DNA from: an uncultured bacterium | GTDB taxonomy: Bacteria > Muiribacteriota > Ozemobacteria > Ozemobacterales > Ozemobacteraceae | NCBI GenBank assembly: GCA_964389325.1 | Contig: CAYMEN010000011.1 | Coordinates: 52,252-116,251, forward strand | Reading direction: 5' to 3' | DNA length: 64,000 nucleotides | Shown: positions 1-64,000 of the stretch, one piece after another | How the letters are laid out: the number at the start of each line of letters is the position of its first letter | How positions within the stretch are numbered: position 1 is the first letter of the stretch | Translations under genes and position numbers: made by a program | The notes under the pieces: model-generated | Database searches by the model: none | Told to the model about the DNA's origin: nothing | What the model saw: the letters and a program-made list of their open reading frames with translations, nothing else

Positions 1-2
1 AG

Positions 3-77
3 TCTCTCCCGCAGATGGGGCTCGTCTATGACGACGCAATCGAGCAGATCGCCCGCATGGCCCTGAAATCGAAATGA
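3..77 (+). CDS. 3' end of an upstream gene (partial; ...SLPQMGLVYDDAIEQIARMALKSK*), product unknown
   Basis: Open frame from the window edge to TGA 75-77, overlapping the ATG of the GNAT gene (ATGA coupling). Confidence 0.5.
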   Translation, partial: SLPQMGLVYDDAIEQIARMALKSK

Positions 78-550
78 AACCGCTGATTCGCAACCTTCGT
101 GCGGCCGACCGGCCCGCCATCGAGTCCATGGTGCGCGCCACAGGCTTTTTTTCCGAAGAGGAAGTCGTCGTGGCACTCGAACTGGTCGACGTCGCCCTGA
201 CGCAGCCCGGCCAGACGGACTACTTGTTCGCCGTCGCCGAACTGGACGGCCAGGCGGTCGGATACGCCTGTCACGGTCTTCGCCCTCTGACGGAGGGAAC
301 CTGGGACCTGTACTGGATCGTCGTCGATCCCCGCATACAGCGCGCCGGCGCCGGCAAGGCCCTGCTCGAATGGAGCGAAAACGACGTCAGAGCACGCGGC
401 GCGCGCATGTTGGTCTGCGAAACGTCGGGCAAGCCTCTGTACGATCCGACGAGAAAATTTTATCTCGGCCGTGGCTACACCGAGGATGCGCGTATTCGCG
501 ACTTCTACAAACCCGGCGACGATCTCGTGATGTATATCAAGAGGTTTTGA
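74..550 (+). CDS. GNAT-family N-acetyltransferase
   Basis: 158 aa; 'LYWIVVDPRIQRAGAGKALL' is the acetyl-CoA binding motif (V-x-P-x-x-Q/R-x-x-G-x-G); 'PTRKFYLGRGY' is the C-terminal motif. Confidence 0.85.
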   Translation: MKPLIRNLRAADRPAIESMVRATGFFSEEEVVVALELVDVALTQPGQTDYLFAVAELDGQAVGYACHGLRPLTEGTWDLYWIVVDPRIQRAGAGKALLEWSENDVRARGARMLVCETSGKPLYDPTRKFYLGRGYTEDARIRDFYKPGDDLVMYIKRF

Positions 551-782
551 ACCGCTTCGGCAGCCTCCTTCCTCGCGCAAAAGAAGAACTCTCCTTCCGC
601 TTTCCCCGCCGCATCGGATGAACCGTGCGACGGCCGAACGAGGCGCCCGGGTGAGAGCGGTGAAGCCCCGATATGAGCCGTCGAGCGCCGTTCGTGCCGT
701 TCACTGCCATGAGGCACGTCCGAACGGCGCCGGAATGGGGCGGATTTTACCCCGAATGACCGTCGTGCTAGAGTGCGCGCCG

Positions 783-1445
783 ATGATATACGATCTTTCC
801 AGGACGTTTCCCTCGAGATATGGCGTGCCGGTTTTGCGCAGGATCGATTCGGAGATTTTCGAGAAACGCTCGTTTGGCAACTGCCTCGAGTGCGGCTTCT
901 GTCACGATTCCTGCTGTTCCTACGGTGTCGACGTCGATGCTCTGAACGTCCGACGGATCATGCTGCATGCCGATCGGATCAGCGAATTCACGGGGCTTCA
1001 TCCGAAGGATTTCTTCGGGGTGACAGCCACGGATGATCCGGAGTTCCCCGGAGGCTCCTTCGTCAGAACGATGACCGTCGGAGAGCGTTGTATTTTTCTG
1101 AATCGTGAGGGTGGGAAGCGCGGCTGCAGTCTTCATTCGTTCTGTCTGCATGAGGGTATCGATTACCATGAGATCAAGCCGATGGTGAGCTGCCTGTTTC
1201 CCGTCACGTTCGACGACGGCCTGCTGCATGCCATGGATGAGGTTGCCGACCGGTCTCTGGCCTGCCTCGATCAGGGACCGACCCTGTATCGAACCTCGCG
1301 GAACGAACTGAAATACTACTTCGGGAACGGACTGGTCGAAGAACTCGACACGCTGGAACATGCTTTCAAAGCAAGGTCTGTACAGATCCGCCGCGAAGAT
1401 GTCGAACATCTGGAAGAGACGTGGGACCGTCACCCGTCGAGGTGA
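783..1445 (+). CDS. Cysteine-cluster protein, YkgJ/DUF3109-like (putative Fe-S or Zn binding)
   Basis: CLECGFCHDSCC, CIFL...GCSLH and KPMVSCLFP motifs; start uncertain (ORF track opens at 618). Confidence 0.6.
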   Translation: MIYDLSRTFPSRYGVPVLRRIDSEIFEKRSFGNCLECGFCHDSCCSYGVDVDALNVRRIMLHADRISEFTGLHPKDFFGVTATDDPEFPGGSFVRTMTVGERCIFLNREGGKRGCSLHSFCLHEGIDYHEIKPMVSCLFPVTFDDGLLHAMDEVADRSLACLDQGPTLYRTSRNELKYYFGNGLVEELDTLEHAFKARSVQIRREDVEHLEETWDRHPSR

Positions 1446-1457
1446 TTGGACGTATGA

Positions 1458-1503
1458 CACGCGACGGCGGCCCGATCAGGTGCGATCGGGCCGCCGTTGC
1501 GTG
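1458..1503. terminator. 20-bp stem hairpin between convergent genes
   Basis: CACGCGACGGCGGCCCGATC-aggtgc-GATCGGGCCGCCGTTGCGTG with one G.U pair; no U-tract. Confidence 0.55.
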
Positions 1504-1519
1504 CGGGGATGAATGTGGT

Positions 1520-2881
1520 TCAGGGATGCAGCCAGGCCCTGATCTTAGCGGGAGCTTCGCCGGCGGGCATCGTCAGTTGTTCTCCCGTCGACAGATGCTT
1601 GAGCGTGATGCTTCCCGACTGAACTTCCGACGAGCCGAGAATTGCCGCGACGCGGGCGCCTGCCGACTCGGCGTAGGCGAGCTGTTTCCCGAGTTTCGGG
1701 GTTTCCGGGTAGACTTCCACCTTCGCGCCCGCGATCCGAAGCGCGGTGGCGGCTTTGAGGGCCTCGGCCGGGTCGACGTCGTCGAAGCGGCAGAGCATGA
1801 CGTCCGGTCCCACGGCGAGATTGCCGAACAGGCCTTTTTCCTCCATGACCATCACGAGCCGCTCGAATCCGATCGAGAAGCCCACGGCCGGAATGGTCTG
1901 GCCGCGGAACATGCCGATGAGATTGTCATACCGGCCGCCGCCGCCGAGACTGCCGCTGGCAAGCGGCGATCGGATCTCGAAGATCGGGCCGGTATAATAG
2001 CCGAGACCACGGGCCAGGGTGGCGTCGATGCGCAGGTGGCAGCCGGCCGGCGTGTGGGCCGAGACGGCGAGCAGTTCACGAAGCTGGATGATATGGGCGG
2101 ATGCGCCCTCGATGCCGCTCAGCCGTGACTCGAGGCGGGCGAGCTCGCCGGCTTCGTCGAGGCCTTCGGGGCGGCGGAGCATCTCGAGAAGCAGAGACGC
2201 GGATGCATCGGTGATGCCGCGCGTCTGGAGCTCTTTCAAAACGCCTTCCTCGCCGATCTTGTCCATCTTGTCGACGGCGACGAGGGCCGTTTCCTCCTGG
2301 TCCGGCCGCAGACCGGCGGCGGAGATCAGGCACCGGAGGAGCTGTCGGTGGTTGAGATGGATGTGGAAATCCTTGAATCCAAGCTCGTTCAGCACGGTGG
2401 CGACGGCGGAGCAGACTTCAGCCTCTGCGATCAGCGACGTGGTGCCGGTGATGTCGACGTCGCACTGCTGGAACTCGCGGAACCGGCCGCGGCCGGGCCG
2501 GTCGGCGCGCCAGACGAGCTGGATCTGGTATCGCTTGAAAAACCTCGGCAGGTCCTTGCTGTTCGCGATGAGCCGGGCGAGGGGAACGGTCAGATCGTAG
2601 CGCAGGCCCATCTCCGCGAGATCCTTTTCCGTCACGGACGGCTGCTGGAGGGCCCGGGCGAGCTTGTCGCGCCGGTGAAGAATGCGGAACAGGAGCTGAT
2701 CGCCTTCTTCCCCGTATTTTCCGAGGAGGGTCGAGAGGTTTTCGACGGTCGGCGTTTCGATCGGGACGAACCCGAATGATTCGTAGACACGCCGGATAAC
2801 GCCTTCGACGTGCCGCCTGCGCGTCAACTCGGCGGGCAGGAAATCGCGCATGCCACTGGGGGGGAGAGTGCTGATGGCCAT
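1520..2881 (-). CDS. hisS: Histidine--tRNA ligase
   Basis: 453 aa; 'GMRDFLP', 'LRYDLTVPLAR', 'GRFREFQQCDVD', 'LARGLGYYTG', 'GGGRYDNL', C-terminal anticodon-binding domain. Confidence 0.97.
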   Translation of the reverse strand: MAISTLPPSGMRDFLPAELTRRRHVEGVIRRVYESFGFVPIETPTVENLSTLLGKYGEEGDQLLFRILHRRDKLARALQQPSVTEKDLAEMGLRYDLTVPLARLIANSKDLPRFFKRYQIQLVWRADRPGRGRFREFQQCDVDITGTTSLIAEAEVCSAVATVLNELGFKDFHIHLNHRQLLRCLISAAGLRPDQEETALVAVDKMDKIGEEGVLKELQTRGITDASASLLLEMLRRPEGLDEAGELARLESRLSGIEGASAHIIQLRELLAVSAHTPAGCHLRIDATLARGLGYYTGPIFEIRSPLASGSLGGGGRYDNLIGMFRGQTIPAVGFSIGFERLVMVMEEKGLFGNLAVGPDVMLCRFDDVDPAEALKAATALRIAGAKVEVYPETPKLGKQLAYAESAGARVAAILGSSEVQSGSITLKHLSTGEQLTMPAGEAPAKIRAWLHP

Positions 2882-2908
2882 GATGTCAGTTATCCCGGAG
2901 GCTGCCGG

Positions 2909-3043
2909 TCAGCGGGCGCGAACCCACCCGGCGCGGGTGTCCGGCCGCGAACCTCTGCTGCGGAGATGCGGGTCGGAAGAGGGATCGGCGCACTGAAGCG
3001 AGCCGTCGGGGGCCATGATGAAGGGGGGGCGTACCGTGTTCAT
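2909..3043 (-). CDS. Possible 44-aa small ORF upstream of hisS (MNTVRPPFIMAPDGSLQC...WVRAR)
   Basis: AGGAGA Shine-Dalgarno 5 nt before ATG; stop 27 nt before the hisS start; no homology recognised. Confidence 0.3.
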   Translation of the reverse strand: MNTVRPPFIMAPDGSLQCADPSSDPHLRSRGSRPDTRAGWVRAR

Positions 3044-3201
3044 ACGTTTCTCCTGCCGGATGTCGATGCTCTACAGTACCCATCGGCCGAAACCTTCCGC
3101 TTCATAAGTCGATTCATGGCAACCCACCAACCCGGAGCTGGAATGACGATCCGCAGATGACGCTGGTTCCGCTCATCAGGGGTGAACTATTCATCGTCTC
3201 A

Positions 3202-3311
3202 TATCAGGCTGTGGATACAATCGGTTCCGGTCATCCTGAGGCATCGAAGGGTGACCGGAAACTCATGGACAGCCTTGTCCGTGGTTCGACACCTCGCCAC
3301 GAATGGTATCG
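3202..3311. repeat. 110-bp structured dispersed repeat, copy 1
   Basis: Ungapped alignment to 56668-56777 with 11 mismatches; internal hairpin TTCCGGTCATCCT/AGGGTGACCGGAA. Confidence 0.9.
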
Positions 3312-3470
3312 AGTATGCGGCTCAATTGTCGTGCTACGTGTGAGACAGGGAATGCCCAGAAGCATCTTTTCACCGGCAGGGCTGATACTATATATTCTAG
3401 TATAAAAAATGCGTCATCTACGAAGTCTGCGAATCTTCCTCTCGAGCGGTGCAATCTCGCGCAGGATGCG

Positions 3471-3752
3471 TCAGGCGGGGTGGGCGAGGAGGTGGCGGAT
3501 CTTGTCTTTGAAGACCTGGTCGAATGTGCCCCAGACGGCTTTGCCGCCAATCTCGGCGACGGGGACGATGTCGTATCCGCCCGTCAGCGCGAGCGCCTCC
3601 TGCCATGAGGCGTCGTCGGCGTCGACGTCGTGGTCGAGGTAGGCGATGCCCTCTTCATCGAGCCATTCCTTGAATCGGTTGCAGTGGGGACACCAGGTGA
3701 CGGTGTAGATGCGGACCGGCGGACGGGTTGCGGGAACGGATCGCGCCATCAT
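3471..3752 (-). CDS. Glutaredoxin-like (NrdH/Grx) protein
   Basis: 93 aa; 'YTVTWCPHC' CxxC motif and 'IVPV' cis-Pro motif; start overlaps the upstream stop (ATGA). Confidence 0.85.
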   Translation of the reverse strand: MMARSVPATRPPVRIYTVTWCPHCNRFKEWLDEEGIAYLDHDVDADDASWQEALALTGGYDIVPVAEIGGKAVWGTFDQVFKDKIRHLLAHPA

Positions 3753-4636
3753 TTGTCGCTCCTTCCGGTGAACGTTCCGATTACGGCCGCCAGGACTGCC
3801 AGCAGCGCGGAAATCACGAGCGGAACCCAAAGCGGAACGCGGAATTTCCTGTCGAAATCGGTGCTTATGACGGCATCCGACATGATCGTTCTGGTGATGT
3901 CAGAGGGAAGGAACCTCGCAAGGACGAGCGTCCGGTCATCGCCGTCATACCGCACCGACGCCTTCCGGAACAGGCCGTCGGTGAGCCGTTCGGGATCATC
4001 ATGGACGAGCTGCGTCACGGGCACGATCTCGTCGATGGGCTGGGATATCAGCAGACCCTGGGAGAGCATCATGACCCAGTCACCCACGGTGACGGGAAGC
4101 GGGTCGAGGTACGCGGGAACCATGACGGGATTCGGGGCCGCTGCCCCGACTGCCGGTGGGGCATCGGAAACACCGGCGGCGACCGCCAGAGAGGGCAGGC
4201 CGGCCGGCTCGAGACGATGGATGGTGTCGCCGACGCTCGCGATGAGCCCTGCTTTTCCGAGGGTGGCGGCATACAGACAGCCCTGGCGAATCCAGGCGAC
4301 GGCGAGATGAAGGCTCGAAGCGCCTCCGCCGGCCATAGACACGCGGGCAAGCTCGACTTCCTGCCACGTCGACTCGAGGATCTCCGAAAGGGGGGTGCTG
4401 GGGGGGGCTGCCCTCGAGATACGGGAATCAGCGGGAATTCCCGCCAGGCGTGTCTGGCGGGACCCGAGCCGCCGTGCGCCTCGCCCTAGAGACGCGATCG
4501 CGAGGTCGGCAAGATCGCTGCCGGCCGGACCGTCTCCATCGGCCATGATCAGAAGCCCGAGATCCTCTTCCAGGTGCCACCGCTCCTGGTTCGAATCACG
4601 GATCGTGCCAGCCTCGGACTTGTTCCAAATCAGCAC
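3749..4636 (-). CDS. PP2C-fold protein with degenerate catalytic motifs and a C-terminal TM helix
   Basis: 'GTIRDSNQE' (cf. GxxRxxNED), 'IMADGDG' (cf. VADGMGG), 'MLSQGL' (cf. LCSDGL), 'DDRTLVL' (cf. DNxT); C-terminal hydrophobic helix. Confidence 0.6.
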   Translation of the reverse strand: MLIWNKSEAGTIRDSNQERWHLEEDLGLLIMADGDGPAGSDLADLAIASLGRGARRLGSRQTRLAGIPADSRISRAAPPSTPLSEILESTWQEVELARVSMAGGGASSLHLAVAWIRQGCLYAATLGKAGLIASVGDTIHRLEPAGLPSLAVAAGVSDAPPAVGAAAPNPVMVPAYLDPLPVTVGDWVMMLSQGLLISQPIDEIVPVTQLVHDDPERLTDGLFRKASVRYDGDDRTLVLARFLPSDITRTIMSDAVISTDFDRKFRVPLWVPLVISALLAVLAAVIGTFTGRSDK

Positions 4637-4769
4637 CTGTGTGTGCCCTCCCGGTTCTCGTTTCCGAATGACGTTCGAATGTCAGTATACACGTTCTCTG
4701 CATGCTTCACAGATGAATCCGGGCGGATCACGATCCGCCCCTGCGCCACGTGGGCTGGCCAGCTTCATT

Positions 4770-4796
4770 CGCAGATGACGCAGATGGCGCAGATGA
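4770..4796. repeat. Tandem 9-mer (CGCAGATGR)x3; related sequence at 3149-3163 and 39986-40005
   Basis: CGCAGATGA CGCAGATGG CGCAGATGA. Confidence 0.8.
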
Positions 4797-4824
4797 AAGA
4801 CGGAGAAGAATGATTCTGGAAATG

Positions 4825-4856
4825 AAAAACCGGGCGCCCCGTGGAGCGCCCGGTTT
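4825..4856 (-). terminator. Intrinsic terminator of the Gly/Asp-rich protein gene
   Basis: AAACCGGGCGC-8nt-GCGCCCGGTTT; A5 on + strand gives a U-tract on the minus strand. Confidence 0.75.
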
Positions 4857-4870
4857 GGAGAAACAGATGA

Positions 4871-5185
4871 TCAGAAGGGGAGGCCGCCGCCGGAACCGTC
4901 GGGGTCGCTGCCGCCGCTGTAGCCGCCGTCGGAACCGCCGCCGCCGCAGCCGCCGTCGTCGTGCGTGTCGTCGGGGCCGCCGTTGCCGTTGTCATGACCG
5001 CCGCCGCCACCGCAGCCGCCGTCATCGGGATTGTCGGGATCGCAATTGTCGGGCATCGAGGAGGATGTGTGCTTCTTCGCGAGCATCTGATTGAAACCGT
5101 CGTCCTGCATGGCGAAGGAAGCGGGGGCCGAGATAACCAGGCCGAGCACGAGAGCACCGAGAACCAGTCTGGTCGAAACGTTCAC
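4871..5185 (-). CDS. Small secreted Gly/Asp-rich protein (104 aa) with two DDGGCGGGG motifs
   Basis: AGGAGGA RBS 7 nt before GTG; Sec-type signal peptide ending ...ASFA; own promoter and terminator. Confidence 0.7.
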   Translation of the reverse strand: MNVSTRLVLGALVLGLVISAPASFAMQDDGFNQMLAKKHTSSSMPDNCDPDNPDDGGCGGGGGHDNGNGGPDDTHDDGGCGGGGSDGGYSGGSDPDGSGGGLPF

Positions 5186-5233
5186 TGTTCTATCCTCCTG
5201 AGATGATTCGGTCATTGTGATGCGAGGGTGAAA

Positions 5234-5249
5234 AGCAATCGGCGTACCA
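5234..5249 (-). promoter_or_regulatory. Sigma-54 (-24/-12) promoter
   Basis: Minus strand TGGTACG-CCGA-TTGCT vs consensus TGGCACG-N4-TTGC(A/T), about 50 nt upstream of the GTG. Confidence 0.65.
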
Positions 5250-5351
5250 AGGGCTCAAACAGCGATGAAAAGAGATGTTTTCCCGGAACGATGCGGCGGA
5301 TGCTGCCGGGTTTCCGGCATCAGGTGTGCCGGAAAATCGACATCGCCGCGC

Positions 5352-7559
5352 TCATTTGCGGAAGATGACGACGGTGAGGGGATCGAGCGTGATCCGGCCG
5401 GCATCGAGAACGAGCCCGGCGGGATCGGTCAGCGGCACCGTGCCCGCGTGTGTGGCATCGACGAGCACGTCGTGATCCGTGGGAACGTCTCCGGAGGGGA
5501 GCGTCAGGGTGCGCGGCCGATGGTCGGCGTTGACGAAGATCCGGTAGGTTTCTCCGCCGGTTGACGTGCAGCGCCAGGCGATGACGAGATCATCCGCGGC
5601 GATCTCGGGCGCCTCGATCAGGCTCACGTTCCTGTCGACGAGTTCCCTGCTTCCGAGACGGAACGCATCCGTCGAACGGCGCAGGGCGATCAGGCCGCGG
5701 GTGAACTCGCGGGTGAGGTGATGTTCGGGAAACCGCTTCGCATCGGTGGCGCGGGCCCAGTCGAACAGGTTGACGGCGTCGGATGAATCGTACGAATCGT
5801 GGATGAAATACGGATGCCGGAATGGCTTTCCCGAAGCGTCGCGAAGCTCGTGGAACTTGTGCTCGGGTTTTCCCTGGCCGAGCCACTGCTTGGTGCGGCC
5901 GAACTCCTGGCCTGCGTGCAGAAAGGCTGTCCCCTGGGATGTGAGGAGGATGGCGTTGCCGAGCCGGATGCGCCGGAGAATCTCGGCCTCGTTCGCGGGA
6001 ATCCAGGGGTCCTTCCGGATCGCCTGGGCAATGACGTCGTGCAGCGGGAGATTGTCATGGGCCTCGATATACTGGACCATATCGCCGGGTGCCGTTGCCG
6101 GGGTGTTCGATGGCTGGCCTTTGATCGCGGCGAACAGCTTTCTGATGTTGCGCGGGCCACCGGTCAGGAACCTGGGCTCGCCTTCACACCCGAAGCCCGA
6201 TTTCAGTTCGTTGCGGAACTCGTCCGAGAAGACGCCGACGCTGTCCGTGACGGCCATCCAGTCCTGGTCCGCGCCTTTTCCGGCGAGGGCGGGATCTTCG
6301 ATGTGCCCCTTGAACGTGCGCCAGCCCTCGCCGATGAAGATGGCCCGGGGATTGATCGCCGCGGCTGCGTCGAACGCTCGCTGGACGACATCCTGCGTGG
6401 CGTCGCCCATCATGTCCCAGCGCATGCCGTCGATGCCGTATTCACGGAACCAGTATGACACCGAGTCGACCAACAGCTTGGCGGCCATCTTGCGGTTGGT
6501 GGCGAGGTTGTTGCCGAAATCTCCCAGCAGGTTGCCCTGGGGGTCCTTGAAAAAGTAGTAGTCGGGAACGATGTCGTTCAGGAAATCGGCCTTCACCATG
6601 TGCGTGTAGACGACGTCGAGAATGACACCCATGCCGGCGGCGTGGACCGCATCAACCAGCTCTTTCAGCTCGGCGATGCGGCGTTCGGCGTCTTCGGGGC
6701 GCCCGGAATACGCGCCGTCGGGCGAGAAATACGAGTGGGGGTCGTAGCCCCAGTTGTACTGGTTGTTCCGGGTCGACCACGCGAGCTCGCGCTCATGCAT
6801 GCGCGTCTCATCACCGAAATACCACGCCATGACCGGCAGCAGCTGGATGTGTGTCACGCCCATGTCCCTGATGTAGGGGAGCCGCTCCCTGAACGCCTTG
6901 AAGGAGCCCCAGCGCGTCGTGAGATTGCCCGCGATTCCCGGGTCGGCCGTGAAATCGCGCACATGCACTTCGTAAATGACGGCGTCTTCCCGCTTTGTAT
7001 AATTACTGATATTTACCTGTGCCGGCGTTTTCCCGGCTGAGCCGGGATCGACGAACGCCGCCTTGCCGACCATATCTCCGCTCGCACCGCCGGAGGTTCC
7101 CGCCGGGTCTATCGTGACGGGGGCCATCGAACGGGCGTAGGGGTCGAGCACGCGTTTCGCGGGAAGGCCGGGATTGGTGACCTCAAACTGGTAATAATAG
7201 CCGCGCACATCGGCAGACGAGGCCGCCGACACGTCCGCCGGCGTCACGGTGCAGCGCCAGACACCCCGGGCACCGCGATGCAGGGCGAGGCGGCCCACCT
7301 GCCTGGTCTGGTCGAGCCTGTCGAAGATGATGACATCGACCTTTGTCGCGAGCGGGGCCCAGAGCGCGAGCTTCGCCTGACCGTTTTTCAGGGTGCAGCC
7401 GAGGTCGTTCCCGTCGTATGCGTCCTGCTCATCGATCGTTCGCCAGGAGAGTGGCGCGTGAAGGCCGCGCCTGGCCGCGCCATCCGTTGGCCCGCACCAG
7501 ACCCCGAGAACCAGAAGTCCCGCAAACAGGGTTCGAATCATCCGGGGACGCTTTGTCAT
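5352..7559 (-). CDS. pulA: Secreted type I pullulanase (GH13)
   Basis: 735 aa; signal peptide; 'YNWGYDP', 'GVILDVVYTH', 'GMRWDMMG', 'FIGEGW', 'YIEAHDN' conserved regions. Confidence 0.9.
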   Translation of the reverse strand: MTKRPRMIRTLFAGLLVLGVWCGPTDGAARRGLHAPLSWRTIDEQDAYDGNDLGCTLKNGQAKLALWAPLATKVDVIIFDRLDQTRQVGRLALHRGARGVWRCTVTPADVSAASSADVRGYYYQFEVTNPGLPAKRVLDPYARSMAPVTIDPAGTSGGASGDMVGKAAFVDPGSAGKTPAQVNISNYTKREDAVIYEVHVRDFTADPGIAGNLTTRWGSFKAFRERLPYIRDMGVTHIQLLPVMAWYFGDETRMHERELAWSTRNNQYNWGYDPHSYFSPDGAYSGRPEDAERRIAELKELVDAVHAAGMGVILDVVYTHMVKADFLNDIVPDYYFFKDPQGNLLGDFGNNLATNRKMAAKLLVDSVSYWFREYGIDGMRWDMMGDATQDVVQRAFDAAAAINPRAIFIGEGWRTFKGHIEDPALAGKGADQDWMAVTDSVGVFSDEFRNELKSGFGCEGEPRFLTGGPRNIRKLFAAIKGQPSNTPATAPGDMVQYIEAHDNLPLHDVIAQAIRKDPWIPANEAEILRRIRLGNAILLTSQGTAFLHAGQEFGRTKQWLGQGKPEHKFHELRDASGKPFRHPYFIHDSYDSSDAVNLFDWARATDAKRFPEHHLTREFTRGLIALRRSTDAFRLGSRELVDRNVSLIEAPEIAADDLVIAWRCTSTGGETYRIFVNADHRPRTLTLPSGDVPTDHDVLVDATHAGTVPLTDPAGLVLDAGRITLDPLTVVIFRK

Positions 7560-7874
7560 GTTCCGATCTCCTCTCGATACCGATTTTGCAGGCCCGGTTC
7601 ATGCCGGGAGGCCCTTCGTATGCAAAATCTTCCTGTTGGCCCGTACACAGGGGCTTTCACCGATAGTATCGACGAAAGGGAAGAGTGTCAACGAATCGGG
7701 TGTGTGAAAAGACGGAAATCTTCAGGCTGGTTCTCGGTTTCGGAGACATTTCGAAATTTTGGAGTGCAAAATTCCCGGAGAGTCGTATAATGCCTGATGA
7801 CCGGGAAGACCCGGTCGTACCCCCGGAGATATAGCATGGGGGTGACTATCAACAGGGAATGGAGGTTGCAGTTC

Positions 7875-9059
7875 ATGATCAAAGTTGCCATTGCCAGTCC
7901 GGTTCGGACGCCCATCGGTTCCTTCGGAGGTGCCCTTGCGCCCCTTTCGTGTGTCGAAATCGGAGCAAAAGCCGTCGAGGCTGTACTCCAGCGCAGCGGC
8001 GTTGCCGCCGACGCGGTCGAAGAGGTCTACCTGGGCAATGTTTTACAAGCGGCCAACGGCCAGAATCCGGCCCGCCAGGCCGCGATGAAGGGCGGCATTC
8101 CCCAGCAGATTCCCGCGACGACGATCAACACCGTTTGCGGATCGGGACTGCACGCGGTCGGGCTCGCGTTCAACGCGGTCCGTGCCGGCCAGGTCGGACT
8201 CGCGCTTGCGGGCGGCATGGAGAGCATGTCGAACGCCCCCTACGCGATGAAGGGCGCCCGCAACGGGATGCGCCTCGGCCACGGCGAAATTCTCGACACC
8301 ATGGTGCTGGATGGCCTGACCTGCCCCTTCAACAATTACCACATGGGCATCACTGCCGAGAACGTCGCGCACGAGTTCAAGGTTTCGCGGCAGGAACAGG
8401 ACGAGTTTTCCCTGCAGAGCCAGCAGCGCGCGGCTGCCGCCCGCCAGACCGGCCGGTTTGCCGATGAAATAGTTCCTGTTATCATAAAAGGCAAGAAAGG
8501 CGACGTCACCTTCAAGGACGACGAATTCATCAGGGCCGACACGTCTCTCGAAAAGCTCTCGGGTCTCAGGCCCGCGTTCAAGAAAGACGGAACCGTCACG
8601 GCCGGCAATGCGTCAGGCATCAACGACGGCGGCGCCGCGATGCTTGTCGCGTCCGAAGAGAAATGCAAGGCCCTCGGGCTGGCCCCGATGGTCTACATTC
8701 GCGGCTACAGCCTGGTTGGCCTGCGGCCCGAAATCATGGGCATGGGCCCCGTCTACGCGGTCCGCAAACTGCTCGAGGCCCAGAAGCTGACGGTCGCCGA
8801 CATCGACCTGTTCGAGCTGAACGAGGCGTTCGCCTCCCAGTCGATTGCGGTGGGCAAAGAGCTGGGCGTCGATTCCCGCAAGGTGAACGTGAACGGCGGC
8901 GCAATTGCGCTTGGCCATCCGATCGGCGCCAGCGGTGCCCGCGTTCTCATCACGCTCATGTACGAGATGAAGCGGAGCAACAAAAAGCTCGGCATTGCCT
9001 CGCTGTGCATCGGCGCGGGGATGGGCATCGCGATGCTCGTCGAGAACCCGAACATCTGA
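7875..9059 (+). CDS. atoB: Acetyl-CoA acetyltransferase (thiolase)
   Basis: 'TINTVCGSG', 'GGMESMS', 'NASGINDG', 'ELNEAFA', 'GHPIGASGAR', 'SLCIGAGMG'; GGAGG RBS. Confidence 0.95.
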   Translation: MIKVAIASPVRTPIGSFGGALAPLSCVEIGAKAVEAVLQRSGVAADAVEEVYLGNVLQAANGQNPARQAAMKGGIPQQIPATTINTVCGSGLHAVGLAFNAVRAGQVGLALAGGMESMSNAPYAMKGARNGMRLGHGEILDTMVLDGLTCPFNNYHMGITAENVAHEFKVSRQEQDEFSLQSQQRAAAARQTGRFADEIVPVIIKGKKGDVTFKDDEFIRADTSLEKLSGLRPAFKKDGTVTAGNASGINDGGAAMLVASEEKCKALGLAPMVYIRGYSLVGLRPEIMGMGPVYAVRKLLEAQKLTVADIDLFELNEAFASQSIAVGKELGVDSRKVNVNGGAIALGHPIGASGARVLITLMYEMKRSNKKLGIASLCIGAGMGIAMLVENPNI

Positions 9060-9081
9060 ACCGGAGGACAGGAGAACGATC

Positions 9082-10332
9082 ATGAAAGAAGCACCTCATC
9101 TGAAACTCGACAAGAGCCTCGCCGAGTTCGAGCTGGCGAAGACCCTGGTTCCTGGCGGTGTCGCGGGCATCCGGCGTCCCTACAACTTCGTCGAGGGCGA
9201 GTATCCGATCTATTTCACCGACGGCCAGGGGTGCCGCGTGCGCGACGTCGACGGGAACGAGTACATCGACTACCTGTGCGCCTACGGCCCGATCATCCTC
9301 GGCTACCGCGAGAAGGAAGTCGATGATGCGGTCATCCGCCAGATCCAGGAGCACGGGTTCTGTTTTTCACTGACACAGCCGATCCAGAACAAACTCGTCG
9401 AGAAACTGCGCGAAGTGATCCCGAGCTGCGAGATGGCCGCGTTCGTGAAGACCGGCTCCGACGCGACGACCCTCGCCACGCGCGTTGCCCGCTGCTATAC
9501 CGGTCGCACGAAGATCCTGCGGTGCGGGTATCACGGCTGGCACGACTGGTGCGTCGAGGTGAAGGGCGGCATTCCCGAGAAGCTGTACGAGGACATCCAC
9601 GAGTTCCACTACAACAACCTCGAGGAGCTCGAGACTTTGCTGAAACAGCACGGCGGCGATACCGCCGGCATCATCGTCACCCCGTTCGGCCACCCGCTCG
9701 CCCTGCCCCTCCAGGAGCCCAAGCCGGGCTTCCTCCAGAGCGTACGCAAACTGGCCGATACATATGGATGCGTATTGATCTTCGACGAGATCCGGTCCGG
9801 CTTCCGCGTCTCGATCGGCGGCGCGCAGAAACACTACGGTGTCACGCCCGACCTTTCCTGCTTCGGGAAGGCGCTCGCGAACGGATACGAGATCAGCGCG
9901 CTCGTCGGCAAGGCCCCGTTCATGAAGAAGCTCGAGAAAGAGGCGTTCGTCTCCTCGACGTTCTTCCCGAACAGCCTGGCCATGGTCGCGGCCCTCAAGA
10001 CGCTCGAGATCATGCAGCGCGACAAGGTGCTCGACGTGATGTGGAAGAAAGGCGAGACGTTCATCGCCGACATGCGCAAGGTCGTCGCCGATGCCGACTG
10101 CGGCGCGGAAGTGTCCGGCATCCCGATGATGCAGTTCATCACGTTCGCCAAGGATGCGACCGGCGCCTACAAGAAGAAGCGGCACGACTTCTACGCCCAG
10201 CTGATCCGGCGCGGCGTGTTCATGCAGCCGTACCACCACGGCTACATCTGCCATCGGCACACCGAAGCCGATCTGAAACACACCATCGACATGATCGCCG
10301 AGTCGCTCGCATACGTGCGGGCGAAGTACTGA
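9082..10332 (+). CDS. kat: Class III PLP aminotransferase, probable 3-aminobutyryl-CoA aminotransferase
   Basis: 'VPGGVAGIRRPYNFVEGEYPI', 'LIFDEIRSGFR', 'PDLSCFGKALANG', 'FMQPYHHGYICHRH' match my recollection of Cloacimonas Kat; sits inside the lysine fermentation operon. Confidence 0.8.
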   Translation: MKEAPHLKLDKSLAEFELAKTLVPGGVAGIRRPYNFVEGEYPIYFTDGQGCRVRDVDGNEYIDYLCAYGPIILGYREKEVDDAVIRQIQEHGFCFSLTQPIQNKLVEKLREVIPSCEMAAFVKTGSDATTLATRVARCYTGRTKILRCGYHGWHDWCVEVKGGIPEKLYEDIHEFHYNNLEELETLLKQHGGDTAGIIVTPFGHPLALPLQEPKPGFLQSVRKLADTYGCVLIFDEIRSGFRVSIGGAQKHYGVTPDLSCFGKALANGYEISALVGKAPFMKKLEKEAFVSSTFFPNSLAMVAALKTLEIMQRDKVLDVMWKKGETFIADMRKVVADADCGAEVSGIPMMQFITFAKDATGAYKKKRHDFYAQLIRRGVFMQPYHHGYICHRHTEADLKHTIDMIAESLAYVRAKY

Positions 10333-10356
10333 GCGCATGGAGGTATATCTGTAGAT

Positions 10357-11187
10357 ATGGATAAGCTGATCATCACCGCCGCCATCTGCGGCGCGGAAGT
10401 GACCAAGGACCACAACCCGGCCGTGCCGTACACGCTGGCCGAGATCGCCCGCGAGGCGAAAGCCGCCCGTGATGCGGGGGCGTCCATCATCCACCTGCAT
10501 GTGCGCGAGGACGACGGGAAGCCGACCCAGTCGGCGAAACGGTTCGAGGCCGCCATCAAGGCGATCCGCGAGGTTTGCCCCGACGTCATCATCCAGCCCT
10601 CGACAGGCGGCGCCGTCGGCATGACGAACGAGGAGCGGATGCAGCCGCTCCAGCTGAAGCCCGAAATGGCCACGCTCGACTGCGGCACCGTGAACTTCGG
10701 CGGGGACGAGATCTTCGTGAACACCGAGAACACGATCATCGAGTTCGCGGCACGCATGAAGGCGAACGGCATCAAACCCGAGATCGAGGTGTTCGACAAG
10801 GGAATGATAGATCTCGCTATACGATTGAACCGCAAGGGCCACATTCCCGGACCGATGCACTTCAACTTCGTTCTTGGAACCTCGTGCGCCATCGCCGCCG
10901 AGCCGCGCGATCTGCTCTACATGGCCCAGAGCATCCCGGCCGGCAGCACCTTCACGGCGAGCGGCATCGGCCGCAACGCCTTCACGACGGCGGCCGTCGC
11001 GATCGTGCTGGGCGGCCACGTGCGCGTGGGCTTCGAGGACAACGTGAACCTCGCGAAGGGCGTTCCCGCGAAATCGAACGGGGAGCTCGTCGCGAAAGTC
11101 GTCCGTATCGCTCATGAACTGGGCCGCGAGGTTGCGACCCCGGCCGAGGCGCGCGCGATTCTCGGCCTGACCGGAGGAAACGCATGA
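10357..11187 (+). CDS. kce: 3-keto-5-aminohexanoate cleavage enzyme
   Basis: 'LIITAAICGAE', 'IIHLHVRE', 'QPSTGGAVGM', 'GHVRVGFEDN'. Confidence 0.95.
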   Translation: MDKLIITAAICGAEVTKDHNPAVPYTLAEIAREAKAARDAGASIIHLHVREDDGKPTQSAKRFEAAIKAIREVCPDVIIQPSTGGAVGMTNEERMQPLQLKPEMATLDCGTVNFGGDEIFVNTENTIIEFAARMKANGIKPEIEVFDKGMIDLAIRLNRKGHIPGPMHFNFVLGTSCAIAAEPRDLLYMAQSIPAGSTFTASGIGRNAFTTAAVAIVLGGHVRVGFEDNVNLAKGVPAKSNGELVAKVVRIAHELGREVATPAEARAILGLTGGNA

Positions 11188-11843
11188 AGAAGTTCGCTCA
11201 GAAAAACGATCTGAAGCACCTGTTCAAGGATGGCCAGACCATCATGGTCGGCGGATTCATGACCTGCGGCACGCCCGAAGGGCTCGTCGACCTGCTGGTC
11301 GAGATGAACGTGCGCGATCTGACGATCGTCTGCAACGACGCCGGCCTCCCCGGAAAGGGCGTCGGCAAGCTGCTGAAGAACAACCAGATCAAAAAATTGA
11401 TCGCGTCGCACATCGGCCTGAATCCCGAAGCGGGCCAGCAGATGAATGACGGTGTCCTGGAAGTCCAGCTCGTGCCGCAGGGAACGCTCGCCGAGCGCAT
11501 CCGGGCTGGTGGCGCCGGCCTGGGCGGCATCCTGACGCATGTCGGCGTCGGCACGATCGTCGAGGAAGAGAAGCAGAAAATCGTCGTGGACGGCCATGAA
11601 TTCCTGCTGGAGCTTCCCCTGAAGGCCGACGTGACCCTGCTGTATGCCAGCCGGGCCGACAAGACCGGAAATGTCTATTACAAGGGCACGACGCGCAACT
11701 TCAATCCCGTCATGGCGATGGCCGCCGAGACCGTCGTCTGCGAGGCCGACGAGGTCGTCGAGATCGGGCAGATGGCGCCCGAAGACGCGATGACCCCCGG
11801 CGTGCTCGTCGATTACGTCGTGGCGAAGGGAGGCTCGAAATGA
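11184..11843 (+). CDS. atoD: Acetoacetate/butyrate CoA-transferase subunit A
   Basis: '[13 protein letters not shown]', 'SHIGLNP', '[15 protein letters not shown]'. Confidence 0.92.
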
Positions 11844-12505
11844 TTCCGAATCCCGATCAGGCGAAAACCATCATCGCGAAACGCATCGCGGCCGAACTGA
11901 AGGACGGCTGGCTGGTGAATCTCGGTATCGGGCTTCCCACGCTGGTTGCGAACTATATTCCCGAAGGCGTGCATGTCACCTTCCAGGCCGAGAACGGCAT
12001 GACGGGCATGGGGCCCGTTCCCGAGGCCGGCAAAGAAAACCTGCAGATCCAGAACGCGGGCGGCCAGAACGTGACGATTCTGCCTGGTGGCTCGTTCTTC
12101 GACAGCCTGACCTCGTTCTCGCTGATCCGCGGCGGCCACGTTGACGCCACGATTCTCGGCACGCTCGAGGTCGACCAGGACGGCAACCTCGCGAACTGGA
12201 TCATCCCCGGCAAAAAAGTGCCGGGAATGGGCGGTGCGATGGATCTCGTGTCCGGCGCGAAGCTGGTGATCGTCGCGACGCTGCATACCGAGAAGGGGCG
12301 GCCGAAGATCCTGAAGAAGTGCAAACTGCCCTTGACCGCGCATCACGAGGTCAATATGATCGTAACCGAGCTCGGCGTCATGGACGTGCGGCCGAGCGGT
12401 CTGGTCCTCCGCGAACACCACCCCGACGTGACGATCGAGGAGATCAAATCGCTGACCGAAGCCGACCTGATCATTTCCGAGCATATCAAGCCCATGGCGC
12501 TCTGA
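11840..12505 (+). CDS. atoA: Acetoacetate/butyrate CoA-transferase subunit B
   Basis: 'VNLGIGLPT', 'FQAENG' (catalytic Glu), 'GMGGAMDLV'. Confidence 0.92.
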
Positions 12506-12537
12506 TGGCGCGCCAGACATCAGGACAAGGAGAGATT

Positions 12538-13578
12538 ATGAAGACAGGCTGCAAATACGGAACCCATCGCGTTATCGAGCCCAAGGGCGTTCTGCCGCAG
12601 GCGGCGGATGTCGTTTCCAATGACATGAATATCTTCGACAATGAGATCCTGATCGATGTCGAGGCGCTGAATATCGATTCGGCCAGTTTCCATCAGCTGA
12701 AGGAAGCCGCGGGCGGCGACGAGGAGAAGCTCAAGGCCAGCATCTGCGAGATCGTGCGCCAGAAGGGCAAGATGAAGAACCCGGTCACCGGTTCGGGCGG
12801 CGTGTTGATCGGCAAGGTCGCCAAGATCGGCCCGAAGCTGGAAAAGAAGATCGCGCTCAAGCCCGGCGACAAGATCGTGACGCTGGTTTCGCTTTCCCAG
12901 ACGCCGCTCCGCATCGACTCGATCGACAAGGTCCACATGAAGATCGACCGCGTCGACATCAAGGGCCAGGCGATCCTGTTCGAGACCGGCCTGTATGCTA
13001 AAATACCGACCGATATACCGGAAGCGGCCGCGATGGCGGCTCTCGATGTCGCCGGCGCCCCGGCCCAGACCGCGAAACTCGTCCGCCCCGGACAGAAGGT
13101 CCTGATCCTCGGCGGAACCGGCAAGTCCGGCATCCTGTGCGCGTATGAAGCCCGCAAGCGTGTCGGCCCGACCGGCCTTGTCGTCGGCATCGGCCAGAGC
13201 GAGAAGAACATCCAGCGGTTGAAGGATCTCGGCTTCTGCCACCACGTCATCAAAGCCAACGCCCAGGATCCGATGGATGTGCTGACCAAGGCGATGGAAG
13301 CCTCGGGTGGCGCCGAGTATGACATCACGATCAATTGCCTGAACGTGCCGAATTCCGAGATGTCCTGTATTCTGCCCGTCCGCGACGGCGGCATCGTCTA
13401 CTTCTTCTCGATGGCGACGAGCTTCACCAAAGCCGCTCTGGGCGCCGAAGGCGTCGGCAAGGACGTCGATATGATCATCGGAAACGGGTACACGAAGGAC
13501 CATGCCGAGATAACGCTCCAGCTATTGCGCGAGAGCCCGGCCCTGATGAAGCTCTTCCGCGAATCCTACACGGCCTGA
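12538..13578 (+). CDS. kdd: L-erythro-3,5-diaminohexanoate dehydrogenase
   Basis: 'GCKYGTHRVIEPKGVLPQ', 'NPVTGSGG', 'LDVAGAPAQT', 'YFFSMATSFTKAAL', 'IGNGYTKDHA'. Confidence 0.95.
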   Translation: MKTGCKYGTHRVIEPKGVLPQAADVVSNDMNIFDNEILIDVEALNIDSASFHQLKEAAGGDEEKLKASICEIVRQKGKMKNPVTGSGGVLIGKVAKIGPKLEKKIALKPGDKIVTLVSLSQTPLRIDSIDKVHMKIDRVDIKGQAILFETGLYAKIPTDIPEAAAMAALDVAGAPAQTAKLVRPGQKVLILGGTGKSGILCAYEARKRVGPTGLVVGIGQSEKNIQRLKDLGFCHHVIKANAQDPMDVLTKAMEASGGAEYDITINCLNVPNSEMSCILPVRDGGIVYFFSMATSFTKAALGAEGVGKDVDMIIGNGYTKDHAEITLQLLRESPALMKLFRESYTA

Positions 13579-13591
13579 CGGGGAACGACGA

Positions 13592-14860
13592 ATGGCAGTC
13601 AATCGCAGAAAAATCCTGTTCAAGGACGTTCCCGACGAGCAGTGGAACGACTGGCGCTGGCAACTTGCGAACCGGGTGACGGACGTCGAGTCGCTGAAAA
13701 AATACATTTCGCTGACCAAATCGGAGGAAGAGGGCATCCAGAAATGCCTCCAGTCACTCCGCATGTCGATCACGCCGTATTACCTGTCGAAAATCGACCC
13801 CGACAACCCGGCGTGTCCGATCCGCAAGCAGGCGATCCCGACGGTCGACGAACTGTACAAGTCCGAGTCCGACCTCGTCGACCCGCTTCATGAAGACGGC
13901 GATTCGCCGGTGCCGGGCCTCACGCACCGGTATCCCGACCGCGCGCTGCTGCTGATCACCGACCAGTGTGCGATGTACTGTCGGCACTGCACGAGGCGCC
14001 GGTTCGCCGGCCAGACTGACCTGCCGCTTCCGATGGCCCAGATCGACGCGGCCATCGAATACATCCGGAACACGCCGCAGATCCGCGACGTGCTCCTGTC
14101 GGGCGGCGACCCGCTGCTGTATTCTGAGGACAAGCTCGAGATCATCATCAAGAAACTGCGCGCGATTCCGCACGTCGAGATCGTCCGGTTGGGCTCGCGC
14201 ACACCGGTCGTCATGCCGCAGCGCATCACCCCCGCCCTGGTCGAGATGCTGAAAAAATATCATCCGATATGGCTCAACACGCATTTCAACCATCCCGACG
14301 AGCTGAGCGAAGAGTCGATCCGGGCCTGCGAAATGCTGGCGAATGCCGGCATTCCGCTCGGCAACCAGTCGGTGCTGCTGCGCGGCATCAACGACTGCGT
14401 GCATGTGATGCGGCGCCTGGTGCATGGCCTCGTCAGGGCCCGGGTGCGGCCGTATTACATCTACCAGTGCGACCTGTCGGTGGGCCTCTCCCACTTCCGG
14501 ACGCCGGTGGCGGTCGGCATCGACATCATCGAAGGGCTGCGGGGCCACACGTCGGGCTTCTGCGTGCCGACCTTCGTCGTCGACGCGCCGGGCGGCGGCG
14601 GCAAGATCCCCGTCATGCCCGACTACGCCATCTCGCACGGGTACAACAAGGTGATCCTGCGCAACTTCGAAGGCGTCATCTCCTGCTACGAGGAGCCGAG
14701 CAACTACAAGCCCGGCTGCCGGTGCGACGTGTGCCGCGGCGAGCGGGAAGTGAAGCTCGAAGGCATCGCGGGCCTGTCTCACCGCAAAATCGCCCTCGAG
14801 CCCGAGGTCACCCAGCGCAAGCTGCGCGGCAAGAAGCGCAAGGCCGGAAACGACCATTGA
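13592..14860 (+). CDS. kamA: Lysine 2,3-aminomutase (radical SAM, PLP)
   Basis: 'CAMYCRHCTR' CxxxCxxC motif, 'LLSGGDPL', 'NQSVLLRGIND', 'DAPGGGGKIP'. Confidence 0.97.
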   Translation: MAVNRRKILFKDVPDEQWNDWRWQLANRVTDVESLKKYISLTKSEEEGIQKCLQSLRMSITPYYLSKIDPDNPACPIRKQAIPTVDELYKSESDLVDPLHEDGDSPVPGLTHRYPDRALLLITDQCAMYCRHCTRRRFAGQTDLPLPMAQIDAAIEYIRNTPQIRDVLLSGGDPLLYSEDKLEIIIKKLRAIPHVEIVRLGSRTPVVMPQRITPALVEMLKKYHPIWLNTHFNHPDELSEESIRACEMLANAGIPLGNQSVLLRGINDCVHVMRRLVHGLVRARVRPYYIYQCDLSVGLSHFRTPVAVGIDIIEGLRGHTSGFCVPTFVVDAPGGGGKIPVMPDYAISHGYNKVILRNFEGVISCYEEPSNYKPGCRCDVCRGEREVKLEGIAGLSHRKIALEPEVTQRKLRGKKRKAGNDH

Positions 14861-14867
14861 CCGTCCG

Positions 14868-14897
14868 GTTCGGGCGCACCCTCGGGTGCGCCCGAAC
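14868..14897. repeat. Perfect 14-bp-arm palindrome downstream of kamA
   Basis: GTTCGGGCGCACCC-TC-GGGTGCGCCCGAAC. Confidence 0.85.
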
Positions 14898-14927
14898 GTC
14901 TCATGAAACACGAATTGCCACGCGTCT

Positions 14928-14956
14928 GTAGGGGCGGGTTTCAAACCCGCCCCTAC
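14928..14956. repeat. GTAG-type REP palindrome, copy 1
   Basis: GTAGGGGCGGGTTT-C-AAACCCGCCCCTAC; second copy at 57683-57710. Confidence 0.85.
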
Positions 14957-15017
14957 GTGAACATGGTGAATATATATATAATACATAATAAAATACGATG
15001 TTCGTGAGGTCCGGAAC

Positions 15018-16109
15018 GTGGTGAGGTGCATCGAACGGCTGTCGCGGGCGGAGCTTTTGGCGAAGCTCCGGACGTTGTCGTCGGCATGTTCGAGTCTCGC
15101 CTTCGTCGGCTCGGGGCAGGGGACGGGCAAGACGACCGCGTTGCAGGCGTTTCTCGACGCCCATCTCGGCGAGCCGGTCGGGGTGACGTCGGTGGGCGTC
15201 GACGGCGCCGCGCTGAACGGGGCTTCCGAGCGGAGCCGGGCGGTGCTGACCGTGCCGCGCGGAGCCATTCTCGCGACCGCCTCGGGCTGCCTCGCCCACG
15301 GGGACATCACCCGCGAAATCCTGGCGGATACGGGGATTCACACGCCCCTCGGCGAAGTGCTGATCGTGAAGGCGCACAGCGGCGGCTGGACCGAGCTCGC
15401 CGGGCCCTCGGTCGTAGCCGATCTGACGCGCGTCTGCCGGCTTCTCGAGTCGCACGGCGCCCGCCGGGTGCTCGTCGACGGCGCACAGGGCCGCCTGAGT
15501 CTTGCCGCGCCGTCGGGCGGCGGTGCCGCCGTGTTCACCGTAAGGCCTGACCCGGCACGGTCCGTCGAGAGCTGCGTCGCGGACGCCGGCCGTGTTCTGG
15601 CACAGTTGTCCCTTGCCGCGGCCCCGGCCGACATCTCCGGCCGGTATCTTGCCAGCGAGAGCGAAGACCGGCCGGCGAAACTTCTCGTCATCGACCGTGA
15701 CGCGAAGAAAACGCGTGGTTTCGCGACAGCCGGGATGGATCGCGATACGGCCGATGCGGTTCGCGACTCGACCGTGGCGATCGGCATCCGCGGAGCGGTG
15801 ACGAACGAGGTCGTCGACCGGCTCCTCGGGCAAAAGCCGTCGGCCCGTGAACGCGGCTGGGCAGGGCTTGTGCTCGTCACCGAGGACGGCACCCGCCTGT
15901 TCCTCGACGACCGTCGCCGTGAACGACTGCGCGCCGCCGGCATCGACGTCCGGGCCGCCCGCCCCCTCACCGTCGCCTGCGTCGCGGTGCACCCCGGCTC
16001 CGTTGCGGCCGGCCCGGATGCCGCCACCGTCTTCATGAAGACCCTGTCTGCGGCTGTTTCCCTGCCGCTCGTGGATGTGATCGGAGGCTGGTATGTTGCC
16101 GGGATTTAG
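15018..16109 (+). CDS. kamB: KamB-like protein (lysine 5,6-aminomutase reactivase small subunit)
   Basis: Position between kamA and the MutS-like gene; N-terminal P-loop-like 'GSGQGTGKTT'; 'GPSV' and 'LVDGA' motifs; start uncertain. Confidence 0.7.
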   Translation: MVRCIERLSRAELLAKLRTLSSACSSLAFVGSGQGTGKTTALQAFLDAHLGEPVGVTSVGVDGAALNGASERSRAVLTVPRGAILATASGCLAHGDITREILADTGIHTPLGEVLIVKAHSGGWTELAGPSVVADLTRVCRLLESHGARRVLVDGAQGRLSLAAPSGGGAAVFTVRPDPARSVESCVADAGRVLAQLSLAAAPADISGRYLASESEDRPAKLLVIDRDAKKTRGFATAGMDRDTADAVRDSTVAIGIRGAVTNEVVDRLLGQKPSARERGWAGLVLVTEDGTRLFLDDRRRERLRAAGIDVRAARPLTVACVAVHPGSVAAGPDAATVFMKTLSAAVSLPLVDVIGGWYVAGI

Positions 16110-17574
16110 GCGGGAACAGGAAGAACGGATCGGGTTTTCCTGGGTGATGGGGCGATGTGAGCCGCTTACGCCGTTCGGGCATGAGCGGAAGAAGGCGGTT
16201 GCGCCGTTTTCCGCGACGGAGCTGGCGGCGCTGAACCGCGAGTTGGATTCGGTGGGACTGCTGTTGGATTGGTGTCGGGCGAATCGTTCCTGGGTTGATG
16301 ATATGAGGCTGGTGCTGGAGCGGTTCAAGGAGGTCCGGGGGACGCTCGGGCGGCTCGGGGAAGAGGGCCGCGTTCTCGACGAGGTCGATTTGTTCGAGCT
16401 GAAGAACTTCGCCATCAATGCCGGTGATTTTCGTTCCCTGGCCGCTGCCTGCGGCCTTTCTGACGTGCGGGTGGCGGTTCCTGACGTATCGGGGGTGGTG
16501 GCGTCCCTGAATCCCGATCCGCCGGTGACGAGGTCGTTTTTTCTAACCGACTCGTATGCGCCGGAATTAGCCTCCGTCCGGGCTGAGAAGCAGCGTGTGG
16601 AGCGGGAACTCCTGAACGAAGCGGCCGGGGGAAGCTCCGGATCCCGGGATGCGTTGACGGAGCGGCGCCGCGAACTGGTGGTCCGGGAACGGGAAGCCGA
16701 GGAGCAGGTGCGCCGCACCCTGACGGGCCGGCTGCGCACTTCCCTGCCGGCACTCGAATCCTGCGTCGCCGCCGTCGGTACGTTCGACTTCCTGCTGGCG
16801 AAAGCTCTGTTGGCGCTCGAACTGAACGCTGTTCGGCCGGATGTCATAGAGAATGCTTGTAAATATATAATGACGGACGCCGTCAATCCGATGGTGGCGG
16901 CCGAGCTGGCCGATCGGGGCAGGGCGTTCGTGCCGATCTCGGTCGAGCTGGGAACGGGGTCGAATGTGATCACTGGCGCCAACATGGGCGGCAAGAGCGT
17001 CGTGCTGGCGACGGTGACGCTTCACGCGGCGCTGGCGATGTGCGGGTTTTTCGTGCCCGCCGCACGCCTCGTGATGCCGCCGTTGGCGTATCTGTTCTAT
17101 CTGTCCGACGACCTGCAGTCGGTGCAACAGGGGCTGAGCACGTTCGGGGCCGAGGTGGCCGAGGTCGAACGCCTGCTCGGGCTGATGCGGCACGGCGTGG
17201 GACTGGCGGCTCTCGACGAGTTCGCGCGCGGCACCAACCCCGAAGAGGGCGAGGCGCTGATGCGTGCACTTCTCGAGTTCGTCTCGCGGTATAATGGCTT
17301 CTGTCTCGCCTCGACGCATTACGGCAACGTGGTGGGGAAGGGAATGAGGCATTTCCAGGTGATCGGTTTGAAACGGGCCGACTTCGAGGAACTGCGGAGC
17401 CGGCTCGATATCCAGAAGGAGCGGAGCTTCGACCAGTTGCAGGAGCACATGGACTACCGGCTCGAACGGGTCGAGTGGGACAGCCCCCCGCCGCGCGATG
17501 CGGTGCGGGTGGCGGAACTGCTCGGCCTCGACGGGGAACTCCTCGAGCTGGCCCGGGCGAAGCTTCGCGGCTGA
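16093..17574 (+). CDS. kamC: KamC-like MutS-domain ATPase (reactivase large subunit)
   Basis: 'ITGANMGGKS' Walker A, 'LSTFGAEV', 'LDEFARGTNPEEG', 'STHY' MutS domain V motifs; no mismatch-binding domain; lies directly before kamD. Confidence 0.8.
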   Translation: MLPGFRREQEERIGFSWVMGRCEPLTPFGHERKKAVAPFSATELAALNRELDSVGLLLDWCRANRSWVDDMRLVLERFKEVRGTLGRLGEEGRVLDEVDLFELKNFAINAGDFRSLAAACGLSDVRVAVPDVSGVVASLNPDPPVTRSFFLTDSYAPELASVRAEKQRVERELLNEAAGGSSGSRDALTERRRELVVREREAEEQVRRTLTGRLRTSLPALESCVAAVGTFDFLLAKALLALELNAVRPDVIENACKYIMTDAVNPMVAAELADRGRAFVPISVELGTGSNVITGANMGGKSVVLATVTLHAALAMCGFFVPAARLVMPPLAYLFYLSDDLQSVQQGLSTFGAEVAEVERLLGLMRHGVGLAALDEFARGTNPEEGEALMRALLEFVSRYNGFCLASTHYGNVVGKGMRHFQVIGLKRADFEELRSRLDIQKERSFDQLQEHMDYRLERVEWDSPPPRDAVRVAELLGLDGELLELARAKLRG

Positions 17575-17598
17575 ACGAGGAAGGGAATGGAGAATCGG

Positions 17599-19161
17599 AT
17601 GTCACACAGCAAATTGAATCTCGATCCGAAGCGGGTTGCCGAGGCGCGCGAACTGGCTCACAAGATTGCCCTCGACACCCAGAAGTTCATCGACCGTCAC
17701 ACGACGGTGACCGTCGAGCGCGCCGTGCTGCGCCTCCTGGGCATCGACGGCGTCGATGCCGAAGAGGTGCCGCTGCCGAACGTCGTCGTCGCGCACCTGC
17801 AAAAGGCGGGCAAGCTGGCGCTGGGCGCCGCGAACGCGATCGGAAACGCGGTCCTCAGAACCGGCCTCGCGCCCCAGCAGATCGCCGAGCGCACCTCGAA
17901 AGGCGAGCTCGATTTGGCCGCCCTTCCGATGGGCGATCTGTTCGAAGTCCGGGCGAAGGTGACGGAACTGGCCCGCGCGACCGTCGAGCGCATCCGGTCG
18001 AACCGGGCGCGGCGCGAGGAGACGCTGAGCGCCGTAGGCGACAAGACGGGGCCGCTCCTGTACGTCATCGTCGCCACGGGAAATATTCACGAAGATATCG
18101 TTCAGGCCCGCGCCGCGGCGAAACAGGGCGCCGACGTCATCGCCGTCATTCGCACGACCGGCCAGAGCCTGCTCGACTACGTTCCGTTCGGGGCCACGAC
18201 CGAAGGCTTCGGCGGCACCTATGCCACCCAGGAGAACTTCCGGCTCATGCGCGCCGCCCTCGACGAGGAGGGCGGAAAACTCGGCCGCTACATCAGGCTC
18301 TGCAACTACTGTTCCGGGTTGTGCATGCCCGAGATCGCCTCGATGGGGGCCCTCGAACGGCTCGACGTCATGCTCAACGACGCCCTGTACGGCATCCTGT
18401 TCCGCGACATCAACATGCAGCGCACGATGGTCGACCAGTATTTCTCCCGCATCATCAATGGGTTCGCCGGCGTCATCATCAACACCGGCGAGGACAACTA
18501 CCTGACCACCGACGACGCGTTCGAGGCCGCGCACACCGTCCTGGCCTCGCAGTTCATCAACGAGCAGTTCGCCGTGCTGGCCGGGCTGCCCGAGGAACAG
18601 ATGGGGCTGGGCCACGCGTTCGAGATGGATCCCGAGCTGAAGAAAGGCTTCCTCTACGAACTGGCGCAGGCACAGATGGCCCGTGAGATCTTCCCGCGCG
18701 CGCCCCTCAAATACATGCCGCCGACCAAGTTCATGACCGGCAACATCTTCCGCGGCCACGTGCAGGACGCCCTGTTCAACATGGTCACCACGATGACGAA
18801 CCAGCGCATCTGCCTGCTGGGCATGCTCACCGAGGCGATCCACACGCCCTTCATGTCGGACCGGTATCTGGCCATAGAAAACGCTCGTTATATATTCAGC
18901 ACGATGGAAGGGCTCGGCGACGAGATCGAGTTCAAGAAAGGCGGCGTCATCGAGCAGCGCGCCCATGCGGTCCTGGACGATGCCGCCCGGCTGCTCGCCG
19001 AGATCGAGCGCGATGGCCTGTTCAAGACGCTCGAAAAAGGCAAATTCGCGGGCGTGAAACGGCCGGTCAACGGCGGCAAGGGCCTCGAAGGGGTCGTGGA
19101 GAAAGATACCGCTTACGTCAATCCGTTCATCGACCTGATGCTGGGAGGGAAGAAATCATGA
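17599..19161 (+). CDS. kamD: D-lysine/beta-lysine 5,6-aminomutase alpha subunit
   Basis: 'HTTVTVERAVLRLLGIDG', 'YVIVATGNI', 'NYCSGLCMPEIA', 'KYMPPTKFMTG'; alternative start at 17587. Confidence 0.96.
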   Translation: MSHSKLNLDPKRVAEARELAHKIALDTQKFIDRHTTVTVERAVLRLLGIDGVDAEEVPLPNVVVAHLQKAGKLALGAANAIGNAVLRTGLAPQQIAERTSKGELDLAALPMGDLFEVRAKVTELARATVERIRSNRARREETLSAVGDKTGPLLYVIVATGNIHEDIVQARAAAKQGADVIAVIRTTGQSLLDYVPFGATTEGFGGTYATQENFRLMRAALDEEGGKLGRYIRLCNYCSGLCMPEIASMGALERLDVMLNDALYGILFRDINMQRTMVDQYFSRIINGFAGVIINTGEDNYLTTDDAFEAAHTVLASQFINEQFAVLAGLPEEQMGLGHAFEMDPELKKGFLYELAQAQMAREIFPRAPLKYMPPTKFMTGNIFRGHVQDALFNMVTTMTNQRICLLGMLTEAIHTPFMSDRYLAIENARYIFSTMEGLGDEIEFKKGGVIEQRAHAVLDDAARLLAEIERDGLFKTLEKGKFAGVKRPVNGGKGLEGVVEKDTAYVNPFIDLMLGGKKS

Positions 19162-19958
19162 GCAGCGGCCTGTATTCGACGTCAAAGAAGGATTTCGACA
19201 AGACCCTCGACCTGACACGCGTCAAACCGTACGGCGACACGATGAACGACGGCAAGACGCAGGTGTCGTTCACCCTGCCCGTCGCCGACGACGACCGCGC
19301 TATCGCTGCCGCCGCCCAGCTCGCCGAGAAGATGGGACTGCGCGAGCCGCAGGTCGTCTACCACAAGAGTCTCGACGCCCAGTTCACATTCTTCGTCGTC
19401 TACGGCACCTGCGAACATACCATCGACTATACGGCGATCAAGGTTCACACGGTCGACAACCAGGTGATGGGCATGCCCGAGACGAACGAGTTCATCCGCG
19501 ACCGGATCGGTCGCAAGGTCGTCATCATCGGGGCCAGCACGGGCACCGATGCTCACACGGTCGGCATCGACGCGATCATGAACATGAAGGGCTACGCCGG
19601 CCATTACGGCCTCGAACGGTATGAGATGATCGAGGCGTACAACCTCGGCAGCCAGGTGACGAACGAGGAGTTCGTGAAGAAGGCGGCCGAGCTGAAGGCC
19701 GACGTGCTGCTCGTTTCCCAGACCGTCACGCAGAAGAACGTCCATATCCAGAACCTGACCGAGCTCGTCGAGCTGCTCGAAGCCGAGGGCCTGCGCGACA
19801 AGGTGGTGCTGGTCTGCGGCGGCCCCCGCATCACCCACGAGCTTGCCAAGGAGCTCGGCTACGACGCCGGTTTCGGCCCCGGAAAATACGCCGACGACGT
19901 CGCTTCATTCGCCGTGAACGATATCGCCCGACGCGGCCTCACGAAACGCCCGGCCTGA
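19158..19958 (+). CDS. kamE: Lysine 5,6-aminomutase beta subunit (B12-binding)
   Basis: 'VKPYGDTMNDGK', 'GTDAHTVGIDAIMNMKG' (DxHxxG motif), 'SQTVTQK', 'CGGPRI'. Confidence 0.96.
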   Translation: MSSGLYSTSKKDFDKTLDLTRVKPYGDTMNDGKTQVSFTLPVADDDRAIAAAAQLAEKMGLREPQVVYHKSLDAQFTFFVVYGTCEHTIDYTAIKVHTVDNQVMGMPETNEFIRDRIGRKVVIIGASTGTDAHTVGIDAIMNMKGYAGHYGLERYEMIEAYNLGSQVTNEEFVKKAAELKADVLLVSQTVTQKNVHIQNLTELVELLEAEGLRDKVVLVCGGPRITHELAKELGYDAGFGPGKYADDVASFAVNDIARRGLTKRPA

Positions 19959-19977
19959 TCCCCGGCGAAGAAAACTC

Positions 19978-21759
19978 ATGGAAGCCGGCATCCGGAACGC
20001 GCAGTCCCGAATGCCGGCTTTCTCGTTTCTGCGAACCCTTCTGGAGCATGTGCGGACGTCGTCGAGAGCGGGAGTATTCATCGAGGTCGTGCTGCCCGTC
20101 CTCCCGCTCTTTTTACTGTATCTCCTCCAGCCCGGGGCTCCCGCCGCCATCGATATGCCGCTTCACCTGCGGGCCGCGAACGATTATGCCCTCGTGCTCG
20201 TCTCGACGAAAGGGATTCCCGATTGGGACCCCTTCGTGTTCGACGGCTTCGGAGCCCTGACATTCCGCTACTCCGGGCAGTTGCCGCTGTTTATTGCATC
20301 TCTCTTCGTGCTGGCCGGGTTCGCGCCGGAACTCGCTCTCAAACTGGCCGTGGTTGGATTTGCGCTTGCTGGGTCCTGGGGAATGCGCGAATTTCTCAGG
20401 TCGGAAGGGCTTTCCTGGCCGCGCCGGATCGTCGGAAGCCTGTGCCTCGTTTCCGGTCCCGGCGTTGCGATGCATCTCTATCACAACTTCTTCTTCCAGC
20501 ATCTGTGCGCGGTTCTGCTCTTCCCCTGCGTGCTGGCGGGCATGAGGACGAATTTCCGCCGGCTGGCCGTCGCGACAGGAGTCATGTGCTGGACGCATCT
20601 CCAGATGGCGTTCGTCTGCCTGTGCCTTGCCGCCGTCGTCGCCGTCATACGATCCGTCATGGCGGGATCGCCGCGGCAATTCGCCACGTTCCTTGCCGCT
20701 TCCGTCATCGGCGGCTGTCTGGCGGCGCCCTTTCTGCTGCCGGCGATGCTCTCGGTGAAGGAGGCGCATTTCGAAGGGAAGAACAAGGTCAGGCCCGGGA
20801 TCGAGTCGCTTTTCATCGACGAGGTGTTCCGGTCGGACAAGGACGCCAACGGCAGAAGCGTTTCGGTCGAGATCGGCCGGGCGCAGGGATTGATGCCGGC
20901 CCTCGACTGCCTCCTGAACCGCGGGGGGCGGATTCACTCGGAATACGGCTGGGTCCTGTTCCGGTTCCTGCGGTCCTGGATCCTCCTGGCGGTGGTGATT
21001 CTGCTGGGGCTCGCGATCGCCGGCGCGGCCGTCGCACGCAGGAGGGGCGCCCTTCCGTGCGGGTTGGCCGGGTTCCTGGCCTGTCTGGCGATGTTCCGGT
21101 GGTCCATGCCTTTCTGGCAGCTGCTTTCGCCGCTCGCGGAGCTTCTCGAATTCTCCTGGCGCCTGCTGATCCCGGCGCAGATCCTTCTCACCCCCGTGAT
21201 GACCGACGGGGGATTCGCATGTGCCCGGATGGCCGGAAGAAGGCTGCCGGGAATCGCCGTGCCGGTCCTGTTCCTGGCCCTGTTCGGCGGACTGCCGGCG
21301 ATTTCCGCCGTTTTCGCGGGGATAAGCAAACCGTTCGGAACATCGGATATCGAGTACTATATGAGCGAGGGAAGAGCGGTGGCTCCCGTGTTCAAGCCGT
21401 TTCACGCCCCGCTGGCTGCCGCCGCCCGTCCCGATGCGATCCCCCTCTTCTCCGCGACGATCGTTCGGGGCGCCGGCAGGGTGTTCCCCGGCGAGCCCGG
21501 CCTCGCCGGAACGACGTTTCGCGCCGATGTCGCCAGCGGCGGGGCGACGATCCGCATTGCGGCCCATTACGATCGCGACTGGCGGCTGACGGCCGACGGC
21601 CGGGAGATCCGCCTGGCACCGGATCGTAGGGACGGAACCCTGACGGCTGTTCTGCCGGCCGGTCTTCACGACATCGTTCTCGAGCGGAAAAGCCCGTCGG
21701 GCCGGTGGATCGGCGCTTTTCTGATGATGGCCGGATTCGCGGCGCTCGCGGCCCTGTGA
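19978..21759 (+). CDS. Polytopic membrane protein, PTPS-related/YfhO-like (GT-C-type glycosyltransferase candidate)
   Basis: About 11-12 hydrophobic segments; early loop 'PDWDPFVFDGFGALTFRYSGQLP'; 'QFSWR'-like 'LEFSWR'; C-terminal soluble domain plus a final TM helix; start uncertain. Confidence 0.6.
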   Translation: MEAGIRNAQSRMPAFSFLRTLLEHVRTSSRAGVFIEVVLPVLPLFLLYLLQPGAPAAIDMPLHLRAANDYALVLVSTKGIPDWDPFVFDGFGALTFRYSGQLPLFIASLFVLAGFAPELALKLAVVGFALAGSWGMREFLRSEGLSWPRRIVGSLCLVSGPGVAMHLYHNFFFQHLCAVLLFPCVLAGMRTNFRRLAVATGVMCWTHLQMAFVCLCLAAVVAVIRSVMAGSPRQFATFLAASVIGGCLAAPFLLPAMLSVKEAHFEGKNKVRPGIESLFIDEVFRSDKDANGRSVSVEIGRAQGLMPALDCLLNRGGRIHSEYGWVLFRFLRSWILLAVVILLGLAIAGAAVARRRGALPCGLAGFLACLAMFRWSMPFWQLLSPLAELLEFSWRLLIPAQILLTPVMTDGGFACARMAGRRLPGIAVPVLFLALFGGLPAISAVFAGISKPFGTSDIEYYMSEGRAVAPVFKPFHAPLAAAARPDAIPLFSATIVRGAGRVFPGEPGLAGTTFRADVASGGATIRIAAHYDRDWRLTADGREIRLAPDRRDGTLTAVLPAGLHDIVLERKSPSGRWIGAFLMMAGFAALAAL

Positions 21760-21769
21760 ACTCCCCGGC

Positions 21770-22237
21770 TCAGCTATCGCTCTCGACGTCTTCCGACGCT
21801 GGCCGAAGGCTCCGGGCGACTGACTGGACTTCGGCCAGGAGGCTTGCCTGCAGGCTGAGACGGATTCCGGGGCAGTTTTTAAACGCGAGGCTGACGACGG
21901 GAAACAGGCCCAAAACGCTCGTCCGTTCCACGACCTGCATGTCGGACCAGGGGATGAAGATCGGCTCGTGACCTGCCCGGACGAACCAGGGCATCGACAG
22001 GTGCAGACCCTGGGAATCGCCGCCGATCGTCACGCAGTTGTTGTATGCCGCCCAGAAGCTGAACCGCAGGCTGCGAAACCTCCATGTCTCTCCAGCGGTC
22101 TGTGTCCGGCCGGGGTATGCCGCCGCGAGACGGCTCCAGCCGCCCAGCCAGGCTATCACACGCAGGGTCACGGAGATGAACAGCAGGATGCCCACGATAG
22201 GCGCCGGGATCAGCAGCAGACGCAGAACTTCATCCAT
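21770..22237 (-). CDS. Small membrane-anchored hypothetical protein
   Basis: N-terminal TM helix, then 'GGWSRLAAAY', 'YNNCVTIG', 'HEPIFIPWSD'. Confidence 0.65.
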   Translation of the reverse strand: MDEVLRLLLIPAPIVGILLFISVTLRVIAWLGGWSRLAAAYPGRTQTAGETWRFRSLRFSFWAAYNNCVTIGGDSQGLHLSMPWFVRAGHEPIFIPWSDMQVVERTSVLGLFPVVSLAFKNCPGIRLSLQASLLAEVQSVARSLRPASEDVESDS

Positions 22238-22365
22238 TCGGATGCATCCTTCCTCACGTATATCGAAGGTCGGGACTCTATCCGAAGTATACACGATGAC
22301 GGCCGGGATGGGCGTTCGCGCGTCCGCGCAGGCAGGTTTTCTTACCCCGGAAAGCGGAACTGGTG

Positions 22366-22371
22366 TATAAT
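22366..22371 (+). promoter_or_regulatory. -10 element (TATAAT) 6 nt before the GT2 start codon; leaderless candidate
   Basis: TGGTG-TATAAT-CGCGGC-ATG; no Shine-Dalgarno. Confidence 0.55.
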
Positions 22372-22377
22372 CGCGGC

Positions 22378-23289
22378 ATGAGCGGACAGCGGAAGATCAG
22401 TCGACCATGGGAACTGGAGCCTGGCTGTGGCCTGTCCGTCATCATCCCGGCGTATAACGAGGAGCGGGCGATCGGGGGGGTCGTGACGTCGGTTTTCGAC
22501 GCCTTTTCCGGCAGGCTTCGGGGCCCCCTGGAAGTGATCGTCGTCGATGACGGCTCCACCGACGGGACCGCTGCGGCCGTTCCGCCCGAGGCCATCCTGG
22601 TGCGCCACCCGAAGAACACCGGGTATGGCAGATCCCTCCTGACCGGGATCGACCGTGCGACCCACGACCTGATCGCGATCATCGACGCCGACGGAACGTA
22701 CGATCCGCGCGAATTCGGCGAGATGCTGCCGCTGGCCGGCGTGTACGACATGATCATCGGCGCCCGCCGGATTGAGAAACAGACCGTGTTCGTCAAGGCC
22801 CTGCGGCTCCTGCTGCGGTCGCTCATCCTGTATTTCACCGGCCATCATTCCCCCGATCCGAACAGCGGCATGCGCGTCTTCAGGCGCGACATCGTCACGA
22901 GCGGCCGCGAACTGTTCAGTCTCAAGTTCTCCTTTTCGACGTCGCTGACCGTCTATTCATGCATGACGAACCGGTTCGTCAGCTATGTGCCGATCGGCTA
23001 CGGCGACCGGACGGGGATTTCCAAAGTCCGCCATGTCCGGGACTCACTGCGAACCTTTTTCCTGATCCTGAGCATGGGCCTGATGTTCCGCCCGGGACAC
23101 TGCATCTTCGCGCAGACGATCCTTTTCCTTCTCGGTTCCGCGCTGCTTGCCGCGTCCGGCCTGGTCGGGCCAGGCTTCTGGGGCATCACGATCGGAATCA
23201 CCTGGGTTGTCCTGCATCTCACGGTGCTTGCCGCATTTCAGGCATATATCATGAGTAGATTATATGAACGACTCCGTGACAGACCGTAA
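22378..23289 (+). CDS. GT2 glycosyltransferase (DPM1/GtrB-like) with two C-terminal TM helices
   Basis: 'VIIPAYNEE', 'VVDDGSTDGT', 'IIDADGTY' (DxD motif), 'DPNSGMRVFRR'. Confidence 0.9.
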   Translation: MSGQRKISRPWELEPGCGLSVIIPAYNEERAIGGVVTSVFDAFSGRLRGPLEVIVVDDGSTDGTAAAVPPEAILVRHPKNTGYGRSLLTGIDRATHDLIAIIDADGTYDPREFGEMLPLAGVYDMIIGARRIEKQTVFVKALRLLLRSLILYFTGHHSPDPNSGMRVFRRDIVTSGRELFSLKFSFSTSLTVYSCMTNRFVSYVPIGYGDRTGISKVRHVRDSLRTFFLILSMGLMFRPGHCIFAQTILFLLGSALLAASGLVGPGFWGITIGITWVVLHLTVLAAFQAYIMSRLYERLRDRP

Positions 23290-24787
23290 AATCATCCTGG
23301 TCCAGCCTTCGATGGGCGTTGCGGGCGAGTTCGTCCGCCATCCGCCCCTGAGCCTGCTGTACGTCGCATCCGGGCTCGTCAAGGACGGATTCGACGTGCA
23401 AATCATCGATCTTCGCGCGTCGGCCGGGGGAACGGCCGACGTGGTGAAGGCCCTCGACGCGGACGTGCTGTGGGTCGGCCTCACCGTGATGGGCGGCGCG
23501 CCCGTCGCCAGCGCTCTCGAGGTCAGCCGGGCCGTCAAAGCGGCGGGGAAGTATCCCGTCGTCTGGGGCGGCTCGCTCGCGACGATCGCTCCCGACACGG
23601 TTCTCGGAAACCCCGCCATCGATTACGCGATCAGCGGCTCCGGCGTCTCGTCCGCCGTCCGGCTGAGCCGGGTCCTTGCCACAACCGATACGCCGACGAG
23701 TGACCAGCTCGACCATATCCCGGGGCTGTATTCGCGACACGATGGGCGGATCGTCGGCAGGAAGCCGTTCCGGGGCTTCGAACCGGTGCCGCTCCGCGAG
23801 ATTCCGTACCACCTGATTCCGGATTACGGCGTCTACGCGCATTTCGGAACGTCCCGCCGCGTCTTTCCGATCTACAGCGCGTTCGGCTGCCCCTACCGGT
23901 GCGCGTTCTGTATATCGCCGGCTATGTATAAAGAATACAAGCCGAAGTGGCTGCCTCTGCCGGCCACGGAGGTCGTCGATCACATCGAATACCTGCGTGA
24001 CCGATACGACGCCGGGTTGATCTACTTCTACGACGACGACTCGTTCGTGAATACCGAGCATATCAGGGGCATTCTCGACGAGCTGAAGCGGCGGCGGATC
24101 AAAATCCCGATGAGCTTCCGCGGGGCGCGCGTGAACGAGATCCTGCGCATGGACGACGAGTTTTTGAACGACCTCGCCGAAAGCGGCACCGAGATCCTGC
24201 ATGTCGGCCTGGAATCGGGTTCGCCGCGCATCCTCGCCCTGTATGAAAAGGGCGTGACCGTCGAGGACACGATCGAGGCGAACCGGCGCCTGGCGAAGAA
24301 CGGCAAACTGATCGCCGCCTACAACTGGATCGTCGGAGCCCCCGGCGAAACGTGCGGGGAGATGGCGGCGACGCGGCGCCTGCTCCTGCGGATTCTCGAT
24401 GAGAACCCGCGCGCCTTCGTCTTCCAGCCGAACAAGTTTCATCCGCTCCCGGGAACGGTCATGGCCGATGTGGCCGCGCGGCATGGGTATCGTCCTCCCG
24501 TAACGCTCGAAGACTGGTCCCGCGAGGAGCAGGAGGGTGACAAACGGGAACCCTGGTACACCGCCCGGATCCGGCGGGACATCGAGATGATGCAGGTGAC
24601 ATCCTACTTCATCGATCACAAGGCGGAGCTGCTGACGACTGAAGATACGCTTTACTATAAAATCGTCAGGCTGATCATCGCCCTCTACCGCCCGTTCGCG
24701 CGGTTCAGGTTCAAGCGGGGATTCGCCGGCCTCCTGTTCGAGTATCCCCTGTTCCGGCGAGTGGTGATGCGACACAGAAAGAGCTGA
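23264..24787 (+). CDS. Cobalamin-binding radical SAM protein (class B methyltransferase-like)
   Basis: N-terminal B12-binding domain ('PPLSLLYVAS', 'VVWGG'), 'GCPYRCAFC', 'FYDDDSF', 'GLESGS'. Confidence 0.9.
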   Translation: MNDSVTDRKIILVQPSMGVAGEFVRHPPLSLLYVASGLVKDGFDVQIIDLRASAGGTADVVKALDADVLWVGLTVMGGAPVASALEVSRAVKAAGKYPVVWGGSLATIAPDTVLGNPAIDYAISGSGVSSAVRLSRVLATTDTPTSDQLDHIPGLYSRHDGRIVGRKPFRGFEPVPLREIPYHLIPDYGVYAHFGTSRRVFPIYSAFGCPYRCAFCISPAMYKEYKPKWLPLPATEVVDHIEYLRDRYDAGLIYFYDDDSFVNTEHIRGILDELKRRRIKIPMSFRGARVNEILRMDDEFLNDLAESGTEILHVGLESGSPRILALYEKGVTVEDTIEANRRLAKNGKLIAAYNWIVGAPGETCGEMAATRRLLLRILDENPRAFVFQPNKFHPLPGTVMADVAARHGYRPPVTLEDWSREEQEGDKREPWYTARIRRDIEMMQVTSYFIDHKAELLTTEDTLYYKIVRLIIALYRPFARFRFKRGFAGLLFEYPLFRRVVMRHRKS

Positions 24788-24793
24788 CGTCCC

Positions 24794-26704
24794 ATGTGCG
24801 GCATCGCCGGCATCATCGATACGCGACGACCGGGAGTGGACCCGGCGGCCGGCCGCCGGATGCTGGCGCGCATCCGGCACCGCGGCGACGACGGGCGCGG
24901 CGAACTGCTGCTCCCGCACGCCTGGCTTGGGCACCAGCGGCTCGCCGTCATCGACCTGAGCGAACACGCCGCCCAGCCGTTCTCCTCGCCGGACGACCGG
25001 TTTCACCTGGTATTCAACGGGGAAATATATAATTATCGCGAGCTGCGGGCGGCGTTCGAGGCCGAAGCGCCCCTGCGCAGCCGTTCCGATACCGAGGTGC
25101 TGCTTCGGATGTGGCAGCGATACGGCATCTCGTGCCTGCCGCGCATCCGCGGCATGTTCGCCTTCGCCGTCTGGGACTCCGTCGAGCGCAGCCTGACGCT
25201 GGTCCGCGATCGCCTCGGCATAAAACCTTTATTCTATACCTGGTCGGATGGAACTCTGGGCTTCGCCTCGGAACTCAAGGCGTTGCGCGTCCTGCCGGGC
25301 TGCCGCGACGACCTGGACGCGCGGGCCGTCAGCGATTTTCTCGCCGTCGGGTACATCGGCGGCGAGAAGAGCGTCTTCCGGCAGATCCGCCGCCTCGAAC
25401 CCGGCTGCTGGCTCAGGCTGGATGTTCCCTCGTCATCGCTGAGCACCGGCGCCTGGTGGGATGCTGCCGATCTCCTTGCAGAGCCGTGCCGCCCCGCCGG
25501 CGAAGAAGAAGTGCGGGAACTGCTCCGGCAGGCCGTCGAACGGCGGCTCGTCGCCGACGTAGAGATCGGCTGTCTCCTGAGCGGCGGGATCGACTCGTCG
25601 GCGGTCCTGGACATGGCCGTGGCACAGTATCCGCACATGCGGACCTTTTCGGCCGGCTTTCCCGAAGCCGGTTTCGACGAACGCGTCCGGGCTGAGGCGT
25701 TCGGCCGTTCGCGCGGCGTCGGCGTCGAGGGGGTCGAGATCCTGCCTCCCACCTTGAACGAGCTGAGGCGGCTCGTCTGGCATTTCGACCAGCCGTTCGC
25801 CGACTCGTCCGCCTGGCCGACCTGGAAGGTGTGCCAGCTCGCCTCGAAGCGGGTGAAGGTCGCGCTGACCGGCGACGGCGGCGACGAGATGTTCGGCGGG
25901 TACGAGACGTGCCGCGCCGACCTGCTCGCGATGCTCGGGCGGCGGTTCGTTCCCGGCTGGGCGTTCCTGCTGCGCGTCGCCGACAGGCTCGGCGGCATCG
26001 TTCCCGTCGGGTATGGAAAAGTCTCGCTCGAATACAAGGTGCGCCAGTTCTGCCGCTGGGCCGGGGCCGATGCTGCGTTCGCGCATTTCGGCTGGCGCTC
26101 GCTGTTCGAGAGCAGCCTCCGCCGCGGACTCCTTGCCCCCGATCTCGTCAGAGATCTCGGGGAATATACGCCCTTCGACCGGTTCAGGACATTCTACGAG
26201 CGGTGCGATGGCCTCGACGAGCAGCGGCGCCATTTTTACGTCGACCTCCGGACCTGGCTTGCCGACGACATTCTCGTGAAGGCCGACACCGCGTCGATGG
26301 CCCACGGCCTGGAACTGCGGAGTCCGTTCCTCGATCTCGACGTGCTGGCGAGAAGCGCGAGCATCCCGTGGCGTCAGAAGTTCGACCTCGCCTCGACGAA
26401 GAAAATCCTCCGCCGGAGCCTGCGCGGCGTCCTGCCCGACGAACTGATCGACCGCCCGAAATCCGGCTTCAACAGCCCCGCTGCCGCCTGGCTCACGGGG
26501 CCGCTCCGAGAGGCGTTCGTGACGACGGTCCATTCGTCGCTTTTCAGGACCTGGTTTCCCGATACGGCGCTGATCATGTCCCTGCACCGCGAGCTCGAGG
26601 AACGGCGGCGCGACTGGGGGTTCGCCCTCTGGGGGCTGTTCATGTTCGGCATCTGGGCCGAGGTCCATCTGGGCCGGTCCGGCGACGAGCCGCCGGCCGG
26701 CTGA
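24794..26704 (+). CDS. asnB: Asparagine synthase (glutamine-hydrolysing)-family amidotransferase
   Basis: 'MCGIAG' N-terminal nucleophile, 'HRGDDG', 'FNGEIYNY', 'LLSGGIDSS', 'LTGDGGDEMFGGY'. Confidence 0.92.
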   Translation: MCGIAGIIDTRRPGVDPAAGRRMLARIRHRGDDGRGELLLPHAWLGHQRLAVIDLSEHAAQPFSSPDDRFHLVFNGEIYNYRELRAAFEAEAPLRSRSDTEVLLRMWQRYGISCLPRIRGMFAFAVWDSVERSLTLVRDRLGIKPLFYTWSDGTLGFASELKALRVLPGCRDDLDARAVSDFLAVGYIGGEKSVFRQIRRLEPGCWLRLDVPSSSLSTGAWWDAADLLAEPCRPAGEEEVRELLRQAVERRLVADVEIGCLLSGGIDSSAVLDMAVAQYPHMRTFSAGFPEAGFDERVRAEAFGRSRGVGVEGVEILPPTLNELRRLVWHFDQPFADSSAWPTWKVCQLASKRVKVALTGDGGDEMFGGYETCRADLLAMLGRRFVPGWAFLLRVADRLGGIVPVGYGKVSLEYKVRQFCRWAGADAAFAHFGWRSLFESSLRRGLLAPDLVRDLGEYTPFDRFRTFYERCDGLDEQRRHFYVDLRTWLADDILVKADTASMAHGLELRSPFLDLDVLARSASIPWRQKFDLASTKKILRRSLRGVLPDELIDRPKSGFNSPAAAWLTGPLREAFVTTVHSSLFRTWFPDTALIMSLHRELEERRRDWGFALWGLFMFGIWAEVHLGRSGDEPPAG

Positions 26705-26707
26705 ACG

Positions 26708-29700
26708 TCACATCCCGGCCGGCGCCTTCCGGTCGAGAAGCCGGTCGAAGCCGTTCTTGAGCGAGTTCACCTTCTCGACGACGTCGAGGAGCCCCTTCGT
26801 GCGCAGGCTTCCGATGAGGCTGTCCGAGAAGGCCAGCTTGACCTTGGGGTGCGAGGGCGGCGCGTAGCCGGGCGCGCGGTCGTCCGCGAGAACCCAGTAG
26901 ACGAGCCTGTCGCAGTAGGGCACCCAGTTGGAGAAGTCGCTGAAATCATCGTAGGCGCTGAGCTTGGCGACGACGATCTGCGGCACATACTCGATCTGGT
27001 TCGCGGCGTTGTAGTAGATGCTTTCGGTCTCGGGCACGACCGGCGCGACCTTCAGGTTCGGCAGCGTCACCTTGAACTTCGCCTTCCCGAAATGATTCAG
27101 GGCGATCTTCTCGGCGAGCGTCTGCCAGCGGGTGGTGATGTCGCGGATCTCCTGCGCGTACCCGAACAGCGCCTTCTGGAAGATCTCGTTGTTCTTCAGC
27201 TCCTCGAAACTGTTCTCGAGGGCGAGGAACGGCGAGTGGTTGAACAGGCTGCCGATCATCCAGCCCAGGCCGTTGTTGAGGAAGTGGCGGCGCGTCAGCT
27301 GGGCCGGCGCCTTCGCCGTTTCCCATTGCAGGCGTTCGCCTATCAGCCACGCCGTGGCCTCTCTGGCCTTGTCGAGCGCGTCGGCCGAGCGCCACAGGTC
27401 GCTCTGCTCGGAGTATTCCCAGGCCTTGAAACGGTTCGGATACGCGTTGTCGACGACCTGGAACAGGTTCTGGTTGAACAGATCGAGCAGCTTCGAGAGA
27501 CTGTTCTGATGGAAATCGCGGAGCGTGAGCTTGCGCGGCACTTCCTCGACGGGAATCGCGAGCCGCGACTCGATCAGCCACCGCGTGGCCGCCCGGGCCG
27601 TCTCATACCGGTCCTCCCGGAACCAGATGATCGACTCCTCGTCGACGAACTGCCAAGGTTGAAATACTCCTGGATATATAGACTGCACCATTCGAAACAC
27701 GGAATTGCCGTGGCGCTGGAGCAGGACGTCGAGGCCGCAGTTCCGCATGACCTCGGCTGTCAGCATCTGCGGAAGATCGCCACGGCTGCATCCCAGCTTC
27801 GTCGTGATGAGCCATTCGAGGGCCTCGCGGGTTCGCTCGCCAAGGTCGCCGTTCGCGATCCAGGCGTCCGCCTCGCCGAACTGCCAGGGTTTGTACCGTT
27901 CGGGCAGGACCATCTCGACCAGTTTGAACCGGCTCCCGCCGGCCAAGGCGATGGCCTGGTCCATGCCGTATCCGGCGCAGAATTCGTCGGAAAATGCCGC
28001 CGGAATCTCCTCCGGATCGCTGACGCGGCCGGAAAGCAGCTTCAACGCCATCTTCGTGAAGGTCTTCGCAAAGATCGCGCCTGACGACGGATCGTCGAAC
28101 ACGAAGTCGGGCAGGCGACCCTGTCGTTCCTGGACATCTTCGATCAGCCCCAGGACCTCGTCTTCGCTCAATTCCTCGGGGTGGCGGCCGAACCGTTTCC
28201 GGAAGCCCTCGCGGTCATGGGTCAGTCCGAGCGAGCCCCGCGCCTCCTGGACCTGCAGAAGGCTCATCTGGAGCTTGGCCGCGATATCCTCGTCGGAGAA
28301 GAACAAAAACTCCTCCTCGAGACGCGCTATCAGCGACCGGATGACGGGATCGTTCATGTCGAGCGGCCGGCCCTGGCCGCCTGCCTCCGTGACCCCGGCC
28401 GGCACGGAGACGGCTGCCGGAACAACGAGCGTCTGGCCTGCGCCGCGCCCGAGCACCGCCGCGAGCCCCGCCGCTCCGAGGCCGGGAGCCTCGTCGTCAG
28501 ACGGGGTCACGTACAGCACCTCTTCGAGCGTGCAGGCGCCTTCGATGGCACGCTGAATGGCGATCTCGCGCAGGGTTTTCATCCCGCCGAGGCGGGCCAC
28601 ACGCTTGATCGTCGTTTCCTGGCCGCCGCCATCGACGATAACGTCGCGGATGGCGGGCGTCACCATCAACACCTCGTAAACGCCCTGGCGACCGTAGACG
28701 CCGCTCTGGTTGCAGTGCTTGCAGCCCGTGCCCTTGAAAAACTTCGCTCCCATCACTTTGTTGGGCGGCAGCTTGAGCCGCTGGATCGTCTTCGGCGAGG
28801 GCCGGTACTCCGTGCGGCAGTGGGGGCAGATGCGGTGGAGAAGCTTCTGGGCGATGACCGATCGAACCGCGGCCGTGACCAGGTAGGCCGGCACGCCCAT
28901 GTCGATGAGGCGGGTGATCGATGCGGCCGCGTTGTTCGTGTGCAGGGTCGAGAGCACCTTGTGGCCGGTCAGCGAGGCCCGGAACGCGATTTCCGCCGTT
29001 TCGAGGTCGCGGATCTCGCCGACGAGGATGACGTCGGGATCCTGGCGCAGGGCGGCTCTCAGCCCCTGGGCGAAGTCGAGGTTGATCTTCTCGTTCGTCT
29101 GGACCTGCGTGATGCCGTCGATGCGGTACTCGATCGGGTTCTCGATGGTGAAAATATTGATCTCGGTATTGTTGAAATACTTCAGCATGCCGAACAGCGT
29201 CGTCGTCTTGCCGGCGCCGGTGGGGCCGGTGACGAGGATCATGCCGTAGGGCTCGTCCATGACCCCCTTGAGCTTGTCGAGATCCTCGGGCAGGAAGCCG
29301 ATGTTGTCGAGGTCGAACGAGGCTTCGCGCTGAAGAAGACGCAGCACGGCTTTTTCGCCGAGCAGGCTCGGCACGGTGCTGACGCGGAAATCGATCTCGC
29401 GATTCTCCATCTTCACCTTCAGACGGCCATCCTGTGGCAGGCGCCGTTCGGCGATATCGAGGTGGGACAGGATCTTGATGCGGCTGATCAGCGGCGCCAG
29501 CAGGCTCTTGGGACCGGTCATCGCATCGTGCAGGATGCCGTCGATGCGGAACCGGACCAGCAGGATGTCCTCGCGCGGCTCGACGTGGATGTCGGAGGCG
29601 CGCTTGAGAATCGCCTGCTTGAAGATCGCGTTGAGGAACTGGACCACCGGCCCTTCCTCGGACGTACGGCGCATGAGGTCCTCGCCCGACTCGCCGCCCG

Positions 29701-30187
29701 CACCGCCTCCGACGAAACTTTCCTCGCCTGCGACCGAGAAACCCTCCCAGGAATACAACTGTTTTATAGCGAGCTCTATTTGAGCTTTGGGCGCAATGAG
29801 GATGTCCAGCTTGCACTGGGTGAGGAAGGCGATCATGTCCTGCGCCATGATGTCGAACGGATCGGCCATCACGACCGTCAGCCGGTTGCCGGCCCGCTTG
29901 TAGGGGATCATTTTATACTGCTTGGCCTGGTATTCCGGAATCAGCGACAGGATCTTGGCATCGACCTTGATGTTGGTCAGATCGACCACCGCGACGCCGA
30001 GGAACTCGGCCCACAGCTCGAGAAGATCCTTTTCGGCCATGAATCCGAGCCGGATAATGATCTCCTCGAGTCGTTCGAGCGTCTGTGCCTGGATGTTCCT
30101 GGCTTTTTCGAGCTGTTCGGCCGTCAGGATCTGCTTTTCGAGCATCAGCTCTTCGATGGTGCGCTTGCTGGAATGAGGGCTGCTCAT
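26708..30187 (-). CDS. pilB: PilB/GspE secretion ATPase with a ~600-aa C-terminal extension
   Basis: 1159 aa; N-terminal MshEN/T2SSE_N-like region, 'GPTGAGKTT', 'LRQDPDVILVGEIRD', 'STLHTN', CPHC/CKHC Zn site (aa 1-560); then HTH-like segment, four ~75-aa repeats and a C-terminal domain. Confidence 0.9.
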   Translation of the reverse strand: MSSPHSSKRTIEELMLEKQILTAEQLEKARNIQAQTLERLEEIIIRLGFMAEKDLLELWAEFLGVAVVDLTNIKVDAKILSLIPEYQAKQYKMIPYKRAGNRLTVVMADPFDIMAQDMIAFLTQCKLDILIAPKAQIELAIKQLYSWEGFSVAGEESFVGGGAGGESGEDLMRRTSEEGPVVQFLNAIFKQAILKRASDIHVEPREDILLVRFRIDGILHDAMTGPKSLLAPLISRIKILSHLDIAERRLPQDGRLKVKMENREIDFRVSTVPSLLGEKAVLRLLQREASFDLDNIGFLPEDLDKLKGVMDEPYGMILVTGPTGAGKTTTLFGMLKYFNNTEINIFTIENPIEYRIDGITQVQTNEKINLDFAQGLRAALRQDPDVILVGEIRDLETAEIAFRASLTGHKVLSTLHTNNAAASITRLIDMGVPAYLVTAAVRSVIAQKLLHRICPHCRTEYRPSPKTIQRLKLPPNKVMGAKFFKGTGCKHCNQSGVYGRQGVYEVLMVTPAIRDVIVDGGGQETTIKRVARLGGMKTLREIAIQRAIEGACTLEEVLYVTPSDDEAPGLGAAGLAAVLGRGAGQTLVVPAAVSVPAGVTEAGGQGRPLDMNDPVIRSLIARLEEEFLFFSDEDIAAKLQMSLLQVQEARGSLGLTHDREGFRKRFGRHPEELSEDEVLGLIEDVQERQGRLPDFVFDDPSSGAIFAKTFTKMALKLLSGRVSDPEEIPAAFSDEFCAGYGMDQAIALAGGSRFKLVEMVLPERYKPWQFGEADAWIANGDLGERTREALEWLITTKLGCSRGDLPQMLTAEVMRNCGLDVLLQRHGNSVFRMVQSIYPGVFQPWQFVDEESIIWFREDRYETARAATRWLIESRLAIPVEEVPRKLTLRDFHQNSLSKLLDLFNQNLFQVVDNAYPNRFKAWEYSEQSDLWRSADALDKAREATAWLIGERLQWETAKAPAQLTRRHFLNNGLGWMIGSLFNHSPFLALENSFEELKNNEIFQKALFGYAQEIRDITTRWQTLAEKIALNHFGKAKFKVTLPNLKVAPVVPETESIYYNAANQIEYVPQIVVAKLSAYDDFSDFSNWVPYCDRLVYWVLADDRAPGYAPPSHPKVKLAFSDSLIGSLRTKGLLDVVEKVNSLKNGFDRLLDRKAPAGM

Positions 30188-30211
30188 GTGGGCCTCCGGT
30201 GGCTGTTGCCG

Positions 30212-30976
30212 TCAGTCGTTCTCGACGACCTCGACGCGGAAGGTGCGTCGCTCGAGGGAACTGTCGGCGCGCTTGAATTCGGGATGCTCGTACAGGCGGA
30301 CTGTGACGTGGCCGATGCGCTTGGCGACGAACGTGATGACCTCGTCCTTGTCGTCACTGCGTCGCTCGACGGGGTCGATCCGGTTGTCGTTGTAGTCGTA
30401 GTCTGTCTCCCAACGGACCTGCCGGCCCTTGACGAAGCGAGGCACCCTGACCTCGAAATACGAGCCGATCTTGACCTTCATGGTGTCGAGCCGCCGCTCG
30501 ACCGGCGGAAGAAGCCGGATTGCGACGGTGTTGGTGACGAGAGCCCGTGGTTCGCACATGACCATGCCCTGCACCTTGTACACACCCTGCGGAAGCGGCG
30601 CGCCGTTGCGATCGACCGTCCGCCAGCCCAGAACTGCGGCTTCGGGGCGGTCCGTCCTGATCGGAATGCTGTGCGTGACATCTTCCCAGCGCAGCATGTT
30701 CGACCAGCGCCAGATCTGGGTGCCATCGTGAAATGCGGCGAGATCCCAGCGCTGACCCGTTTCGAACCGGATATCGACCGTCTTGTCGGTGCGGTTGCGT
30801 AGGGTGATCGTGAAGGTCGCAACCTCTCCGGCGACGACTTCGGCCGTGTCTGGTCGGAGGGTGATCTCGAGATCGTGCGGCTGCACGTGTTCCCACTTCC
30901 GCCAGGCGGCAGCGGGGGAGGGCATGACCGCACCGAGTGCCGTGAGGAAAATGAGGGAAGGCAGCAGGCGTCGCAT
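30212..30976 (-). CDS. Secreted protein with a BsuPI-like domain and a C-terminal chagasin-like beta domain
   Basis: Signal peptide; 'FTITLRNRT...IRFETGQRWD...IWRWS...GVYKV' (BsuPI pattern); C-terminal 'VKIGSYFEVRV...ITFVAKRIGHVTVRLY...FRVEV'. Confidence 0.6.
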   Translation of the reverse strand: MRRLLPSLIFLTALGAVMPSPAAAWRKWEHVQPHDLEITLRPDTAEVVAGEVATFTITLRNRTDKTVDIRFETGQRWDLAAFHDGTQIWRWSNMLRWEDVTHSIPIRTDRPEAAVLGWRTVDRNGAPLPQGVYKVQGMVMCEPRALVTNTVAIRLLPPVERRLDTMKVKIGSYFEVRVPRFVKGRQVRWETDYDYNDNRIDPVERRSDDKDEVITFVAKRIGHVTVRLYEHPEFKRADSSLERRTFRVEVVEND

Positions 30977-31016
30977 GATGATCCGATGATACACCACCCC
31001 GGGGATGACCGCCATG

Positions 31017-33125
31017 CTATTTCTGTTCCTGGATCATGATGCCGTCCCAGTCGGGCGGTGGTGGGGCCGCGGCATACGACTTGCAGCGCTCGAGCAGCAG
31101 CCGGGCCGGCCTGTCTTCGACATCGGCTGACATATACTGCGTCAGATACATGATGGCCCCGGCGAAGTTCCGGTTGAGGGCCATCTGGAGAGCGTCTTCG
31201 TAGGTCTTCTTCCGGTGCTGCTGGAGCTCGAGATCTCCGCCGTCATGACCGTCGAGTCGCGCGAGAACCTCGTAGACCGGCACGGCCTGCTTGCGGCCCA
31301 CGACCCGGATCATGCCGAGGAAGCGACAGAGGATCGCCGGCTTGACCAGGTCGGCGGTGTCGCCGCTGATCAGGATGCTGGTTCCGAACATCTTATTGGC
31401 CGTTTCGAGGCGGGCGGCAAGGTTGACGTTGTCGCCGATGCAGGTGTAGTCGAACCGCATCCGCGAGCCCATGTTCCCCACCACCACGACGCCGGTGTTG
31501 ATGCCGATCCGGACGAACAGCTCCGGCTTGCCTTCCTTTCGCCATCGGGCGCGCATCTCGGAGAGCGCCTTCTGGCTGTCGAGTGCGCACCGGCAGGCCC
31601 GGATCGCGTGGTCGGCCTGGTCGACCGGGGCGCCGAACACCGCCATGATCGCATCGCCCTCATACTTGTCGAGCAGTCCGTCATACTTGAAGATGATGTC
31701 GGTCATCTCGGTCAGATACTCGTTGAGCAGGTTCACGACGATGAGCGGGGAAAGGCCTTCCGACAGCGTCGTGAAACCTTCGATGTCCGAGAAGAAGAGC
31801 GAGAGGCAGCGTTCCTCGCCGTGAAGGTTGAGCTTGGCGGGGTCTTTCAGGATCTCGTTCACGATCGACGCCGTGACGTAGTGCTGGAACGCGTTCTTGA
31901 TGCGCAGTTTGTCGGACTGCTCGGCGTAGTAGCGCATGCCGACGGCGAAAAAGAAGGTCAGATCGAGCGCCGCGACGGTCGAGGTGACGTCGACGATCCG
32001 GCCGTACCCGAAGAAGGCGACGGCGGAAAGGGCGAACAGTCCGATCGTGCCCGCCAGGCTGATCACCCCGAACGCGAACGGCTGCAGCCGCGGAGCCAGC
32101 ATGAACGATACTATAGCTAAAACTATTGCAGCCGCGAGCGGGGCCTGCCACGGCGGCGCGGGCGTCAGCGTGGTGCCGTCCAGGTAGTTCGACACGACCA
32201 CGGCATGGATGAACGGCGGGAACTCGGGCTTGCCGAGAGGCGTGAACAGCCGCTCCTCGCTCATCGAATGGGCCGGCCCGATGATGACGATCTTGTCCCG
32301 GAAGACGGCCGGGGCGACGGAGCCCTGTTTGACGTCATACAGCGACACGCGGGTCACCGCCTGCGGGTCGAAATTGTAGTTGATCAGCGTGTGCTCGCGG
32401 TTCGAGAGAGGAATCGAGATCGGCGCCGATGCCGCCTTGAACGTCAGCTGGTCTGACTCGTAGCTCAGCTTCTGAAGCGGGAGACCCAGCCAGATTCGTA
32501 CGATCTCCGCGTGAAAACCCGGCACCGGCTGCCCGCGGACGGGCCGGAAGATGGCCGAGGACCGCCGGATCGTCTCGTCGACCAGCGGGCTGAAATACGA
32601 GGGCGCGACGTGACCGGCCCGTGCGAGGGTCGGATACGGCGTCGTCATCGTCTCAGGGCCGCGCCGGAAGGCTTTGAGAACGACGTTCCCCGCTTCCGAA
32701 ACCGCTTCCGCGAGCTCCTCATCGGCGTTTGCGTCGCCGCTCAGCGTGCCGAAGAATGTGTCGATAGCGATGACGCGCGCGCCGGCGCTCGCGATGATGC
32801 GCACGACGTCGGCGTATGCCTGCCGGTTCCCCTGATACAGGTTGTGGATGCCGAGAATGGAGCGGTCGTCGGCGAGAACCAGCACGACCGGACCCGGCGT
32901 AACCGGCTTCGGAAGCAGGTTGCCGAGTTTCGCTGCCAGGGGATGCTCGCTCGGGGCCGCTGCATTCAGTCGGAGACGGCTCCAATAATCACGCAGGCGG
33001 GTGTCGAGAGCAGTAAAAAGCGGTGCCGCAAGAAGCAGCACCGCGAGGGTGGCAACGAAAAACCCCCCGGTGGGGAGGGTCTTCCACGAGTGGTGGGCCT
33101 GGTTCTTATCGTTCGAAGGTGTCAA
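31017..33125 (-). CDS. CHASE2-domain class III adenylate cyclase
   Basis: N-terminal TM, CHASE2 domain, 3 TM helices, 'FFSDIEGFTTLSE', 'DKYEGDAIMAVFGAP', 'FDYTCIGDNVNLAARLE'; Lys/Asp pair indicates ATP specificity. Confidence 0.92.
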   Translation of the reverse strand: MTPSNDKNQAHHSWKTLPTGGFFVATLAVLLLAAPLFTALDTRLRDYWSRLRLNAAAPSEHPLAAKLGNLLPKPVTPGPVVLVLADDRSILGIHNLYQGNRQAYADVVRIIASAGARVIAIDTFFGTLSGDANADEELAEAVSEAGNVVLKAFRRGPETMTTPYPTLARAGHVAPSYFSPLVDETIRRSSAIFRPVRGQPVPGFHAEIVRIWLGLPLQKLSYESDQLTFKAASAPISIPLSNREHTLINYNFDPQAVTRVSLYDVKQGSVAPAVFRDKIVIIGPAHSMSEERLFTPLGKPEFPPFIHAVVVSNYLDGTTLTPAPPWQAPLAAAIVLAIVSFMLAPRLQPFAFGVISLAGTIGLFALSAVAFFGYGRIVDVTSTVAALDLTFFFAVGMRYYAEQSDKLRIKNAFQHYVTASIVNEILKDPAKLNLHGEERCLSLFFSDIEGFTTLSEGLSPLIVVNLLNEYLTEMTDIIFKYDGLLDKYEGDAIMAVFGAPVDQADHAIRACRCALDSQKALSEMRARWRKEGKPELFVRIGINTGVVVVGNMGSRMRFDYTCIGDNVNLAARLETANKMFGTSILISGDTADLVKPAILCRFLGMIRVVGRKQAVPVYEVLARLDGHDGGDLELQQHRKKTYEDALQMALNRNFAGAIMYLTQYMSADVEDRPARLLLERCKSYAAAPPPPDWDGIMIQEQK

Positions 33126-33167
33126 TGGTTTCTATGTGGGGAAGAAGCTGATGAGAGGCCGGACACA

Positions 33168-33996
33168 TTACGGCTTTTGGATATCAATGGTTTTGCCATC
33201 ACTACCCCCTCCGGACTTGTGAGTGGGGTCAGAAGACTGAACGATTTCCTTGGGTCCGTTTCCTGGCTGGGGAGGGTTAGAGGGTGGAGGTTGGACCGGG
33301 GGTGGGGGCGGGATATGGAGGCTGAGTAGGCCCTGGAGGAGGGGATGGAGGGGTGGAACCAGAGCTTCCGGGATTCTTGGGAGGGCCATCGCCTGGCGTT
33401 TTGGGCTTGGAACCGTCGTTGCTTCCCTCTTCCCACTTGGTGTTCGCCTTTGCGATCATATCCTTGATGATCGAAACGATTTCGTCGGCGCTCTTTCCGT
33501 CTTTCAGCGCTTGCTTGACGGCTTCCCTGACCTCTTTGTACACGCGTCTTCGCGCCTTGGGATCGCCGAGAATCGCATCTTTCGCCGTATCCATGTATAA
33601 CTTGAGTGGATTCTGGGGAATCATCGGATGGATGAGCTTGTCGTCTCTCATCATTTTCAGCGCCTTGGCGTAGGAGATCCGGTAGGACCTGAGCAACTGA
33701 GGGGCTTTCGCGCGTTCGCCGACATTCGTCGACTGCTGAGCATCGCGGAATGCGCTGAAATACATCAGGTATTCCTGAATGGCGAGTTCGAGTTCACCGA
33801 GGGGGCGTATCTGAACTCCTGACGGGGTGGCATCTTTGGTGGTGAGGCTGAAGCCCTCGCCCTCGACACTGTTCCTGGTCTTGTCCGATACCGATGTCTT
33901 GCGGTCGCCCTTGTAATCATCATCTGCCGCAGCGGCCCCGAGGGTGAAAACAAAAAGGCCGACCAGGGAAACCATTGCTGTTCGTCGAATGGTCAT
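33168..33996 (-). CDS. Secreted helical protein with Pro-rich tail; probably one gene split by a 1-nt frameshift near 33298-33308
   Basis: Signal peptide, GGGAGG RBS; annotated frame stops at 33277 while a second Pro-rich frame continues to 33168. Confidence 0.65.
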
Positions 33997-34108
33997 AAGT
34001 CTCTGTACCTCCCTTTGGGATCTCTCCTCGTATCAATTGTAACCGATTTTCACTTGTCTTGTGAACTTCCGGAATGGACCTTCTGCGGGATGGGAAATCT
34101 GCAGCGAG

Positions 34109-34753
34109 TCAGTAGGTGATCTTTTCTTTCTCGAGAATCGTGACGATGTTGGTCCAATCGGCCTGAAGTTCGGTGGGCAGTTTGCCCTGTTTCGACAGCA
34201 GTTCGCTGGAATAGGCTGATTTCGAGACGGATTTTTCATAATTCTTCACGGCTTCGTAACTCAGGATATCCTGTCCGCGGAGGTTTTCCATCGAGGTTAC
34301 GTCCGCGACCAGGTTGATGTCATACGGTTCGATCGTGTTCCAACTGTCATGGGGAATGACCGTCACGGGCGGGTCGGGATCGGGATACAGTTGCTCCGCG
34401 TCGCTCATGAGAATGAACGTATGCTGCCCCTTGGCGCATTTGGAAAACAGATGATACAGGTTCTGGGTCAGTATCCCCGTCCCGGTCGGCTGAATGGTCA
34501 GATCGTAGGCGATCTCGCCGATCAGCAGGTTCGTGAGTTGCTGAAGGCCGGTCATATTGCCGCGAAGCCGGGAAAGCCCCGAATTGGTGCCCGCGATGGA
34601 GGCTGCTTCCGACTGGTGGACTTCATGGTATTTCATGGCCAGCCGGACCTGGGAGCTCCCCGTTTGCGACAAATACAGCAGTACGGGCACGAATACGGCC
34701 ACCAGCCCGAGTACCAGAAAAAGAGCGATGCCTTTCCGATCGTTGCTCATCAT
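34109..34753 (-). CDS. Pilin-like/PilX-like protein
   Basis: 'DRKG|IALFLVLGLVAV' class III-like leader plus hydrophobic helix; downstream of two prepilin genes. Confidence 0.65.
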   Translation of the reverse strand: MMSNDRKGIALFLVLGLVAVFVPVLLYLSQTGSSQVRLAMKYHEVHQSEAASIAGTNSGLSRLRGNMTGLQQLTNLLIGEIAYDLTIQPTGTGILTQNLYHLFSKCAKGQHTFILMSDAEQLYPDPDPPVTVIPHDSWNTIEPYDINLVADVTSMENLRGQDILSYEAVKNYEKSVSKSAYSSELLSKQGKLPTELQADWTNIVTILEKEKITY

Positions 34754-34757
34754 CGGT

Positions 34758-35267
34758 TCAATCCGTGTTGATCAGATACACGGCGTCGAGGGAAAAGACG
34801 CCGTCCGTCGACATGCAGTAGGAGATGACCCTATTCGTGGGACTCGTGGCCGTGAAGGTCATCGTGGCGATGCCCCTGCCGATGGGAACAGGGTTGACGA
34901 CCGCCTCGCCAGGACCGTTCGGAATCGTGCACCGGCGCACTTCCCGCGAGCCGGGAACATGGTAATACGAGATGATTCTTCCCGTGAAATCCTTGAACAC
35001 GACTTTCGTATCGGATCGGAGGGAGTCGTCGGAGTTGATCCGCGGCCAGATGATCGTGCGGGCCATCTGGAGCTCCTGGATCATTTCCCAACTCGCCCGC
35101 CGGAAGTCGTTCTGGATGTCGCTGATCCGCGTGAGCCGTTTCTGGTACTCCTTCTGCATGAAGAACCAGCGGGCGAGGAAGCCGAGAATGAGAGCGAGGA
35201 TCGTCGTGCCGATCAACAGCTCGATGAACGTTGTTCCCCGTCCGTTGCGTCTAAAGGTCTGGTACAT
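34758..35267 (-). CDS. Type IV minor pilin/pseudopilin (PilW/GspJ-like)
   Basis: 'RRNGRG|TTFIELLIGTTILALIL' prepilin peptidase site with Glu at +5. Confidence 0.8.
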   Translation of the reverse strand: MYQTFRRNGRGTTFIELLIGTTILALILGFLARWFFMQKEYQKRLTRISDIQNDFRRASWEMIQELQMARTIIWPRINSDDSLRSDTKVVFKDFTGRIISYYHVPGSREVRRCTIPNGPGEAVVNPVPIGRGIATMTFTATSPTNRVISYCMSTDGVFSLDAVYLINTD

Positions 35268-35733
35268 ACGTGTAAAGCTTGTAGAGCAGATCCTTTCCGC
35301 CTTCCTTCCAGGTGATGATGATGCCGATGCATTTCATCCGGTCGCCGGTGGCAAAATTGACGTTATTCACGATCAGGGAATAACGGAACTCGTATTTGCG
35401 CAGAAAATTCCATAGTTCGGGAAGCTGCGCCTGCTTGATGCGAAGCGCTCCCGATGAGGATGTTTTGGGGTTGATCAGAGGATTGAAAAAGCCGTCGTCA
35501 TGGCCGTCGGCGATGGCATTTCCCGGAAGGACGACTTCGGTGATCGCGTCGTAGGGGGTGTCGAGCAGGTGCTGGGAAATCCTGTGCGCGAGACCGACCG
35601 CGAAGGCCAGATTCTGGCTCTTCAGCACGGCACGACCGGACGATCCGAACATGGTCATGACCGGAAGCATGCACATGGCGAGAATACCCATCGCCATGAT
35701 GACTTCGACGAAGGAGACGGCCCGCCGCTTCAT
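35251..35733 (-). CDS. Type IV minor pilin/pseudopilin (PilV/GspI-like)
   Basis: 'MKRRA|VSFVEVIMAMGILAMCM' with Glu at +5. Confidence 0.75.
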   Translation of the reverse strand: MKRRAVSFVEVIMAMGILAMCMLPVMTMFGSSGRAVLKSQNLAFAVGLAHRISQHLLDTPYDAITEVVLPGNAIADGHDDGFFNPLINPKTSSSGALRIKQAQLPELWNFLRKYEFRYSLIVNNVNFATGDRMKCIGIIITWKEGGKDLLYKLYTYVPDL

Positions 35734-37196
35734 GGGGTAAGCCCCTTTGCGTCGTCCCGCAGCTGCGCGAGAAGGTTCACGACTTCGAGATGGCCGGAAA
35801 ACCTCGGCGGGAGGCTGCTCAGCAGCGTGATCGCTTCCGGGAAGCGGCCGAGCTTTCTGAGCGTTCCGGCGTATTCGAGGGCGATCGCGACATCACCTGA
35901 CAGATCGAACTCCTTCTGGTAGCAGGCGATGGCTTTGTCCCACTCCTGGGCTGCCACGGCAATACGCGCCAGGAACAGGTTCGCTTGCGGAAGGCCGGGC
36001 TGCATCTCGAGCGATTTCCGGAATGCCTGGGCGGCCCCCTTGTGATCATCGAGCGAAAAGAGACAGCAGCCGATCCGGAACTGCGCGGCCACATGCTCGG
36101 CATCACGATGCAAGGCATCACGGAACAGCGACAGGGCATCGCCATACTGTTCCCGCACGAGGAACATCTCGCCCATCTGGAAATCGTTGTCGGCGGCGAG
36201 GAATTCGCGCGTGACCTTTCGTTTCGTGACGGCATCGGTCCAGAATCTGGGGGCTTTCGCGGGAGCCTGCGGAATCACCGATGTTTCCGCGGACTCCAGC
36301 CCGGTGTCAGACGACAGATACAGTACCAGCGGTATGCAGAGGACGATGGCGACGATCCCCGCCAGGAGGTTCCTGTCGACGCCGTGAACGTGACTTGATA
36401 TATCTTCGGATACTCTATCTTCGTCGGCTTCCGAACTCCTGCCGCCGGCGGGACGGAGCCCGGCGAGTCGCGCCTGCGCCTGTGCCATAGATTCCTCGGG
36501 CCGGGAAGGCTGGGCCGGGGCGGGGGGGGGCGAAGACGGAGCGGCCTGCGAGGAAGGGAGCGGATGCCGGGGGCCTTCCTTCAGGAGACGGACGAACGCA
36601 TCGCGCAGATCGGCGATGCCTGGCTTCGATGCGTCGAGTTGGGTATCGAGGTCCTGGATCACCGAGTCGACGTGGTCCTGCGGGACAAGCCGCGCAAGAT
36701 GCCCGAGCACCTCGGGGCTGCCTGTCGAGGCGGCCAGAACGATCGGGATGTCGCAGGGGGCGATGGTGATCTCGAGACCGGCGAGAACGGCCGCGGCCAG
36801 AGGGCCGAGCGGCGCCGGAGACAGCAGCGCCGGTCCGAATCCCGACAGGACGAGTTCTTTCGGAAACAGGTTCAGGGTGTCGAGGAGTTGGGCCGGCGAT
36901 GTCTGGAGAGCCGCAGTGCATGCGCGCTGCAGGAATGCGGCGCGGACCTGGGGATCCGACTGGGCGATGACCATGGCTGCGAGAAGCGCATGCGACGGGG
37001 GAAGCGAGGGAAGGAAGGTGTCCCAGAAGGCTGCAGGAGAACCTTTCAGGGGGAGTAACAGCAGCTGGAGATCGTTCCACGAGGGGCGCAACATCGGTGG
37101 GCCGGCTTCCCTGGCCCACGATGATAAAAGCTTTCGCAGATCCTGGATCGGCGAGGAGCCGGCCGAGGCAGGAGGGCGTGAATTGCCTGTGCTCAC
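35730..37196 (-). CDS. Single-pass membrane protein with C-terminal TPR repeats
   Basis: TM helix 'LLAGIVAIVLCIPLVLYL' followed by about 4 TPR units ('GDALSLFRDALHRDAEH', 'AAQAFRKSLEMQP'); coupled to the first pilin gene. Confidence 0.75.
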   Translation of the reverse strand: MSTGNSRPPASAGSSPIQDLRKLLSSWAREAGPPMLRPSWNDLQLLLLPLKGSPAAFWDTFLPSLPPSHALLAAMVIAQSDPQVRAAFLQRACTAALQTSPAQLLDTLNLFPKELVLSGFGPALLSPAPLGPLAAAVLAGLEITIAPCDIPIVLAASTGSPEVLGHLARLVPQDHVDSVIQDLDTQLDASKPGIADLRDAFVRLLKEGPRHPLPSSQAAPSSPPPAPAQPSRPEESMAQAQARLAGLRPAGGRSSEADEDRVSEDISSHVHGVDRNLLAGIVAIVLCIPLVLYLSSDTGLESAETSVIPQAPAKAPRFWTDAVTKRKVTREFLAADNDFQMGEMFLVREQYGDALSLFRDALHRDAEHVAAQFRIGCCLFSLDDHKGAAQAFRKSLEMQPGLPQANLFLARIAVAAQEWDKAIACYQKEFDLSGDVAIALEYAGTLRKLGRFPEAITLLSSLPPRFSGHLEVVNLLAQLRDDAKGLTP

Positions 37197-37320
37197 ATCA
37201 GGATGCTTCCTATCGGAGTTCTCTCCCGTATTATGCCATTACGGGGCTTTCTGAGCAAATGTGCCGGAAATTCTCGTCCCCCGCTCGCACCGGAAGTATC
37301 GATTGCGGTAGTATCAGGGC

Positions 37321-38241
37321 ATGAAACGGTTCGACGTGGCCGGTCTCGGCCAGTGTTCCATCGACCTGCTCGCGACGGTGGCCGAGTATCCGCCCGTCGA
37401 CGTGAAGGCCGAAACGTCGGCATTCCGGATCCAGGGGGGCGGCCCGGTTGCGACGGCGCTGGTCGCGGCCGCGCGTCTGGGCCTCACGACCGCTTTTCTC
37501 GGAAAGATCGGTGGCGACGAGTACGGAAAGCTGATTCAGCAGGGACTTGCCGATGAAGGGGTGAACCTCGAAGGTCTCGTCACGGCCCCTGACAAGGAAT
37601 CGCAGACGGCCTTCATCGCCGTCGAACGGGGAACGGGCCGCCGCACGATCTTCTGGCACAGGGGTTCCGCCTTTCCGCTCGAGGTCGACGAACTGCAGAA
37701 GGACCTCGTCAGGCAGAGCCGGTTCCTGCACCTCGACGGCCTGCACATCCAGGCCTCGCTCGAGGCGGCGAAGATTGCGCGACGGATGAAGATCCCCGTG
37801 ATGCTCGACGCGGGAACATACCGCCCCGAAATCGAGTCCCTCCTCCCGCTGATCGATTATCTCGTCGTCGGAAAGGGCTTCGCGTTCAGCTTCCTGAACA
37901 CGAAAGACCCGGTCGAGGCACTCCAGGAACTGACCACCTACGGCGCGCGCATGGTCTGCATCACGCTTGGCGAGGAAGGCTGCGTGGCGGCCGCGAACGG
38001 CGTCCTGTTCCGCCAGCGGGCCTGGAAGGTCAACCCCGTCGTCGACACGACCGGCTGCGGCGACGCCTTCCACGGCGGCCTGATCTACGCCCTGACGAAA
38101 CACTGGCCGACCCAGACCTGCCTCGGCTTCGCCGCGGCTGTCGCCGCCCTCAAATGCCGGGCGCTCGGCGGAAGGACCGCCCTGCCGACCCTCGCCGAAA
38201 CGATGTCGCTCCTTCCGAAACGCCTGCATCCAGTTGCCTGA
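37321..38241 (+). CDS. PfkB-family sugar kinase
   Basis: 'GGGPVATALVAAARLG' and 'VVDTTGCGDAFHGG' PfkB signatures; TAGTAT 6 nt before ATG. Confidence 0.9.
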   Translation: MKRFDVAGLGQCSIDLLATVAEYPPVDVKAETSAFRIQGGGPVATALVAAARLGLTTAFLGKIGGDEYGKLIQQGLADEGVNLEGLVTAPDKESQTAFIAVERGTGRRTIFWHRGSAFPLEVDELQKDLVRQSRFLHLDGLHIQASLEAAKIARRMKIPVMLDAGTYRPEIESLLPLIDYLVVGKGFAFSFLNTKDPVEALQELTTYGARMVCITLGEEGCVAAANGVLFRQRAWKVNPVVDTTGCGDAFHGGLIYALTKHWPTQTCLGFAAAVAALKCRALGGRTALPTLAETMSLLPKRLHPVA

Positions 38242-38277
38242 CGCCGTGAAATTGCCAGGCTGTCCGGCAACGGAGCA

Positions 38278-38306
38278 TTGACGCTTTGATGATCCGTTCC
38301 TATAAT
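38278..38306 (+). promoter_or_regulatory. Sigma-70-type promoter
   Basis: TTGACG-N17-TATAAT. Confidence 0.8.
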
Positions 38307-38368
38307 TGAAGCTGATGTTGTACCGCTCAGCATAGTAAAACCGCTCCTACAGGGAATGGAGGTAGTAT

Positions 38369-39928
38369 ATGATGTTTCGAAGCAAATGCAGGATCAGGGT
38401 GGTTTCCCTCTTCACCGTGCTGATGTTCGTGGCTTCGACGTTCGGGGCCTACGCGCAGCAGGGAACGACCGTCACGCAGATTCCGGCCGGAACGAAGGTC
38501 GATCTTTCGTCCGTGATGAACAGCGTTCCCGAGATCGGCATGCTCAAGACCAACCTGAACACGATCGAATCTGCGCTCAAACAGATCGAGACGACGGCGA
38601 CCCCGCTCTACAACAAGATCGCCCCCTCCAACATGGACGCGATGACCATCGGAGAGCGCATCAAGGCGATTCTCGGCAACACCAAGTCGATGGTCAACGA
38701 TGGCGTGCAGTCATACAAGGGCCAGGTCGACAACTGGTATGCCGAGCGCGGGCTTCCGGCTGACCCCTCGTTTGAGCAGCAGCTTGGCGTTGGGCTCAAC
38801 GAACTCGGCGTCCAGGCCGGCCAGATGCCGATGAACGGCAAGGGCGACGCGCTCGTTTCCAAGCTGAAGACGATCGTCGACGCCATCAAGACGAAGTTGA
38901 AGACGATCATCGACGCCATCCGCGCCCGCATCGTGGCGCTGGCCCAGAAGGTCGGCCTCATGAAGAAGGGTGACAAGAAAGACCCCGCCAAGGAACAGGA
39001 AGGCACGCTTCAGCCCCAGGCTGATATCCAGTATTCCGACACCTTCTCGGGCAAACTGCAGAAGGGCGTTGCCGAAGGCACCCAGAACGCCAAGCAGTCG
39101 CTCAAGAGCAGCTTCTCGTTCACCAACCTCGCCGTGACGACGAGCGTCGCCGTCGGCACCAACCTGGCCCTCCAGGTGATCAGGGGTGAAAAGCCGTCGT
39201 TCGGAAAGGCCGCCAAGGCCGTCGCGTCCGTCGAGTTCGCCGGCAGCGTCGTGGGTTCGGCTCTGGGCGCCGCGGGTGGCCAGTTCACCGCCTCGATCGT
39301 CCGCGCGTTCCTTCCCGGCCCGGTCGGCGCCCTCGTCGGAGCGGTCGTTCCGGTCATGATGGGCTCGGCGGGCGGCCAGATCGGCTCCTCGCTCGCCGGT
39401 GACATCAAGAGCGGCCAGTTCAACCTCGGCAAGGCCATCCGCCAGATCGACCCGGTCGATTTGATCGGTTCCTCCGTCGGCTCCACCATCGGCATGGCTC
39501 TCCTTTCCCCGATCCCGATCGTCGGGCCCATCATCGGCGGCATCGTCGGCGGCGTGGTCGGCAGCAAGGTCGCCAAGTGGGTCCAGGGCATCTTCAAGGG
39601 AAAGAAGATCAACATCTTCAACAGGGGCAAGACCTTCACGACCGAAGCGTCGAACACCTCGGGCGAGGGTTCCGGTATCACCTTCGGCGAAGGCCAGAGC
39701 CTCGGAATCAACTCGGGCGGCCAGCTCGGCACCGGCATGACCCCGACCGCGAACGTCGAAGTCTCGGTCAGCGGCGACATCCAGACCGTCGAGAAGCAGT
39801 ATTACGAAACCTATCTCAAATACAACAAGCTGGTCGAAAACAAGCAGTACGACGAAGCGAAGAAAGTCTACGAAGAACTCAAGGTCTATTCCGACCAATA
39901 CAACGCCCTCAAGAACAAAGCAAAGTAA
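38369..39928 (+). CDS. Secreted protein with amphipathic helices and glycine-zipper hydrophobic segments
   Basis: 519 aa; signal peptide; GGAGGT RBS; tandem 11-aa repeat; several GxxxG-rich hydrophobic stretches. Confidence 0.8.
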   Translation: MMFRSKCRIRVVSLFTVLMFVASTFGAYAQQGTTVTQIPAGTKVDLSSVMNSVPEIGMLKTNLNTIESALKQIETTATPLYNKIAPSNMDAMTIGERIKAILGNTKSMVNDGVQSYKGQVDNWYAERGLPADPSFEQQLGVGLNELGVQAGQMPMNGKGDALVSKLKTIVDAIKTKLKTIIDAIRARIVALAQKVGLMKKGDKKDPAKEQEGTLQPQADIQYSDTFSGKLQKGVAEGTQNAKQSLKSSFSFTNLAVTTSVAVGTNLALQVIRGEKPSFGKAAKAVASVEFAGSVVGSALGAAGGQFTASIVRAFLPGPVGALVGAVVPVMMGSAGGQIGSSLAGDIKSGQFNLGKAIRQIDPVDLIGSSVGSTIGMALLSPIPIVGPIIGGIVGGVVGSKVAKWVQGIFKGKKINIFNRGKTFTTEASNTSGEGSGITFGEGQSLGINSGGQLGTGMTPTANVEVSVSGDIQTVEKQYYETYLKYNKLVENKQYDEAKKVYEELKVYSDQYNALKNKAK

Positions 39929-39946
39929 CCGATATACGTTCTGATG

Positions 39947-39975
39947 AAAACCCCGCCTTCCGAGGCGGGGTTTTT
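39947..39975 (+). terminator. Intrinsic (possibly bidirectional) terminator
   Basis: AAAACCCCGCCT-TCCG-AGGCGGGGTTTTT. Confidence 0.85.
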
Positions 39976-40023
39976 CTTCGGACCAATCCGCAGATGCCGC
40001 AGATGTGTTGAACATTGAAAGAT

Positions 40024-40128
40024 TCAACGCCGAGACGCTGAGACGCTGCGCTGAGACGCTGAGAAACGTATCCGTTCTTCTCTATTTCGGTTTGCTTGAT
40101 CCTCTGCATCTCTGCGACTCAGCGGTTC
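40024..40128. mobile_element. MITE-like element with imperfect inverted ends built from tandem 8-mers
   Basis: Left: GCCGAGAC GCTGAGAC gctgc GCTGAGAC GCTGAGAA; right: CTCTGCAT CTCTGCGA CTCAGCGG; related right end at 43278-43305. Confidence 0.55.
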
Positions 40129-40279
40129 ATTCTATTGAGTGCTGCAGCATGATGATGAAATATCTTGCCTTTCGGTTGTTGACCGGGAATTGGAAAAGCC
40201 GCTGTGGAATTGACTTGGAGACCGATCTGTAGTACCATTTGGCGCCGGCGATCAGAGGTCCGGTTGTGGAGGCTGTGCA

Positions 40280-41515
40280 GTGAAGATTCTCGTATTGGGT
40301 TCCGGAGCGCGGGAACACGCTCTGGTCCACTCTCTTTCCCATTCCCCGTCGGTCCTGAAGATTTACGCCTGCCCGGGAAATGCCGGAATGCGGGATATCG
40401 CCGCGTGCCAGCCTTTCAGGGGGAACGCCGAGCTCGTCCAGTTCGCGCGCGACAACGTCGAGCTGGCCGTGATCGGCTCGTCGCGATACGTGACCGAAGG
40501 CACCGTCGACGCGCTCGTCAGGGCGGGCATTCCCGTCATCGGCCCCGCCGCCGACGCCGGCCGGATCGAGACCAGCAAAGCGTTCGCCGCGGCCTTCATG
40601 GTGAAGCACAACATTCCCTCGCCGATGACCCAGGTCGTCGCGAACCCGCGCGAGGCCGAGCGGTTCCTCGACGAAAACCCCTGGGTGCGCGTCGTCAAAT
40701 GCGACGGCTTCTCCCGCGGCACGGGCGTCGCCGTCGTGAACTCGGTCGAGGAGGCGAAAGAAGCCGCCCAACGGCTGTTCAAAAGCTTCGGCCCGCCCAT
40801 CATCCTCCAGGAGCGCGTCAAGGGCGTCGAGTGCTCCTACACGATCCTCACCGACGGCAACCAGTGGGTGTCGTTCAGCTCCTGCCGCGACTACAAGCGC
40901 GCCCACGACAACGAAGAAGGACCGACCACCGGCGGCCTCGGCGCGGTCAGCCCGTCGCCCGACCTCACGCCCGAACTCGAAGAGCGCATCCGGCAGCGCA
41001 TCGTCATCCCGGCCGTCGCGGGGATGCAGGCCGACAGACTGATGTACCGCGGTTTCCTCTCGTTCCAGCTCATGCTGACGGCGACGGGGCCGAAAGTGCT
41101 CGAGTTCAACGCGCGTCTCGGCGACCCCGAAACCCAGAGCATCCTCGCCCGGTTCCGCGGCAACCTGGCCTCCCTGCTGATGGACTGCGCCCTCGGCCGG
41201 CTCGACTCGACCGGTTCGGAAGTCGCGTTCGGCAAGCACAGCGCCGTCTCGGTCGTGCTCGCCCGCGCCGGCTATCCGAACGACGACGAGGCCCTTCCCG
41301 AGATCCTCAAGATGGAAGACGTGAAAGATTCGACCATCTATCATTCCTCGAACGATATCGGCCCGTCGGGGGAATGGGTGTTCCGCACCGGCCGGCTCAT
41401 CACCGTCTCCGCCGTCGGCGAAACCCTCGCCGACGCCCGCCGCCTCGCCTACGGCGACATCGGCAAGCTGGCGCTCAGGAATATCCATTACCGGAAAGAC
41501 ATCGGCGCCGTCTGA
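40280..41515 (+). CDS. purD: Phosphoribosylamine--glycine ligase-like ATP-grasp protein (divergent)
   Basis: 'MKILVLGSGAREHAL', 'PGNAG', 'IETSKAFA', 'EFNARLGDPETQ', 'YRKDIG'; several conserved motifs altered. Confidence 0.8.
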   Translation: MKILVLGSGAREHALVHSLSHSPSVLKIYACPGNAGMRDIAACQPFRGNAELVQFARDNVELAVIGSSRYVTEGTVDALVRAGIPVIGPAADAGRIETSKAFAAAFMVKHNIPSPMTQVVANPREAERFLDENPWVRVVKCDGFSRGTGVAVVNSVEEAKEAAQRLFKSFGPPIILQERVKGVECSYTILTDGNQWVSFSSCRDYKRAHDNEEGPTTGGLGAVSPSPDLTPELEERIRQRIVIPAVAGMQADRLMYRGFLSFQLMLTATGPKVLEFNARLGDPETQSILARFRGNLASLLMDCALGRLDSTGSEVAFGKHSAVSVVLARAGYPNDDEALPEILKMEDVKDSTIYHSSNDIGPSGEWVFRTGRLITVSAVGETLADARRLAYGDIGKLALRNIHYRKDIGAV

Positions 41516-41608
41516 GCCGGAATAATAAAGAATATTAGCTATATAATATGTAGTATATAAACTCGCCATTGTCGCGGGACGGGAGAGATCGAACACCGGA
41601 GAAGCCCG

Positions 41609-42343
41609 ATGCCTTCACGTGAAACGCTGGAAAAGGTTTTCTTCTGGCTGATGGTCGCGACCCTGTGCGGCTGGATCGCCGCCGGGTGGAACAAGGGAGC
41701 GCTTCCGCCGAAAGAGACCATCCTGCCGGCGTTGCTCCGGGAGCCGGTTCAGACGCCGACCAGCCGCAAGGAGTTCAAGTTCGATTACCGCGGCGTGCAT
41801 TACCGGGTTCGGCCGGTCGCGGAATACGAGCTGTGGGGCCTGGTGGTCGACCACAACGACATCAACGCCTGGTGGGACATCTACCACACCGCCGACTCGG
41901 TCGATACCCTCGACCTGGGCGTGATCTGGGGCGACAACCTGAAGATCCACGACTACCACCGGGTGAAGATGTGGAGCAGTTCGTGGTGCATCAACTGGCA
42001 GTTTCCCGCGGGCGTGACGTTCAGCCACGCCCACATCGCGAACAACCACCTGATCACGAAAGACCCGGCCACCCGGAAAAAGATCGCCAGGATCAGAAAA
42101 GGCGACCAGGTGCGTCTTCGGGGCATGTTGTGCGATTACCAGGGCTCGGACAACTACGAGTTCTGGCGCTGCAGCAGCACGACCCGCTCGGATACCGGCG
42201 GAACCGCCTGCGAGGTGGTCTACGTCGATTCGATCGATGTGCTGAAAGCGGCGACGCCAGGCTGGTATCTGCTGTATACCCTCTGTTCCTGGGGATTCGC
42301 GATTTCCCTGATCGGGAGAATCGCCCTGATGTTCATGGTTTGA
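41609..42343 (+). CDS. Conserved hypothetical membrane-anchored protein
   Basis: N- and C-terminal TM helices; 'DLGVIWG', 'HIANNHLI', 'VRLRGML', 'SSTTRSDTGGTACEVVYV'. Confidence 0.75.
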   Translation: MPSRETLEKVFFWLMVATLCGWIAAGWNKGALPPKETILPALLREPVQTPTSRKEFKFDYRGVHYRVRPVAEYELWGLVVDHNDINAWWDIYHTADSVDTLDLGVIWGDNLKIHDYHRVKMWSSSWCINWQFPAGVTFSHAHIANNHLITKDPATRKKIARIRKGDQVRLRGMLCDYQGSDNYEFWRCSSTTRSDTGGTACEVVYVDSIDVLKAATPGWYLLYTLCSWGFAISLIGRIALMFMV

Positions 42344-43061
42344 AGCGTGTCGTTCCGCTCGCGGTCGGTTCTTCGAGGGGGAAAATCGCGACGTAGACGC
42401 GCAGATCGGGGTTGAGCCAGGCGAGCAGGGTGAGCATGGAAGGTTCCGCCATGGCGACGCAGCCCGCCGTGCCGGTGGTCTGATCCTTCCAGAGGTGCAT
42501 GAAAATCGCGCTTCCAAGGCTTGCCACCACCGGAGCCGTGTTGTAATCGACGACGAGCCCCAACTTGTACAGATCGTCCGATCGTTTCAGATACTCGAAG
42601 GATTTCGCCTTCGTGTGGCTTTTCCTGGCCAGGGTGTTGTAATCTGGAGCCTCGGGATCATCGATCCAGACGTCGTCAGGGCTCGACGGCCGGTACCGCC
42701 ATCGGATATCCAGCGTCGGAGCGTAGCCGAACGCGAACCCGATCGGGAAGATGCCGGACGGCGTGCGGCCGTCGCCTTCGCGCTTCTCGCCTTCCGGGGC
42801 CATGCCGTTCCGCCCGATGACGGCAGGAAAGGGGGAGCGGGCGACTTCCCACGCGTTGTCGCGTTTCCGCAGAAGAACGACGGTCGCCGGAACGGACGCG
42901 GGATCGTCCGGAACGACCCAGATGCACTGTCCTGCCCCCATCCGGTTCAGCTGGACTTCCAGCGGCGCAGGAAGGGTCCACGTGCGTGAAGCGGTGGGGG
43001 CGGCAACGGCAGGCGGGGCTGAAAGCATCAGAAACAGGCATGCCAGGCATAACAGAGACAT
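42333..43061 (-). CDS. L,D-transpeptidase (YkuD)-family protein, exported
   Basis: 'KREGDGRTPSG', 'SAIFMHLW...TAGCVAM' (His...Gly-Cys motif); GGAGGA RBS; signal peptide. Confidence 0.85.
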   Translation of the reverse strand: MSLLCLACLFLMLSAPPAVAAPTASRTWTLPAPLEVQLNRMGAGQCIWVVPDDPASVPATVVLLRKRDNAWEVARSPFPAVIGRNGMAPEGEKREGDGRTPSGIFPIGFAFGYAPTLDIRWRYRPSSPDDVWIDDPEAPDYNTLARKSHTKAKSFEYLKRSDDLYKLGLVVDYNTAPVVASLGSAIFMHLWKDQTTGTAGCVAMAEPSMLTLLAWLNPDLRVYVAIFPLEEPTASGTTRFKP

Positions 43062-43151
43062 CGGGAATCCTCCGGATGATGTTCGCTCCTCACAGTGTAT
43101 CCGATTTTGCCCTGTTGAGTCCTGCAAAATAAACGCCGCTTTTGCGTTCCT

Positions 43152-43180
43152 GTTCGTGCTGAGCCTGTCGAAGCACGAAC
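43152..43180. repeat. Hairpin repeat GTTCGTGCTGAGCCTGTCGAAGCACGAAC
   Basis: 9-bp stem; 27 nt identical to 53251-53277. Confidence 0.85.
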
Positions 43181-43358
43181 GGCAGAATATGCGGGTATAC
43201 GGGGTGATTGTCGTGTTCCTATTGGGACGAACAGTATCGAATGATTGTTTGTGTGTATGCCTTCGTGATGAAATCTTCTCTGTGTCTCCGTGACTCTGTG
43301 GTGAAGCGGTCTTTGTGGGCTGTGATTCAGCGGTTGTGAAACCCGGCGCGCTTGCCTG

Positions 43359-43937
43359 TCACTCGGGAAGATGCTCTCCGTGCGGGTTCCGGTTCAGGTC
43401 GCGATAGCAGGCGCGGCAGGTGGCGATGTACTTCTCGAAGCCGCCCACGTCGATCTCCTGGTCGTTCTTCACGGTCTTGTGAGAGATCGTGCCTTCATAC
43501 TCGCCGCACCGGTGGCAGACGGCCTTCTTCTTCACGATCGTGTCGGCGTGCGCCATCAGGATCATGGTCGTTTCGAAGGGCTGGTTCTTGAAATTCAGGT
43601 CCAGGCCGGAGCAGAAGACATCGATCCCCCGACGGGTCAGATCAAGGAGAACCTCGGACAGGGCGGGATCGAAAAACTGGACTTCGTCGACGAAAACGGC
43701 CCGTTCCTCACCGGTGATGAATCCGGGTATTTCCCTGGATGACGGAACAGGTATGGCATCGACCTTCGCCTGTGTATGGGAGACGATGCAGGCCTTTCCA
43801 TACCGGTCGTCGAGAGCGGGCTTGAAGACTTTCACGGGCTTCCGCCCGAGTGTGTAGATCTCGACGAACGAAATCAACTCCGATGTCTTCCCCGAATACA
43901 TCGGCCCAGCAATCAGCGTGAAATGCCCTTCGCCCAT
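43359..43937 (-). CDS. tdk: Thymidine kinase
   Basis: 'GPMYSGKTSEL', 'FVDEVQFF', 'SGLDLNF', 'KAVCHRC', 'YIATCRAC'. Confidence 0.95.
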   Translation of the reverse strand: MGEGHFTLIAGPMYSGKTSELISFVEIYTLGRKPVKVFKPALDDRYGKACIVSHTQAKVDAIPVPSSREIPGFITGEERAVFVDEVQFFDPALSEVLLDLTRRGIDVFCSGLDLNFKNQPFETTMILMAHADTIVKKKAVCHRCGEYEGTISHKTVKNDQEIDVGGFEKYIATCRACYRDLNRNPHGEHLPE

Positions 43938-44085
43938 GGCGGCAGACCTCCCGTCGGAAATCGCGCCTTGTATAACACAAATCGTATTCCGGCGAAACCC
44001 GCTGTCGGAACATGGCGCCGGAAGCGCCCGGAAAAAGCCGCAGGCCCCGGGGTCTTCCGGGGCCTGCGAGTGATGAGCTGCGTCG

Positions 44086-46353
44086 TCAGATCATGGATTT
44101 CAGGAAGGTGAGCTTCGAGAGGGCCTTCATCAGCCACATCTTCTTGCCGGGCAGGTCGTCTGGGCCGAAGACGGCCTTCGCGTCGCCGTTCCTGTCGATC
44201 TCGATCCGGTACTCCTTCGAAACCGATATGTCGGACATGATGCCTGCCCGCAGTTCGGCGGAGAAGGAGCGTGACTTGATGGCCGCGACGACTTCCGAAT
44301 TCACTTCCTCGCTCAGCGAGTCAAGGTTGTAGGTGCCGACGATCGAAACCTTGCCGTCGAACACGAAGTTCTTGGCGTGAAGCTTTCGCTGGCCGGCGAA
44401 GGTGAAGATGCGCGCCGTCGGGAGGTTCTTGAGGATGTTCTTCCAGTCGGCGTAGAACATCGCCTGGGTCGCCAGGCTGTCTGTCGAGACCGGGCTGTTG
44501 GTGTGGACGATGATGCGGACGCGGCGCGCGCTGGCGCGCTTGAGAGCCGCCATCATGCGGTCGGAGAGAACGACGTAGGGGTTCTGGATGACGATCTCGG
44601 AACGCGCCCCGTCGACGAACTTGATGAGGCAGTCGGTGATGTCGTTGCGGGGGCCGGCGAGCGAGTGCTTGTCGATGATCTTGACCGGCGCTTCATGCGA
44701 ACCCGCGAACGGGTCGAAGCCGGAGAACCCCTTCAGATGCTTGTACCCGGCCAGTTCGCCGCGATACTCCTCGAGGGCCTTGGCGCGCCGCTTGTCGGGG
44801 TCCTGGGCCGGCGTGAAGACGCTTCCGGTGATGTGGGCGCCCATGGCCGCGAACGCGAGTTCCAGCTCCTTGCTCATGACGTCGATGTTGCCCCACAGGT
44901 CGGCCACGATGTTCGTCTGCTTGCGCTCGGCGAACTCCTCATCGAACGCCTTGTCGAGCTGGTCGGCCACGTCGGTGCTGCGGACGACGACGTCGCAGTC
45001 GCGGTATGCCGTGGGCATGTCTTCGGGATCGACGAAGTAATGGCTCGAGATGTTGCGGCCGCCGACGACCGAGTATTCGCCGTCCACGACGAGAATCTTG
45101 TCGTGGTTGCTGGCCATGATCTTGCGCGGGTCGAGCACGAACGTGACGAGGTTTTCGTGAACCGGGTTGAACACCTTGACCTCGACATTCGGGTAGCTGA
45201 CGAGCTCCTGGACGAAATCCTGGCCCATCAGCTTGCGGGTGAACCCCTTGGTGCCGCGGGCGTCCATCATGAACCGGATCTTGAGGCCCTCGCGGGCCTT
45301 GCGAAGAAGCGCGCCCTGGAGCGCGAGGCCGAAGATGTCCTTGTCGACGATGAAATACTGCACGTCGATCGAGCGCCGCGCGTCATTGACGATTTTCCAC
45401 CGCGTATACCAGGATTTCGAGTTGTCATACAGCAGCCGGACGTCGGAAGGATCGGCAATCTTGACGCCCGTCGAGGTCTCGAACTGGTCGAACGAGATGT
45501 CGGGGGCAGGCTGGAAGCGCGCCGCCACGTTTTCGTAGGCGATCATGAACTTCAAGTAGTCGTCCTGCGTGTTGGTGAACGACCAGACGTCCTTGAAATA
45601 CGAGCCGAACCGGAAAATCTTCACCGGGAACGCCAGCCATGAGGTGTCCCGGTATTTGTCATACTGCGCAGCCAGCCCGGAATACTTGGTGGTGAGGGTG
45701 TTCTTCCACTGGGCATACTGCTTGTTCGCGTCGTAAAACCTGAGCCGTGCCTGCGCCTCGGCGGCCATGGCCGGATGGCGGGAATCGGCCGCGATCTCTT
45801 TCAGGAGTGCCGTCGCCTTTTTCACATCGCCTTTGAGCTGCTCGTAGGCCTTCGCGACTTCGTATTTCAACTGCGCCGCAAACGGGGAGTTCGGGTTCGC
45901 GGCGACGTATTTCTCGATGGCCGAGATCGCGGCGTCGGGAGACCGCCGGTTCGCATCGCTCCAGAGCGCCTGGACCATGTTCCGGATCGCGGCCGGGATC
46001 TGGGCGGTGGCCGTGGCGGAACGGGAGGATGTCGTGCCTTCCCCGGCAAGGCTTCCTGAATCGCCTGTGGAGTCCGGGAGACCGGTCGCCTGGTCGATGG
46101 AGGCGACACCCTGTCCGTCGTCCGTCTTCGTGTTCAGCGAGGCTTCATACGATCGCTTGGCCTGCGTGTAGGCTTCGAGCGCTTTCTTTACTTCTGCCTC
46201 GGGCAGGCTGTTCGAAACGGCATCCTTGTACGTCTTGTACGTCGAGATATACTGATCGTAGATGGCCCGGCTGTCGCTCTGGCCGAACGCCGTCGAAGCG
46301 ATCAGCAGCATGAACAGAGATGCCCGGAATCGGCTGACGGAGATGCGTTTCAT
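44086..46353 (-). CDS. Secreted phospholipase D-family protein (ClsC/YmdC-like) with a long helical/TPR-like N-terminal region
   Basis: Two HKD motifs: 'NHDKILVVDG...GGRNI' and 'KLHAKNFVFDG...GTYNLD'; signal peptide; GGGAGG RBS. Confidence 0.88.
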   Translation of the reverse strand: MKRISVSRFRASLFMLLIASTAFGQSDSRAIYDQYISTYKTYKDAVSNSLPEAEVKKALEAYTQAKRSYEASLNTKTDDGQGVASIDQATGLPDSTGDSGSLAGEGTTSSRSATATAQIPAAIRNMVQALWSDANRRSPDAAISAIEKYVAANPNSPFAAQLKYEVAKAYEQLKGDVKKATALLKEIAADSRHPAMAAEAQARLRFYDANKQYAQWKNTLTTKYSGLAAQYDKYRDTSWLAFPVKIFRFGSYFKDVWSFTNTQDDYLKFMIAYENVAARFQPAPDISFDQFETSTGVKIADPSDVRLLYDNSKSWYTRWKIVNDARRSIDVQYFIVDKDIFGLALQGALLRKAREGLKIRFMMDARGTKGFTRKLMGQDFVQELVSYPNVEVKVFNPVHENLVTFVLDPRKIMASNHDKILVVDGEYSVVGGRNISSHYFVDPEDMPTAYRDCDVVVRSTDVADQLDKAFDEEFAERKQTNIVADLWGNIDVMSKELELAFAAMGAHITGSVFTPAQDPDKRRAKALEEYRGELAGYKHLKGFSGFDPFAGSHEAPVKIIDKHSLAGPRNDITDCLIKFVDGARSEIVIQNPYVVLSDRMMAALKRASARRVRIIVHTNSPVSTDSLATQAMFYADWKNILKNLPTARIFTFAGQRKLHAKNFVFDGKVSIVGTYNLDSLSEEVNSEVVAAIKSRSFSAELRAGIMSDISVSKEYRIEIDRNGDAKAVFGPDDLPGKKMWLMKALSKLTFLKSMI

Positions 46354-46455
46354 CGTGTACCTCCCGAGATCGACATTTGATAATTTGATGTAATTATACT
46401 GATCGATCCCGGGGGCCGTAAAGGGCGGCCGAATCTCCATCCGCTCTTGCGAAGG

Positions 46456-47019
46456 TCAGGCCGGCTGAATCTCCTTGCCGTTCCCGGTTCGCGCCCGCCT
46501 GATGATATCGAAGACGAACAGAAGAATGGCGGCAAAAATCGGCAGGTAAATCATGCGTGTGACGAACGGTCCCTGGAAAATGTACACCTTCGCCTGGCCT
46601 GCCGCGTTCTGCGACAACCGAAGGGTGTACGTCCCGTTGCGAAGGGCAGGTGAGTAAAGAGTGAGCCACGTCGGCTTCGCGCTCGGATCGGGGGGGCGGA
46701 GCAGGTGCTTCACCTGGTCGGTGATCGTCTTCCCGTCGGGGTCGAGAAGCTCGATCCGCACGTCCCGCAGTTCCCGCTGTTTGGCGCCGAAATCGATCTT
46801 GAACGGATCGCCGGCCGCCGCCGTGAACGTCATCTCGGTCGCGAAAGGCGTTGCGGGGGCCTTCGCATCCTCGAGTCCCATCAGCCCTTCGGCGATCCCG
46901 AGCTGGAAATAGTTCGGGTCGATCACCACCATGCCGACCACGAGCACGACCAGCAGAACGATATACCGGAAAATGACCCACCCGATCGATCCCTGTCGGG
47001 CCCTGCGCGTGATTGTCAT
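46456..47019 (-). CDS. Hypothetical membrane protein (two terminal TM helices around a beta domain)
   Basis: 187 aa; RBS present; codon pattern consistent with coding. Confidence 0.65.
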   Translation of the reverse strand: MTITRRARQGSIGWVIFRYIVLLVVLVVGMVVIDPNYFQLGIAEGLMGLEDAKAPATPFATEMTFTAAAGDPFKIDFGAKQRELRDVRIELLDPDGKTITDQVKHLLRPPDPSAKPTWLTLYSPALRNGTYTLRLSQNAAGQAKVYIFQGPFVTRMIYLPIFAAILLFVFDIIRRARTGNGKEIQPA

Positions 47020-47064
47020 GTCGCTCGTCCCTTCCGCGCCTGGTGTGGCGCAACAGATTCGGAA

Positions 47065-49671
47065 CTATACCACCTCGATGACCGGTTCGTCGGCCCGCAC
47101 GTCGAGACAAAGCGCCGAGCCGTCCGGAATCGCGTTGGCGATCAGCCGCCGGGCGAGGCGCGTCTCGACCTCTTTCTGCACGAGCCGCTTGAGAGGCCGG
47201 GCTCCGTAGACCGGGTCGTAGCCTCGCTCGATCAGCCATTCCTTCGCGGCAGGGGTGACGTCGAGGGTCAGCCGCCGCTCCGAGAGCCGCTTCCGCAGAT
47301 CGCCGAACTGGAGCTCGATGATCGAGCCAAGCTGCTCCTTCGAAAGCGGCGTGAACAGGACGATGTCGTCGACGCGGTTCAGAAACTCCGGTCGGAATGA
47401 GCGGCGCAGCTCTCCCAGCACGTCTTTCCGGACGTCCGCGGCGAGCTCGCCGGTGGCGGATATGCCGTCAAGCAGCGTCTGGGAACCGATGTTGCTGGTC
47501 ATGATGACGACGACGTTGCGGAAATCGACGGTGCGCCCCTGCGAATCGGTGAGCCGGCCGTCGTCGAGCAGCTGGAGCAGCACGTTGAACACGTCGGGGT
47601 GTGCTTTCTCGATCTCGTCGAACAGCACGACGGAATACGGTTTGCGGCGCACGGCCTCGGTGAGCTGGCCGCCCTCGTCGTACCCGACGTAGCCTGGAGG
47701 CGCGCCGATCAGCCGCGAGACGGCGTGCTTTTCCATATACTCGCTCATATCGATCCGGACCATGTTCTCCTCGGTGTCGAACAGGGCCTGGGCGAGAGCC
47801 CGCGCCAGCTCGGTCTTGCCGACGCCGGTGGGGCCGAGGAAGATGAACGAGCCGATCGGGCGGCGCGGGTCCTTGATCCCGGCCCGAGACCGCAGCACGG
47901 CGTCCGCGACCAGGCTGACCGCCTCGTCCTGCCCGATGACGCGCTCGTGGAGCAGCGTGTCGAGCTTCAGCAGCTTCTCGCGCTCGCCTTCGACGAGCCG
48001 CGTGACCGGAATGCCCGTCCAGCGGCTGACGATCGCGGCGATCTCCTCCTCGTTCACCTCCTCGCGCACAAGTCGGCCGGTCGACTGCTTGCGCTTCAGC
48101 TCGGCCTCGAGTTCGGCCAGTTGCTTCTGGGTGGCCGGAAGCCGGCCGTGGCGAAGCTCGGCGGCCTTTTCGAGGTCATACGAACGCTCGGCCGCCTCGA
48201 CGTCGCGATGCATCTTCTCGATCTCGGCGCGAAGGCCCTGCACTTTCCGGATCACGTCCCGCTCGCTTTCCCATTGGGCTTTCATCGAATCAGAGCGCGT
48301 TTTCAGGTCCGCGATCTCCTTCCGGACGTCGGCCAGCCGCGCCGCGCTCGCCTCGTCCTTCTCTTTCGCGAGCGCCGCTTCCTCGATCTGGAGCTGCATG
48401 ATGCGCCGTGTGACCGTGTCGAGCTCGGTGGGCATGGAATCTATATCGGTGCGTATCGTCGCGCAGGCCTCGTCGACCAGGTCGATGGCCTTGTCGGGCA
48501 GGAACCGGTCGGTGATGTACCGGTGCGACAGCGTCGCCGCGGCGACGATCGCCGAGTCGGCGATGCGGACGCCGTGGTGCACCTCGAACCGCTCCTTGAG
48601 CCCGCGCAGGATCGAGATCGTGTCGGGAACGTCAGGCTGTTCGACGAGCACTGGCTGGAAACGGCGTTCGAGCGCGGCGTCCTTCTCGACGTGCCTGCGA
48701 TACTCGTCGAGCGTCGTCGCGCCGATGCAGTGAAGCTCCCCGCGCGCCAGCAGCGGCTTGAGCATATTGCCGGCGTCCATCGAGCCCTCGGCCTTGCCGG
48801 CCCCGACGATCGTGTGGAGCTCGTCGATGAACAGGATGACGCGGCCCTCGCTCTGCTTGATCTCGGCCAGAACCGCCTTCAGCCGCTCCTCGAACTCGCC
48901 GCGGAACTTCGCGCCGGCGATCAGGGCGCCCATGTCGAGCGCGAAAATGGTCTTGTCTTTCAGCCCTTCGGGGACGTCGCCCCGCAGGATGCGCTGGGCG
49001 AGCCCTTCTGCGATGGCCGTCTTGCCGACCCCGGGTTCGCCGATCAGGACGGGGTTGTTCTTCGTCTTGCGCGACAGGATGCGGATGACGCGGCGGATCT
49101 CGTCGTCGCGACCGATGACCGGATCGAGCTTGTTCTTCCCCGCCTCGCGGACGAGATCGCGACCGTACTTCTCGAGCGCTTCATAGGTCTGCTCGGGATT
49201 TGCCGAGACGACGCGCTGGTTGCCGCGGATCTCGGTGAGCGCCTTGAGAAGCCGCTCGCGGTCGATCTTGAACGAGGCGAGCAGCTTTCCCGACGGCGTC
49301 GATGAACCCGAGGCGATCGCCGCGAGCACCAGGTGCTCGACCGACAGATACTCGTCCTTCAGGGTCTTCATCTCGGATTCCGCGCTCACGAGAATCTGCG
49401 ACAGTTCCCGCGTGACATACACCTGGTCGGGCCGCATACCCGGCCCCGAGACGCGCGGCTTCCGGCCGATTTCCCCGCTCAGCCTCGATTTCAGGTCCTC
49501 GAGCGGAACGTCCATCCGGTTGAAAAGACGGGGAATGAGCCCTTCCGCGTCCTCCAGCAGCGCGGCGAGCAGATGCTCCGGCGAAACTTCGGTGTGTCCG
49601 TACTCGACGGCGAGGTTCTGCGCCCTCTGCAGCGCTTCCTGCGACTTCTGCGTCAAACAATTTATATCCAT
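47065..49671 (-). CDS. clpB: ATP-dependent chaperone ClpB
   Basis: 868 aa; 'GEPGVGKT', 'LFIDELH', 'GPTGVGKTE', '[11 protein letters not shown]', coiled-coil middle domain. Confidence 0.98.
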
Positions 49672-49731
49672 AGCTATTTAACCTCCGATGTCACCGAACG
49701 GGCGGTACACATGTTATCCGAGTCTTGACTA

Positions 49732-49746
49732 ACAAAAACCGTGCCA
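49732..49746 (-). promoter_or_regulatory. Sigma-54-like -24/-12 element upstream of clpB
   Basis: TGGCACG-GTTT-TTGT; one mismatch at the -12 C. Confidence 0.4.
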
Positions 49747-49842
49747 CCGCAGAACATCGCTTCTAAAGCCGGTTTTCCAGGTCCAGGTGAATGCGACGTC
49801 GCACCCAATTCCCGCAAGTGCGACGTTTCCGTCGCACCAGCC

Positions 49843-49868
49843 CCCTTCGGCAGGCTCGGGGTGAACGG
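49843..49868. repeat. Half-element CCCTTCGGCAGGCTCGGGGTGAACGG, roughly complementary to the 43152/53251 repeat family
   Basis: Similar to 53289-53314; an 8-bp perfect hairpin lies next to it at 49818-49837. Confidence 0.6.
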
Positions 49869-50017
49869 CCGTTTTCATTCTGCATGACTCCAGAGCCGGG
49901 GTGTATCACGTTGTGCCCGTTTCGGCCCCGACAAGCTTGACGGTTGCGATGAGGTACTATATACCCATAGAACATGCGGCCCATGAGAGCCGCATGACAG
50001 GGAAAGGAGCAGGACCC

Positions 50018-51292
50018 ATGGCACAACGCGGTATCCGTGAGTATCACGGCAAGAAGATGCTGGCCCGGCATCTGGGCGAGTATCTGAGCGGCGGCGTCGG
50101 CTACGACGGCAAGATCGTCCTCGTCGATGCAACGACCGACTGGAAGCAGCTTCGCACGGACAACCCCTGGCTTGGCTCGATGCCGCTGGTCGCCAAACCC
50201 GACCAGCTGTTCGGCAAGCGCGGCAAGCACGGCCTCGTCCTCGTCAACAAGAACTTCGACGAGACGAAATCCTGGATCATGGAGCGGATGGGCAAGACCA
50301 CGAAGGTCGGCGAGACGACCGGTACGCTGACCCATTTCCTGATCGAGCCCTGCATTCCCCACGAGATCGAATACTACGTCGCGATCAAGTCCGGCGCCGA
50401 AGGCGACGTGATCTACTTCTCGCTCGAAGGCGGCATAAGCGTCGAGGAGAACTGGGACAAGGTCGTCCAGATCCCGGTGCCGATCCTCGCCGGCATCGAC
50501 GGCGTCGACGTCGAGAAGGCGCTTCCCCCGGCGCTCGGCAAGAACAAGAAGCTCGTCACGAAGTTCGTCATCGGCCTGTACAAGTATTTCGCGGCCATGC
50601 ACTTCGCCTATCTCGAGATCAACCCGTTCGCCATCGCGGGCGAATCGATCATCCCGCTCGACATGGTCGCCAAGCTCGACGACACCGCCGAGTTCTGCGC
50701 GGCGAAATACTGGGGCGAGGATATCGAATTCCCGGCCGCGTTCGGCCGCACGCTCTCGCCCGAAGAGCAGAAAGTGCGCGAGCTTGACGCGATGTCGGGC
50801 GCTTCCCTCAAGATGACGCTGCTCAACCCCGACGGCCTCGTCTGGAACATGGTCGCTGGCGGCGGCGCCTCGGTCATCTTCGCCGACACCGTGTGTGACC
50901 TGGGCTACGCGAAGGAACTGGCCTTCTACGGCGAGTATTCCGGCGACCCCAGCACCCAGCTCACCTACGAATACGCGAAGGTCGTCATGGACCTGATGAC
51001 CCGCAAGCCCGATCCGCAGGGCCGGCCGAAATGCCTGATCGTCGGCGGCGGCATCGCCAACTTCACCGACGTGGCGAAGACCTTCACCGGCATCATCATG
51101 GCGATGAAGGAGTTCGCGAAGAAGTTGCAGGCGGTGAACGCCCGCATCTACGTGAGGCGCGGCGGCCCGAACTACCACGAGGGCCTCGCCAAGATCAAGG
51201 CGGCGGCGACCGAACTGGGCCTGCCGATCGAGGTTCACGGGCCCGACTACCACATGACCCGTGTCGTGCGCGACGCCCTCCAGACGGCGTGA
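50018..51292 (+). CDS. aclB: ATP citrate lyase beta subunit (ATP-grasp/citrate-binding)
   Basis: 'MAQRGIREYHGK', 'LVAKPDQLFGKRGKHGLV', 'AGGGASVIFADT', 'YGEYSGDP', 'GGGIANFTDVA', 'VRRGGPNY'. Confidence 0.93.
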   Translation: MAQRGIREYHGKKMLARHLGEYLSGGVGYDGKIVLVDATTDWKQLRTDNPWLGSMPLVAKPDQLFGKRGKHGLVLVNKNFDETKSWIMERMGKTTKVGETTGTLTHFLIEPCIPHEIEYYVAIKSGAEGDVIYFSLEGGISVEENWDKVVQIPVPILAGIDGVDVEKALPPALGKNKKLVTKFVIGLYKYFAAMHFAYLEINPFAIAGESIIPLDMVAKLDDTAEFCAAKYWGEDIEFPAAFGRTLSPEEQKVRELDAMSGASLKMTLLNPDGLVWNMVAGGGASVIFADTVCDLGYAKELAFYGEYSGDPSTQLTYEYAKVVMDLMTRKPDPQGRPKCLIVGGGIANFTDVAKTFTGIIMAMKEFAKKLQAVNARIYVRRGGPNYHEGLAKIKAAATELGLPIEVHGPDYHMTRVVRDALQTA

Positions 51293-51317
51293 CAGCGGAA
51301 AGGAAACAGAGACGATT

Positions 51318-53162
51318 ATGAAACGACCGTCATATCTCCTGTTCGACAGGAACACCCGTGCGATCATCTTCGGCATGCAGACCAACGCGGTCCAGCGCAT
51401 GCTCGACTTCGACTACTGCTGTAAACGGGAAAAACCCTCCGTGGCCGGCGTCGTTGACCCGGGCCGCAACGGCACGACCAAGTGCTTCTACGGCAAGAAG
51501 GAAATATTCGTACCCGTATATCCCGACATCGCCTCGGCCGTCGCCGCGAACGCCGACGTCGATGTGATGATCAACTTTGCCTCGTTCCGCTCTGCCTACG
51601 ACACGACGATGCAGGCGCTCGACATCGAGCAGATCCGCACCGTCTGCGTCATCGCCGAGGGCATTCCCGAACGGTTCTCTCGTCACATGCGCGCCGTCGC
51701 CATCGAGCGCGGCAAGGTCATCATCGGGCCGGCCACGGTCGGCGGTATCGCTGCCGGCGCCTTCAAGATCGGCAACACCGGCGGCACGATCGAGAATATC
51801 TGTTCGTCCAAGCTGCACCGGCCGGGCTCGGTCGGCTTCGTCAGCAAGTCGGGCGGCATGTCGAACGAGGCCTACAACATCATCGCGCGTAACAGCGACG
51901 GCCTGTTCGAAGGCATCGCCATCGGCGGCGACGCGTTCGCCGGCTCGAACCTGCTCGAGCACCTGATGCGGTACGAGGCCAACCCGTCGATCAAGATGCT
52001 CGTCTGTCTCGGCGAGGTCGGCGGCGAGGAGGAATGGCGCATCGTCGAGGCCCTGCGCAGCGGGAAAATCAAGAAGCCGCTCGTGATGTGGGTTACCGGC
52101 ACCTCGATCAAATATATGCCGAAGGGTATACAATTCGGCCATGCCGGCGCCAAGGCCGACGCCAGCCGTGAGACCGCCGAGGCGAAGAACGATGCCCTGC
52201 GCGCGGCCGGGGCCGTTGTGCCGACCTCGTTCGACGATTTCGACAAGGCGATCAAGGAAACTTTCGACAAGCTCGTTGCGAAGGGCGCCCACAAGCCGGT
52301 CCCGGACGTCGAGCCCCCGGCGATCCCGATGATGTACAAGGAAGCCTCGGCGCGCAACCTGGTGCGTCGCCCCACCAACTTCACCTGCACGATCTCGGAT
52401 GACTCCGGCGACGAGCTGATCTACGCCGGCCACAAGATCAGCAAGGTGATCTCGGAAGGCTACTCGCTCGGCGAAGTGATCGGCCTGCTCTGGTTCAAGG
52501 AGCGCCTGCCGAAATGGGCAGCGGGCTTCATGGAAAACGTGCTCAAGCTGTGCGCCGACCACGGTCCCTGCGTCTCCGGCGCCCACAACGCCATCGTCAC
52601 GGCCCGCGCCGGTCGCGACCTGATGAGCGCCGTCGCCGCCGGCATGCTCACGATCGGCCCGCGGTTCGGCGGAGCCGTCGCCGGCGCCGCCCTCTCGTTC
52701 AAAGCCGCCCGTGACGCGCAATTGACGCCCGACGGCTTCGTCGATCACATGAAGAAGAAAAACGAGAAGATCCAGGGCATCGGGCACCTGATCAAGAGCC
52801 TCAAAAACCCCGACATGCGCGTCGTTCTTCTGAAAAAGTTCGCCAAAGAGCACTTCCCGGCGACCCCCCTGCTCGATTACGCCCTCGAAGTCGAACAGGT
52901 CACGACCTCGAAGAAAGACACTCTCATCCTCAACGTCGATGGCTGCATCGGCGTCCTCTCGGTCGACATGATGTACGGCCTCGGCTGGAGCGAGGAGAAG
53001 ATCCAGGAGGTCGTCGACAGCGGCGGTCTCAACGGTCTCTTCCTGCTCGGCCGCACGATCGGCATGATCGGCCACTACATGGACCAGCGCCGCCTCGAGG
53101 CCCCTCTCTACCGGCACCCCATGGACGACGTCCTCTACGACCTCCCGAAATTCACCGAGTAA
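51318..53162 (+). CDS. aclA: ATP citrate lyase alpha subunit (with citryl-CoA lyase domain)
   Basis: 'QRMLDFDY', 'INFASFRSA', 'IAEGIPE', 'SKSGGMSNE', 'QFGHAGA' (phospho-His), 'ADHGPCVSGAHN', 'LNVDGCIG'. Confidence 0.95.
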   Translation: MKRPSYLLFDRNTRAIIFGMQTNAVQRMLDFDYCCKREKPSVAGVVDPGRNGTTKCFYGKKEIFVPVYPDIASAVAANADVDVMINFASFRSAYDTTMQALDIEQIRTVCVIAEGIPERFSRHMRAVAIERGKVIIGPATVGGIAAGAFKIGNTGGTIENICSSKLHRPGSVGFVSKSGGMSNEAYNIIARNSDGLFEGIAIGGDAFAGSNLLEHLMRYEANPSIKMLVCLGEVGGEEEWRIVEALRSGKIKKPLVMWVTGTSIKYMPKGIQFGHAGAKADASRETAEAKNDALRAAGAVVPTSFDDFDKAIKETFDKLVAKGAHKPVPDVEPPAIPMMYKEASARNLVRRPTNFTCTISDDSGDELIYAGHKISKVISEGYSLGEVIGLLWFKERLPKWAAGFMENVLKLCADHGPCVSGAHNAIVTARAGRDLMSAVAAGMLTIGPRFGGAVAGAALSFKAARDAQLTPDGFVDHMKKKNEKIQGIGHLIKSLKNPDMRVVLLKKFAKEHFPATPLLDYALEVEQVTTSKKDTLILNVDGCIGVLSVDMMYGLGWSEEKIQEVVDSGGLNGLFLLGRTIGMIGHYMDQRRLEAPLYRHPMDDVLYDLPKFTE

Positions 53163-53172
53163 CTCCGCGAAC

Positions 53173-53206
53173 AAAAAGCCCGGGGCCATCTGGCCCCGGG
53201 CTTTTT
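53173..53206 (+). terminator. Bidirectional intrinsic terminator after aclA
   Basis: AAAAAGCCCGGGGCCA-TC-TGGCCCCGGGCTTTTT, perfect 16-bp stem. Confidence 0.9.
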
Positions 53207-53250
53207 GCCGGATGCATACCGGTTATTGTTTCGAACAGAACGCATGTTCC

Positions 53251-53314
53251 GTTCGTGCTGAGCCTGTCGAAGCACGAGAACCCTCGCACCCGTCGGCAGG
53301 CCCGGGGTGAATGG
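53251..53314. repeat. Two-part repeat element (left arm identical to 43152, degenerate right arm)
   Basis: GTTCGTGCTGAGCCTGTCGAAGCACGA ... CCCGTCGGCAGGCCCGGGGTGAATGG. Confidence 0.75.
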
Positions 53315-53322
53315 ACACCAAG

Positions 53323-53351
53323 AAAAAAGCCCCGGGCTTCAAGCCCGGGGC
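53323..53351 (-). terminator. Intrinsic terminator of the large lipoprotein gene
   Basis: A6-GCCCCGGGCTT-C-AAGCCCGGGGC. Confidence 0.8.
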
Positions 53352-53376
53352 CATGGATTCAATTCTCTGAATCAGG

Positions 53377-56300
53377 TCAGTTGCCGAACAGCCAGCCGTG
53401 GTCGCCTTCAGGGGGGGTGGCCGTGATTCCCCTGGCGGTCGTCGGAACGAAATGGAGAACCTGTTTCGTTTGGTCTACCAGATCCGGGGTTGAAGCGCCC
53501 CAGGTGCCGGAAAGTTCGATGCCGACCGGATTACTGCTCCCACTGAAGATATCCAGAATCAGATTCTGTGTTTCGGGAGTCGGATCGATGAGAACATCGG
53601 GCAATACGTTCAGCGGCAGGGGAAAGTGAACCCAGGCTGTCCCTGTCGAGATCTCAAAGTGCGTGACGGAGAATGTCGTGGGGCCCTCCGGAAGGAGAAC
53701 GCCGCGAAGCTTCATGCCGGTGTTCGTCGGCATGGTCTCTCTCGCCGGCCATTCGGTTGACGCATCCACGAACCTCGTGATGAAGAGGTGGGTGCCGTCG
53801 GCGCTCAGCATGCCATCGACGATGACCGTGTGAAGGTGGGATTCCCACATGTCATGACCATTGATGGGATCCTGATACCGGAACGCCGGGGTCTTTTGGA
53901 GGGTTGCCATGTCGAACTCGACGACGGCGATATGTGTTCCGCCGTCCATCCAGGCGAATTCGAACGGCTGGGTGGCGTTTTCCGGGGTGAAGACGAAGGC
54001 GCCCGTCAGACTGGCCACAGGTGTTCCGGTTTCGGGAGCGGAAGGAGGAGTGAAGGGAACTTCCGGATCGGGCCAGACGGTCGATTCGTCGATGAATGTC
54101 GTCATGAAAATCCGATGAGTTCCGTCGGAGGCTGTGAACGCATTGCCGGAGATGGTCACGGTATGACCGTTGGATTCCCACAGATCGCGTCCGCTGACCT
54201 GGTTCTGATACCTGAACTGCGGAACTTTATCGAGCGCATCCGGATTGAAGTCGACATAGGCGCTCGTCGCTGTGTTCCCGACGGTCCAGGTGAACTTGAA
54301 CGTGTTCCTGGGTTCGGTTGCTTCCTTGTCGAAGCTCCAGAGGCCGCTCGTTTCTTCGAGTTGGGTGCCACCGTAGACCGGGACGGTGGGAAGCTCGGCT
54401 TCGGGAGGAATATACCCGGTCATCGAGGCGAGGAAGATCGCGTAGACGTCGACCTTCGAGGGGCCGTAATCGGGCCGCTTTTCGGTGATCATGCCTTCGA
54501 TCTGGACCATTCTTCCGACGAAGCCCAGCATCGTGTTGGCTACCATGTCGGAGGTCGGAACGAACTCCGTCGCCACGGGCTTGTTCAGGCCGAACCAGAA
54601 TTTGCCGTTGGCATCCTTCTCGAGCGGGCCGCCAGTGAACGTCATTTTGTTCAGTTCGGGAATCGTGATGGTACCGTTGATGATCCCCGTGATCTTGAAG
54701 GTCGGCGGAATATGAAATGCGGGGGGGGCTGTATAGGTGCCACTATAGATGTGAGGCGTCGTTGTTGCTGTGACGAGGTAATTGTGGAAGTTCGTGGGAT
54801 CGACCTTGGCGATGAAACCGCCAAACTCGGCCGGAGCGTCCGGGAAGCCGGCGGGCGGCTGGATATACAGGTCGGTGCCGCTGGCCACGATGATGCCCAT
54901 GATCTCGCTGGGGAGTTGTTCATCGGTGATGCCGGTCTGCGGAATTTCAGACGGGACATGTGAGAAGCCCATCTCGGGGCCCTGCATCAGAAGGACGAAC
55001 AGCGCCGTCGCCTGAGCCTCGCTGAGATTGAGGTTCGCCATGATCTTGCCAACCATCAGGTCCTTCATGGCGTCATGGAAGCTCGTGATCTGGGTGGGGG
55101 TCGGGTTCGTGACTGTCGGGGTGGTCTGACCGCGAATCGCGTAGGCGACGGTCATGTCCTCGAGGTCGGGAATGTAGCCGCCGGCGGTCGTCTGGACAGC
55201 CTGGACCTCGGTGGGGGAGGGATACAGCCTGGCGATCATCGGCGGAGCGCCTGTCAGAAGGTTGAGATTGGTGAAGATGGTCTTGAACGCGGCCTGGAAG
55301 AGACCGTGCAGGGTGTCGGTCCTGAGGATCGTTTCGACCGAGGCTGCATCGGGGGCCGTCTTGAGCGCGAGCGAGATGCGCTCGACGCCGGCGGCGATCA
55401 GGTCGTAATCAGCCTGGGGAAGATAGGTGGGCGTGAGAACCTTCAGCGCGGCAAGCAGCCCTTCGAGTTTCGCGAGAATATGCTGATACTCGAGCTGCTG
55501 CTGGATCTGCGGCAGGTTCGATACGGACGGCGGAAGGGCCGTGGCGACCAGGCTGCTGTCGATGTCCTGCAGGGCAAGCATGACGTCCGACGGAAGGCCG
55601 AGCGTGCGAACCATGAGGCGGAGTTGGTCGTTGAACAGCTGCCAGCCTTCCGACGGGCCGTACAGCCCTTCGGCGACGCCGGCGTTGATCTGGTTCTGGA
55701 GGTCGAATGCGTATTTCCTGAACTGGAGGAACTTGTCGTCGGCCAGGCCCGCGGCGCGGAAGGTCTGGAGCTGGGCCTTCTCACGGTTGACGAACGCCTG
55801 GGCGATCGTCTGGAGATCAGCGTCGGTGGTCGGGAGCTGGCCGGGCGGGATGATGCTGAGAATTTCGCCCAGGTTGATCTCGAACGTTGCATCGAACTTC
55901 TCGGCGAATTTGACCAGTTTCGCCTGGTATTTCGTGTTGGGATCGATCACGGGCGCCGAAGCGACCACGTTCTCGTCGATCAGGGGCAGAATGCCTTCCA
56001 TGATTTCTCCGAGGCGGGTCGTCACGCGGATGACGATGTTCTTTCTCCCGGTGGGGAGGCGCTCCAGGCGGTAATACCCGTTGTCGTCCGTCGTGGTGGC
56101 CACGCCGAAGTCGACGAATTCGCCCGCTTCGTTGTAATCGCCGGCGATGACCTGGGCGCCCGTCGCCGGAGCGGTCACGGCCGCCCTGATATTCATGCGG
56201 ACACTTTGCGACACGGCGTTGGAACTGGCAAGACCCGCCGCCACGCCATTGCCTGAGGTATTCCCTTCATTGGAACCCGGATTCGTCGCGGAGGTTGGGC

Positions 56301-56400
56301 CGGCAATACTGTCGTCGCCGCCTCCTCCTCCACAACCTACGGTGAACAGCGCCGTTGCCAGCAGGCACGCAAACAGAACAAAAAGGAACCTTGATCTCAT
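53377..56400 (-). CDS. Large lipoprotein (1007 aa) with a duplicated ~80-aa C-terminal domain
   Basis: Lipobox 'TVGC' followed by GGGGG; carboxypeptidase-regulatory-like segment ('TTTDDNGYYRLERLPTG'); helical middle; tandem repeat near the C-terminus. Confidence 0.85.
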   Translation of the reverse strand: MRSRFLFVLFACLLATALFTVGCGGGGGDDSIAGPTSATNPGSNEGNTSGNGVAAGLASSNAVSQSVRMNIRAAVTAPATGAQVIAGDYNEAGEFVDFGVATTTDDNGYYRLERLPTGRKNIVIRVTTRLGEIMEGILPLIDENVVASAPVIDPNTKYQAKLVKFAEKFDATFEINLGEILSIIPPGQLPTTDADLQTIAQAFVNREKAQLQTFRAAGLADDKFLQFRKYAFDLQNQINAGVAEGLYGPSEGWQLFNDQLRLMVRTLGLPSDVMLALQDIDSSLVATALPPSVSNLPQIQQQLEYQHILAKLEGLLAALKVLTPTYLPQADYDLIAAGVERISLALKTAPDAASVETILRTDTLHGLFQAAFKTIFTNLNLLTGAPPMIARLYPSPTEVQAVQTTAGGYIPDLEDMTVAYAIRGQTTPTVTNPTPTQITSFHDAMKDLMVGKIMANLNLSEAQATALFVLLMQGPEMGFSHVPSEIPQTGITDEQLPSEIMGIIVASGTDLYIQPPAGFPDAPAEFGGFIAKVDPTNFHNYLVTATTTPHIYSGTYTAPPAFHIPPTFKITGIINGTITIPELNKMTFTGGPLEKDANGKFWFGLNKPVATEFVPTSDMVANTMLGFVGRMVQIEGMITEKRPDYGPSKVDVYAIFLASMTGYIPPEAELPTVPVYGGTQLEETSGLWSFDKEATEPRNTFKFTWTVGNTATSAYVDFNPDALDKVPQFRYQNQVSGRDLWESNGHTVTISGNAFTASDGTHRIFMTTFIDESTVWPDPEVPFTPPSAPETGTPVASLTGAFVFTPENATQPFEFAWMDGGTHIAVVEFDMATLQKTPAFRYQDPINGHDMWESHLHTVIVDGMLSADGTHLFITRFVDASTEWPARETMPTNTGMKLRGVLLPEGPTTFSVTHFEISTGTAWVHFPLPLNVLPDVLIDPTPETQNLILDIFSGSSNPVGIELSGTWGASTPDLVDQTKQVLHFVPTTARGITATPPEGDHGWLFGN

Positions 56401-56450
56401 AACTCCTCATTTCCTCCAAAAAATATCCATTCCAAGGATGTACGAAAACA

Positions 56451-56479
56451 AGACTAATCAAACGCTGAAGGGAAGTCAA
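56451..56479 (-). promoter_or_regulatory. Sigma-70-type promoter of the large lipoprotein gene
   Basis: Minus strand TTGACT-N17-TAGTCT; GGAGG RBS downstream. Confidence 0.7.
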
Positions 56480-56667
56480 CAATATCGAATCCTATGCATG
56501 AAGGATAGAGAAGTGTCTGTGTGGAGTTCGATGGATTCAGGAAATCCGTGCAAAAGAGCGCCGATTGAATACATGAGCGAAACGAGACTTGCACATGAAT
56601 TTCAATCGCTCGGAGCATAAAAAAAATGAATGGAACAGATGATGACGGCTCGAGAGAATGCACGCGC

Positions 56668-56797
56668 TATCAGACTGTGGATACTATCGTTTCCGGTCAT
56701 CCTGAGGTATCGAAGGGTGACCGGAAACTCATGAACAGGCTTGTTCGTGGTTCGATACCTCACCACGAACGGAATCGTGATTTTTATCCACAGGCTG
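56668..56797. repeat. 110-bp structured dispersed repeat, copy 2, with 13-bp terminal inverted repeats
   Basis: CAGACTGTGGATA (56671-56683) ... TATCCACAGGCTG (56785-56797), 1 mismatch; two internal hairpins. Confidence 0.85.
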
Positions 56798-56851
56798 CTA
56801 TGGGGTTCTGCAGGAGCCGTGAAGAGCGTGAATCAATATATGGGAAAAGGT

Positions 56852-57616
56852 TCAGCCGGTCTTCCGCGTGAGGCCGGTTTTGAAGAGGCGGTCGAGTTCT
56901 TCGCTGAAGCGGCCGTCGGACAGGTGAATCGTGAGGTTCGGGACGGGCTCGTGGGCGCCGTTGTAAAACCGCTCGGCTTCGATGAGCACGAGATGTGCCG
57001 GCTGGCCTTCCTTGGGAAGGACGAACCTCACCCGCCTCATGCCGAAATGGGCGGGTTTGAAGAGGGCGCAGGCTTCGTAGAACCGCTCAGCGGGAATGAT
57101 CATCGCCAGCCTGGCGCCGTAAGGAAGAAGGTAGGCGGCTGCCTCGATGAAGTCGGTGAGCGTGCCGTTGAGTTCGTGCCGGGCGGCGGCCCGGCCCGGC
57201 CGTTCGGGCAGACGGCCGCTTCCTTTCGGGTAGTAGGGCGGGTTCATGACCACCAGGTCGAACGATTCCGGCAGCATGCGTGAAGGGATTTCCCGCACGT
57301 CGACCCGCTCGAAATCAATGTTGATGAGGCGCGGATTCAGATCGAGATTGCGCCGGGCGAGGGTGTGAAACTCCTCCTGGATCTCGAACCCGGTGATGCA
57401 CAGGGCGGGGTTCCGGTATTTGAGCATGAACGCGAGAATCCCGCTTCCCGAGCCCAGGTCGGCGACCCGTATGATCTCCTTCGAAAGGGGCGCGAACTCG
57501 GCCAGCAGAAGCGTATCGATGGCAAACGCGGTTCCATCGATCTTCTGGATCAGCTTCAGGTCAGTGCCGACCACCTCGTCGAGGCGTTCGTCGGTATCGA
57601 GAAAAGGCTCCTGCAT
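56852..57616 (-). CDS. tRNA1(Val) adenine-37 N6-methyltransferase family (YfiC/TrmN6-like)
   Basis: 'IDTLLLAEF', 'DLGSGSGIL', 'VVMNPPYY', 'ARHE'. Confidence 0.85.
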   Translation of the reverse strand: MQEPFLDTDERLDEVVGTDLKLIQKIDGTAFAIDTLLLAEFAPLSKEIIRVADLGSGSGILAFMLKYRNPALCITGFEIQEEFHTLARRNLDLNPRLINIDFERVDVREIPSRMLPESFDLVVMNPPYYPKGSGRLPERPGRAAARHELNGTLTDFIEAAAYLLPYGARLAMIIPAERFYEACALFKPAHFGMRRVRFVLPKEGQPAHLVLIEAERFYNGAHEPVPNLTIHLSDGRFSEELDRLFKTGLTRKTG

Positions 57617-57682
57617 GGCCCCCGCATTGTACCGCACAACACCGTTTCTGTACAGTTGCGGGAATAACCCTGCTCGTCTTCT

Positions 57683-57710
57683 GTAGGGGCGGGTCTCAGA
57701 CCCGCCCTGT
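57683..57710. repeat. GTAG-type REP palindrome, copy 2
   Basis: GTAGGGGCGGGTCT-C-AGACCCGCCCTGT; compensatory T-A to C-G change relative to copy 1. Confidence 0.85.
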
Positions 57711-57731
57711 CACAAGCCTGCGGTGATCCGT

Positions 57732-58865
57732 TCAGAAATCGACAGCCATCGAGACCGAATACCGCCGGTCCTCGCGGTCGCCCGGCCGCTCACCGAGTTC
57801 ATCGGAATACGTCGCGAACTCGAATCGCGCTTCCCTGAACTTCGCGGTCGCCCCGGCGCTCAGATACCCGCCCCTGAGGCCGCCTCTTATCGTGAGCCAT
57901 GTCCGCATGCGGGCTTCCATGCCGAGCCTGAGCTTGGAAAACAACGTGCCGTCGCTCGTGATATCCGCCAGGTCGGCGGCCAGAAGCAGTTTGCGCGACC
58001 GTTCCGGCGAGCCCGACAGTGGGCGGATCGCCGTGCCGACGTCGACGCGCCGCGGCAGGCGCCCGATGCGCGAATCGATCTCGGACTCGAACACGTTGCT
58101 CACGGAAAAGCCGACCGTCTGGTTCCAGGGATTCGCGAGTTTGTAGAGCACCCCGCCGTCGATATCGAGCGCGGCTCCCTTGAGCGAATCGTTCCGGAGA
58201 TCGTCTTCGGAAAGCGAGGCGAAGTCGCGCGCATCATACTCACGGTCGAGGGTTCGCCGGGAAAGGAACTTCATTCCCAGTCCCCAGTGGCCCGCGGCGG
58301 AATCGCCGAACACGACGCGGTTTCCGATCGGCCGGGCGATCGCGCCCACCAGCACCGAATCGACGTCGGCTTTCGCCCTGATACGAGGGTTGGTCGGGCG
58401 TTCGACGCCGATCTGGGCGATCGTCTGGTACAGAAAGCCGGCGCCGAAGCCGGTGCTTCCGAGGTAATACGCGAGATTGGATGCCACGAGGCGGGACTGC
58501 TGCCCCATGATCTCGCTCAGGACACGGTTGTTCGAGGCGCGCGCTTCGGGGGTGTCGGCATCCGAAAGGCCGTCGGTCTTGTTCTCGACACGCCGCATGT
58601 CCTGGTTGATCTCGGCCGTCGCGTCGAGAATCGCATACGCCTTGTCGGTTACCTGGCTCAGGCCGGCCGGGTTGGAAAACAATGCCTGCTGGTCGTCGGC
58701 GACGGCGACGAACGCTCCGCCCATTCCCTGGCTGCGCGGCGTTTCGTAGGTCAGCGGGTGAGCCTGCCCGGCAAACGCCGTTCCGGTGATCGAAATGCAG
58801 GCCAGCCAGACGAGAAGCCCGGCCATGGATATATATTTAAAGTTATACATGTTTCGGCTGATCAT
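57732..58865 (-). CDS. Outer-membrane beta-barrel protein (TraF-like/FadL/PorV-type N-terminus)
   Basis: 'PRSQGMGGAFVAVADDQQALFSNPAGL' N-terminal motif; alternating beta strands; terminal Phe; start may be downstream. Confidence 0.75.
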   Translation of the reverse strand: MISRNMYNFKYISMAGLLVWLACISITGTAFAGQAHPLTYETPRSQGMGGAFVAVADDQQALFSNPAGLSQVTDKAYAILDATAEINQDMRRVENKTDGLSDADTPEARASNNRVLSEIMGQQSRLVASNLAYYLGSTGFGAGFLYQTIAQIGVERPTNPRIRAKADVDSVLVGAIARPIGNRVVFGDSAAGHWGLGMKFLSRRTLDREYDARDFASLSEDDLRNDSLKGAALDIDGGVLYKLANPWNQTVGFSVSNVFESEIDSRIGRLPRRVDVGTAIRPLSGSPERSRKLLLAADLADITSDGTLFSKLRLGMEARMRTWLTIRGGLRGGYLSAGATAKFREARFEFATYSDELGERPGDREDRRYSVSMAVDF

Positions 58866-58866
58866 C

Positions 58867-59718
58867 TCAGTCCGTTCCGTCCAGATCGATGATCAGCGAC
58901 GAGAAACTCGCGACGTTCACGTCGTGGAAGGGGTGAATCGCTTCAATCCGGTCGGCCAGGTCGCCGACGGCGGTGATGGTCGCCCGGTTCGACTCGCTGT
59001 ATGTTCCGGTCAGACGGAGACCGGCGACCGGGCTGAGGAGGGTCCAGTCATCGCCGCGGCCGTCGAAACCGTAAGCGAGATCTCTGAAAGACTGTTCTAA
59101 AGAGGTTCCCGATGAATGCGCCCCCGAGATGAGGGCAGTATAGAGCTCCGGCCATGTCGACGTCTTTCCGTCGTTGGTCGTGAAGGTCACGGTGTCGAAC
59201 GTGTCGAGACGGCCGTTCTTGTTGGTGTCGTATTTCTCGAGCAGCCGTTTCGCCGCGATCAGCGGTGGGAGAAGCCCGCGGGTGAGCTGGTCGGTCCGGG
59301 AGGGGGAGGAGACCTGGCGCATCATGACGGCGGCCGTTTCCAGCAGGTCGATGTCCGAGATCATGGCCGCGCATTTGAACCAGAGTGTGGCCCGGTCATA
59401 CGGCCCGACGCCGTTCTGCATGGTGTCGAGCACGGACAGCACCCGGAAGCCGGCGAGACCGGCCTCGGCTTCGGCCATTCCCTGCTTCACCTGGTCGGTG
59501 GCGTTTCCGCGGCCGAGAAGCGTCTGAAACGTTTCGCGGGCCCCGGCGAAGTCTCCCGACCCGAGTTCCAGGTATCCTTCATCGATCAGTTCGTCATCGG
59601 TGCGGGCCTTGAGGGCCGTGTCCATACCGTCGAAGATATTGCACCCCGACAGCCCGAGGGCGATCCAGAGCATGAGAAACGCCCGGATCGCTCGTGAGAT
59701 TCTGGCCCTGCTGAACAT
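58867..59718 (-). CDS. Lipoprotein with a TPR-like N-terminal helix pair
   Basis: Lipobox 'LSGC'; GGGAGG RBS; stop 1 nt before the beta-barrel start. Confidence 0.8.
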   Translation of the reverse strand: MFSRARISRAIRAFLMLWIALGLSGCNIFDGMDTALKARTDDELIDEGYLELGSGDFAGARETFQTLLGRGNATDQVKQGMAEAEAGLAGFRVLSVLDTMQNGVGPYDRATLWFKCAAMISDIDLLETAAVMMRQVSSPSRTDQLTRGLLPPLIAAKRLLEKYDTNKNGRLDTFDTVTFTTNDGKTSTWPELYTALISGAHSSGTSLEQSFRDLAYGFDGRGDDWTLLSPVAGLRLTGTYSESNRATITAVGDLADRIEAIHPFHDVNVASFSSLIIDLDGTD

Positions 59719-59913
59719 GCTGCCTCCCCCGAATGACGGAATACACCCGGGATATCGGCATATCCGCGTCGTCCGTGAAGAAATTTGTGCGACTTCCCGG
59801 GGCGCGTCGCGATGCGTCCTGTTCGACACGATGCGTTCGCATCAAAACTTTTGACGGGTGGTGTGGTATGAATGGGATAGAAACGTTCTTCATTCTTGAA
59901 AGGGGTCATTTCG

Positions 59914-60819
59914 ATGCGTTTTCCGAACCGTGTGCTTTGGGTTGTCGGCATGCTGTTTCTTGCGACGGGCCTCCTGGCGGGGCCGTTCGACAGCCGGCGG
60001 GTCGTGGTCGATTCGCGTGCGTCGGATGCCGCTTCAATGACGGTGGCAATTCCGGCAAGCGGAACGGTCGAGGTCCGCGTGCGGGTCGCGTCCTACAACA
60101 TTGCCCACGCCCGCGGAAACGAAGAGGGAAAGACGAAGAACGAGATTGCCCGCAAGGAAAATCTCGACGGAATAGCGAACCTGCTGAAATCGCACAAGAT
60201 CGATATTGCCGGCTTCACCGAGATTTCGAAGGGCGATCTGCGCGCGAAGTTCAGGAACCAGCCGAAATACCTGGCGGAACACGCCGGCGGCATGCACTAC
60301 GTCTACGCTGAAAACTACAGGCGCGCGTTCGGCCTGCTTGCAACGCAGGGAAATGCCGTTCTCAGCAGATTTCCGATTCTCTGGTCACGGAATCACAAAC
60401 TCTATCGCTCCGACGAAAAGCACGAGCAGCGGGGCTGTCTCGAGGCGCTTCTCGACCTGGGAAATGACAGACGGCTGCGGGTGCTTGTCGCACATCTGAG
60501 CCTCGAAGCCGACGAGTCGACGAAGCAGATCGAAGACATCTGGGACATGGTTCGCAAGAGCCCGGAGCCTGTCCTGCTTCTGGGCGATTTCAACTCGCGT
60601 CCGAAGAGCGACCGTGTCAAGTGGCTGTCTTCACGGATGAAGGATGCGACGGCGAACGTCAACACGACGTTCCTGAACAAGCCCGACGTGAAGATCGATT
60701 ACATCTTCACCCACGGACCGGTCCGCGCCGGAACGGCCCTCGTCGACGGCTTCAGACAGGGCTACTCCGACCACGGCTGTCTCATCAACGAGTTCCGGAT
60801 CGCCTATCCCCGTAAATAA
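59914..60819 (+). CDS. Exported endonuclease/exonuclease/phosphatase (EEP) family protein
   Basis: 'VASYNIAH', 'FTEI', 'GNAVLSRFPI', 'HLS', 'LLGDFNS', 'IDYIF', 'SDH'. Confidence 0.88.
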   Translation: MRFPNRVLWVVGMLFLATGLLAGPFDSRRVVVDSRASDAASMTVAIPASGTVEVRVRVASYNIAHARGNEEGKTKNEIARKENLDGIANLLKSHKIDIAGFTEISKGDLRAKFRNQPKYLAEHAGGMHYVYAENYRRAFGLLATQGNAVLSRFPILWSRNHKLYRSDEKHEQRGCLEALLDLGNDRRLRVLVAHLSLEADESTKQIEDIWDMVRKSPEPVLLLGDFNSRPKSDRVKWLSSRMKDATANVNTTFLNKPDVKIDYIFTHGPVRAGTALVDGFRQGYSDHGCLINEFRIAYPRK

Positions 60820-60830
60820 TATATTATAAA

Positions 60831-61853
60831 CTATAACAAAGGAACGCCACGGTCTCGGAAGGCCCGCTCTGTCTCGATAGGCCAGACACTCGACTGGACT
60901 TCCCCCAGGTGCGCCTTTTCGAGCAGATACATGCAGAGGCGCGACTGGCCGATGCCGCCGCCGATGCTGAGCGGAAGAGTATTCTCGAGGACGCCCCGAT
61001 GGAACTCGAGCTCGCGGCGCGAAGAGAGGCCTGCCAGGTCGAGTTGCCTGGCGAGGGCCGCGGCGTCGACGCGGATGCCCATCGACGAGAGTTCGAGTGG
61101 CTTCTGGCGGACGGTGTCCCAGACGATGATGTCGCCGTTGAGGCCGCGCGTCGCCTGGCCCGTCGGCGTGCTCCAGTCGTCGTAATCGGCGGCGCGCACG
61201 TCATGGGGCTTCCCGCTGCCGAGCGGGTGGCCGATGCCGATCAGGAACACGACGCCGTGCTCGCGGGCGATCTCCGCTTCCCGCCGGTTCGGTTCCAGGC
61301 CTGGGAAGCGGGCCTCGAGTTCCTCCGAATGGATGAACGTCACGCGGCCGGGAAGCTGCTGCGCCAGGGCGGGAAATGCCTGTGTGAGACCGCGATGCGT
61401 GTCGAGGATCGCGGACCATATATTGTTGACGGTATATTTCAGGAACTCGAGGTTGCGCTCGGCAGGGGTCACGGTGCGTTCCCAATCCCACTGATCGACA
61501 TAGATGCTGTGGATCTCGTCGACGAGCTCGTCCTTCCGGATGGCGTCCATGTCGGTGTAGAGCCCGCGTCCGGCCTCGATGCCGTAGCGGCCGAGGGCGT
61601 GGCGCTTCCATTTCGCGAGGCTGTGAACGACCTCGATCGACTCGGGCCGGAACCTCGTGACGAACGAGACCGGCGTCTGGGTGCCGGCCAGGTCGTCCTG
61701 CAGGCCGTTCCCCGTCCGCAGAAAGCGGGGCGCCGAGACACGGATCAGGTTGAGCCGCTCGGCGAGCCGGTGCTCGAAGACGTCTTTGACGTGCTTGATC
61801 GCATGTTCGGTTTCAAACAGATCGAGAACCGGCCGGTACTTCTCTGGAAACAT
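60831..61853 (-). CDS. asnA: Aspartate--ammonia ligase
   Basis: 'EVVHSLAKWKR', 'GLYTDMDAIRKDE', 'HSIYVDQWDWE', 'RAADYDDW', 'IGGGIGQSRLCM'. Confidence 0.96.
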   Translation of the reverse strand: MFPEKYRPVLDLFETEHAIKHVKDVFEHRLAERLNLIRVSAPRFLRTGNGLQDDLAGTQTPVSFVTRFRPESIEVVHSLAKWKRHALGRYGIEAGRGLYTDMDAIRKDELVDEIHSIYVDQWDWERTVTPAERNLEFLKYTVNNIWSAILDTHRGLTQAFPALAQQLPGRVTFIHSEELEARFPGLEPNRREAEIAREHGVVFLIGIGHPLGSGKPHDVRAADYDDWSTPTGQATRGLNGDIIVWDTVRQKPLELSSMGIRVDAAALARQLDLAGLSSRRELEFHRGVLENTLPLSIGGGIGQSRLCMYLLEKAHLGEVQSSVWPIETERAFRDRGVPLL

Positions 61854-61994
61854 ACTTCTCCTGTGCCGGGATAAAACCCGGAAGTGAATCTGGGAAAATC
61901 GGTAGTATCCGTTGGGAACGATGCCTGACCATTTGATTTCAACGAGGTTATCCACTAAGATAGTACACGGGTTTCCCGAAGATTTCAACGAACG

Positions 61995-62014
61995 ATGTAT
62001 TGGTATAAATACAT
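61995..62014. promoter_or_regulatory. Palindrome over a putative -10 element upstream of hicB
   Basis: ATGTATT-GGTATA-AATACAT overlapping TATAAA at 62004-62009. Confidence 0.45.
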
Positions 62015-62037
62015 AAAAATTTAACGGAAGGATGCGC

Positions 62038-62229
62038 ATGGAAAAGAAGCTTACGATGATTTATTGGAAAGGGAAAAAGTTCTGGCTGGGGAAGTTTCTG
62101 GAATACCCGGAAATCATGTCGCAGGGCGAGACGCTGAAAGAATTGGAAGATGGTCTTAGAGAAGCATACAAAGATATGATTCTCGAGGATGTTCCAATGG
62201 GGTATAAAACGAAACAGATTGCCGTATGA
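62038..62229 (+). CDS. hicB: HicB-family antitoxin (short, no DNA-binding domain)
   Basis: 'YPEIMSQGETLKELEDGLREA' HicB signature; GGAAGG RBS. Confidence 0.85.
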   Translation: MEKKLTMIYWKGKKFWLGKFLEYPEIMSQGETLKELEDGLREAYKDMILEDVPMGYKTKQIAV

Positions 62230-62411
62230 AACGGGGGGAGTTCATCAAAAGACTCGAGCGGGCGGGTTGCATCCTTTTGCGGCATGGTGGTTCGCATGAT
62301 ATCTATTTCAATCCTGCTACAGGTAAAAAGCAGCCGGTCCCGCGCCATTCAGAAATTGAAGAACAACTGGGACGACATATTTTCAAATTTCTCGGTCTGT
62401 CCAGAAAGTAG
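62226..62411 (+). CDS. hicA: HicA-family mRNA interferase toxin
   Basis: 'LERAGCILLRHGGSHDIY...PVPRHSEI' with the catalytic GSH motif; ATGA overlap with hicB. Confidence 0.9.
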   Translation: MKRGEFIKRLERAGCILLRHGGSHDIYFNPATGKKQPVPRHSEIEEQLGRHIFKFLGLSRK

Positions 62412-62514
62412 TTGATAGTCGCTCCAGTATCTGACGCCTGCCTTCGCAGTTCGGACCTGAACTCCGTGAGCTGGGGCACAATTTTCAAATCAGCATGCGA
62501 AGCGGATTTCCTGA

Positions 62515-62543
62515 TTGACGCCCCGGGGTACCGCCCGTATAAT
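62515..62543 (+). promoter_or_regulatory. Sigma-70-type promoter, probably leaderless
   Basis: TTGACG-N17-TATAAT, then 7 nt to ATG at 62551; no Shine-Dalgarno. Confidence 0.75.
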
Positions 62544-62550
62544 CGAAAGC

Positions 62551-63690
62551 ATGAAATACGCTGTTTATCTGTGTTCCATCCTGCTGGTCGTTGCCGCTCT
62601 CGGCTGCGGCGGTGGATCGAGCAACCCCGTCAGCCTGACGAACACGCCACAGATCGCGGGCATTTCCCCGCAGTCCGGTGGCGCGGGCACGTTCGTCCAG
62701 ATCTGGGGCGCCTATTTCGGCGCGCAGCAGGGGTCGAGCATCGTCTCCTTCAATTACGAGCCGTGCGTGGTCAGTTCCTGGAGCGACACGCTCATCACCT
62801 GCACGATCCCGAACACCGCCCGCACGAACGGCACGTTCGTGGTGACCGTCGGCGGAAAAGCTTCGGCGGCCAGCATGCAGTTCACCCTGAACGCCCCCCA
62901 GGTGACCAGTATTTCCCCTTCCGGCGGGCCGTCCGACACCCTGGTGACGATCTCCGGAATCGGCTTCGGCACGAAAAACGACAACTCGCGGGTCTCCTTC
63001 AACGGCTACAACGCGACGATCGAAAGCTGGTCGAACTCCTACATCACCTGCCGGGTTCCCCCGGGGCCCCAGAACGGGTCGGTTTCCGTCGTCATCTATA
63101 TCAATTACGATTACTATGTTTCAACGACGTTCAACTACGTTCTTCCGTCCATCACGAGCATTGCATCCGCGAATTCGAGTTCGACGGGAAACAACATCGG
63201 GGCGGAACTCTCCATCAACGGCCAGGGATTCGGTTCCTATCAGAGCGAATACAGCGGTATCCTGACGTTCGGGGGTACCCAGGTCTCTCCCACGGCGTGG
63301 ACGTCGAACCTCATCAAGTTCCGGATTCCCGCCGGCATTTCAGCCGGGTATAAAACGGTGACGCTTTCGATCAATGGTAAGAGCTATACTTCCGGGTGGA
63401 ACGTGAACGAGCCGTTCCTGTCGAGTCCGAGCCTTACGACCGTCTATCAGCCTGACGACCTGATCACGCTGTCGGGAAATTATCTGGGAACTCCGTCGGA
63501 TTCGGTGCGTCCCTCGATACGAATCGTCGATGATTCGGTGACGACGACCATCACACCCACCACTTGGACGGATACCAGTATTTCGTTCTATTCGGGCCTC
63601 GAGACGCATGCCCTGTCCGATCCGACGGTGGGTGTAACCGTCTTCGTGGGCGGTCTTCAATCCAATTCGGTCAACATGAAAGTGGAATGA
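62551..63690 (+). CDS. Lipoprotein with four IPT/TIG domains
   Basis: Lipobox 'ALGC'; repeated 'P.I.SISP.SG..GT.VTI.G..FG' and 'SWS.T.I.C.VP' motifs. Confidence 0.88.
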   Translation: MKYAVYLCSILLVVAALGCGGGSSNPVSLTNTPQIAGISPQSGGAGTFVQIWGAYFGAQQGSSIVSFNYEPCVVSSWSDTLITCTIPNTARTNGTFVVTVGGKASAASMQFTLNAPQVTSISPSGGPSDTLVTISGIGFGTKNDNSRVSFNGYNATIESWSNSYITCRVPPGPQNGSVSVVIYINYDYYVSTTFNYVLPSITSIASANSSSTGNNIGAELSINGQGFGSYQSEYSGILTFGGTQVSPTAWTSNLIKFRIPAGISAGYKTVTLSINGKSYTSGWNVNEPFLSSPSLTTVYQPDDLITLSGNYLGTPSDSVRPSIRIVDDSVTTTITPTTWTDTSISFYSGLETHALSDPTVGVTVFVGGLQSNSVNMKVE

Positions 63691-63697
63691 GAAATCG

Positions 63698-64000
63698 ATG
63701 CAGGAAACCGTAAAGAAAATCAAGGAAGCTTTGCAGCTGATCGATGAGCTGAAGCGGCAGTTCGCTGTGCGGCGGCATCCCGACGGATGTGGCGCGCTGC
63801 TTTACACGGGCGTTGCGGAGTCGAACGTCATCGAGAAGCTGCAGCCCGTGGTCGAGACGAAGTTCGGGCCGGCGTACAAACCGGCGGGTCAGTCGGCGTT
63901 GCTGAAGAACTGGTTCGACGGGTTCGTGAAGGGCGTCGGCGGCATCAGGCGCGACCAGACTCTGTTCAGGCTCGACATCACGCCCGAACTGATCTTGTTC
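63698..64000 (+). CDS. Hypothetical protein, runs off the window end (MQETVKKIKEALQLIDELKRQF...GGIRRDQTLFRLD...)
   Basis: Open frame to the window edge with GC3-biased codons. Confidence 0.65.
   Translation, partial: MQETVKKIKEALQLIDELKRQFAVRRHPDGCGALLYTGVAESNVIEKLQPVVETKFGPAYKPAGQSALLKNWFDGFVKGVGGIRRDQTLFRLDITPELILF

Follow-up and report, generated by a model that had tools for sequence, protein, structure and literature searches.

Why should a chromosome with a GC content of 62% carry, again and again within its genes, a gapped palindrome whose arms consist of A and T only? In a 64-kb stretch of DNA (the window) from Candidatus Ozemobacteraceae bacterium (Riflebacteria), ATA-N8-TAT occurs in 25 exact copies from position 3390 to 60821–60834, precisely the number that an earlier note on this DNA had counted by hand. 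Dinucleotide-preserving shuffles (n=100) yielded 1.11 copies on average and five at most, and among all 64x64 trinucleotide pairs with gaps of 0–14, the pair ATA-8-TAT ranked top in significance. Neighbouring spacings are rare in the window (N7, 6 copies; N9, 2; N11, 1), close to the hand counts of about 5, 2, and 1–2. A literature search retrieved no published description of ATA-N8-TAT as an abundant motif. The N8 copies are located as follows (window coordinates, no strand assigned; L numbers denote loci of relatives):

3390..3403, intergenic, hisS / hypothetical gene
6069..6082, pullulanase-like gene, frame 1
6999..7012, pullulanase-like gene, frame 1
8469..8482, thiolase gene, frame 0, using the ATA Ile codon
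9762..9775, class-III aminotransferase gene, frame 2
10345..10358, overlapping both the ribosome-binding site and the start codon of kce (BKACE gene); L092 keeps the arms, 7/8 spacer bases differ
10807..10820, BKACE gene, frame 0; retained in L092
13003..13016, gene upstream of kamA, frame 0; retained in L001 and L092
14257..14270, kamA, frame 2; retained in L001 and L092
19417..19430, kamE-like gene; present in L091, ATG..TAC in L001, ACG..TTC in L092
21347..21360, hypothetical 593-aa gene; arms kept and spacer changed in L091
23912..23925, B12-binding radical SAM gene, frame 0, spacer core GC-only; kept in L089, lost in L091
24645..24658, radical SAM gene; window-specific
27664..27677, PilB/MshE-like ATPase gene; conserved in 4/4 relatives
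29766..29779, PilB/MshE-like gene; arms kept in 4/4 relatives, with a different spacer in each
32113..32126, CHASE2 cyclase gene; window-specific, ATG..GAT in L091 and L092, ATG..TAT in L088
41522..41535, AT-rich intergenic stretch after purD
41543..41556, same AT-rich intergenic stretch
47737..47750, clpB; conserved in L081 and L085, GTA..TAT in Ca. O. sibiricus
48443..48456, clpB, reading ATA CGC ACC GAT ATA; ATC..ATC in Ca. O. sibiricus
49664..49677, across the start codon of clpB; L081 and L085 keep both arms
54733..54746, 1007-aa hypothetical gene; arms kept, 5/8 spacer bases changed in L081 and L085
56482..56495, intergenic; arms kept, 5/8 spacer bases changed in L081
58833..58846, near the start of a hypothetical gene; in L081 the spacer has changed but not the arms
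60821..60834, between two convergent genes

In gene bodies the density is approximately one copy per 2.5 kb, irrespective of gene, strand, and frame. The note had placed most copies in GC3-biased genes; indeed, 17 lie in high-GC3, native-looking genes (1.24 expected) and one in low-GC3 genes (0.5 expected), but seven of the 25 are not wholly within genes.

Such an excess might be a by-product of base composition, of codon or dipeptide usage, of an RNA or peptide motif, or of faulty assembly. A/T-rich trinucleotides do cluster locally, and the copies in AT-rich intergenic DNA exceed expectation only about 2.5-fold (6 observed vs 2.4 expected). However, the 18 coding copies compare with approximately 1.1 left by synonymous-codon and whole-codon shuffles within genes, a control that the note had proposed, and so neither these shuffles nor the dinucleotide shuffle attain the observed number. 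The fully genic copies are distributed over frames 0, 1, and 2 as 7, 8, and 3, and encode differing peptides. The N8 spacers showed no hairpin complementarity beyond that predicted from the symmetrised profile, indicating two independent half-sites rather than a structure. Finally, the excess recurs in relatives whose assemblies come independently from NCBI and JGI, and it is missing from unrelated, equally GC-rich genomes (GC-rich Oscillospiraceae). For practical purposes, these controls refute the by-product reading, to which we assign next to no probability.

The base outside each arm is A or T in 37 of 50 cases, exactly as noted earlier, and in the symmetrised profile an alternating T/A pattern continues outward from the arms, weakly, at 0.2–0.4 bit per position, with an extended half-site consensus of about tATATc. 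The full form TATA-N8-TATA, present in 5 of the 25 copies, corresponds to the inner part of loxP; the geometry is shared with dif, and the sole literature match to the pattern string concerned loxP. The sites might thus be minimal cores for a tyrosine or other site-specific recombinase or transposase, an analogy which the note had drawn. Yet outer arms of the 11–13 bp loxP/dif type are absent, conservation there amounting to the T/A alternation of at most 0.4 bit per position; the spacers are free and unconserved, the copies are largely genic and occur inside essential genes at one per few kb, and no recombinase gene was found nearby. The lack of outer arms already largely refutes the recombinase reading, which we consider very improbable. 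Of the possibilities listed by the note, namely a site for a dimeric protein, for DNA modification, or for recombination, the last is unsupported, while the underlying notion of a selected DNA signal stands.

Relatives of the same genus-level clade (78–92% nucleotide identity) show the N8 excess in all seven loci compared, and in 112 kb pooled from relatives ATA-8-TAT again was the most significant trinucleotide pair (gaps 1–15). The excess was absent from Ca. Ozemobacter sibiricus, from two other Ozemobacteraceae, and from the Riflebacteria-like loci L011 and L090, which are more distant; in low-GC loci, about 20–50 copies per 20 kb occur by chance. These data show that the motif excess is restricted to one genus-level clade. 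The chromosome-wide signal claimed by the note is borne out in the 64-kb window and the seven loci of relatives, its whole-genome extent being an extrapolation.

In the seven relatives, the N8 arms diverged by 7.4%, as compared to 25.0% for the spacers and 19.1% for the flanks (arms vs their own spacers, p=3e-7). The note had suggested examining synonymous sites in orthologues; A/T third positions in the arms are conserved to 87/71/84%, exceeding other A/T third positions (51/35/44%). ATA and TAT are better conserved when paired than when unpaired, and at 10345, 29766, 54733, and 56482 the arms are retained though the spacer has largely been replaced. The N8 arms are under purifying selection. 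At individual sites, both arms of the 19417 copy differ in L001 and L092, suggesting a gain specific to the lineage; the 32113 copy apparently was gained stepwise; and the ATC..ATC of Ca. O. sibiricus at 48443, being synonymous, indicates that the motif in clpB arises from two rare ATA codons. The copy at 41522 may be partly compositional. Rare codons write the arms elsewhere as well, as the note had correctly described: the thiolase copy reads ATA GTT CCT GTT ATC and the BKACE copy ATA GAT CTC GCT ATA, and of the 58 ATA codons that are in frame in the window, 23 (40%) sit in motif arms. Occurrence in three frames, persistence against codon shuffling, conserved arms, and use of rare ATA codons support the note's view of ATA-N8-TAT as a DNA-level signal, not a codon or peptide effect.

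Apparent conservation of the arms could alternatively result if mutated sites were restored by a drive, and molecular drive is believed to account for at least part of the abundance of the hyper-abundant motifs known so far, i.e. uptake sequences and perhaps HIP1. One-mismatch variants of the N8 motif are, however, not depleted (260, vs 195–251 at phase-matched spacings), which argues for selection rather than conversion drive. Molecular drive is also invoked if the motif is a signal for DNA uptake or recombination, recognized preferentially by a pilus-associated receptor. The uptake sequences USS (Pasteurellaceae) and DUS (Neisseriaceae) likewise occur about once per 1–2.5 kb in coding regions and in any frame, show genus-level "dialect" behaviour, and are enriched in resident genes; the density of ATA-N8-TAT (1 per 1.5–2.5 kb), its presence within genes in all frames, its concentration in native-looking genes, and the origin of its excess inside one genus-level clade resemble this pattern. 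In addition, the window encodes a homologue of type IV pilus ATPases, and HIP1 has recently been tied to transformation efficiency (bioRxiv 10.1101/2024.09.10.611283). In contrast to ATA-N8-TAT, a symmetric dyad of low information content, USS and DUS are asymmetric, contiguous 9–12-mers of high information content. Six A/T bases discriminate very poorly against foreign DNA that is AT-rich, in which chance alone makes the motif common, and would not mark self; moreover, neither competence-specific genes nor a receptor were identified. An uptake signal appears improbable.

The motif might instead be methylation-linked, as the target of an N6-adenine methyltransferase with bipartite specificity, e.g. 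a Type I-like orphan enzyme with a specificity subunit made of two half-subunits. The 3+8+3 bp geometry of ATA-N8-TAT fits, with an A on each strand approximately 9 bp apart, and is that of symmetric Type I targets, TCA-N8-TGA for instance; targets of methyltransferases with half-size specificity subunits (TCA-N8-TGA, GAA-N7-TTC) likewise combine trinucleotide half-sites with a long non-specific spacer and an adenine on each strand. Abundance would then reflect methylation-dependent biased repair, as in Elhai's proposal for HIP1, or selection for a dense epigenetic mark. HIP1 and the alternate cyanobacterial highly iterated palindromes (GCGATCGC) are, like ATA-N8-TAT, short and hyper-abundant (HIP1 15- to 300-fold, ATA-N8-TAT about 10- to 16-fold in genes), present in all genic frames, conserved beyond background in related genomes, and lineage-specific (PMC5861425, PMC4390886); in cyanobacteria, each high-frequency palindrome is accompanied by a cognate methyltransferase (PMC4390886). 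HIP1 is, however, a contiguous, GC-rich 8-bp sequence which contains known methyltransferase sites and occurs in cyanobacteria, whereas ATA-N8-TAT, in an uncultured Riflebacteria lineage, is gapped (3+8+3), consists of A/T only, has minor N10 and N12 classes, and lacks a known cognate methyltransferase. No hsdM- or hsdS-like gene was found within the window, whose sole methyltransferase is a small, weakly TrmN/HemK-like enzyme (65 bits vs a cut-off of 350 bits), and the motif is absent from the Nanomotif supplementary tables consulted. Type I targets normally show either no bias or avoidance in the host genome, those of active restriction systems being normally avoided, while ATA-N8-TAT is 10-fold enriched and conserved. 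The undepleted one-mismatch variants run contrary to repair drive, and an enzyme with a fixed spacer would leave N10 and N12 unexplained. We regard a methylation-linked motif as unlikely, though as the foremost of the alternatives.

The note had claimed an excess specific to N8. This spacing is the strongest, but N10 and N12, which the note had not counted, are strongly enriched too, with 18 copies of ATA-N10-TAT and 16 of ATA-N12-TAT in the window and 13 each in genes vs about 1.2–1.3 expected (approximately 10-fold), unlike the odd spacers N9 and N11. Sites of the three classes combined are somewhat evenly spaced (CV 0.70, P=0.009). Extra conservation of N10 and N12 arms was not seen in relatives; individual sites are:

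18083..18098, ATA-N10-TAT (ATAT-N8-ATAT), kamD-like gene; arms identical in L001, L091, and L092
25220..25237, ATA-N12-TAT, asparagine synthase gene; arms retained in L089 and L091
35380..35395, ATA-N10-TAT; arms retained in L091 and L092
52114..52129, ATA-N10-TAT, ATP-citrate lyase gene, with an N12 site from 52112; kept in L081 and L085, ACA..CAT in Ca. O. sibiricus

Enrichment of TA-N8-TA, TA-N10-TA, and TA-N12-TA (48, 63, and 40 copies vs about 30), together with the T/A alternation outward from the arms and a spacing near one helical turn, would suit a signal in DNA mechanics that has no dedicated sequence-specific reader: flexible TpA steps about one turn apart might make it easier for a general nucleoid protein to bend or wrap the DNA, or might help to manage supercoils. 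Such a signal should depend smoothly on distance, yet TA-TA distances of 11 and 13 are at or below background, TA pairs at distance 10 are preceded specifically by A in 67% of cases, the window shows no second peak at two helical turns, and the signal is confined to one genus. Mechanics alone thus seems a slightly poorer prospect even than an uptake signal.

At a probability of roughly 0.4, we favour the explanation that ATA-N8-TAT is a selection-maintained, lineage-specific double-stranded DNA recognition site for a dyad-symmetric reader with a chromosome-level role. The reader would most likely be an abundant homodimeric DNA-binding protein, each subunit contacting one ATA half-site; the half-site centres are 11 bp, i.e. 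one helical turn, apart, which would place both half-sites on the same face of the DNA. Dimers of the CRP/FNR family bind 14-bp dyad operators, e.g. GTA-N8-TAC in the case of NtcA. These share with ATA-N8-TAT the 3 bp-N8-3 bp architecture, a dyad axis that falls between base pairs, a distance of one helical turn from one half-site centre to the other, independent half-sites, and a free spacer, but they number tens to hundreds and lie in promoters, whereas ATA-N8-TAT is mostly genic, with an estimated thousand or more copies per genome. The sites matS and parS and those bound by Noc and SlmA are also palindromic, dimer-read, and serve chromosome organisation; in contrast, they are high-information sites of 12–16 bp, in tens of copies confined to chromosome domains. 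Several points count against the dimeric reader: a rigid dimer leaves the enrichment of N10 and N12 without N9 and N11 unexplained; with roughly a thousand sites, each of them dispensable, selection would have to be weak per site; and no candidate reader gene was found in the window, which encodes ordinary metabolism, the pilus ATPase, ClpB, and similar functions. Nevertheless, the approximately 10-fold genic excess and the conservation in relatives suggest that some protein probably reads the motif along the chromosome. Since the sites are scattered irrespective of gene, strand, and frame, with weak intergenic enrichment, its role in this lineage would probably lie at the chromosome level, e.g. 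in nucleoid organisation, segregation, or marking, and not in gene-by-gene regulation.

The gapped palindrome ATA-N8-TAT (N8; other numbers denote other spacers between the same arms) is a dyad-symmetric signal at the DNA level that is selected, dispersed through gene bodies and lineage-specific. The window contains exactly 25 copies, as counted and placed in the earlier note, whereas dinucleotide-preserving shuffles averaged 1.11 and never exceeded 5; ATA-8-TAT ranks first among all trinucleotide pairs at gaps of 0–14 in a scan of the window. The specificity claimed for this spacer held against the neighboring spacings (6 copies of N7, 2 of N9 and 1 of N11), but the claim overlooked that in the window N10 (18 copies) and N12 (16 copies) greatly exceed the background as well, while odd spacers do not. 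After removal of matches due to arm extension, 24 "innermost" N8 matches were left, as compared to 10 each for N10 and N12 and 1–7 for other spacings. The window counts showed no second spacing peak at two helical turns. An intergenic (AT)n-type run (ATATATATATAATACATAATAAA) located after kamA (window 14960–15000) is the source of three N0 (ATATAT) matches.

Gene calling based on open reading frames and third-position GC (GC3) resulted in 48 genes and a coding density of 92% for the window. In one control, synonymous codons were shuffled within each gene, keeping both protein and codon usage; separately, whole codons were permuted. The N8 excess in the window genes survived the codon-shuffled control proposed in the earlier note, with 18 coding copies observed and about 1.1 after either shuffle; for N10 and N12, 13 copies each were observed vs. 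approximately 1.2–1.3 in the same shuffles. The coding N8 copies are distributed over frames 0, 1 and 2 as 7, 8 and 3 and encode unrelated peptides; occurrence in all frames, the differing peptides and the survival of the shuffles rule out a peptide or codon-phase cause. The codon contexts quoted previously were exact on re-check. The previous assignment of the copies to coding sequences applies to 18 of the 25, but disregarded seven which are not fully inside genes. Intergenic copies (6 vs. 2.4 expected) amount to about 2.5-fold the expectation, indicating that N8 is a gene-body feature, not a promoter element. High-GC3 genes harbor 17 copies vs. 1.24 expected and low-GC3 genes 1 vs. 0.5, all of these being small numbers. 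The window contains 58 in-frame ATA codons (5% of its isoleucine codons), 23 of which (40%) sit in N8, N10 or N12 arms. Taken together, N8, N10 and N12 sites are distributed a little more regularly than by chance along the 64-kb window (CV 0.70, P=0.009), which is the only hint there of the periodicity at the 10–90 kb scale associated with HIP1-type palindromes. Four small genes without Pfam match (window 33277–35733), characterized by a low GC content of 55–58% and a GC3 of 0.65–0.82, lack N8 copies despite containing more A/T; this block may represent more recently acquired DNA.

In a symmetrised profile built from 65 distinct clade sites, the invariant ATA is followed outward by a weak alternating continuation (T 48%, A 41%, T 46%), and inward by a preference for T/G and then C/T, resulting in a half-site of about tATATc; the remaining spacer is free. 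Information beyond the 3-bp arms is ≤0.4 bit per position. The bases adjoining the arms are A/T in 37 of 50 cases, exactly the figure given earlier, and 5 of the 25 copies show the complete TATA-N8-TATA. In all enriched pairs (ATA-9-ATA, TAT-9-TAT, TAT-8-ATA etc.), both arms lie in the same alternating-AT register. Complementarity within the spacers did not exceed that predicted by the profile, ruling out a hairpin or cruciform and indicating that the half-sites behave independently. The motif consists of two independent half-sites of 3–4 bp, with centers 11 bp apart. It thereby differs from REP/MITE elements, which are intergenic, share their full-length sequence and form a stem-loop, whereas the N8 spacers are unrelated coding sequence without a stem. 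Recombinase cores would bring in the geometry of loxP and dif, but in those sites conserved inverted arms of 11–13 bp surround a crossover region of 6–8 bp, and N8 is without such arms; a search around the copies likewise ruled out a longer hidden repeat or recombinase arms. LysR (T-N11-A), OxyR (ATAG-N7-CTAT) and Fur-box sites, each of which would require N9 or N5, are ruled out, since neither spacing is enriched.

The window's own kamA and clpB products have no identical protein on record; ClpB homologues placed the window in Candidatus Ozemobacteraceae (Riflebacteria/Rifleibacteriota), with amino acid identities of 97% and 90% to the nearest named relatives and 80% to Ca. Ozemobacter sibiricus. 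Orthologous loci were obtained via kamA (L001), ClpB (L081–L085) and the PilB-like protein (L088–L092); Ca. O. sibiricus (L086/L087) and other Ozemobacteraceae (L094–L096) provided further loci. The kamA genome scan returned mostly distant taxa, to which the lysine operon apparently spread by horizontal transfer, and contributed only L001 and negative controls. All loci with 78–92% nucleotide identity to the window show an N8 excess.

N8 copies observed and expected in loci of relatives
L081 (via ClpB): 8 observed, 0.8 expected
L091 (via PilB-like protein): 7 observed, 0.7 expected
L092 (via PilB-like protein): 10 observed, 0.4 expected
L089 (via PilB-like protein): 5 observed, 0.8 expected
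L088 (via PilB-like protein): 3 observed, 0.14 expected
L001 (via kamA): 5 observed, 0.8 expected
L085 (via ClpB): 4 observed, 0.9 expected

In the pooled 112 kb of the relatives, ATA-8-TAT was again the top pair. The Ca. O. sibiricus loci (66% GC) contain no copy of N8, N10 or N12. N8 is likewise not enriched in the Ozemobacteraceae loci L094/L095 (48% GC) and L096 (52% GC), in two distant loci (L090 and L011, the latter from a Riflebacteria MAG), or in six loci from Oscillospiraceae with a GC content of about 62%. The excess in the 78–92% identity loci and its absence from the others indicate that the motif is specific to a genus-level clade and arose after the split from Ca. O. sibiricus. 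In the Ca. O. sibiricus locus L087, CGA/TCG pairs at several spacings lead the over-represented gapped palindromes (e.g., CGA-N14-TCG, 64 vs. 24.6), which probably reflects codon periodicity at a genomic GC content of 66%.

For 17 N8 sites of the window that are covered by relatives, the expectation of the earlier note that motif positions are better conserved in orthologues was borne out: divergence amounted to 15/204 (7.4%) in the arms, as compared to 68/272 (25.0%) in the spacers and 104/544 (19.1%) in the flanks (Fisher p=3e-7). In three groups of relatives, A/T at third positions was kept in 87, 71 and 84% of cases in arms vs. 51, 35 and 44% elsewhere (p=5e-4, 9e-3 and 6e-5, respectively). 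Paired ATA/TAT trinucleotides were more conserved than unpaired ones in L081 (81% vs. 61%) and L085 (79% vs. 47%), whereas both classes were equally conserved towards Ca. O. sibiricus (21% vs. 21%). At 10345, 21347, 29766, 54733, 56482 and 58833, the arms have been retained and most of the spacer exchanged. Gains touch both arms, as illustrated by site 29154: L088 reads ATG..TGC there, L089 and L092 both read ATG..AGC, and the window and L091 read ATA..TAT. Two-arm gains of this kind also occurred at 19417, 32113, 13510 and 52114, sometimes accompanied by amino acid changes. Of the aligned N8 sites of the relatives, those in common with the window are 6 of 6 in L081, 6 of 9 in L092, 4 of 6 in L091 and 3 of 3 in L089. 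For N10 and N12, the arms show no conservation beyond that of the spacers (15% vs. 12% and 14% vs. 18% divergence, respectively); nonetheless, individual sites of these spacings, at 18083, 35380, 52114 and 25220, are stable. One-mismatch variants of N8 are not depleted, which argues, albeit weakly, against a VSP-like conversion drive.

The complete lysine fermentation cluster at 7797–19958 comprises genes for a thiolase, a class-III aminotransferase, BKACE (kce), two CoA-transferase subunits and the reactivase KamB/KamC (KamC being an ATPase with MutS domain V), as well as kamA and kdd-, kamD- and kamE-like genes. KamA has one close homologue (94%); the next nearest (≤73%) occur in Clostridia, Bacteroidales and Fusobacteria, suggesting horizontal movement of the operon, which carries the host's N8 motif at normal density. 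In L092 (13744–23483, corresponding to window 10282–19940), the PilB-like locus directly adjoins this operon; in the window, genes 19978–26704 lie between the two and increase their distance by about 7 kb, indicating rearrangement or insertion within the clade. The PilB/MshE-type secretion ATPase (26708–30187, minus strand) has 1159 residues, of which 63–558 are covered by Pfam domains (MshEN, T2SSE), while its approximately 600 C-terminal residues match no family. A two-gene ATP-citrate lyase (49901–53162), whose domains (ATP-grasp_2/Citrate_bind and CoA_binding/Ligase_CoA/Citrate_synt) were derived from annotation of the L081 orthologues, adjoins clpB and is conserved across Ozemobacteraceae. 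The window contains neither tRNA genes nor Rfam families.

Most economically, N8 would be the site of a putative dyad-symmetric reader. We tentatively favor a homodimeric DNA-binding protein that would be abundant, act at the level of the chromosome and read the ATA half-sites; the window holds no candidate gene for it. CRP/FNR/NtcA-type dimers recognize 14-bp sites such as GTA-N8-TAC, and the geometry of N8 fits the 14-bp dyad of CRP/FNR operators, whose half-sites are independent and separated by one helical turn. However, such operators are located at promoters, whereas 18 of 25 N8 copies lie inside genes with intergenic enrichment of only about 2.5-fold, and no regulator was identified in the window.

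The main rival, to which we give a lower probability, is a HIP-like, methylation-linked motif; the symmetric targets of Type I systems, which include TCA-N8-TGA, match the N8 geometry equally well. In cyanobacteria, each iterated palindrome is accompanied by a cognate methyltransferase (PMC4390886), although Xu et al. argued in favor of selection and a function at the nucleoid level (PMC5861425). The bipartite Type I layout, with halves of 3–5 bp, a non-specific spacer of 5–8 bp and an adenine on each strand, is shared by ATA-N8-TAT with its unconstrained spacer. Type I systems have a single fixed spacer, and here N8 alone is conserved, yet N10 and N12 are enriched as well; hsdM and hsdS are absent from the window, and ATA-N8-TAT from the Nanomotif supplements. 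Enzymes of the N6-adenine type are represented in the window solely by a small SAM-dependent methyltransferase (56852–57637, minus strand; MTS) with a borderline Eco57I-type match (25.6 vs. a cut-off of 25.3 bits); its best NCBIfam match is the tRNA m6A37 methyltransferase TrmN (65 vs. a cut-off of 350 bits). This weakly TrmN/HemK-like protein probably is an RNA or protein methyltransferase. Still less likely, each less so than the one before, are a drive through uptake signals, DNA mechanics alone, cores of recombinase sites and artefacts. With respect to uptake, USS/DUS are asymmetric contiguous words of 9–12 nt whereas ATA-N8-TAT is a symmetric gapped dyad. Of a competence machinery with preferential uptake, the window shows only the PilB/MshE-like ATPase. 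On the enrichment of uptake sequences in resident core genes over recently acquired DNA, the window offers the small counts by GC3 class given above.

Full-text literature searches for the pattern string, gapped palindromes and Ozemobacter, like the Nanomotif supplements, yielded no description of the motif. To our knowledge, only a handful of hyper-abundant short motifs have been described in bacterial genomes, namely USS/DUS, HIP1, Chi and KOPS. Each has opened some chromosome biology, and HIP1 still lacks an explanation after about 30 years. ATA-N8-TAT shares with HIP1, the closest case, over-representation relative to composition- and codon-aware expectation, presence between genes and within genes in every frame, and conservation of sites between related genomes above background. 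HIP1, however, is a contiguous GC-rich 8-bp palindrome, whereas N8 is gapped and bipartite, with six specified bases, all A/T, and belongs to an uncultured GC-rich lineage. We assign a probability of roughly 55% to the reading that ATA-N8-TAT is an undescribed hyper-abundant, A/T-only gapped dyad of one genus-level clade of Ozemobacteraceae, which arose after the split from Ca. O. sibiricus, is selected inside genes despite rare codons and some amino acid changes, and is read across the whole chromosome, as an architectural or epigenetic signal, by either a lineage-specific dimeric protein or a methyltransferase of bipartite specificity.

If true, this would be a second, independent "highly iterated palindrome", in a different, uncultured phylum and of a different form, bipartite and A/T only within a GC-rich genome. 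A DNA-level signal can explain a large share (40% here) of the usage of one rare codon, which matters to codon-usage models and to the binning and classification of metagenomic contigs. HIP1 is nearly universal in cyanobacteria, rendering comparison of gene contents difficult. ATA-N8-TAT, in contrast, is recent, as a sister genus is without it, and a gene-content comparison of motif-bearing and motif-free relatives therefore could lead directly to the protein responsible for reading or writing it.

What the first reader, a model, noticed from the sequence alone, without database searches (positions are those of the whole stretch)
7875..19958. Self-contained lysine fermentation operon using Kat and a thiolase, with no kal
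Seen: thiolase-aminotransferase-kce-CoA transferase AB-kdd-kamA-kamB-kamC-kamD-kamE, all co-oriented; no 3-aminobutyryl-CoA ammonia lyase, crotonase or butyryl-CoA dehydrogenase in the window. Established: the classical route deaminates 3-aminobutyryl-CoA with Kal to crotonyl-CoA; in Cloacimonas acidaminovorans Kat transaminates it to acetoacetyl-CoA instead. Inference: here acetoacetyl-CoA is cleaved by the operon's thiolase, so lysine carbon goes to acetyl-CoA/acetate rather than butyrate. Surplus electrons would need another sink (H2 or a syntrophic partner). This would extend the Kat route as an intact operon to another lineage.
Basis: partly seen in the sequence, partly recalled or inferred. 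Interest (0 to 1): 0.6.

Follow-up and report, generated by a model that had tools for sequence, protein, structure and literature searches.

The report
Kat-type lysine fermentation operon, Riflebacteria
An uncultured digester bacterium (Ozemobacteraceae, Riflebacteria) carries one tidy 11-gene operon for fermenting lysine by the already published "Kat" transaminase variant; it is a sound but ordinary annotation, with one open point: the whole genus lacks the crotonase needed to make butyrate.

Summary
Window 7875-19958 (+) holds eleven co-oriented, tightly packed genes: thiolase, class-III aminotransferase, kce, CoA-transferase A and B, kdd, kamA, kamB, kamC, kamD, kamE.

- **Kat assignment.** The aminotransferase belongs to the tight Kat family (3-aminobutyryl-CoA aminotransferase, Perret 2011). 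It is 72% identical to a Cloacimonas orthologue and 30% to the genome's own true HemL, which sits with heme genes on another contig.
- **Missing genes.** Kal and any crotonase were not found in this 97%-complete genome, nor in six other genomes of the genus.
- **Genes elsewhere in the genome.** There is Hbd, a Bcd-EtfAB cluster flanked by ptb and buk, Gdh, two NADH-dependent [FeFe] hydrogenases and Rnf. Acetate plus H2 is therefore plausible, but a butyrate branch through an unknown dehydratase is not excluded.
- **Prior knowledge.** Perret 2011 already showed kat inside an intact lysine cluster of a Bacteroidetes contig. A protein in the same 90%-identity cluster is already named Kat in GenBank. 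450 matched stretches in the species-level genome set encode relatives, and five of the 80 best loci show the identical 11-gene order.
- **Earlier in this scan.** Kat-type clusters were noted before on other DNA (47 notes, at least 36 genomes).

Verdict: a new member of a known kind, of low to moderate interest.

The parts
7786..7791 (+). perfect TATAAT hexamer in the 315-nt divergent intergenic region between the pullulanase gene (- strand, start 7559) and the thiolase; a possible -10 box of the operon promoter
   Evidence: read directly in the sequence; the consensus scan did not list it as a full promoter; inference only
7875..9059 (+). thl, acetoacetyl-CoA thiolase (acetyl-CoA C-acetyltransferase), 394 aa
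   Evidence: TIGR01930 479 bits > 241, Thiolase_N/C; RBS GGAGG 8 nt before the ATG at 7875; only thiolase found in the genome by tblastn
9082..10332 (+). kat, 3-aminobutyryl-CoA:2-oxoglutarate aminotransferase orthologue, 416 aa
   Evidence: PF00202; HemL model TIGR00713 only 260 bits < 527; 72% identical to a Cloacimonas sp. orthologue, 30% to the genome's own HemL, PLP lysine K263 aligned; inside the Kat clade; same 90% cluster as OQA04629.1, named '3-aminobutyryl-CoA aminotransferase'
10357..11187 (+). [quoted passage not shown]
   Evidence: NF052387 430 bits > 382; BKACE PF05853
11184..11843 (+). CoA-transferase subunit A (AtoD/ScoA-like), acetoacetate:acetyl-CoA CoA-transferase
   Evidence: TIGR02429 212 > 128.5; NF007394 291 (cut-off 315)
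11840..12505 (+). CoA-transferase subunit B (AtoA/ScoB-like)
   Evidence: TIGR02428 307 > 243.6
12538..13578 (+). kdd, L-erythro-3,5-diaminohexanoate dehydrogenase (start refined)
   Evidence: NF052381 258 > 200, match begins at residue 81 of the long ORF; MKTGCKYGTHR start read
13592..14860 (+). kamA, lysine 2,3-aminomutase (radical SAM/PLP)
   Evidence: TIGR03820 601 > 525; LAM_C, Radical_SAM
15018..16109 (+). kamB, lysine 5,6-aminomutase reactivase subunit (divergent)
   Evidence: NF052386 179 bits, below the cut-off of 210, full-length match; conserved position in relatives at 27-33% identity
16093..17574 (+). kamC, MutS-like reactivase ATPase
   Evidence: NF052383 463 > 300; MutS_V
17587..19161 (+). 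[quoted passage not shown]
   Evidence: NF052384 913 > 600; PF09043
19158..19958 (+). kamE, lysine 5,6-aminomutase beta (B12-binding) subunit
   Evidence: NF052385 413 > 280

Best explanation
This is an operon for the Kat variant of anaerobic lysine fermentation in a Candidatus Ozemobacteraceae (Riflebacteria) genome.

**Steps inferred from family membership**
1. KamA makes beta-lysine.
2. KamDE, kept active by KamBC, makes 3,5-diaminohexanoate.
3. Kdd oxidises and deaminates it, giving NAD(P)H and NH3.
4. Kce plus acetyl-CoA gives acetoacetate and 3-aminobutyryl-CoA.
5. Kat passes the amino group to 2-oxoglutarate and gives acetoacetyl-CoA.
6. The CoA-transferase activates acetoacetate with acetyl-CoA, releasing acetate.
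7. The operon thiolase cleaves both acetoacetyl-CoA molecules to acetyl-CoA.

Outside the operon, Gdh (contig C13) regenerates 2-oxoglutarate. Ptb-like phosphotransacylases and acetate kinases give ATP.

The net reaction is lysine + 4 H2O -> 3 acetate + 2 NH3 + 4 [H], with 2 acetyl-CoA available for ATP.

**Fate of the electrons (inferred, about even odds)**
The two NAD(P)H leave mainly as H2 through the NADH-dependent [FeFe] hydrogenases, with Rnf supplying reduced ferredoxin. That fits a low-H2 digester setting. The reason for this reading is that neither Kal nor any crotonase is encoded in the genus.

My confidence applies to the operon's identity and the Kat step. The end-product claim is weaker.
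For: **Gene set**
- Family hits above curated cut-offs for kce, kdd, kamA, kamC, kamD, kamE and both CoA-transferase subunits.

**Kat assignment**
- 66-74% identical to homologues that sit next to thiolase and/or lysine genes in 79 of 80 loci from about 10 phyla.
- 72% identical to a Cloacimonas sp. orthologue.
- The family is sharply bounded: one 50%-cluster representative at 60% identity and 593 bits, the next full-length hit at 45% or less and 344 bits.
- In the quick tree the window protein lies between the Cloacimonas and Bacteroidota branches, the two lineages whose Kat was assayed (PMC3149608).
- The true HemL is elsewhere, beside ahbB/ahbD.

**Missing genes**
- Kal, ECH_1, ECH_2 and MaoC were not found in the genome. 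The one weak MaoC hit is an LpxC-FabZ fusion.
- Kal and ECH_1 were not found in 6 other genomes of the genus.
- tblastn with crotonase and Kal proteins of phylum relatives found nothing.

**Supporting enzymes elsewhere**
- Gdh.
- Two group-A6 NADH-dependent [FeFe] hydrogenases with NuoF-like partners.
- RnfC.
- Two AckA.
Against:
- The exact sequences of the two assayed Kat enzymes were not on hand, so identity to them is by proxy.
- Against the acetate/H2 fate: hbd is conserved in all 7 genomes of the genus. It tracks kce across the phylum sample, with 12 of 13 kce-bearing genomes having it.
- Bcd-EtfAB with ptb and buk is conserved in 6 of 7 genomes of the genus. Only the dehydratase of a butyrate branch is missing.
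- No canonical Pta.
- No lysine transporter or regulator was recognised at the operon.
Confidence: 0.8

Rival explanations
1. The operon and the Kat step are the same, but the net acetoacetyl-CoA is reduced to butyrate, so the products are the classical acetate + butyrate + 2 NH3 and the redox balance closes. The route would be Hbd, an unrecognised 3-hydroxybutyryl-CoA dehydratase not of the crotonase family, Bcd-EtfAB, then Ptb-Buk.
For: - Hbd sits next to ackA and is conserved at 86-100% identity in all 7 genomes of the genus. It co-distributes with kce in the phylum sample.
- The buk-acd-etfB-etfA(Fer4)-bcd-ptb cluster on C50 is conserved in 6 of 7 genomes of the genus.
- A second ptb-buk pair lies on C22.
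- Perret 2011 proposed exactly this branch, with 'unidentified steps', for Cloacimonas.
Against: - No ECH_1, ECH_2 or MaoC hydratase in the genome; no ECH_1 or Kal in any of the other genus genomes searched.
- No candidate dehydratase lies beside hbd or bcd.
- The ACAD/Etf proteins score best against acryloyl-CoA reductase models, below their cut-offs, so their substrate is open.
Confidence: 0.35
2. The aminotransferase is not Kat. It would be a HemL-like aminomutase or a transaminase for another pathway intermediate, and 3-aminobutyryl-CoA would be handled by something else.
For: The best curated NCBIfam and PDB matches are glutamate-1-semialdehyde aminomutases. NCBIfam holds no Kat model that could confirm membership.
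Against: - All those matches are far below their cut-offs (260 against 527 bits).
- A genuine HemL (591 bits) is encoded with heme genes on C45.
- The protein is 30% identical to that HemL against 66-74% to Kat-context homologues.
- Sources already name cluster-mates and relatives as Kat.
Confidence: 0.04
3. kal and the crotonase exist but are missing from the assembly. The genome is a draft of 139 contigs, so the classical route could carry the flux.
For: The genome is a 97.4%-complete draft. Two genomes elsewhere in the phylum do carry kal together with a crotonase.
Against: - Seven genomes of the genus (72-98% complete) all lack both genes, while all carry kat and kce.
- In this operon kat sits directly before kce. 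Perret 2011 describes the hemL-like gene (kat) as found at the kal locus of the Bacteroidetes lysine cluster.
Confidence: 0.03

Closest known systems
Kat-variant lysine fermentation: the digester Bacteroidetes contig (DIG1_60031) and 'Candidatus Cloacamonas acidaminovorans' CLOAM0809/0810 (Perret et al. 2011, PMC3149608)
   Same: - A HemL-like class-III aminotransferase replaces Kal.
- As in the Bacteroidetes contig, kat sits inside a clustered lysine operon.
- As in Cloacimonas, kat is directly next to the acetoacetyl-CoA thiolase.
- An AtoDA-type CoA-transferase is present.
- The crotonase is missing from the genome while Bcd/Etf is present, the same 'enigmatic' gap that paper describes.
   Different: - Here thiolase, kat, kce, CoA-transferase, kdd, kamA and kamBCDE are all in one 12-kb unit. 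Cloacimonas has them scattered, with only thl-kat paired.
- The host is a Riflebacteria lineage.
- Hbd is present here, whereas it was reported absent in Cloacimonas.
- Identity to Cloacimonadota and Bacteroidota orthologues is 64-72%.
Classical Kal-type lysine fermentation cluster (Fusobacterium nucleatum, Clostridium sticklandii; as summarised in PMC3149608)
   Same: kamA, kamDE with kamBC, kdd, kce, the CoA-transferase and the thiolase: the same enzymes and the same first four steps.
   Different: No 3-aminobutyryl-CoA ammonia-lyase (Kal) and no crotonase. Deamination is by transamination to acetoacetyl-CoA. One extra NAD(P)H arises through Gdh, so redox balance needs Hbd plus Bcd, or H2.
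HemL, glutamate-1-semialdehyde 2,1-aminomutase (TIGR00713; PDB 3k28, 2gsa)
   Same: The same fold and PLP lysine. It is the closest solved structure (2e-63).
   Different: About 30% identity. The score is below the HemL cut-off. The genome has its own HemL beside heme genes.

Membership tests
Kat, 3-aminobutyryl-CoA aminotransferase (Perret 2011) | Class-III (HemL-like) PLP aminotransferase fold with the Schiff-base lysine | tested here: met
   PF00202 170 bits. K263 in FGKALANG aligns with the GK of the genome's own HemL and is invariant in 12 family members.
Kat, 3-aminobutyryl-CoA aminotransferase (Perret 2011) | Close sequence kinship to the two assayed enzymes (Cloacimonas and digester Bacteroidetes, about 65% identical to each other) | tested here: inconclusive
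   By proxy only: 72% to a Cloacimonas sp. orthologue and 64-69% to Bacteroidota orthologues. The window protein nests between those branches (quick tree; Kat clade support 86). The exact CLOAM0809 and DIG1_60031 sequences could not be retrieved.
Kat, 3-aminobutyryl-CoA aminotransferase (Perret 2011) | Not the housekeeping HemL | tested here: met
   TIGR00713 260 < 527 for the operon protein. A separate HemL scores 591 > 527 next to ahbB/ahbD on C45.
Kat, 3-aminobutyryl-CoA aminotransferase (Perret 2011) | Linked to lysine fermentation genes or thiolase, with kal absent from the genome | tested here: met
   Flanked by thl and kce. Kal not found in the genome or genus.
Kat, 3-aminobutyryl-CoA aminotransferase (Perret 2011) | Transaminates 3-aminobutyryl-CoA with 2-oxoglutarate; acts only on CoA esters | not testable with these tools
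   Needs an enzyme assay.
Lysine fermentation core (kamA, kamDE, kdd, kce) | All five core enzymes present as equivalog-level matches | tested here: met
   TIGR03820, NF052384, NF052385, NF052381 and NF052387 all above cut-off. The kamC reactivase is above cut-off; kamB is below (179 < 210) but syntenic.
Classical Kal route | 3-aminobutyryl-CoA ammonia-lyase (NF052388) and a crotonase/Bcd branch | tested here: not met
   Kal: no match. Crotonase: no match. Bcd-EtfAB is present on another contig.

The most novel reading that the evidence does not exclude
Ozemobacteraceae may do something with lysine-derived acetoacetyl-CoA that has not been shown in any organism. There are two possibilities. 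One is a butyrate-free fermentation, lysine -> 3 acetate + 2 NH3 + 2 H2, that depends on H2 removal. The other is closure of the Thl-Hbd-?-Bcd/Etf-Ptb-Buk route with a 3-hydroxybutyryl-CoA dehydratase of a family not yet recognised. Either would also answer the gap that Perret et al. left open for Cloacimonas.
Probability: 0.3. Interest if true: 0.5.

Novelty: new member of a known kind. Interest (0 to 1): 0.25.

Why it matters
It gives a clean, complete example of the Kat route in a third candidate phylum, one that is common in anaerobic digesters. It also shows that the Kat family is far more widespread than the two phyla reported in 2011: 450 matched stretches in the species-level genome set encode relatives, some of them in cultured Carboxylicivirga and Plebeiibacterium. 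That matters for reading amino-acid turnover and H2/butyrate budgets in digesters.

The only unresolved biology is the genus-wide absence of a crotonase beside conserved Hbd and Bcd-Etf.

Tried and rejected
- **RNA elements.** Rfam found no riboswitch or other RNA in the window.
- **Transcription signals.** The promoter/terminator scan was uninformative for operon limits.
- **ORF 7278-7790 (170 aa) upstream of thl.** Rejected as a gene: it has no family hit and its first 280 nt are antisense to the pullulanase gene 5352-7559.
- **ORF 20113-21669 on the - strand.** Rejected: R/G/E-rich antisense of a real membrane-protein gene.
- **Weak MaoC hit.** It is an LpxC-FabZ fusion, not a hydratase for this pathway.
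- **Apparent N-terminal extension of the C22 Ptb-like ORF.** It overlaps buk and is spurious.
- **Dehydratase candidate by synteny.** I looked for a conserved neighbour of thl-kat in Cloacimonadota. The neighbour found in 12 of 12 loci is CTP synthase, which is housekeeping.
- **Sequence of the assayed Cloacimonas Kat.** I tried to pull it through two protein searches and two cluster look-ups without success.
- **Single HGD-D family protein on C25.** Not followed up.
- **Careful tree.** It did not finish in time; only the quick tree is reported.
Full report
**What is there**

On the + strand between 7875 and 19958 lie eleven co-oriented genes separated by -17 to 32 nt, apart from a 157-nt gap before kamB. 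NCBIfam and Pfam identify them as follows:

| Gene | Coordinates | Evidence |
|---|---|---|
| acetoacetyl-CoA thiolase | 7875-9059 | TIGR01930 479 > 241 |
| class-III aminotransferase | 9082-10332 | PF00202 |
| kce | 10357-11187 | NF052387 430 > 382 |
| CoA-transferase A | 11184-11843 | TIGR02429 212 > 128 |
| CoA-transferase B | 11840-12505 | TIGR02428 307 > 244 |
| kdd | 12538-13578 | NF052381 258 > 200 |
| kamA | 13592-14860 | TIGR03820 601 > 525 |
| kamB | 15018-16109 | NF052386 179, below cut-off 210, full-length |
| kamC | 16093-17574 | NF052383 463 > 300 |
| kamD | 17587-19161 | NF052384 913 > 600 |
| kamE | 19158-19958 | NF052385 413 > 280 |

I move the kdd start to 12538. Upstream, a pullulanase gene runs divergently. 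Downstream, 19 nt after kamE, begins a 593-aa polytopic membrane protein of no known family. It leads into a glycosyltransferase / radical-SAM / asparagine-synthase-like cluster. I do not count it as part of the pathway.

**Organism**

The closest public relatives of the aminotransferase (91-98% identical) come from 'Candidatus Ozemobacteraceae' and Riflebacteria MAGs from anaerobic digesters and similar sites. The assembly holding the window is 5.2 Mb in 139 contigs, 97.4% complete and 0.95% contaminated.

**Is the aminotransferase Kat?**

- Its best curated matches are glutamate-1-semialdehyde aminomutases, but far below their cut-offs (TIGR00713 260 against 527). The nearest solved structures are HemL at about 2e-63.
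- The genome has a genuine HemL on contig C45 (TIGR00713 591 > 527), next to the siroheme decarboxylase AhbB and an AhbD-like radical SAM gene. The two proteins share 30% identity, with the PLP lysine aligned.
- By contrast, the window protein is 72% identical over its full length to the orthologue of a Cloacimonas sp. genome and 64-74% identical to the 80 best genome loci.
- In those 80 loci the homologue sits next to a thiolase in 45 and directly before kce in 41. All but one locus holds a thiolase or a lysine-specific gene.
- In a library clustered at 50% identity there is one full-length representative at 60% identity and 593 bits, which JGI names 3-aminobutanoyl-CoA transaminase. Scores then fall to 344 bits and 45% or less. 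The family is tight and well separated.
- A quick maximum-likelihood tree puts the window protein inside that clade, between the Cloacimonadota and Bacteroidota branches. Perret et al. assayed Kat from exactly those two lineages, with enzymes about 65% identical to each other (PMC3149608).
- A member of the same 90%-identity cluster, OQA04629.1 from bacterium ADurb.Bin374, is already named '3-aminobutyryl-CoA aminotransferase' in GenBank.
- I could not retrieve the exact assayed sequences, so the identity to them is by proxy.

**kal, crotonase and bcd in the whole genome**

- Kal (NF052388) has no match in the genome. The fused Kal-Kce model matches only through its Kce half.
- ECH_1 and ECH_2 crotonase models have no match.
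- The one weak MaoC hit is an LpxC-FabZ fusion.
- tblastn with real crotonase and Kal proteins taken from other Riflebacteria finds nothing better than E = 0.04.
- The same holds for all six other genomes of the genus (72-98% complete), all of which carry kat (91-98% identical) and kce. The absence is a trait of the genus, not an assembly gap.
- Elsewhere in the phylum sample two genomes carry Kal together with a crotonase. Both pathway versions therefore occur in Riflebacteria.

Other contigs carry:

- **Contig C50:** buk, a second acyl-CoA dehydrogenase, etfB, etfA with an N-terminal ferredoxin domain, a Bcd-like acyl-CoA dehydrogenase, and a ptb-like phosphotransacylase. The cluster is conserved in 6 of 7 genomes of the genus.
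- **Contig C22:** a second ptb-buk pair.
- **Contig C5:** hbd, 8 nt upstream of an acetate kinase. It is conserved in all 7 genomes of the genus. In the 21-genome phylum sample it occurs in 12 of the 13 kce-bearing genomes and in only one genome without kce.

The operon thiolase is the only thiolase detectable in the genome. Everything for acetoacetyl-CoA to butyrate is therefore present except the dehydratase. Perret et al. called the same kind of gap 'enigmatic' for Cloacimonas.

**Electron sinks and ancillary enzymes**

- A glutamate dehydrogenase is on C13.
- Five [FeFe]-hydrogenase-domain genes exist. Two are NADH-dependent group-A6 enzymes above their cut-offs, each next to a NuoF-like subunit.
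- RnfC is present.
- There are two acetate kinases.
- There is no canonical Pta; only the two Ptb-like enzymes were found.

**How it most likely works**

Steps 1-7 follow the published Kat pathway:

1. Lysine to beta-lysine (KamA).
2. Beta-lysine to 3,5-diaminohexanoate (KamDE, kept active by KamBC).
3. 3,5-diaminohexanoate to 3-keto-5-aminohexanoate (Kdd).
4. Cleavage with acetyl-CoA to acetoacetate plus 3-aminobutyryl-CoA (Kce).
5. Transamination to acetoacetyl-CoA plus glutamate (Kat), with Gdh recycling 2-oxoglutarate.
6. Acetoacetate plus acetyl-CoA to acetoacetyl-CoA plus acetate (CoA-transferase).
7. Thiolysis to acetyl-CoA (thiolase).

By stoichiometry each lysine consumes 2 acetyl-CoA and gives 4. 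The net yield is 2 acetyl-CoA, 1 acetate, 2 NH3 and 2 NAD(P)H, that is lysine + 4 H2O -> 3 acetate + 2 NH3 + 2 H2 if the electrons go to protons. If Hbd, a dehydratase and Bcd act on the net acetoacetyl-CoA, the two NADH are consumed and the products are the classical acetate plus butyrate.

The gene content favours H2 slightly, because no dehydratase was found in the seven genomes of the genus and hydrogenases and Rnf are present. However, the conservation of hbd and bcd-etf, and the co-distribution of hbd with kce, keep the butyrate branch alive. I put it at about 45% acetate/H2, 35% hidden butyrate branch, and the rest other or mixed.

**Comparison with what is known, and novelty**

The Kat variant, the HemL-like gene at the kal locus of an intact lysine cluster (Bacteroidetes contig), the thl-kat pairing (Cloacimonas), and the idea that acetoacetyl-CoA goes to acetate through thiolase are all in Perret et al. 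2011.

What is added here:

- A further candidate phylum.
- A fully consolidated 11-gene unit.
- The same 11-gene order in five of the 80 best loci: an Ozemobacteraceae MAG, an unclassified bacterium, a Zixibacteria MAG, a Leptolinea (Chloroflexota) MAG and a Chloroflexia MAG.
- The Ozemobacteraceae Kat groups with those lineages rather than with Rifleibacterium of its own phylum (quick tree). This hints at transfer of the whole operon.

In 2011 the authors found almost no Kat homologues in public data. Now 450 matched stretches in the species-level genome set encode relatives, including cultured Carboxylicivirga and Plebeiibacterium. My literature searches found no paper on lysine fermentation in Riflebacteria. 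This scan's own notes list 47 Kat-type lysine cluster findings in at least 36 other genomes. They are consistent with my reading, but I did not rely on them.

**Verdict**

This is a new member of a known kind. The only open question is the genus-wide missing crotonase beside conserved Hbd and Bcd-Etf.

Noticed in passing
window 19978-21759 (+): A 593-aa polytopic membrane protein with no Pfam or NCBIfam family starts 19 nt after kamE. It is followed by a GT2-type glycosyltransferase (22363-23289), a B12-binding radical SAM protein (23264-24787) and an asparagine-synthase-like gene (24794-26704). It looks like the start of an envelope-glycosylation cluster rather than a lysine transporter.
   Followed up: partly
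L006 (G000:C50:3000-22000), genes at 6961-13401 (-): A buk / acyl-CoA dehydrogenase 2 / etfB / etfA-with-ferredoxin-domain / bcd-like / ptb-like cluster. It is conserved in 6 of 7 genomes of a genus that has no crotonase at all, so its substrate is unknown. Its best, sub-threshold models are acryloyl-CoA reductase AcrABC.
   Followed up: partly
L007:8711-10880 (G000:C5): hbd lies 8 nt upstream of an acetate kinase. Across 21 Riflebacteria genomes hbd occurs in 12 of 13 kce-bearing genomes and in only one genome without kce, although the genus lacks the next enzyme (crotonase).
   Followed up: partly
L102:6081-8558 (-) (G000:C7): D-ornithine 4,5-aminomutase OraE (NF040743, 1329 bits > 800). The organism probably ferments ornithine as well as lysine.
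   Followed up: no
L013, L015, L017, L018 versus L047, L058 and others: The identical 11-gene order thl-kat-kce-atoDA-kdd-kamABCDE occurs in Zixibacteria, Chloroflexota and an unclassified bacterium. The Ozemobacteraceae Kat groups with these lineages rather than with Rifleibacterium of its own phylum, whose operon lacks the thiolase. This hints at horizontal transfer of the whole operon (quick tree only).
   Followed up: partly
G013, G017, G012 (phylum relatives; L099, L100): Two Riflebacteria genomes carry Kal. In G017, Kal lies near hbd and a crotonase; G013 also has crotonases. Both have no Kat. G012 has kce and a crotonase but neither Kat nor Kal was found (2249 bases of it are withheld).
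   Followed up: no
G000 genome-wide: No canonical phosphotransacetylase: TIGR00651 scores at best 76 bits against a cut-off of 311. Only two Ptb-like phosphotransacylases were found, alongside two butyrate kinases and two acetate kinases.
   Followed up: partly
L086 and 11 other Cloacimonadota loci: In Cloacimonadota the thl-kat pair is followed in 12 of 12 loci by pyrG (CTP synthase). This is conserved synteny with a housekeeping gene, not a pathway gene.
   Followed up: yes
window 7278-7790 (+): A 170-aa ORF just upstream of the thiolase has no family hit. Its first 280 nt are antisense to the pullulanase gene. It is probably not a gene, and the region 7560-7874 is the divergent promoter region.
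   Followed up: partly
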